A DNA stretch of 20,000 nt from an uncultured virus (IMG/VR IMGVR_UViG_3300028241_002116) (lineage: Duplodnaviria; Heunggongvirae; Uroviricota; Caudoviricetes), in IMG/VR virus record IMGVR_UViG_3300028241_002116; one strand, given 5' to 3'. Positions 1 through 20,000 of this stretch are shown one piece after another. The translations under genes and the position numbers were made by a program. The first letter of the stretch is position 1; the number at the start of each line of letters is the position of its first letter. Below the pieces are notes generated by a model. It was given only the letters and a program-made list of their open reading frames with translations. It had not been told where the DNA came from and ran no database searches.

Positions 1-238
1 TTTTGCCTTATCTTCTGTTTTAGACACTTTCAGATGTTCAGCGAGAAGGGCTTCTTTTTTATCCTCCAATCTTTCCTCCTTTTTTCTTAAATTCTTTAAA
101 GCCGAGAGATACGATTTCCCTGTAGCCTTCCTGAAAATTTCGGATTCTTTTATCAAAAATAAAATCGTCAATTTCTTTTTTCAGTACAGGTTCAACATAA
201 ATTGCCAGTTGTACTTTTTTATCATCAAGCTCTGACAC
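1..238 (-). CDS. Small divergent regulator, possibly ribbon-helix-helix; 3' end runs off the window
   Basis: Not in the ORF track. GTG at 238 with AGGAGG RBS (cctcct 245-250 on +), open to base 1: MSELDDKKVQLAIYVEPVLKKKLTILFLIKESENFQEGYREIVSLGFKEF... The alternating strand followed by two helices is RHH-like (inference). Confidence 0.6.
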
Positions 239-269
239 TATTAACCTCCTTGATAATTTCTGTTTTTAT

Positions 270-360
270 TTAATATTATTGTGACAACAATATGTCAATA
301 CATTTTTTTGTAAAATAATAAAATATTTTCTTGACAGGTTTTTTATAAAGGTGTAGAGAA
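270..360. promoter_or_regulatory. Divergent sigma70-type promoter region
   Basis: TTGACA on - at 298-293 and TTGACA on + at 331-336, pointing at the two divergent genes. The -10 boxes are imperfect. Palindrome tattgt-gaca-acaata at 277-292. Confidence 0.5.
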
Positions 361-382
361 TGAAAAAACAAAGGAGAGGATA

Positions 383-1564
383 ATGGCAAAACTGGAATAT
401 AATGTATATGAAGATCCGACTCTGAAAGCAATGGATGAGGCTTTAGAGCTAAAACAAAAACTTGAAAAGCCACGCAATTATCTTGGTGCATCAGAGATCG
501 GAAATGAATGTGAACGGTATCTATTTTATTCTTTCAGAAATGCAAAAGCAAGAGTAATTTCGGCAAAAGGGATTAAGGCTATAGAGGACGGTTTTGATCA
601 GGAAGCTAAAACAATTGAACGATTGCGGATGCTTCCATTTATCGAACTACATACAACGGACGGAACTTTCGACAAAGACGGCAACCCGAATCAAATTGGT
701 TTTGATGATATGCTCTTAGGACACGTGAGGGGACATGTTGACGGCATGGTAAAAGGATTATTGCAAGCCCCTTCCACATGGCATATATTTGAGCATAAGA
801 GTGTAAACGAAAAAAAGTTTAACGAACTTAAAAAGTTAATAGAAGAAAAAGGAGAAAAAGAAGCTCTTTACCATTGGGACATTATCTATTATGGTCAATC
901 ACAAATATATATGCACAGGTTTGAGATGACACGACATTACCTTGTGTGTTCAACACCTGGAGGTCGGGATCATATATCTGTCAGGACTGAGTATAAACGT
1001 GCATACGCTGAAATGCTGATTGAGAAAGCTAAAAATATAATATTTGATAACTGGAATATTCCGGCTCGAATATCTGATAAAAGGGAGTATTACAAGTGTC
1101 AGTGGTGTCAATACCAATCAATCTGTCACGATGGAGAAGTGCCGGACATAAACTGCAAAACTTGTAGATACAGGGATTGTATCGATGAAGGTAAATCAAA
1201 ATGTTTGTTGAATGATACAATAATAGAAGAGACTCTGCTTAATGTCGGTTGTGTCTCTCACATCTATAATCCGGCTCTTATGCCTGAATGTAAACTTGTT
1301 GAACATCAAGAGGATGGATGTATCTATCATATACCGGAAAAGAATTTTTATTTTGCAAATACTAATCTCACAGGCTTTCCAGATGTTAAAGGTCAGATTG
1401 ACGCAATATTCACAAGCAAAGAGCTAAAAGAAAAAATTAAGAATATCAATAACTTAGGTGTAGCTACTGCAAAAATTCAGAAGGCTTTTATTGGTGAGAT
1501 GTCTCCGAAGGCTAAGCCCTGGGACAGCCTGAGCAATGATCATTCAAAGCTGAGGGATATATAA
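383..1564 (+). CDS. Cas4-like PD-(D/E)XK phage exonuclease
   Basis: YLGASEIGNECER N-terminal Cys, GHVDG...FEHKS catalytic motif, YYGQSQIY, CQWCQYQSIC Fe-S-type Cys cluster, and an extra CxxC-rich tail. RBS gagagga. Confidence 0.85.
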   Translation: MAKLEYNVYEDPTLKAMDEALELKQKLEKPRNYLGASEIGNECERYLFYSFRNAKARVISAKGIKAIEDGFDQEAKTIERLRMLPFIELHTTDGTFDKDGNPNQIGFDDMLLGHVRGHVDGMVKGLLQAPSTWHIFEHKSVNEKKFNELKKLIEEKGEKEALYHWDIIYYGQSQIYMHRFEMTRHYLVCSTPGGRDHISVRTEYKRAYAEMLIEKAKNIIFDNWNIPARISDKREYYKCQWCQYQSICHDGEVPDINCKTCRYRDCIDEGKSKCLLNDTIIEETLLNVGCVSHIYNPALMPECKLVEHQEDGCIYHIPEKNFYFANTNLTGFPDVKGQIDAIFTSKELKEKIKNINNLGVATAKIQKAFIGEMSPKAKPWDSLSNDHSKLRDI

Positions 1565-1957
1565 ATGGAAGAGATTAAATTCAGAGTTTATGATAAAAAG
1601 GAAAAATGTTTTCATTATTTTACACTGACAAATATTTTACAGTATAAAAATGAATTTGAAAAGCATATAATCAATGGTGATAAATTTGATTTATTCGTTG
1701 GACTAAAAGACAAAAACGGAAAAGAGATTTATGAAAGGGATAAAATAAAAGTTCTGGAAGTATATAATAATAAAGAAAAAGAATATATAACCGATATAAT
1801 TTTTGAAGAGTCAGCATTTTTATGTAAATCTGGTTCTTCTTATTATGATACTTTTATAAACTCATGGCATAATCCAGACAAAAGATACCCATTGATTGAA
1901 TTTGAAATAATTGGAAATCCATACGAAAATCCAGAGTTAATAAAAGAGGTCAAATGA
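1565..1957 (+). CDS. YopX-family phage protein
   Basis: EIKFRVYDK start, GLKDKNGKEIYERD core, and EIIGNPYENPELI end are typical of YopX. Confidence 0.85.
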   Translation: MEEIKFRVYDKKEKCFHYFTLTNILQYKNEFEKHIINGDKFDLFVGLKDKNGKEIYERDKIKVLEVYNNKEKEYITDIIFEESAFLCKSGSSYYDTFINSWHNPDKRYPLIEFEIIGNPYENPELIKEVK

Positions 1958-2199
1958 TACTATCAATAGATATTAAAAGCTGTAGCGATAAACCGGAAGG
2001 GATTGAAACTTTCAGGGATAAACATAAAAATCCGAAACAGACAAATTTCATAGTCTGGGATAAAGACGGTATTCCACGTTTTGCAGTCTTTGAAGATGGA
2101 CATTTTAAATATACCGGAAATAAAAGGGTGATAACAAACGCTGATAAATATATCAGAGTACCTACAGGCGAAGAGGTTGAAAGTATTTGTAATGGTTGA
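1954..2199 (+). CDS. Hypothetical protein
   Basis: ATGA overlap with the previous stop; gagg RBS. Confidence 0.6.
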   Translation: MILSIDIKSCSDKPEGIETFRDKHKNPKQTNFIVWDKDGIPRFAVFEDGHFKYTGNKRVITNADKYIRVPTGEEVESICNG

Positions 2200-2386
2200 C
2201 GGTAACAGAAAATTGACTGTAGAATTTAAAATGAATACTGATAATGGATACTGTTATACTCCATGTCCTTATGGAAAAAAATGTTTCGTATATAGTGTAA
2301 CCTGTCAGGATTGCGAACATTTTTTCGGGCTTATACCTGATACGAATATAATAAAATGCACAGGAGCGAGAATTGAAGAAATATAA
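2177..2386 (+). CDS. Hypothetical Cys-rich protein (true start possibly ATG 2192)
   Basis: CYTPCPY..C..CQDC..C pattern; fills the gap in the operon. Confidence 0.5.
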   Translation: MKVFVMVDGNRKLTVEFKMNTDNGYCYTPCPYGKKCFVYSVTCQDCEHFFGLIPDTNIIKCTGARIEEI

Positions 2387-2912
2387 CATTATATATGCAG
2401 ATCCTCCCTGGTCGTACAAGGATAAATGTCATTCAGGAAAAAGGGGAGCGTCTTACAAATATCCAACACAAGGTATAGACTGGATTAAAAATTTACCTGT
2501 GCAAAATATTTGTGCAGATGATTGTTTTCTTTTTCTATGGGTAACTATGCCCCTGCTTCAGGAAGGATTAGACACAATAAAAGCGTGGGGATTCCAATAT
2601 AAAACTTGTGCCTTTACATGGGTTAAGAAAAACAAAAATAAAGATTCATGGTTTTGGGGTATGGGAAATTTCACACGGTCTAACGCTGAACTATGCTTGC
2701 TCGGAGTTAAAGGAAAACCTAAAAGAGTGAGTGCTTATGTTCATTCCGTAGTCGATACTCCAATTGAAGGACATTCCGTTAAGCCTGCAACAGTTAGAGA
2801 CAGAATCGTTGAACTCTGTGGAGATTTACCACGAATAGAATTATTTGCAAGAAATTACCCTGCTTATTGGGACGCATGGGGAAATGATGTAATAAGCGAT
2901 ATTGAATTATGA
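2373..2912 (+). CDS. MT-A70-family adenine methyltransferase
   Basis: IIYADPPW, LFLWVT, AWGFQYKT, HSVKP and RIELFAR motifs. Confidence 0.92.
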   Translation: MKKYNIIYADPPWSYKDKCHSGKRGASYKYPTQGIDWIKNLPVQNICADDCFLFLWVTMPLLQEGLDTIKAWGFQYKTCAFTWVKKNKNKDSWFWGMGNFTRSNAELCLLGVKGKPKRVSAYVHSVVDTPIEGHSVKPATVRDRIVELCGDLPRIELFARNYPAYWDAWGNDVISDIEL

Positions 2913-3178
2913 ACCAAAAAGATATAATTGATATTGTCGCTGAAAAAACCGGATACCCGAAATATTATGTCAGAGATATTGTAACTAAAACTTTTGATGT
3001 AATATTGGAGGAGATGTTTATTCATCCGGTAACTATCAGAGGTTTTGGTAAGTTTTTTACTAAAGAGCGTAAAGGTAGATATGTTATTCATCCTGAGACT
3101 GGAGAAAAAATAATATATCCTTCCAAGCTTAAACCTACATTAACATTAAGCAGAAGTTTACCTGACGAAGAATCTTAA
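2909..3178 (+). CDS. HU/IHF-like DNA-binding protein
   Basis: MNQKDIIDIVAEKTG helix, VTIRGFGKF, and RKGR..HPETGEKI arm. Confidence 0.85.
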   Translation: MNQKDIIDIVAEKTGYPKYYVRDIVTKTFDVILEEMFIHPVTIRGFGKFFTKERKGRYVIHPETGEKIIYPSKLKPTLTLSRSLPDEES

Positions 3179-3189
3179 AGGAGATAAAA

Positions 3190-3366
3190 ATGAAATGCAG
3201 TACAATAAAAAATAAACATAATAAATATGCTGTTACTTTCTGCGATACGCCTGAATCTATAATAATTTATGCCTATGACATTGATCAGGCAAAGATATTA
3301 GCTCAGGCCAAAAGAATCGAACAGGAAAAGAATTATACAGATATTTATTCTATACAGGAGATATGA
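3190..3366 (+). CDS. Small hypothetical protein (58 aa)
   Basis: Manually translated MKCSTIKNKHNKYAVTFCDTPESIIIYAYDIDQAKILAQAKRIEQEKNYTDIYSIQEI; aaggag RBS; fills the gap. Confidence 0.65.
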   Translation: MKCSTIKNKHNKYAVTFCDTPESIIIYAYDIDQAKILAQAKRIEQEKNYTDIYSIQEI

Positions 3367-3370
3367 AACA

Positions 3371-4642
3371 ATGACACAGGAAAAAGCAATTGAATTGGCA
3401 CTATCCGGTCATAATATTTTTTTAACAGGAAAGGCCGGGACGGGTAAAACTTATACGCTAAACAAGATTATTGAAAAGCTGATGGAGAAAGGTAAGAAGG
3501 TTGCAATAACCGCAAGCACTGGAATTGCAGCTACTCATATCGGAGGGAATACAATTCACTCATGGGCTGGTATCGGCATAAAAGATAAACTGGAAACAGA
3601 AGATTTTTATAAACTTAAAAATAATCAATATTCTTTTGAGAGATTATCAAAAGCTGAAGTTCTGATTATTGATGAGATTTCAATGCTACATGATTATCGA
3701 CTTGATATGGTTGATGAAGTTTTGAGATTTATAAAAATCAGTGAAGAGCCTTTTGGTGGAATTCAAGTTTTGCTGATCGGTGATTTTTACCAGTTGCCTC
3801 CTGTTGAAAGAAACGGAAAAAATAATTACACCTTTAATGCGAAGGTGTGGGACATCGCTAATTTTAAAGTTTGTTATCTGGAAAAGATTTACAGACAGGA
3901 AAGTGATTTAAAATTTATTGAGATACTAAACGCAGTCAGGGAAAACAATGTTACAGCAGAACATAAAGAAATATTGAAGTCACTTTCTGATAATACAAAA
4001 TATAAAGATCAAGCTGTTAATCTTTATTCAAAAAATATTGATGTTGAACAGGAGAATAACTATAGACTTGATTGCATTAAAGGAATTAAGACAACTTTTC
4101 AGGCTGAGGTTTACGGCAATCCCTCACAGGTTCAGCGTATATTAAAGAACTGGATGGGACGTGAATTTCTTCATTTAAAAATCGGTGCTAAAGTAATGTT
4201 TGTTGTAAATGATTTAAAGACAGGTTTTTATAATGGAACTATGGGTGTAATATCAGATTTTGAAGATGAAAGCGGTTATCCGATTGTTAAAATATTCAAA
4301 ACCGGAAAAAAGATAACAGTAAGAAAACATGAATGGAAAATTGAAGAGGAAGATGAGATAAGCGGTGAAAAGAAAGTGCTTGCATCTGTTTTACAATTCC
4401 CTTTACGCCTTGCGTATGCGATTACGATCCACAAATCTCAAGGAGCGACTTTTGAGTATGTTAATCTTGATATGACTGATGTATTTGTTCTGAACATGGG
4501 TTACGTTGCATTATCCAGGATAACATCACTTGACGGGCTATGGCTTAAAGGATTTAATTTTATATCTCTTCATACAGATGTTGCAGTCATTCAAAAAGAC
4601 ATTGAATTTAAAAAAATGAGCGAGGAGTTGGAACAATGCTGA
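3371..4642 (+). CDS. PIF1-like SF1B DNA helicase
   Basis: GKAGTGKT Walker A, TASTGIAA, TIHSWAG, IIDEISM, PFGGIQV..GDFYQLPPV, QFPLRLAYAITIHKSQGAT and YVALSR. Confidence 0.93.
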   Translation: MTQEKAIELALSGHNIFLTGKAGTGKTYTLNKIIEKLMEKGKKVAITASTGIAATHIGGNTIHSWAGIGIKDKLETEDFYKLKNNQYSFERLSKAEVLIIDEISMLHDYRLDMVDEVLRFIKISEEPFGGIQVLLIGDFYQLPPVERNGKNNYTFNAKVWDIANFKVCYLEKIYRQESDLKFIEILNAVRENNVTAEHKEILKSLSDNTKYKDQAVNLYSKNIDVEQENNYRLDCIKGIKTTFQAEVYGNPSQVQRILKNWMGREFLHLKIGAKVMFVVNDLKTGFYNGTMGVISDFEDESGYPIVKIFKTGKKITVRKHEWKIEEEDEISGEKKVLASVLQFPLRLAYAITIHKSQGATFEYVNLDMTDVFVLNMGYVALSRITSLDGLWLKGFNFISLHTDVAVIQKDIEFKKMSEELEQC

Positions 4643-4785
4643 AAAAACTTATCAGTAAGGTTATTGCATGGCGTTTCACTTGCACTCATAATGATTACAT
4701 GATAATATTCAAAGACTATCAGGAAAATTGTCAAAAGTGCCGTTGTTCTAATTGCGGAGAAATATTTTATAAAGAATTAGAATAA
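4636..4785 (+). CDS. Small Zn-ribbon-like protein (49 aa)
   Basis: MLKKLISKVIAWRFTCTH...CRCSNCGEIFYKELE; gaggag RBS; overlaps the helicase stop. Confidence 0.6.
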   Translation: MLKKLISKVIAWRFTCTHNDYMIIFKDYQENCQKCRCSNCGEIFYKELE

Positions 4786-4812
4786 TTTTTCACACAAATA
4801 TATAAATTTTTC

Positions 4813-4841
4813 TTGACCTGTAAAAACAAATAATGTAAATA
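4813..4841 (+). promoter_or_regulatory. Putative sigma70 promoter
   Basis: TTGACC 4813-4818 followed by AT-rich sequence (taaata at 17 bp). Upstream context is shared with the promoters at 331 and 12505. Confidence 0.45.
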
Positions 4842-4850
4842 CAACGGATA

Positions 4851-4981
4851 TTAAAGAGACATAACCTAAACCTTGACCGGATTTATGTTTCTTTAAGAAA
4901 CTTACAAAGGCTTATAATTTTTGTGTTCGGTCAAGGCGATTTATTTATAAATCGGGAACATGAGATTATAAGCCTTTTTTT
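4851..4981 (+). ncRNA. Structured cis-regulatory leader: hairpin, then branched terminator-like hairpin with loop-junction pseudoknot
   Basis: P1 4851-4864/4883-4896. P2 begins aaaggcttataa at 4906 and closes ttataagccttt at 4977, then a T-run. Inner stem 4937-4954. Loop ccttgaccg (4871-4879) is complementary to cggtcaagg (4928-4936). Confidence 0.65.
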
Positions 4982-4991
4982 ATTTTAAGGA

Positions 4992-7487
4992 ATGAGGGAA
5001 ATGATTTTTGAACCACGTTATTACCAGAAAGAAGCGTTAGAAGCTCTTCAGGATTATACAGCTAATAATCACGGAAAGAATCCGATCATAGTGCTGCCCA
5101 CAGGTTGTATTTCGTGGGATAGTATAATAAACGAAAATAGAAACAAATTAGGACGGAAAAAACGCATTGAGACAATGTATAAAGGTTTTAATGGATTGAA
5201 CAAAAATCAAAAGCACAATTATGACAAAACATATAAAACTTTTGTTCGTTCTTTCAACGGAGAAAAAATAAAATTAAACGAAGTTGAATCTGTTTCGTAT
5301 AGTGGAATAAAAGATTTATTAAAATTAAAACTTGAAAACGGATTAGAATTAAAAGCTACACCTGATCATAAAATAATGACAAAGACTGGTTGGGTTAGAA
5401 TGTATAAGCTAACCACAGAACATGAAGTAATGTGTGACACTTTAAAACCTGAAAAAAAAGAAAATCATTCCTATGTTAAACATAATGATTTAATGATTTG
5501 TAATTTATGGTTTCATCCTTACGCAAAAAAAACAAAAACTAAAAAAGAAAAAAGAGGATATACTTTAAGAGTTGAAATTCATAGAGCAATATATGAATGT
5601 TATATAAATAATATTACATTAGATGAATATAAAAGAATTTTAAGAACAAACGATGAAAAAATAAAAGAAATGATTTTCATAGATCCATCAATCTATGATA
5701 TTCACCATAAAGATTTTAACCATAAAAATAACAATCCAGAAAATCTCATTAAACTAACAAAAAGAGAACATCAGGTTTTACATAGTGAACATTCTAAACA
5801 TAATTTTAATCAGGGAGTTCCAAAATATTCAAAAGTTTTATCAGTTAAATATTTTGGAAAAGATCATACTTACGATATAGGATGTTTTGAAAATCATAAT
5901 TTTGTTGCCAACGGAATAGTTGTTCATAACTCAGGCAAAGCTCTATTGCAAGCTATGATTGTTAAATGGATAATGGAATGGGATCATACAAAAATATTAT
6001 TGCTTACTCATCAGAAAGAACTTATAGTTCAGAACTCAGAAGAGTTTGTAAAACTTATGGATACACCTTTTCTTGATTATGGTATATATTCCGCAGGACT
6101 AAAAAAAAGAGAAAGAGGACATAGAATTTTATTTGCAGGGATTCAGAGTGTTTATAAAAGAGCGTGGTCTGATATTGGATTCAGAGATATTATACTTGTA
6201 GATGAAAGTCATCTTATTCCGCATGGAAACGATGGCATGTATCGGACGTTTATTTCTGAGATGAAAAAAATAAATCCTAAAATTATTATAGTGGGACTTT
6301 CCGCTACTCCATATCGTCTTAAAGGTGGATTATTAACAGAGGGTAAAAATAAATTATTTGATGATATTTGTTATGAAGTTACAATACCAGAACTGATAAA
6401 TCCTAATCATCCAAAAAATAAAGATAAAAAACAATATCTTGGAAGTATTATTACTCCTAAAAAAGCTATGAAATCAAGAGTGGATTTATCAGGAGTACAT
6501 ATAAAAGCCGGAGAATATGTTGAAAAAGAGATGCAGGATGCTTTCTGTAAAGATGATTTAGTCTCAAGATCTGTAAGAGAAATACTTGAATATGTTCAAG
6601 ATAGAAGAAAGATTTTAGTCTTTACAGCAGGGATAGAACACTGCGAACGAGTTGCTGAAACATTTAAAGAGTTTGATCAATCTGTCGGCTATGTTCACAG
6701 TCAAAGAACAGATATTGAAAATCAAAAAGTTCTCGAAGATTTTAAAACAGGAAAGATAAAGTTTTTAGTCAATGTTTCTATTCTTACAACTGGTTACAAT
6801 GTTAAAGATATAGATTGCATCGTACTAATGAGAGCAACACAAAGTCCAGGGCTTTACGTTCAAATGGTTGGAAGAGGCACAAGGCTTCATCCTTCAAAAG
6901 AAGATTGCTTAATACTCGATCTTGCTCACTGTATAGAAACTCACGGTCCGATTGACAAGATAGAAATTAAGAAACAAAAAGACGGAACAGCAAAAGCTGA
7001 AGGTATGCCGGAAAAGGTATGCCCATCCTGTGAATCAATGCTTGCTCTTGCTGTTATGGTCTGTCCTGATTGCGGTTATGAATTTCCGGTTAAAGATAAA
7101 CATGATGATACAGCGAGTGAAGCTGATATTATTTCTAAATGGAAAAGACCTGAGCCTTATGATGTTGAATATATACATTATTCAATACATCAGAAAATCG
7201 GATCTCCTGATATGCTGAGGGTGCAATATTACATAAGCGATCTTTATAGCTACAGCGAGTATATATGTCCGATGCACACAGGATTTGCAAAAAAGAAAGC
7301 GTTGCGATGGCTGGAGCTAAGGCTTCCGGTTGAAGATCTGGATAAGCCTTTATGCTCAATTCAGGATATAATAGATCATAAAGATAAAATTAAGCAACCG
7401 AAACAAATTATTGTTGATTTAAACGGCAAGTATCCTAACATAATAGGACATATTTTTGAGGAGAAGAAGGAACATGTCGCAGTATAG
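4992..7487 (+). CDS. SF2 DEAD/DEAH-box (YejH/RadD-like) helicase with intein and C-terminal Zn ribbon
   Basis: PRYYQ Q-motif, LPTG/SGK split by the intein, VDESH, LSATP, LTTGYN, QMVGRG.R, and CPSC..CPDCG. Confidence 0.93.
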   Translation: MREMIFEPRYYQKEALEALQDYTANNHGKNPIIVLPTGCISWDSIINENRNKLGRKKRIETMYKGFNGLNKNQKHNYDKTYKTFVRSFNGEKIKLNEVESVSYSGIKDLLKLKLENGLELKATPDHKIMTKTGWVRMYKLTTEHEVMCDTLKPEKKENHSYVKHNDLMICNLWFHPYAKKTKTKKEKRGYTLRVEIHRAIYECYINNITLDEYKRILRTNDEKIKEMIFIDPSIYDIHHKDFNHKNNNPENLIKLTKREHQVLHSEHSKHNFNQGVPKYSKVLSVKYFGKDHTYDIGCFENHNFVANGIVVHNSGKALLQAMIVKWIMEWDHTKILLLTHQKELIVQNSEEFVKLMDTPFLDYGIYSAGLKKRERGHRILFAGIQSVYKRAWSDIGFRDIILVDESHLIPHGNDGMYRTFISEMKKINPKIIIVGLSATPYRLKGGLLTEGKNKLFDDICYEVTIPELINPNHPKNKDKKQYLGSIITPKKAMKSRVDLSGVHIKAGEYVEKEMQDAFCKDDLVSRSVREILEYVQDRRKILVFTAGIEHCERVAETFKEFDQSVGYVHSQRTDIENQKVLEDFKTGKIKFLVNVSILTTGYNVKDIDCIVLMRATQSPGLYVQMVGRGTRLHPSKEDCLILDLAHCIETHGPIDKIEIKKQKDGTAKAEGMPEKVCPSCESMLALAVMVCPDCGYEFPVKDKHDDTASEADIISKWKRPEPYDVEYIHYSIHQKIGSPDMLRVQYYISDLYSYSEYICPMHTGFAKKKALRWLELRLPVEDLDKPLCSIQDIIDHKDKIKQPKQIIVDLNGKYPNIIGHIFEEKKEHVAV
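5106..5930 (+). mobile_element. Intein (275 aa) with an HNH endonuclease domain
   Basis: Starts at Cys (CISWDS, TGT 5106). Block B LKATPDHKI, block F TYDIGC..HNFVANG, ends VVHN (5930) followed by Ser +1. Internal IHHKDFNHKNNNPENL..H..H HNH motif. Confidence 0.93.
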
Positions 7488-7776
7488 AATATCTGAAGAG
7501 ACTATTGAAAAGCTGAATAAAATCTATGATTATTTTGGTGGAGGATCAAAGTCTGAATCTTTTGACAATAAGATTGAAAGGCTTTTTCTTGAAGCCGGAG
7601 AGTTCAGGGACGCTATTACACTGAAACAAAATTCAAAGAAAAGAAATAAAGAAATCACGGATTTAATTTCGTGTTGTCTGCAACTGCTTTTTAATAATGC
7701 AGAGATTCAGACACAACTGGAACAGACTATTGATTTTACAATTTCCAGGATCGAAAACGGTTATTATCAGCAATGA
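7456..7776 (+). CDS. MazG-like all-alpha NTP pyrophosphatase-like protein (start probably ATG 7474)
   Basis: LEAGEFRDA...KEITDL acidic helix pair. Confidence 0.45.
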   Translation: MRRRRNMSQYRISEETIEKLNKIYDYFGGGSKSESFDNKIERLFLEAGEFRDAITLKQNSKKRNKEITDLISCCLQLLFNNAEIQTQLEQTIDFTISRIENGYYQQ

Positions 7777-7898
7777 TCTGCTATAAATGCAAAACTGAAA
7801 TGATACGAGACAAAAAATCTAATAAAAATTCGCAGTTCTCTAAGGTCTGGATTTGCCCTAAGTGCAAGCATGAGACAATAGAGGAGAGCAATAAATAA
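7773..7898 (+). CDS. Small Zn-ribbon protein (41 aa)
   Basis: MICYKCKTEM...VWICPKCKHETIEESNK with two CxxC motifs; ATGA overlap with the previous stop. Confidence 0.65.
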   Translation: MICYKCKTEMIRDKKSNKNSQFSKVWICPKCKHETIEESNK

Positions 7899-7914
7899 CT
7901 ATGTTTACACACAC

Positions 7915-7993
7915 TCCCTGCGGTCAACCATCCTATAAAATCCGCAAAAAAGAACCGGCTGAGTATTGTTATATCGACCGCAGGGAATTTTTT
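7915..7993 (+). repeat. GC-rich 11-bp inverted repeat with a 50-nt spacer, followed by a T-run
   Basis: tccctgcggtc 7915-7925 / gaccgcaggga 7976-7986, then attttttt. Confidence 0.7.
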
Positions 7994-8011
7994 TATATAT
8001 GATAAAAATTG

Positions 8012-8041
8012 TTGACTTTTAAAAAAGGAGAGTTTTAAACT
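8012..8041 (+). promoter_or_regulatory. Putative sigma70 promoter for the HNH/primase unit
   Basis: TTGACT-18 bp-TAAACT. Confidence 0.45.
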
Positions 8042-8101
8042 ATGAGACATAACATTACTACGGTTCATTTTTAAGCTAAAATAAACAGATAAAAATATAC
8101 A

Positions 8102-8689
8102 ATGAAAGAGTACATTGATAAGACAATGAAAAAAGTCAAAGAAAAATGGAAAGATATAAAAGGTTATGAAGGTTTATACCAAATAAGTAATTATGGTAGA
8201 GTTAAATCTTTGCATAGAAAATGGATAGCAGCTAATGGAGGTAAACACGAACATGGTGATATAATTATGAAACAAGATTTTGATCCTAATGGTTATTTTT
8301 ATGTCAATTTTTATAAAAATAATAAAAAGAAAAAATTTAGAACACATAAATTAGTAGCATTGCATTTTGTTAAAAATATAAAAAACAAACCAGTTGTTAA
8401 TCATATAGATGGTGTAAAAAGCAATAATTATTATAAAAATCTTGAATGGGTAACTTTATCTGAAAATTCAATTCATGCTATTAAAAATAATCTATATGAA
8501 CATGTTAAAGGATCAGATGTAAAAAATTCAAAACTAACAGAATGGGATGTTTATGTAATAAGAAAACTTTATAAAAATACAAAATATTGGCATAAACAAA
8601 AAACAGTAGGTGAATTATTCGGCATATATAAATCACAGCATATAAGCGATATAATAAGAAACAAAACTTGGAAACATATTAAAGCATGA
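8102..8689 (+). CDS. NUMOD4-HNH homing endonuclease
   Basis: EKWKDIKGYEGLYQISNYGRVKS (NUMOD4), HKLVALHF, VNHIDGVKSNNYYKNLEWVT..EN..HA (HNH), and a C-terminal helical DNA-binding tail. Confidence 0.92.
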   Translation: MKEYIDKTMKKVKEKWKDIKGYEGLYQISNYGRVKSLHRKWIAANGGKHEHGDIIMKQDFDPNGYFYVNFYKNNKKKKFRTHKLVALHFVKNIKNKPVVNHIDGVKSNNYYKNLEWVTLSENSIHAIKNNLYEHVKGSDVKNSKLTEWDVYVIRKLYKNTKYWHKQKTVGELFGIYKSQHISDIIRNKTWKHIKA

Positions 8690-10818
8690 ATGAATTAATT
8701 GATAAATATATAGGTCAAGGCTTTAAAATATTTCCATGTAATGCTGATAAATCTCCAGCGACACCTAACGGTTTCAAAAACGCACATAATAATAGAGAAA
8801 TATTATACAAGCAATTTTATAAACCTGATATGTTAATTGGTCTGCCTTGCGGTGATGTCAATGGTATAGTCGTAGTTGACATAGACACAAAAGACGGTAG
8901 ATCAGTTGACGAGCTAAAAGAAGAAATCAGGCAATATGGCGAACTTCCTCCAACGTATGAAGTTGAAACTATGAATGGAGGTCGGCATCTTTATTATAAA
9001 GTTGATACAACAATTCTCAGCGCACATACACACTTCTTTGATAAATCCCTTCCGGTTGACCTCAGAGGAAACGGCTCTTATGTAATCGCAGGAGACTATC
9101 GGAAATATTTTCCACTTGATGTCGAAGATATTGATGACATTAAGCAGTACATGGCTGAATTGCCGGACTGGATAGAGAATTATAAAAAGAAAAATGAATA
9201 CAATGAAACACCGGAAGGCGAGTTTTTACCGGAATCAGAGGTAAGAGAACTCAGATCCGCTTTATCGTTCATATCCTCAGATGATCGGGAAATGTGGGTT
9301 AATGTCGGTATGGCATTAAAAAACACAAGATCAGTTCAGGCAAAAGGTATCTGGCTTGAATGGTCTATGAAGTCTGAAAAGTTTGATCCGCTTGACTCTG
9401 AAAAAAAATGGAAAACATTCAAGCCCTCTGATATTACCATTGCAACCATATTTCACATTGCTAAACAAAATGGATGGGTTACGACTTATGAAAACACTCC
9501 AACGATTTTAAATGAATCGCAAATAAACGAAAAGATAAAAGAAATAAAAACTTATGAGAAGAAACCGTTTCCGGTGGAATTGCTTAATCCCCCTGGACTT
9601 GTCGGTGATATTGCAAATTACATGAATTCACAGGCTCAGAGGGAACAGCCGATATTGTCTGTAGCTGCGTCACTGGCTTTCTGCGGTGCAATAATGGGAC
9701 GCAGATTTCAAGACGCTACGCAGATGAGAACTAATTTATATTGTATCGGTATCGGTGAAACCGGATGCGGTAAGGAAAACGCAAGGTCTGTTATTAAGCG
9801 TATAGTCATGGAGTGCAACGATGCAAAGATGGAGAATTTTTGTATGGTTGAAAATATTGCTTCAGAAACAAGTGTTTACAGTGCATTATCTCTTGATCCC
9901 TGTCAGTTGTTTCTGCTTGATGAAATAGGAATATTTCTAAAAAGTACGCAGAATAATAACGCCTCTCACCTTGCCGGAGTTCCAGCGGTTTTACTAAAAT
10001 TGTTTACCTCTGCTAATCAATGGGTATCCGGTAAAAGTTATGCCGACACAAAAAAACAAATACATCTTAATAATCCTAATTTATGTATTTATGGAACTGC
10101 AACGCCTAAACAATTTTTTGACTCTCTGTCAAAAGATAACGTGGAGCAAGGACTTTTGGGCCGCTTGCTCGTTTTCGAGTCAGAAGATCCACGACCTCCA
10201 GCGAGACGGTTTGTTAAATTTCAAAGACCTCCGAAAGATTTAGTCGATCACGTTAAAAGAATATTTGCCACAAAACCAAACGCTAATCCGGTCGGGAACG
10301 TCAGTATAGTCGAGACAGTTGATCCCCTTATAGTTCCCATGACTCAGGAAGCGGAAGAAATGATGTGGAATTTTACACTTGAAATTGATGAATATTATTT
10401 AAAGATAAAAAATTCAGGTAAGATTTATGAACTATATACCAGGTGTGTAGAAATTGCTAAAAAAATTGCGATGATAATAGCAATCGGCTGTGCTAAAGAT
10501 GGCGAGACTCCGATTATTAAGCCTGAACATGTTGACTATGCTGTTAAATTGTCAAGATTTTTGACTGACTCATTGCATGATGCTGTTGAATCTAAAATAT
10601 CGGATAATACACTTGAAAAAGAAGTTAAGAAAATGCTTAATCTTATCAGAAACAGTAAAAAGATTTCTCAATCAGACATTACAAGAAAATTTCAGCATTT
10701 AAAATCAGCGGAAAGAAAAGATATAATACACACGCTGATCGAGTCAAAGCATATTGAAGAGTTTATTGATACAAGCTCTTCAAAGCCGAAAAGATTTTAT
10801 ATAGCAATAGGAGAGTGA
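8686..10818 (+). CDS. Bifunctional primase-polymerase (Prim-Pol) with PriCT-2 and C-terminal helicase-like (DUF3987-type) domain
   Basis: IFPC..KSP, VVVDID, T.NGGRHLYY, DLRGNGSYVI; WVNVGMALK..W.EWS..SEKF..KWKTF (PriCT-2); GETGCGKE Walker A, LLDEIG Walker B, GLLGR. Confidence 0.9.
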   Translation: MNELIDKYIGQGFKIFPCNADKSPATPNGFKNAHNNREILYKQFYKPDMLIGLPCGDVNGIVVVDIDTKDGRSVDELKEEIRQYGELPPTYEVETMNGGRHLYYKVDTTILSAHTHFFDKSLPVDLRGNGSYVIAGDYRKYFPLDVEDIDDIKQYMAELPDWIENYKKKNEYNETPEGEFLPESEVRELRSALSFISSDDREMWVNVGMALKNTRSVQAKGIWLEWSMKSEKFDPLDSEKKWKTFKPSDITIATIFHIAKQNGWVTTYENTPTILNESQINEKIKEIKTYEKKPFPVELLNPPGLVGDIANYMNSQAQREQPILSVAASLAFCGAIMGRRFQDATQMRTNLYCIGIGETGCGKENARSVIKRIVMECNDAKMENFCMVENIASETSVYSALSLDPCQLFLLDEIGIFLKSTQNNNASHLAGVPAVLLKLFTSANQWVSGKSYADTKKQIHLNNPNLCIYGTATPKQFFDSLSKDNVEQGLLGRLLVFESEDPRPPARRFVKFQRPPKDLVDHVKRIFATKPNANPVGNVSIVETVDPLIVPMTQEAEEMMWNFTLEIDEYYLKIKNSGKIYELYTRCVEIAKKIAMIIAIGCAKDGETPIIKPEHVDYAVKLSRFLTDSLHDAVESKISDNTLEKEVKKMLNLIRNSKKISQSDITRKFQHLKSAERKDIIHTLIESKHIEEFIDTSSSKPKRFYIAIGE

Positions 10819-10822
10819 AAAC

Positions 10823-11407
10823 ATGAAAACAAAAATACTATGGCTTGATACTGAGACAACCGGAATTGATCCTTCGTTGCACTCGATAATAGAAATTGCC
10901 GGAATAATTGATATTGACGGAGTTCCAGAAAAAGAATTTTCATACAAGGTTCAGCCTCATAAAGATTTTGAAATTGATGAAGAGGCTTTGAATATTTCAA
11001 AAACTAAAAAGTCTGAGTTAAAAAATTATCTCGATATACCCACTGTTCATTCCTCACTGAAAAAGAATTTTTGTGAATTTGTCGATCCCTATAAAAAAGA
11101 AGATAAATTTATAATTGCAGGGCAGAAAATATCTTTTGACCTGAATTTTCTTTCTCATTTTTTTATGAGGCAAAACGACAATTTCTTAGGCTCTTATATT
11201 GATTTCAGAAAGAGAATAGAGCTACTGGATATAACCAGGGGACTCAGGGCTTTAGGGATAATAGAATCTCAGGATTCTAAGCTTGAAACGCTATGTAAAG
11301 AGTTCGGGATTGAAATTAAAGCCCATAGCGCACTATCAGATATAAAAGCTACAAGGGAGTTGTATTATATTTTTAAAAATGGAATAAATTTTAAGGTAGA
11401 GATATGA
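10823..11407 (+). CDS. DEDDh 3'-5' exonuclease (DnaQ-like)
   Basis: WLDTETTG, FDLNFL and AHSALSDI. Confidence 0.92.
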   Translation: MKTKILWLDTETTGIDPSLHSIIEIAGIIDIDGVPEKEFSYKVQPHKDFEIDEEALNISKTKKSELKNYLDIPTVHSSLKKNFCEFVDPYKKEDKFIIAGQKISFDLNFLSHFFMRQNDNFLGSYIDFRKRIELLDITRGLRALGIIESQDSKLETLCKEFGIEIKAHSALSDIKATRELYYIFKNGINFKVEI

Positions 11408-12426
11408 TACAATTATATAAAGGTGACTGTCTTGAAATAATGAAAATAATACCTGATAAGAGTGTAGATTTAATAATAGCCGATCCTCCTTATAATATTG
11501 GTAAAGCCGATTGGGATAAATGGAAAACTAAAGAAGATTATATTGAATGGTGCGGTTTATGGATTAAAGAAAGTGAAAGGCTTTTAAAAGATAATGGAAG
11601 TTTTTATTTTTTTCACAATGACATGACTCAAATAGCGATGCTTATGGAGTGGATAAGAAAAAACACTAAATTTGTTTTTAAGCAAATGATAGTATGGAAC
11701 AAAAGATTTGATAACGCAAAAAATAAAGGATTCTTAGATGGTTTTGTTGAAGTTGGAGGTTTGCGTAATTATCAAACAATGGCTGAATATTGTTTATTTT
11801 ATACTTTTCAAGATGAAACAGGATTAACTACGGTAATGCTTGATACAAATAATTTTAGCCCATTACGACAATATTTTAAAGATTTACAGGAATTTATTGG
11901 TTTAAATATAAAAGAAATAAATAAAAAATTAGGGCATAGAAAATCGGAACATGCTTTTTATTGGAAAACAACTCAATGGGATTTACCGACACCGGAAACG
12001 TATCAAGAATTAATCAATAGCTTCAATATAGATAAATGGGTTGCTTTTAGAGAATATGAATCGCTCCGGACAGAATATGAATCGCTCCGGACAGAATATG
12101 AATCGCTCCGGACAGAATATGAATCGCTCCGGTATATTTTTAATAACCAAAAAACACATCATTCAATATGGAATTATGAAATTGCAAAAAAGCAAGGACA
12201 CATAACGCCGAAGCCAATTGAACTCTTGGAAAACATTATTCTACATTCGAGCAATATAGATAATATTATTTTCGATCCTTTTATGGGTTCAGGCAGTACC
12301 GGAGTCGCTTGTGTAAATACAAATCGTAATTTTATCGGCATAGAAAAAGATAAAACTTATTTTGAGATAGCCAAGAAAAGAATTGATGAAGCTGAACAAA
12401 ATAAAAAGGAGGAGTTGTTTAAATGA
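11404..12426 (+). CDS. Beta-class N6-adenine/N4-cytosine DNA methyltransferase
   Basis: GDCLE, IADPPY, H.TPKP, DPFMGSGSTG and FIGIE; internal insertion carrying a heptad repeat. Confidence 0.93.
   Translation: MIQLYKGDCLEIMKIIPDKSVDLIIADPPYNIGKADWDKWKTKEDYIEWCGLWIKESERLLKDNGSFYFFHNDMTQIAMLMEWIRKNTKFVFKQMIVWNKRFDNAKNKGFLDGFVEVGGLRNYQTMAEYCLFYTFQDETGLTTVMLDTNNFSPLRQYFKDLQEFIGLNIKEINKKLGHRKSEHAFYWKTTQWDLPTPETYQELINSFNIDKWVAFREYESLRTEYESLRTEYESLRTEYESLRYIFNNQKTHHSIWNYEIAKKQGHITPKPIELLENIILHSSNIDNIIFDPFMGSGSTGVACVNTNRNFIGIEKDKTYFEIAKKRIDEAEQNKKEELFK
12051..12132 (+). repeat. 21-bp in-frame tandem repeat, 3 full copies plus 19/21
   Basis: agaatatgaatcgctccggac repeated; encodes EYESLRT. Confidence 0.95.
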
Positions 12427-12464
12427 CACAATTAAATCCCTGTCCATTTTACGAAGTGGAATAA
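12423..12464 (+). pseudogene. Possible remnant of a Lar-like Zn-finger gene
   Basis: Strong aggagg RBS and ATGA coupling, but only 13 aa (MTQLNPCPFYEVE). Resembles the L.PCPFCG start of Lar-family proteins. Confidence 0.35.
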
Positions 12465-12504
12465 AAGAACTTAATATTTTTTTCCTAAATAGTGAAAAAT
12501 TTTC

Positions 12505-12534
12505 TTGACATAACGATTTAATTAACGGTAATGT
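12505..12534 (+). promoter_or_regulatory. Sigma70 promoter
   Basis: TTGACA-18 bp-TAATGT, followed by aggag RBS. Confidence 0.6.
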
Positions 12535-12558
12535 TTATTAAAAAGGAGAGAGAAATAT

Positions 12559-12825
12559 ATGCCAAAATATTCACAACCTACACCGAAACAGATTAACTTT
12601 CTGGTAGAAACCGGAAGAGAATTTTCTCAGAGTATAGATCTGTCGGATTTTAAAGACGCTGAAACTCTCCCAGACAGAATGTTTTCTTTTGTCTGTGATA
12701 AAATTCTTAAATCTGAAGATAACGAAATTAAGATCGAGTTGTCACGGTTTTTAATGTTCAGAGGATATTCAGAGTTTATCAGTGTTTCGACAAAAGCATC
12801 ACTAATGGCACTCAAGGAAATGTAA
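12559..12825 (+). CDS. Hypothetical protein
   Basis: RBS aaggag and an upstream promoter. Confidence 0.7.
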   Translation: MPKYSQPTPKQINFLVETGREFSQSIDLSDFKDAETLPDRMFSFVCDKILKSEDNEIKIELSRFLMFRGYSEFISVSTKASLMALKEM

Positions 12826-12882
12826 TGCAATTTTACATTCTGCATAAAGACTGCTGGAATTTATTTTTTATAATCGAGGGAC

Positions 12883-13143
12883 ATGATGGTTAAGATTTCT
12901 GATCTCGAAAAAATAAGCAACAACCTGGAAAAATTGGAATATAAGATTTACAGTAAAATTCCAGAAATGTTTATTTTCAGGAAAGAGGGGAGCAGATTTG
13001 ACGTTGACTTAGAAACGCATGAAGTCAGATTTTATAAAAAGTTCCAGACTCAGAATAAATACAGGCATTGTAAAACTTATAGCTTCTCTGAATTTGCTGT
13101 TATCTCAGGGGACTGGATTAAGAAAAATTTAAAAGGAGAGTGA
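12883..13143 (+). CDS. Hypothetical protein
   Basis: gaggg RBS; coupled to the next ORF. Confidence 0.6.
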   Translation: MMVKISDLEKISNNLEKLEYKIYSKIPEMFIFRKEGSRFDVDLETHEVRFYKKFQTQNKYRHCKTYSFSEFAVISGDWIKKNLKGE

Positions 13144-13331
13144 AATTTATGAAAAACATCGACATGAAAGTAGAGGGAAACATTCTTACGATTAAAATTG
13201 ATTTATCAAAAGATTATGGTAAATCGTCCACTGGTAAAAGTATAATAATTGCCAGTACGGAAGGTAATCAGTCCGTTCCTGAATCTGATGCAAAGATCGG
13301 AGTTAATGTTTACAGGAAAGTTGAAAAGTGA
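13140..13331 (+). CDS. Small beta-rich hypothetical protein
   Basis: aaggag RBS; ILTIKIDLSK.YG.S.TGKSIIIAST.GN pattern. Confidence 0.7.
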   Translation: MKFMKNIDMKVEGNILTIKIDLSKDYGKSSTGKSIIIASTEGNQSVPESDAKIGVNVYRKVEK

Positions 13332-13504
13332 CTGAATACAACTATGGATCAATAGTCAACTCTCTCTGGAAATTATACGGAGAGAGAATGACTGATTGGG
13401 AGAGCGGTTTTATTGACGATATGATGAACTGGAAGGGTGAGTTTACAGATCGCCAGAAAGAAACCATTTTATCTATAAACAGAAAATACAGGGTGAAGAG
13501 ATGA
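13328..13504 (+). CDS. Small hypothetical protein (58 aa)
   Basis: GTGA overlap; ...MTDWESGFIDDMMNWKGEFTDRQKETI... Confidence 0.6.
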   Translation: MTEYNYGSIVNSLWKLYGERMTDWESGFIDDMMNWKGEFTDRQKETILSINRKYRVKR

Positions 13505-13653
13505 AAGTAATTCAAATTGTAGAATATAAAACAAGTTCTGTGGTTAAAGAAATAGATGTTACAGGAAAACTCGAAAGACAGATTGAAAAAATAGATTCAG
13601 GAATAAATATAAACCTGAATCACGAAAAATTTTTTACGAGAATAAAAGAATAA
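13501..13653 (+). CDS. Small hypothetical protein (50 aa)
   Basis: ATGA overlap; MKVIQIVEYKTSSVVKEIDVTGK... Confidence 0.6.
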   Translation: MKVIQIVEYKTSSVVKEIDVTGKLERQIEKIDSGININLNHEKFFTRIKE

Positions 13654-13666
13654 AAAAAGAGAGAAT

Positions 13667-14134
13667 ATGAGTAATTTTGATAAAAACAGATTCGATTCAA
13701 AATCAATAGAATATGAAACACCAGACAGTTTATTCCAGAAATTAAATAGAGAATTTAATTTTACGGTAGATGTTTGTGCCACAAAAGAAAATACTAAAGT
13801 TCCTTTTAAATATTTTACAAAAGAAAATAATGGACTTATTCAAGATTGGAAAAATGAAGTTTGTTGGATGAATCCTCCTTATGGAAGAGAAATGTTATTT
13901 TGGCTAAAAAAGGCGAAATATGAATCCGAAAACAATAACAGTATAATTGTAGCTTTAATCCCTGCAAGAACTAATACTAAATGGTGGGGGGAAATATGTT
14001 TACAATCTTCTGAAATACGATTTATTCAAGGAAGACCAAAATTTAATAATGGAAAACATGGTTTGCCTTTTCCTCTGGCTATTATTGTTTTTAATGGTAA
14101 TAAAAATTGCAAAATGAGTTGTTTTAAGCAGTAA
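13667..14134 (+). CDS. Phage N6-adenine DNA methyltransferase (phage Dam-like)
   Basis: YETP..LF..L..EF.FTVDVCA, W..EVCWMNPPY, LIPARTNT.WW and IRFI.GR.KF. Confidence 0.9.
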   Translation: MSNFDKNRFDSKSIEYETPDSLFQKLNREFNFTVDVCATKENTKVPFKYFTKENNGLIQDWKNEVCWMNPPYGREMLFWLKKAKYESENNNSIIVALIPARTNTKWWGEICLQSSEIRFIQGRPKFNNGKHGLPFPLAIIVFNGNKNCKMSCFKQ

Positions 14135-14137
14135 CAT

Positions 14138-14171
14138 CACTTAATTGCCCTTTTGTGATTAAGTGTTTTTT
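14138..14171 (+). terminator. Rho-independent terminator
   Basis: cacttaattgc-cctttt-gtgattaagtg stem followed by T6, directly after the stop codon. Confidence 0.65.
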
Positions 14172-14298
14172 GAGAATACCTATATACGGCTTTCAGACTG
14201 CATATAAAGCACGATATAAAGCCCTATTTTTATCAATATCAAGGGGATTGTTTTAAAATTTTAGACTTAATACAGATTAAACCAAAAGGAGGTTTTTG

Positions 14299-14463
14299 AT
14301 GAGATACCACAGCAGTAATTATTACGACAGACCTAATCCTCACTCTTTCGGAGATACCGGAACTATGCACAGACAGCAGAAAGCAGAAAAAGAGGAGTTT
14401 AAAAGAGAAGAGATGCAAAAAGAATTAAACCAGGAAGACAGAGAGGAGAAGGTAAAGAAATGA
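14299..14463 (+). CDS. Small charged hypothetical protein (54 aa)
   Basis: AAGGAGG RBS; MRYHSSNYYDRPNPHSFGDTG...; ATGA-coupled to the next gene. Confidence 0.7.
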   Translation: MRYHSSNYYDRPNPHSFGDTGTMHRQQKAEKEEFKREEMQKELNQEDREEKVKK

Positions 14464-14669
14464 AAAAATTTAAAATACCCGATCCCCCGAAAGGTATGAT
14501 GTATAACACAGATAAAAGAAAAATAGATATAGTCGCAGATGGTCTGCAAAAGACCGGAGGGTATTGCCCTTGTGTTCCGAAGCATCTGCATAATATTTCA
14601 ACTAAGTGTCCGTGTGTTGACGCAAAAGTTGAAAATAATTGCAGATGCGGAATTTTTATTAAAGCATAA
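14460..14669 (+). CDS. Ferredoxin-thioredoxin reductase catalytic-subunit-like protein
   Basis: GYCPC...CPC...CRCGIF mirrors the CPC/CPC/CHC 4Fe-4S signature. Confidence 0.75.
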   Translation: MKKFKIPDPPKGMMYNTDKRKIDIVADGLQKTGGYCPCVPKHLHNISTKCPCVDAKVENNCRCGIFIKA

Positions 14670-14713
14670 ATAAATAATTTTCCGATAATAAAAATAAAAG
14701 ACAGGAGGTTACA

Positions 14714-14950
14714 TTGAAAAAGTTATTTCGCAGAAACGATTCAGTAATTACATGTAAAAAGTGTAGACAAAAAACAGAAATAGGTTATAACTTTCTACAG
14801 ACTGAGAGTTATGAAGCGTTCACGGAAGAAATGAAAAAAGAAAGTCTATGTCCTAAATGTCTTATGAGGCGTAAAATTGATGCAATGGTTGAGCATGATC
14901 CAGTGCTGATTGAAACAGCAAAAAACATGATAGGAGTTGGTGTGATATGA
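14714..14950 (+). CDS. Hypothetical Zn-binding protein
   Basis: AGGAGG RBS, TTG start, CKKC...CPKC. Confidence 0.65.
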   Translation: MKKLFRRNDSVITCKKCRQKTEIGYNFLQTESYEAFTEEMKKESLCPKCLMRRKIDAMVEHDPVLIETAKNMIGVGVI

Positions 14951-15141
14951 ACGAGAAAGAAATTATAATTGAAAGCAAATTGGAAACAAAAGCGCATGAC
15001 ATTGATTATCTTCTGAATTGCGCTAACTGTTTTCATTTTATATTCTTTGCAGGATCTGACTGTGTATGTGTCCTGGATAAAAAGATTGTAAATCCACGTT
15101 CAAAATGCGACAAGCACAGGATAAACAGAGATGATAACTAA
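14947..15141 (+). CDS. Hypothetical Cys-rich protein
   Basis: CANC..C..C pattern; ATGA overlap. Confidence 0.55.
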   Translation: MNEKEIIIESKLETKAHDIDYLLNCANCFHFIFFAGSDCVCVLDKKIVNPRSKCDKHRINRDDN

Positions 15142-15298
15142 GATATTTTTCGGGTTATGGGCTTTTGCGAGTATATATTTTTTATACTCAGACAGTATTT
15201 TCGGATTGATACTATTTGCAGTCTGTTTTCTCGCTGTTATTTTTTGTTTATTACATAAGCTTGTTAAAACTACAAAAGGGAGGATTATAATAAAATGA
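15131..15298 (+). CDS. Small protein with two predicted membrane helices (55 aa)
   Basis: MITKIFFGLWAFASIYFLYSDSIFGLILFAVCFLAVIFCLLHKLVKTTKGRIIIK. Confidence 0.55.
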   Translation: MITKIFFGLWAFASIYFLYSDSIFGLILFAVCFLAVIFCLLHKLVKTTKGRIIIK

Positions 15299-15453
15299 GT
15301 ATAATTGAAATTTTTATTTTTTTGCTAATAATGGGTGTCACTGCAACAATAGCGGAGGGTTCAGGATACAAAAAAGGGAGATCGGATAAATTGCAGGAAA
15401 TTAAATTCAGACTTAAAGGAGTTCTGACAGATGAAGAAATGGAAAATCTTTGA
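15295..15453 (+). CDS. Small membrane-anchored protein (52 aa)
   Basis: ggagg RBS, ATGA overlap; MSIIEIFIFLLIMGVTATIAEGSGYKKG... Confidence 0.6.
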   Translation: MSIIEIFIFLLIMGVTATIAEGSGYKKGRSDKLQEIKFRLKGVLTDEEMENL

Positions 15454-15847
15454 TTTCCTGAAACGCAGACACGATCTGAAATTAGCAATTATTGAAAGAG
15501 AACGAACTCAGGCTACAAAGGAACGGCTTTTACTCATAAGGCAACACGAAAAAGAGATGTTGCGACAGAAAGAAGATTTAAAAAAAGAATTCGATAAGCA
15601 CCTAAACGAAAGCTTAGAGGCAAAAGATAGCCAGATCAGAGACTTAAAAAAGCTGATCCGGTTTATAAAAAATTCATCCGAAAATATTCAGATATTGAGC
15701 AACGAATTTGAAATTGAGTTAAAATCTCTGCTTGTTATACTCGGCAAAATGCAAAACAGATTCAGTAATATCGAGCATAGAGCTTTTAGAGAAACTCAAA
15801 AGCTGGAAAAGAAAGTGGATAGATTTTTACAGGAAGATCCTGTATAA
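15431..15847 (+). CDS. Coiled-coil hypothetical protein
   Basis: 138-aa E/K/R/L-rich ORF within the operon. Confidence 0.65.
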   Translation: MKKWKIFDFLKRRHDLKLAIIERERTQATKERLLLIRQHEKEMLRQKEDLKKEFDKHLNESLEAKDSQIRDLKKLIRFIKNSSENIQILSNEFEIELKSLLVILGKMQNRFSNIEHRAFRETQKLEKKVDRFLQEDPV

Positions 15848-15873
15848 TATTACTTAATGGAGATTATGGAATA

Positions 15874-16020
15874 ATGGAAATAATTGAGGTGAAACAATAT
15901 CGAAGTGAAAATAGAAAAGTTAATCAATCCTGTGACAAGGTACGAGTAATATTAGATATGACCCAAAATGATTATTACAAGTTATTGACTTTCATAAAAC
16001 AGGAGGAGAGCGATGAGTGA
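15874..16020 (+). CDS. Small hypothetical protein (48 aa)
   Basis: MEIIEVKQYRSENRK...; overlaps the start of the next gene. Confidence 0.5.
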   Translation: MEIIEVKQYRSENRKVNQSCDKVRVILDMTQNDYYKLLTFIKQEESDE

Positions 16021-16276
16021 ATTAAAAGAAGAGGTATTTCTGATAAATAAATTAAAAAACAATTGCTTAGTAAAATTAAGAGAAAATTGTCATAAAGAAC
16101 ACTGGAAAACTCTAACTAAAGATGATTGTATAAATAGAATACATGAAGAATTAACGGAATTATTAAATGCTATAGATTGGAATAAAAATCCAGAAGAAGT
16201 TTGGAGAGAAGCTTCCGATGTTTGTAATTTTTTAGCTTTTCTTGCCGATAATTACGAAAATAATATAATTACTTAA
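16013..16276 (+). CDS. MazG-like NTP pyrophosphohydrolase-domain protein
   Basis: RIHEELTEL...REASDVCNF (EExxE...ExxD); aggagg RBS. Confidence 0.65.
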   Translation: MSELKEEVFLINKLKNNCLVKLRENCHKEHWKTLTKDDCINRIHEELTELLNAIDWNKNPEEVWREASDVCNFLAFLADNYENNIIT

Positions 16277-16316
16277 CTTATATTACGTAATATAAAATAA
16301 AAATGAGAAAAATTAG

Positions 16317-16424
16317 ATGGAAATAAAAACTTGTGATAATTGTGATAATAAAAATTGTTTTTTAACAATTAAACCATGTTACAATTTCTTTATGTGGTAT
16401 AAGGAAAAAAACCATGACAGATAA
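16317..16424 (+). CDS. Possible Cys-rich micro-protein (35 aa)
   Basis: MEIKTCDNCDNKNCFLTIKPCYNFFMWYKEKNHDR; fills the gap but the RBS is weak. Confidence 0.35.
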   Translation: MEIKTCDNCDNKNCFLTIKPCYNFFMWYKEKNHDR

Positions 16425-17277
16425 CCTCCCGATTGTTAAAACCCAGGAACAGCCGATTGATCTACCAGCAGTGGTAGATCGTTTGCGTTTAACGCCTGAG
16501 ACTAAGAAAACGTATAAATTCGCCATGAATTCTTACCGGAATTATTGCCAGAAACATAAAAAAGAAGCTGATATGAATTCTCTACTGGACTGGATTGAAT
16601 CAATGCCCTCTCCCTATACGCAAGCCACTTATATTGCAGCGATTAAAAAGGTATTATCTGAGGTCTATAAATACGATCCACGTCTTGTAGAATTAAAAGA
16701 TAACCTTGAGAAAATAAGACCTGTAAAGATGAATAAAACTATAACTGAGTCAAAATATCTTAAAAAAGATGAAATCCAGGAGATTATTAAACTTGCATCA
16801 CCCAAAATAAGCATAATAATCGAGACTTTATTCATTACCGGACTTAGAATATCTGAGTTAATTAACCTGAAGTATGAAAATTGCACTCTTTTAAAAAATA
16901 AAAAAATATATGAATGCAGAATTATCGGTAAAGGAAGAAAAGAAAATGTAGTTCTAATTCCTGTAATATTGTATAAAAAAATCACAAAAAATTTTGAAGG
17001 GATTAACAATTCTGTTTACCTGTTTTCGCATGACTCTGGAAAAAGGTATTCAAGGGAATATTTAACCAGAGAGATTAAAAAAATGGGTGAGGCAATTGGT
17101 AGACCTGAAATTCATGCACATACCATAAGACATTCAAGAGCGATGGATTTAGCCGATAGAGGAGTAAGTCTTGATAAAATAAGTAAATTTTTAAATCATT
17201 CGTCAATTAATACAACTGCTGGATTTTACCTTCATGATCGTCCGAGTGCAGAAGAGTTAGGTTTATTGGATGAGTAG
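16414..17277 (+). CDS. Tyrosine recombinase (XerC/D-like size)
   Basis: TGLRISEL (R), GKGRKE (K), HTIRHS (HxxR), LNHSSINTTAGFY (H, Y). Confidence 0.92.
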   Translation: MTDNLPIVKTQEQPIDLPAVVDRLRLTPETKKTYKFAMNSYRNYCQKHKKEADMNSLLDWIESMPSPYTQATYIAAIKKVLSEVYKYDPRLVELKDNLEKIRPVKMNKTITESKYLKKDEIQEIIKLASPKISIIIETLFITGLRISELINLKYENCTLLKNKKIYECRIIGKGRKENVVLIPVILYKKITKNFEGINNSVYLFSHDSGKRYSREYLTREIKKMGEAIGRPEIHAHTIRHSRAMDLADRGVSLDKISKFLNHSSINTTAGFYLHDRPSAEELGLLDE

Positions 17278-17366
17278 TAATTTTTTACTTGACTTTTATA
17301 TTAAAAAATAGTTATATATTATCAAGACAACACTTTTTCATTAAAAACTCTCCTTTTTTTGCAGAG

Positions 17367-17390
17367 AAGCCCTGATTTTAGGGCTTTTTT
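17367..17390 (+). terminator. Rho-independent terminator between convergent units
   Basis: aagccctg-attt-tagggctt followed by T-rich sequence; overlaps the C5-MTase stop. Confidence 0.65.
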
Positions 17391-18565
17391 GTTTGTATAT
17401 AAGAAAATATATGTGCTATTACGTCTACAGTCCATCCGTTGCCTAAACATTTATATTGCTGAGAATTACTGATTATATTATTGCCATTTTCATCTTTAAA
17501 ATAATTATCCGGTACTGTTTGCAATCTGCAACATTCTAACGGTGTCAATTTTCTCCATGTGATATTATCAGTGGTTGCATCAAGCCCGAATCTTTCAGAC
17601 CTCAATGTCGGTGATTTTTCATTATAAATTCTTTCCGCTCTATTATTATAGATTGAATCTTTTATAGCTATTTTCGGCTCATGATGTCCGCCCTGACAAG
17701 TATTTAAACAAGGGCTTTTCCCTTCGACTGAATAAACTCTTTTTATTGAGTCGGTACCTTTTAAATCAGCTTTTCCTATTTCAATACACAAACTATCTTT
17801 ACTTACGCTCGTTAAAGCGTTTGATTTTCCGGTTTCGTTTATTTCTAATTTTTGTTGAGTATTTTTTATTTCTCCACGTCCGCGGATTGCGCCGCCGGTT
17901 ATAATTCCTTGATGTATTCCTTTTTCTAAATATCTGTCAGGTGTAAATTTTCCATCATATCCGGCAAGCAGACAACAACTTTTATTTCTGTCAACTTCTC
18001 CATTCTCAATAATATCCTTCAACAAAATTCCTTTATCTTTCGGCTGCGTAATCCCCTGTATATTTGTCCAGTATAACCGCCGTCTATTTTGTGCGCTGAC
18101 TAAAGCTGAATTTATTTCAATCGGTTCAAGCCTGCCGGTTCTGAAAAGTTCAGTCTGATGCACACATTCAGGATAAATCTCTCCTAATATTCCGCTGATA
18201 ACATCATTGTATTCAGCTTTCATAATTACATTTTCAAGTAAAAAATATTTCGGTTTGTAATGTTTGAGAATATCAACAAAAGTAAAAAATAGTTTTGACC
18301 GTTCATCTTCAAAATTTAATTGCTTACCGGCAAAACTAAAACCCTGGCATGGGGAACCACCAATTATTATATCAGGTTGCTCGATATTCCATGATTGCCA
18401 TTCTGTTATACTACCAAGCTGAACAGTATCGGGATAATTTGCCATAGTTACTTGAATTGCATATTTATCAATCTCACTTGCATAATATTTTTCTATCGGT
18501 ATTCCTGCACGTTCAAAAGCAATTTGACCACACGACATCCCGTCGAAGAGACTTAACACCACCAT
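17378..18565 (-). CDS. C5-cytosine DNA methyltransferase
   Basis: LSLFDG, GGSPCQ, FLLENV, AQNRRRLYW, RKLTPLEC.RLQ and LGNGW. Confidence 0.95.
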   Translation of the reverse strand: MVVLSLFDGMSCGQIAFERAGIPIEKYYASEIDKYAIQVTMANYPDTVQLGSITEWQSWNIEQPDIIIGGSPCQGFSFAGKQLNFEDERSKLFFTFVDILKHYKPKYFLLENVIMKAEYNDVISGILGEIYPECVHQTELFRTGRLEPIEINSALVSAQNRRRLYWTNIQGITQPKDKGILLKDIIENGEVDRNKSCCLLAGYDGKFTPDRYLEKGIHQGIITGGAIRGRGEIKNTQQKLEINETGKSNALTSVSKDSLCIEIGKADLKGTDSIKRVYSVEGKSPCLNTCQGGHHEPKIAIKDSIYNNRAERIYNEKSPTLRSERFGLDATTDNITWRKLTPLECCRLQTVPDNYFKDENGNNIISNSQQYKCLGNGWTVDVIAHIFSYIQTKKP

Positions 18566-18587
18566 ATATTTTTATAGATTTCCTTTT

Positions 18588-18806
18588 TTATAATCCGAAG
18601 CTTTTAGCACAATTTTCAGCGGCACTTATACCACCTTCCTTTACACAGGCTATACCAATATTTATTTCTCTATTCCAATCCCTTTTACTCATTTCGGATA
18701 GAGACTGACCGGGGAGCATAACATAAGCCAGAACATGACGTGGATCAATATTTATCCTGTTTTTCTTTTCCAGTTCTTCTTTTACGATGTTTAAATAATA
18801 ATTCAT
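18588..18806 (-). CDS. Hypothetical protein
   Basis: aaggag RBS at 18818-18813 and an upstream promoter. Confidence 0.7.
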   Translation of the reverse strand: MNYYLNIVKEELEKKNRINIDPRHVLAYVMLPGQSLSEMSKRDWNREINIGIACVKEGGISAAENCAKSFGL

Positions 18807-18834
18807 AAAAAGTCTCCTTGTTTTTAATTATTAA

Positions 18835-18863
18835 ACATTATATTTTTCAAGATTATTTGTCAA
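18835..18863 (-). promoter_or_regulatory. Sigma70 promoter driving the small ORF and C5-MTase
   Basis: TTGACA (18863-18858)-17 bp-TAATGT (18840-18835). Confidence 0.7.
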
Positions 18864-18943
18864 TAATAATATGTAAAAAATATTCACTTTTTATATTTTT
18901 CATCAATTTTAATTCAAATTTGAATAATCATAACATACAGTAT

Positions 18944-19651
18944 TTAATTAAAAGTCAATCCGTAGCCGTTTTTTATTTTTTTCAAAATTCCTTTTTTGAC
19001 CATATCATTTAATATCTTGGTTCTGAGCGTGGAGGAAAGTCGTGGTGTTTTCTGCTCTATATCCGATAAAGACATTTCAGCTTCAGGATTATTGTCAAAA
19101 ATTAAAGTTTCAATAAGCTCTGAGAAGTATTGCTCAATGGTTAAACCATTATATTCAAATAGCATATTTTCAAGTCTTTCAAAAAGTAAAGCTTTTGATT
19201 TAAAACTTTCCGCAATCTTCCACGATTCTTCTTTATGATTAGATAATACATTGTTATCAATAGCCAATCTTCTTTTTTCTCTGATTTCTAATTGAAGTTG
19301 TTTTTCTTTTTCTTCAAGAAGTTTATTGATTGCTGTTTTTAAATTCTTTTCTGACTCAATAAGTTTTTTTCTTAAATCTCCAGCCTTTTCATTGTTTTCA
19401 CCAGTTGCTATTAATATCGCTGCAATTTTTGAAAAATAATATTCCTGAAGTGGTCTTCCATTTTCTGTTTTTTCAGAAACAATAATATAATCCTGATGTT
19501 CTATAAAATTATATTTTTCAATTCGATCTTTAATCCACGTTGAAAAATCTTTTCCAATTTCAAAAAATGAATGCAATCCCCTGGCATTTACTGTATCAAT
19601 TCCCTCTTTTTCTGAGAACTCAATTTCATTAGAAATCATTAAATCATTCAT
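18944..19651 (-). CDS. antA: AntA/AntB-family antirepressor with coiled coil and C-terminal winged-helix-like domain
   Basis: VNARGLHSFFEIGKDFSTWIKDRIEKYNFIEHQDY...GRP..EYY is the AntA signature. C-terminal LNDMVKKGILKKIKNGY is wHTH-like. Confidence 0.85.
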   Translation of the reverse strand: MNDLMISNEIEFSEKEGIDTVNARGLHSFFEIGKDFSTWIKDRIEKYNFIEHQDYIIVSEKTENGRPLQEYYFSKIAAILIATGENNEKAGDLRKKLIESEKNLKTAINKLLEEKEKQLQLEIREKRRLAIDNNVLSNHKEESWKIAESFKSKALLFERLENMLFEYNGLTIEQYFSELIETLIFDNNPEAEMSLSDIEQKTPRLSSTLRTKILNDMVKKGILKKIKNGYGLTFN

Positions 19652-19670
19652 GTTTATACCACCTTAAATT

Positions 19671-19776
19671 AAAAAAGGCTATTTACCAACAGACCGTTTC
19701 CGGTTAGCCCCTGTTTGATAAATAGCCTTTAATTTTAAAACATACAGGTAAGGGGCTATCAAACCTCTATGTTTTA
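19671..19776 (-). ncRNA. Structured cis-regulatory leader with the same architecture as 4851-4981
   Basis: On -: taaaacatagaggt-ttga-TAGCCCCT-t-acctgtatgtttta; linker; aaaggctatttatcaaac-AGGGGCTA-accg gaaa cggt-ctgttggtaaatagccttt-ttt. Confidence 0.65.
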
Positions 19777-19783
19777 TATATGG

Positions 19784-19811
19784 AATATATATCATTACAT
19801 AGTATTGTCAA
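19784..19811 (-). promoter_or_regulatory. Sigma70 promoter for the antA leader
   Basis: TTGACA (19811-19806)-16 bp-TATATT (19789-19784). Confidence 0.55.
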
Positions 19812-19825
19812 TATTTTTTTAAAAA

Positions 19826-19968
19826 GGTTTTCGCTAATTTTAGCGAAAAGGTTAAATTAAATTACAAATTACCATTTTTATTTTCAGGGGGTTTTCCCCA
19901 ATTTTGGGGAAAAGGTCAGATTAAATTACAAATTACCGAAAAAATTTTTTAATAAATTACAAATTACC
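19826..19968. repeat. Two 48-bp palindrome-containing repeat units plus a third copy of a 16-bp direct repeat
   Basis: Units 19826-19873 and 19890-19937; taaattacaaattacc at 19858, 19922 and 19953. Confidence 0.9.
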
Positions 19969-20000
19969 ATCAGTTCTATTTAAGAAAATTCTAAAGCTCA

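Follow-up and report, generated by a model that had tools for sequence, protein, structure and literature searches.

An uncatalogued kissing-loop leader RNA ahead of helicase and antirepressor genes in a wastewater phage

The sequence comes from an uncultured wastewater phage with a genome of ~80 kb, of which a stretch of 20,000 nucleotides (the window) was analysed. Two early operons in it are headed by leaders, one before a helicase gene (4851-4981, +) and one before antA (19776-19671, -). A previous sequence-only reading proposed that the two share one architecture with different pairing words, which raises the question of whether this likeness marks a genuine RNA element and what such an element does at these positions. 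Our analysis confirmed that both leaders are a real RNA element. Judging from model searches, the element is uncatalogued, with no matching Rfam family; its predicted function is probably the gating of replication and antirepressor genes.

Anatomy of the two leaders

The helicase leader follows a putative sigma-70-type promoter (4813..4841, +), in which TTGACC (4813-4818) and TAAATA (4836-4841) are 17 nt apart; the hexamers were judged by eye, and the promoter is arranged likewise before the first hairpin, HP1, of the orthologous leaders. In the minimum free energy (MFE) fold, HP1 (4851..4896, +) joins 4851-4864 to 4883-4896 through 14 bp, one of them a G.U pair, and has an 18-nt loop. The loop word CCTTGACCGG (4871..4880, +), read from the sequence, is a unique 10-mer, found nowhere else in the window or the ~80-kb genome. 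After the linker (4897-4905, +) comes P2 (4906..4977, +), a predicted intrinsic-terminator hairpin that opens with AAAGGCT, closes with AGCCTTT and has a lower stem of 16+6 pairs with one bulged U. An asymmetric internal loop of P2 holds the receptor CGGTCAAGG (4928..4936, +), the exact complement of the loop word; GGTCAAGG (4929-4936) is unpaired in the MFE fold and together with C4928 is the exact complement of CCTTGACCG. P2 is topped by an inner hairpin (4937..4954, +, MFE fold). The predicted terminator ends in a U-run of 7 T (4975..4981, +), and an SD sequence, AAGGA, lies at 4987-4991 (+). SD spacing and the N-termini of relatives make ATG 5001 the more likely helicase start over ATG 4992. 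The leader folds at -38.7 kcal/mol (z -5.08), and none of 200 shuffled sequences was equally stable.

The predicted promoter of the antA leader (19784..19811, -) has TTGACA (19811-19806) and TATATT (19789-19784) separated by 16 nt. With 11 of 12 matches, it ranked first among the 95 promoter-like sites in the window, which as a class were not enriched there (95 vs 92.3 expected). HP1 (19737..19775, -) joins 19775-19764 to 19748-19737 over 12 positions with one G.G mismatch, and its 15-nt loop carries the word TAGCCCCT (19751..19758, -; read from the sequence). P2 (19674..19730, -) folds into a predicted terminator hairpin with the receptor AGGGGCTA (19705..19712, -) in an internal loop, above which the inner hairpin ACCGGAAACGGT (19693..19704, -) ends in a GAAA tetraloop and is identical in all three antA-type leaders. 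A U-run of 6 T (19671..19676, -), the SD sequence AAGGTGG (19665-19659, -) and the antA start codon ATG (19651, -) follow. The product contains an AntA domain (E 2.1e-16). This leader folds at -43.4 kcal/mol (z -5.07), again with 0/200 shuffles equally stable.

Both folds thus agree with the layout proposed earlier, namely a TTGAC promoter (TTGACC and TTGACA, respectively), HP1, a short linker, a long P2 with a U-run and an RBS, and in both the exact complement of the HP1 loop word was found in the apical internal loop of P2. The claim of a 14-bp hairpin in each leader stands for the helicase HP1 but not for the antA HP1, which has 11 pairs and the mismatch.

Homology, covariation and pairing words

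The window contains two instances of the frame AAAGGCT-N30-60-AGCCTTT, where 0.01 would be expected. Run on the 81-kb genome, a covariance model built from three antA-type leaders detected the helicase leader (30.4 bits, E 2.4e-4), and a model from three helicase leaders gave the antA leader as the best non-self hit of 21 matches (30.0 bits, E 5.6e-4). As each type's model finds the other type, these sequence comparisons support the homology of the two leaders in architecture.

Related uncultured phages yielded a family that counts 10 distinct leaders and, among them, 8 word pairs. Its layout comprises a sigma-70-type promoter, HP1 (12-16 bp) with a GC-rich word of 7-10 nt, a linker of 5-13 nt, P2 with a lower stem of about 20 bp, 6-7 U, an SD sequence and the gene. 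A -35-like hexamer, TTGAC or TTTAC, precedes 10/10 leaders, HP1 begins at most a few nt from the predicted transcript start, and the SD sequence and start codon lie at most about 20 nt past the U-run. The receptor is the apical internal loop of P2, or in one subtype its terminal loop; in the Bro-N-type leaders G002 (G002_ant) and G006b, terminal loop pairs with terminal loop.

Covariation was analysed in two small sets, of four helicase-type and three antA-type sequences; one alignment, A8, was fitted to the model. In the helicase type, 93.0% of the cells were paired and 21/52 pairs were changed on both sides, a level that none of 500 shuffles reached; sliding the partners lowered the paired cells to 39-58%. 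The corresponding values for the antA type were 90.6%, 12/41 pairs and 0/500 shuffles. Changes on both sides affected 8/15 pairs of HP1 and 11/22 of the lower P2 stem among the four helicase-type leaders, and 4/12 and 6/17 pairs, respectively, among the three antA-type leaders, all three of which retain the G.G mismatch. Relatives of the helicase leader have one double change, G-C to A-U, in the inner hairpin. The kissing (pseudoknot) helix likewise keeps its pairing, through one double change in the helicase set (U-A to C-G in L208; 8 pairs, 96.9% paired cells) and two in the antA set (A-U to U-A and G-C to C-G, against L278). Across subtypes, the words differ wholesale. The structural conservation with covarying words described for two leaders therefore extends to a family in other phages, which adds further words and compensatory changes, and the covariance models and relatives proposed as a check yielded reciprocal matches and compensatory changes in all helices. 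The statement that G-U pairs favour the sense strand also agrees with our data, the sense strand being more stable than the antisense strand in 8/8 leaders tested.

These findings bear on the simplest alternative, in which the two leaders are ordinary terminators alike by chance, or a DNA inverted repeat that serves as a protein operator. Terminator-like hairpins are indeed not enriched in the window (9 vs 9.1 expected). However, the reciprocal matches, the compensatory changes in all helices and the sense-strand bias of the G.U pairs contradict this reading, as does the spacing between word and receptor, which by our own count is 51, 55 and 53 nt among orthologues; such variation poorly fits a dimeric DNA-binding protein. 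We regard this alternative as highly improbable.

Predicted cognate loop-receptor duplexes ranged from -11.3 to -18.6 kcal/mol, while the 84 non-cognate pairings averaged -7.2. The CCTTGACCGG duplex (-18.6 kcal/mol) was matched by 0/1000 shuffled loops and the TAGCCCCT duplex (-15.1 kcal/mol) by 3/1000. Three phage genomes hold two leaders each, with self-pairing at -14.9 to -18.6 kcal/mol vs cross-pairing at -5.1 to -9.8 kcal/mol. The helicase and antA words are unrelated, as had been noted, and pair poorly with each other's receptors within a genome. Mutual orthogonality, also proposed, holds within these three genomes but is not universal: the helicase word pairs with the receptor of another phage's leader nearly as strongly, at -14 to -17 kcal/mol.

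The word is identical in 3/4 helicase-type orthologues although their stems drift, a hint that the word has a sequence-specific partner and does not serve the cis helix alone. The genome-wide search suggested earlier, for a trans RNA with either word, gave no candidate: a second copy of the 10-mer or the 8-mer fit for a trans RNA was absent from the ~80-kb genome. The helicase word and its complement are confined to the helicase leader in the whole genome, and TAGCCCCT recurs elsewhere in coding regions, not at an RBS.

Comparison with known regulatory RNAs

In a cmscan search against Rfam 15 (4227 families), no family overlapped the leaders of the window even when E values of up to 10 were allowed, and the leaders at six other leader-bearing loci were unmatched at E up to 1. 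Of the two earlier suggestions, undescribed or distantly c4-like, the former agrees with this absence of a family match; the latter found no backing, as C4, c4-2 and c4-a1b1 gave no match and the anatomy differs. c4 carries two words (a' and b'), both aimed at sites that overlap the next gene's RBS, and the RNA is active once processed. Unlike c4, the phage leaders have one word, whose sole complement lies in the apical loop of the terminator and not at or near the RBS. Assignment to the c4/CI family is therefore unsupported.

The leaders nevertheless resemble the leader-derived immunity RNAs (c4, P4 CI and N15) as leader elements of antirepressor or replication operons, with a loop complementary to a downstream site in the same transcript and specificity residing in short words that differ among related phages. 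By the logic of P4 CI, P1/P7 c4 and N15 CA, a terminated or processed leader would accumulate, its word or receptor would pair in trans with a nascent leader from its own phage or from a related phage entering the cell, and termination would be forced, so that the word would set immunity specificity for each operon. We consider this unlikely, but the likeliest of the alternatives. The two leaders in each of the three genomes have different words without cross-pairing, and the word is more conserved than the stems in helicase orthologues, as if matching were needed in cis and in trans. The leader L214 has an additional copy of the receptor word upstream of HP1, recalling seqA, seqB and seqC of P4. 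The position before antirepressor genes recalls the small processed RNA that N15 reportedly makes, named in the title of a 1999 paper by Ravin et al. It is also like that of c4, whose RNA controls Ant, as outlined in PMC8201110. Against this alternative, the unlike words in one genome may just reflect an old divergence of the two subtypes, P2 and its U-run should terminate unaided, and word and receptor can pair in the released RNA, which would make it inert; there is no known processing signal and no C4-type match in Rfam.

Plasmid systems offer a further likeness. Loop-loop contacts decide terminator formation or replication gene expression in pT181/pIP501 attenuation and IncI-alpha repZ, and repZ uses a long-range activator pseudoknot between a loop and a distal site that antisense RNA can block. 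These systems employ a separate antisense RNA from the opposite strand, whereas here both complementary words are on one strand; among the promoter-like sites in the window, none stood out as an antisense promoter.

A close likeness in architecture is the guanidine-IV riboswitch (mepA motif), for which Rfam includes a model; the leaders did not match it. As described in the account of PMC11611296, that riboswitch has two adjoining hairpins that make a loop-loop contact; the second is an intrinsic terminator, and the contact hinders completion of its stem and gives read-through. An upstream loop complementary to the terminator loop is also present here, and the G002 and G006b leaders share the exact terminal-loop to terminal-loop layout; in the window's copies, the receptor is instead an internal loop, which lies some 20 bp above the base of the terminator and is topped by an extra hairpin. 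The riboswitch has conserved guanidine-binding loop nucleotides and stands before guanidine exporters. In contrast, the leaders have 7-11 subtype-specific Watson-Crick pairs with no obvious ligand, conserved ligand-binding loop nucleotides were not found, the 10 leaders having 8 different loops, and the downstream genes are phage regulator and replication genes (SF2 helicase, AntA, ANT/KilAC, Bro-N and Rha) rather than guanidine export or detoxification genes. Given a short spacer, upstream RNA structures that share no sequence with an intrinsic terminator also suppress termination (bioRxiv 10.64898/2026.06.17.733018). This 'tug-of-war' antitermination resembles the leaders in placing a structure just upstream of a terminator, the leader spacers being 5-13 nt; as far as that preprint's description extends, its upstream element (ligand-bound aptamer, plain hairpin or pseudoknot) never base-pairs with the terminator.

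Candidate functions

Temperate phages keep antirepressor-type and replication genes tightly off. Among 11 leader-gene junctions, 5 precede antirepressor-type genes (AntA, ANT/KilAC, Bro-N twice and Rha) and 3 an SF2 helicase, a context consistent with the reported location before replication and antirepressor genes.

Structure, covariation, word pairing and the position between promoter and gene came directly from the analysis. Their best reading, to which we give about an even chance, is that the leaders are transcription attenuators controlled by the kissing helix. We infer that P2 terminates, that kissing opposes it, and that a factor masks the word. P2 has the features of a predicted intrinsic terminator, a stable hairpin when folded alone (-25.0 kcal/mol for helicase, -26.1 kcal/mol for antA) followed by 7 and 6 T. 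Transcription would reach the receptor about 45 nt ahead of terminator completion, which would let the kissing helix form first. The lower stem of roughly 20 bp would wind poorly within a loop closed by this helix. By analogy with guanidine-IV, kissing would thus compete with stem closure and promote read-through into either the helicase or the antirepressor genes. Masking of the word, whether by a protein, a further leader transcript or some other RNA, would favour termination. The input signal is possibly a trans copy of the leader RNA, and the word may be a separate address for each operon.

Across leaders, P2 alone is very stable (-25 to -42 kcal/mol), an observation that counts against attenuation. 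With 7-11 Watson-Crick pairs and no need of a ligand, the kissing helix would make read-through the default on the attenuator model, which leaves the terminator without evident purpose unless a masking factor exists. In the MFE fold, word and receptor are both free, so P2 and the kissing helix may coexist in the final RNA, where kissing could then stabilise the terminator rather than oppose it.

Such coexistence, allowed by the helix lengths and the 5-13-nt linker, is also the basis of a non-switching reading, in which the kissing helix locks HP1 on a constitutive leaky terminator and this compact 5' structure sets the read-through level and shields the mRNA 5' end or the short RNA from nucleases. 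The GAAA tetraloop and conserved G.G mismatch of the antA type are features of a compact tertiary fold, HP1 lies close to the predicted transcript start, and 5' hairpins stabilise mRNAs in Firmicutes. However, a mere stabiliser needs no terminator between promoter and gene, and the consistent linkage to antirepressor-type and replication genes points to control. In the published case of the same architecture, moreover, the kissing loop competes with the terminator, as PMC11611296 describes it. We find a non-switching role doubtful, somewhat more so than an immunity RNA.

The same non-canonical features, the G.G mismatch and the GAAA loop, could instead belong to a recognition platform for a protein, similar to N/nut or put, from which a factor loaded on RNA polymerase would read through P2 and later terminators. 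The leaders lie directly after early promoters, two per genome, like putL/putR and nutL/nutR. This appears improbable: with words that vary wholesale, shape would be all that a protein could read, no RNA-binding antiterminator candidate was recognised among the 22 ORFs of the window, and an Rfam match is absent.

On balance, the previous interpretation was partly upheld, in its homologous architecture, unrelated words and gene context, but not in c4 kinship or universal orthogonality. We also observed a natural variant of the helicase leader with several changes, all inside the inner hairpin (4937-4954), in the RNA-library contig X15 and the DNA contig X3 (two runs).

Two leaders of one architecture

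The leader of the SF2 helicase gene (4851-4981, plus strand) and that of antA (19776-19671, minus strand) share one architecture, as the sequence-only reading had described; when both sequences were read, their parts stood in the same order. In the helicase leader, all on the plus strand, a predicted promoter (TTGACC-17-TAAATA) precedes a 14-bp hairpin with an 18-nt loop (HP1, 4851-4864 with 4883-4896), whose loop carries the word CCTTGACCGG (4871-4880). After a 9-nt linker comes a 72-nt hairpin (P2, 4906-4977), followed by seven T and then a Shine-Dalgarno (SD) sequence. Within P2, the receptor GGTCAAGG (4929-4936), which complements the loop word, is unpaired and adjoins an inner hairpin (4937-4954). 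On the minus strand, the antA leader has the loop word TAGCCCCT at 19758-19751 and the receptor AGGGGCTA at 19712-19705. We refer to the pairing of word and receptor, a pseudoknot, as the kissing helix.

Both leaders fold with unusual stability (z -5.08 for helicase and -5.07 for antA), and none of 200 shuffles was as stable. The observed loop-receptor energy was reached by 0 of 1000 shuffled loops for helicase and by 3 of 1000 for antA, and the common frame AAAGGCT...AGCCTTT occurs twice in the window versus 0.01 times expected. With 11 of 12 matches, the predicted antA promoter ranks first among sigma-70-like sites in the window; such sites are not enriched there (95 found versus 92.3 expected). 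A conserved leader peptide was looked for and none was found, ATGAGATTATAA in the P2 of the window having no counterpart in the related locus L002.

Two details recur in all three antA-type leaders (those of the window, L278 and L264): an inner hairpin with a GAAA tetraloop, identical in each (window 19693-19704), and a G.G mismatch at a fixed position in HP1 (window 19764-19748). Another G.G mismatch lies in HP1 of L208 and of the second leader of genome G002. The GAAA hairpin and the mismatch may mark a tertiary contact or a protein site.

A leader family in uncultured phages

With the Pif1 helicase as probe, two relatives bearing an orthologous helicase leader were found, L001 and L002, the latter within the complete 85,750-bp genome G002. 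A covariance model of the three helicase leaders (R1), run with filters off, returned the antA leader as its best non-self match in the window (30.0 bits, E 5.6e-4). Conversely, a model built from antA-type leaders only (R2) returned the helicase leader of the window as its best non-self match in G001, the nearest virus record (30.4 bits, E 2.4e-4). The kinship of the two leaders proposed earlier is thus supported from both sides. The search for homologs in other phages, which the sequence-only reading had called for, likewise yielded further leaders with other words. Whole-record searches and pattern scans showed that G002 holds a second leader, in front of a Bro-N gene (39 bits), and added leaders in L208 (genome G003; 76.8 bits), L264 (39.9 bits) and L214 (35.2 bits). 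A pattern scan added L278, which is the complete 35,175-bp genome G006, where a second leader scored 29.2 bits with R2. In total, there are 10 distinct leaders; four more loci repeat such a leader exactly or nearly so (L125/L250 and L216/L269/L271). The anatomy of the L214 leader is less certain, since its HP1 has only 4-5 bp; its receptor word, CTGTCAG, occurs once more at L214 ~700-740 (minus strand), upstream of HP1 and within the putative promoter spacer, and this copy can pair with the loop word.

The stems and the kissing helix keep their pairing through two-sided changes in both types, which bears out the structural conservation with covariation claimed from the two copies. Among the four helicase-type sequences, 93.0% of 201 cells were paired and both sides had changed in 21 of 52 pairs; none of 500 shuffles reached any of five measures, and pairing fell to 39-58% when partners were slid by 1-3 columns. 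These counts are if anything low, because one row of the alignment, which was fitted to the model, is one column off in P2. For the three antA-type sequences, aligned with MAFFT, 90.6% were paired and both sides had changed in 12 of 41 pairs; shuffles scored as high in 0 of 500 cases on four measures and in 2 of 500 on the fifth. The counts exclude joint MAFFT alignments of both types, in which the antA copy was misaligned. Within the kissing helix, U-A became C-G in L208, A-U became U-A and G-C became C-G between the window antA leader and L278, and AG became GA, compensated in the receptor, from one Bro-N-type leader to the other. Between subtypes the words differ wholesale, the eight being CCUUGACCGG, CCUCGACCG, UAGCCCCU, UUCCCCCU, UCUACCC, CCUAGCCGG, CCUGACCG and CUGACAGG. 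In each of the 8 leaders tested, G.U pairs give the sense strand an advantage in stability of 0.6 to 19.5 kcal/mol over the antisense strand, in agreement with the strand preference noted at first.

The suggested kinship with c4 RNA found no support, as none of the leaders matched a family in Rfam 15; a single overlap, with the antA promoter, came from SraG at 24.4 bits, below its gathering score of 50. In contrast to these leaders, c4 RNA has two words with targets at the ribosome-binding site (RBS). We conclude that the leaders are a real, conserved RNA element and represent an uncatalogued family of phage leaders. Since the family is absent from Rfam, phage annotation currently misses them.

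Several searches returned chance or unrelated matches. The pattern CCTTGACC-N40-70-GGTCAAGG hit at least 119 loci in viral contigs, none of them homologous by nhmmer among the matches listed, and we attribute these hits to chance. A 24-bit match at the far end of the window was rejected as a third G001 copy; it is a palindrome around NN, and G001 holds two copies only. A loose descriptor scan of five phage records gave many AT-rich chance pairs of 7-8-mers and no further convincing copy, and a strict 3'-end pattern had 0 matches in genome contigs. The Pif1-helicase alignment matched nothing in metagenomes and, among genomes, only three 32-residue stretches in Clostridia/Bacillota MAGs; R2 matched neither those three MAGs nor any of 151 genomes sampled from that class. 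The first of the last two viral pattern scans gave one new record and the second none. About 50 of 115 loci in a metagenome pattern scan were an unrelated element, a widespread 63-nt terminator (L150 and ~50 other loci, mostly gut metagenome contigs). The 3' half of this terminator contains TGAATTGTTT, the complement of an upstream AAACAATTCA, a layout resembling that of an ordinary antiterminator.

Downstream genes and a possible kissing switch

The leaders stand before replication and antirepressor genes, as was proposed for the two in the window. Across 11 leader-gene junctions, the downstream gene encodes an SF2 helicase (3), AntA (1), an HTH plus ANT/KilAC protein (1), Bro-N (2), Rha (1), a lysine-rich zinc-ribbon-like protein without Pfam match (2) or an HNH-like protein without Pfam match (1). 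One leader sequence precedes the helicase in L001 and the zinc-ribbon gene in L216, L269 and L271; therefore, the cassette moves as a module. The leader was absent before the helicase gene in all three more distant helicase relatives (39-50% identity). As judged by eye, a TTGAC/TTTAC -35-like hexamer precedes 10 of 10 leaders, and a plausible -10 follows at 16-18 nt in 9 of 10, L208 and L278 being weaker. An SD sequence and a start codon lie within ~20 nt after all 10.

The order of promoter, HP1, terminator and RBS is that of an attenuator. The receptor emerges ~45 nt before the terminator is complete, and the kissing helix comprises 7-11 GC-rich pairs; that of the window helicase leader can be extended to 11 by invading three positions of the upper stem of P2. 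Winding of a helix inside a closed loop is limited, as in CopA-CopT kissing complexes, and because of this limit we infer that kissing would lead to read-through. The kissing helix would form first, while the receptor is already out and the terminator unfinished; this would delay closure of the ~20-bp lower stem of P2 and favor read-through, and masking of the word would favor termination. The function of the leaders, including termination itself and the direction of the kissing effect, is here an inference. Among studied designs, the guanidine-IV riboswitch comes closest, with its kissing loop between an upstream hairpin and the terminator hairpin; this loop is reported to hinder the terminator stem from being completed, and to compete with the P2 of that riboswitch (PMC11611296). 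Intrinsic termination is also reported to be suppressed by upstream structures that do not overlap the terminator and have short spacers (bioRxiv 10.64898/2026.06.17.733018). One RNA-library contig covers 4745-5247, across the terminator; it says nothing firm on read-through, as DNA can be present in libraries of this kind and a contig does not reveal ends. Rival explanations of the leaders are a trans-acting immunity RNA, a purely structural role and a role as a protein platform.

The sequence-only reading had also held the words to be mutually orthogonal. Cognate loop-receptor duplexes range from -11.3 to -18.6 kcal/mol, and 84 different-word pairs average -7.2. In the three genomes with two leaders each (G001, G002 and G006), words pair with their own receptors at -14.9 to -18.6 and with the receptor of the other leader at just -5.1 to -9.8. 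Orthogonality does not extend to all phages: the helicase word pairs with the receptor of the second G006 leader at -14 to -17, in two cases as strongly as with its own receptor or more so. In another reading, terminated leader RNAs would act in trans on nascent leaders with the same word, and the words would serve as addresses in a "lock and key" control made of RNA alone. A resident phage would then silence antirepressor and replication operons of the same word, both its own and those of incoming relatives, and spare those of different words, each operon would have its own channel, and new immunity types would arise by paired mutations of loop and receptor. We consider this unlikely. A separate trans RNA carrying either word, which had been suggested for a search, did not emerge from the G001 genome, where no further copy could belong to one: the helicase 10-mer is unique, and the three other TAGCCCCT 8-mers lie inside coding sequence.

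If the kissing helix sets read-through, these phages would carry a ligand-free, sequence-addressable guanidine-IV design on their most dangerous early genes, the antirepressors and replication helicases. Lysis-lysogeny and superinfection control in uncultured wastewater and digester phages would then include an RNA layer, the independent gating of two operons in one genome would be explained, and synthetic biology would gain a natural set of mutually non-interfering terminator switches.

The phage and its surroundings

By ORF and domain annotation, the window covers an uncultured phage's replication and early region. It encodes a Cas4-like exonuclease, YopX, an HU-like protein, a Pif1-type helicase, an SF2 helicase with intein, an HNH endonuclease, a primase-polymerase, an exonuclease, several DNA methyltransferases, a tyrosine integrase and AntA. 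G001 (80,451 bp, linear, 94% complete) has all sampled words in common with the window and stands in for the whole genome of the phage. Related DNA occurs in wastewater, anaerobic-digester and activated-sludge sequencing runs. Cultured phages gave no DNA match to the window or either leader, and protein searches found only distant relatives; the AntA protein had no relative among viral contigs.

Within the 20 kb lie four DNA methyltransferases, one each of the MT-A70, N6_N4, Dam and C5 classes, at 2373-2912, 11404-12426, 13667-14134 and 17378-18565, which suggests heavy anti-restriction investment. The SF2 helicase (4992-7487) contains an intein with an HNH module (Intein_splicing plus HNH_3, residues 56-313), and its relatives in L001 and L143 (558 and 562 aa) have no intein; its true start codon is probably ATG 5001. 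Directly before the antA promoter stand three copies of a ~30-nt unit ending in AAATTACAAATTACC (19846-19970; continuing in L131 14700-15330). This motif occurs in both orientations throughout a ~1.1-kb non-coding gap between the antA operon and divergent genes for wHTH, RusA-like and small and large terminase proteins; candidate roles for the repeats are operators, iterons, and a pac or partition site. G002 has a comparable gap, occupied by another repeat. At the far end of the window, G001 has a perfect palindrome centred on NN (TTAAGAAAATTCTAAAGCT NN AGCTTTAGAATTTTCTTAA; L131 ~15125-15145); an assembly join or a fold-back end may account for it. G002 (L135) also carries a tRNA gene at 14544-14616 (59.2 bits) and a second, weak one at 15528-15659, overlapped by a sub-threshold Y RNA-like (YrlA) match of 30.6 bits against a gathering score of 69.
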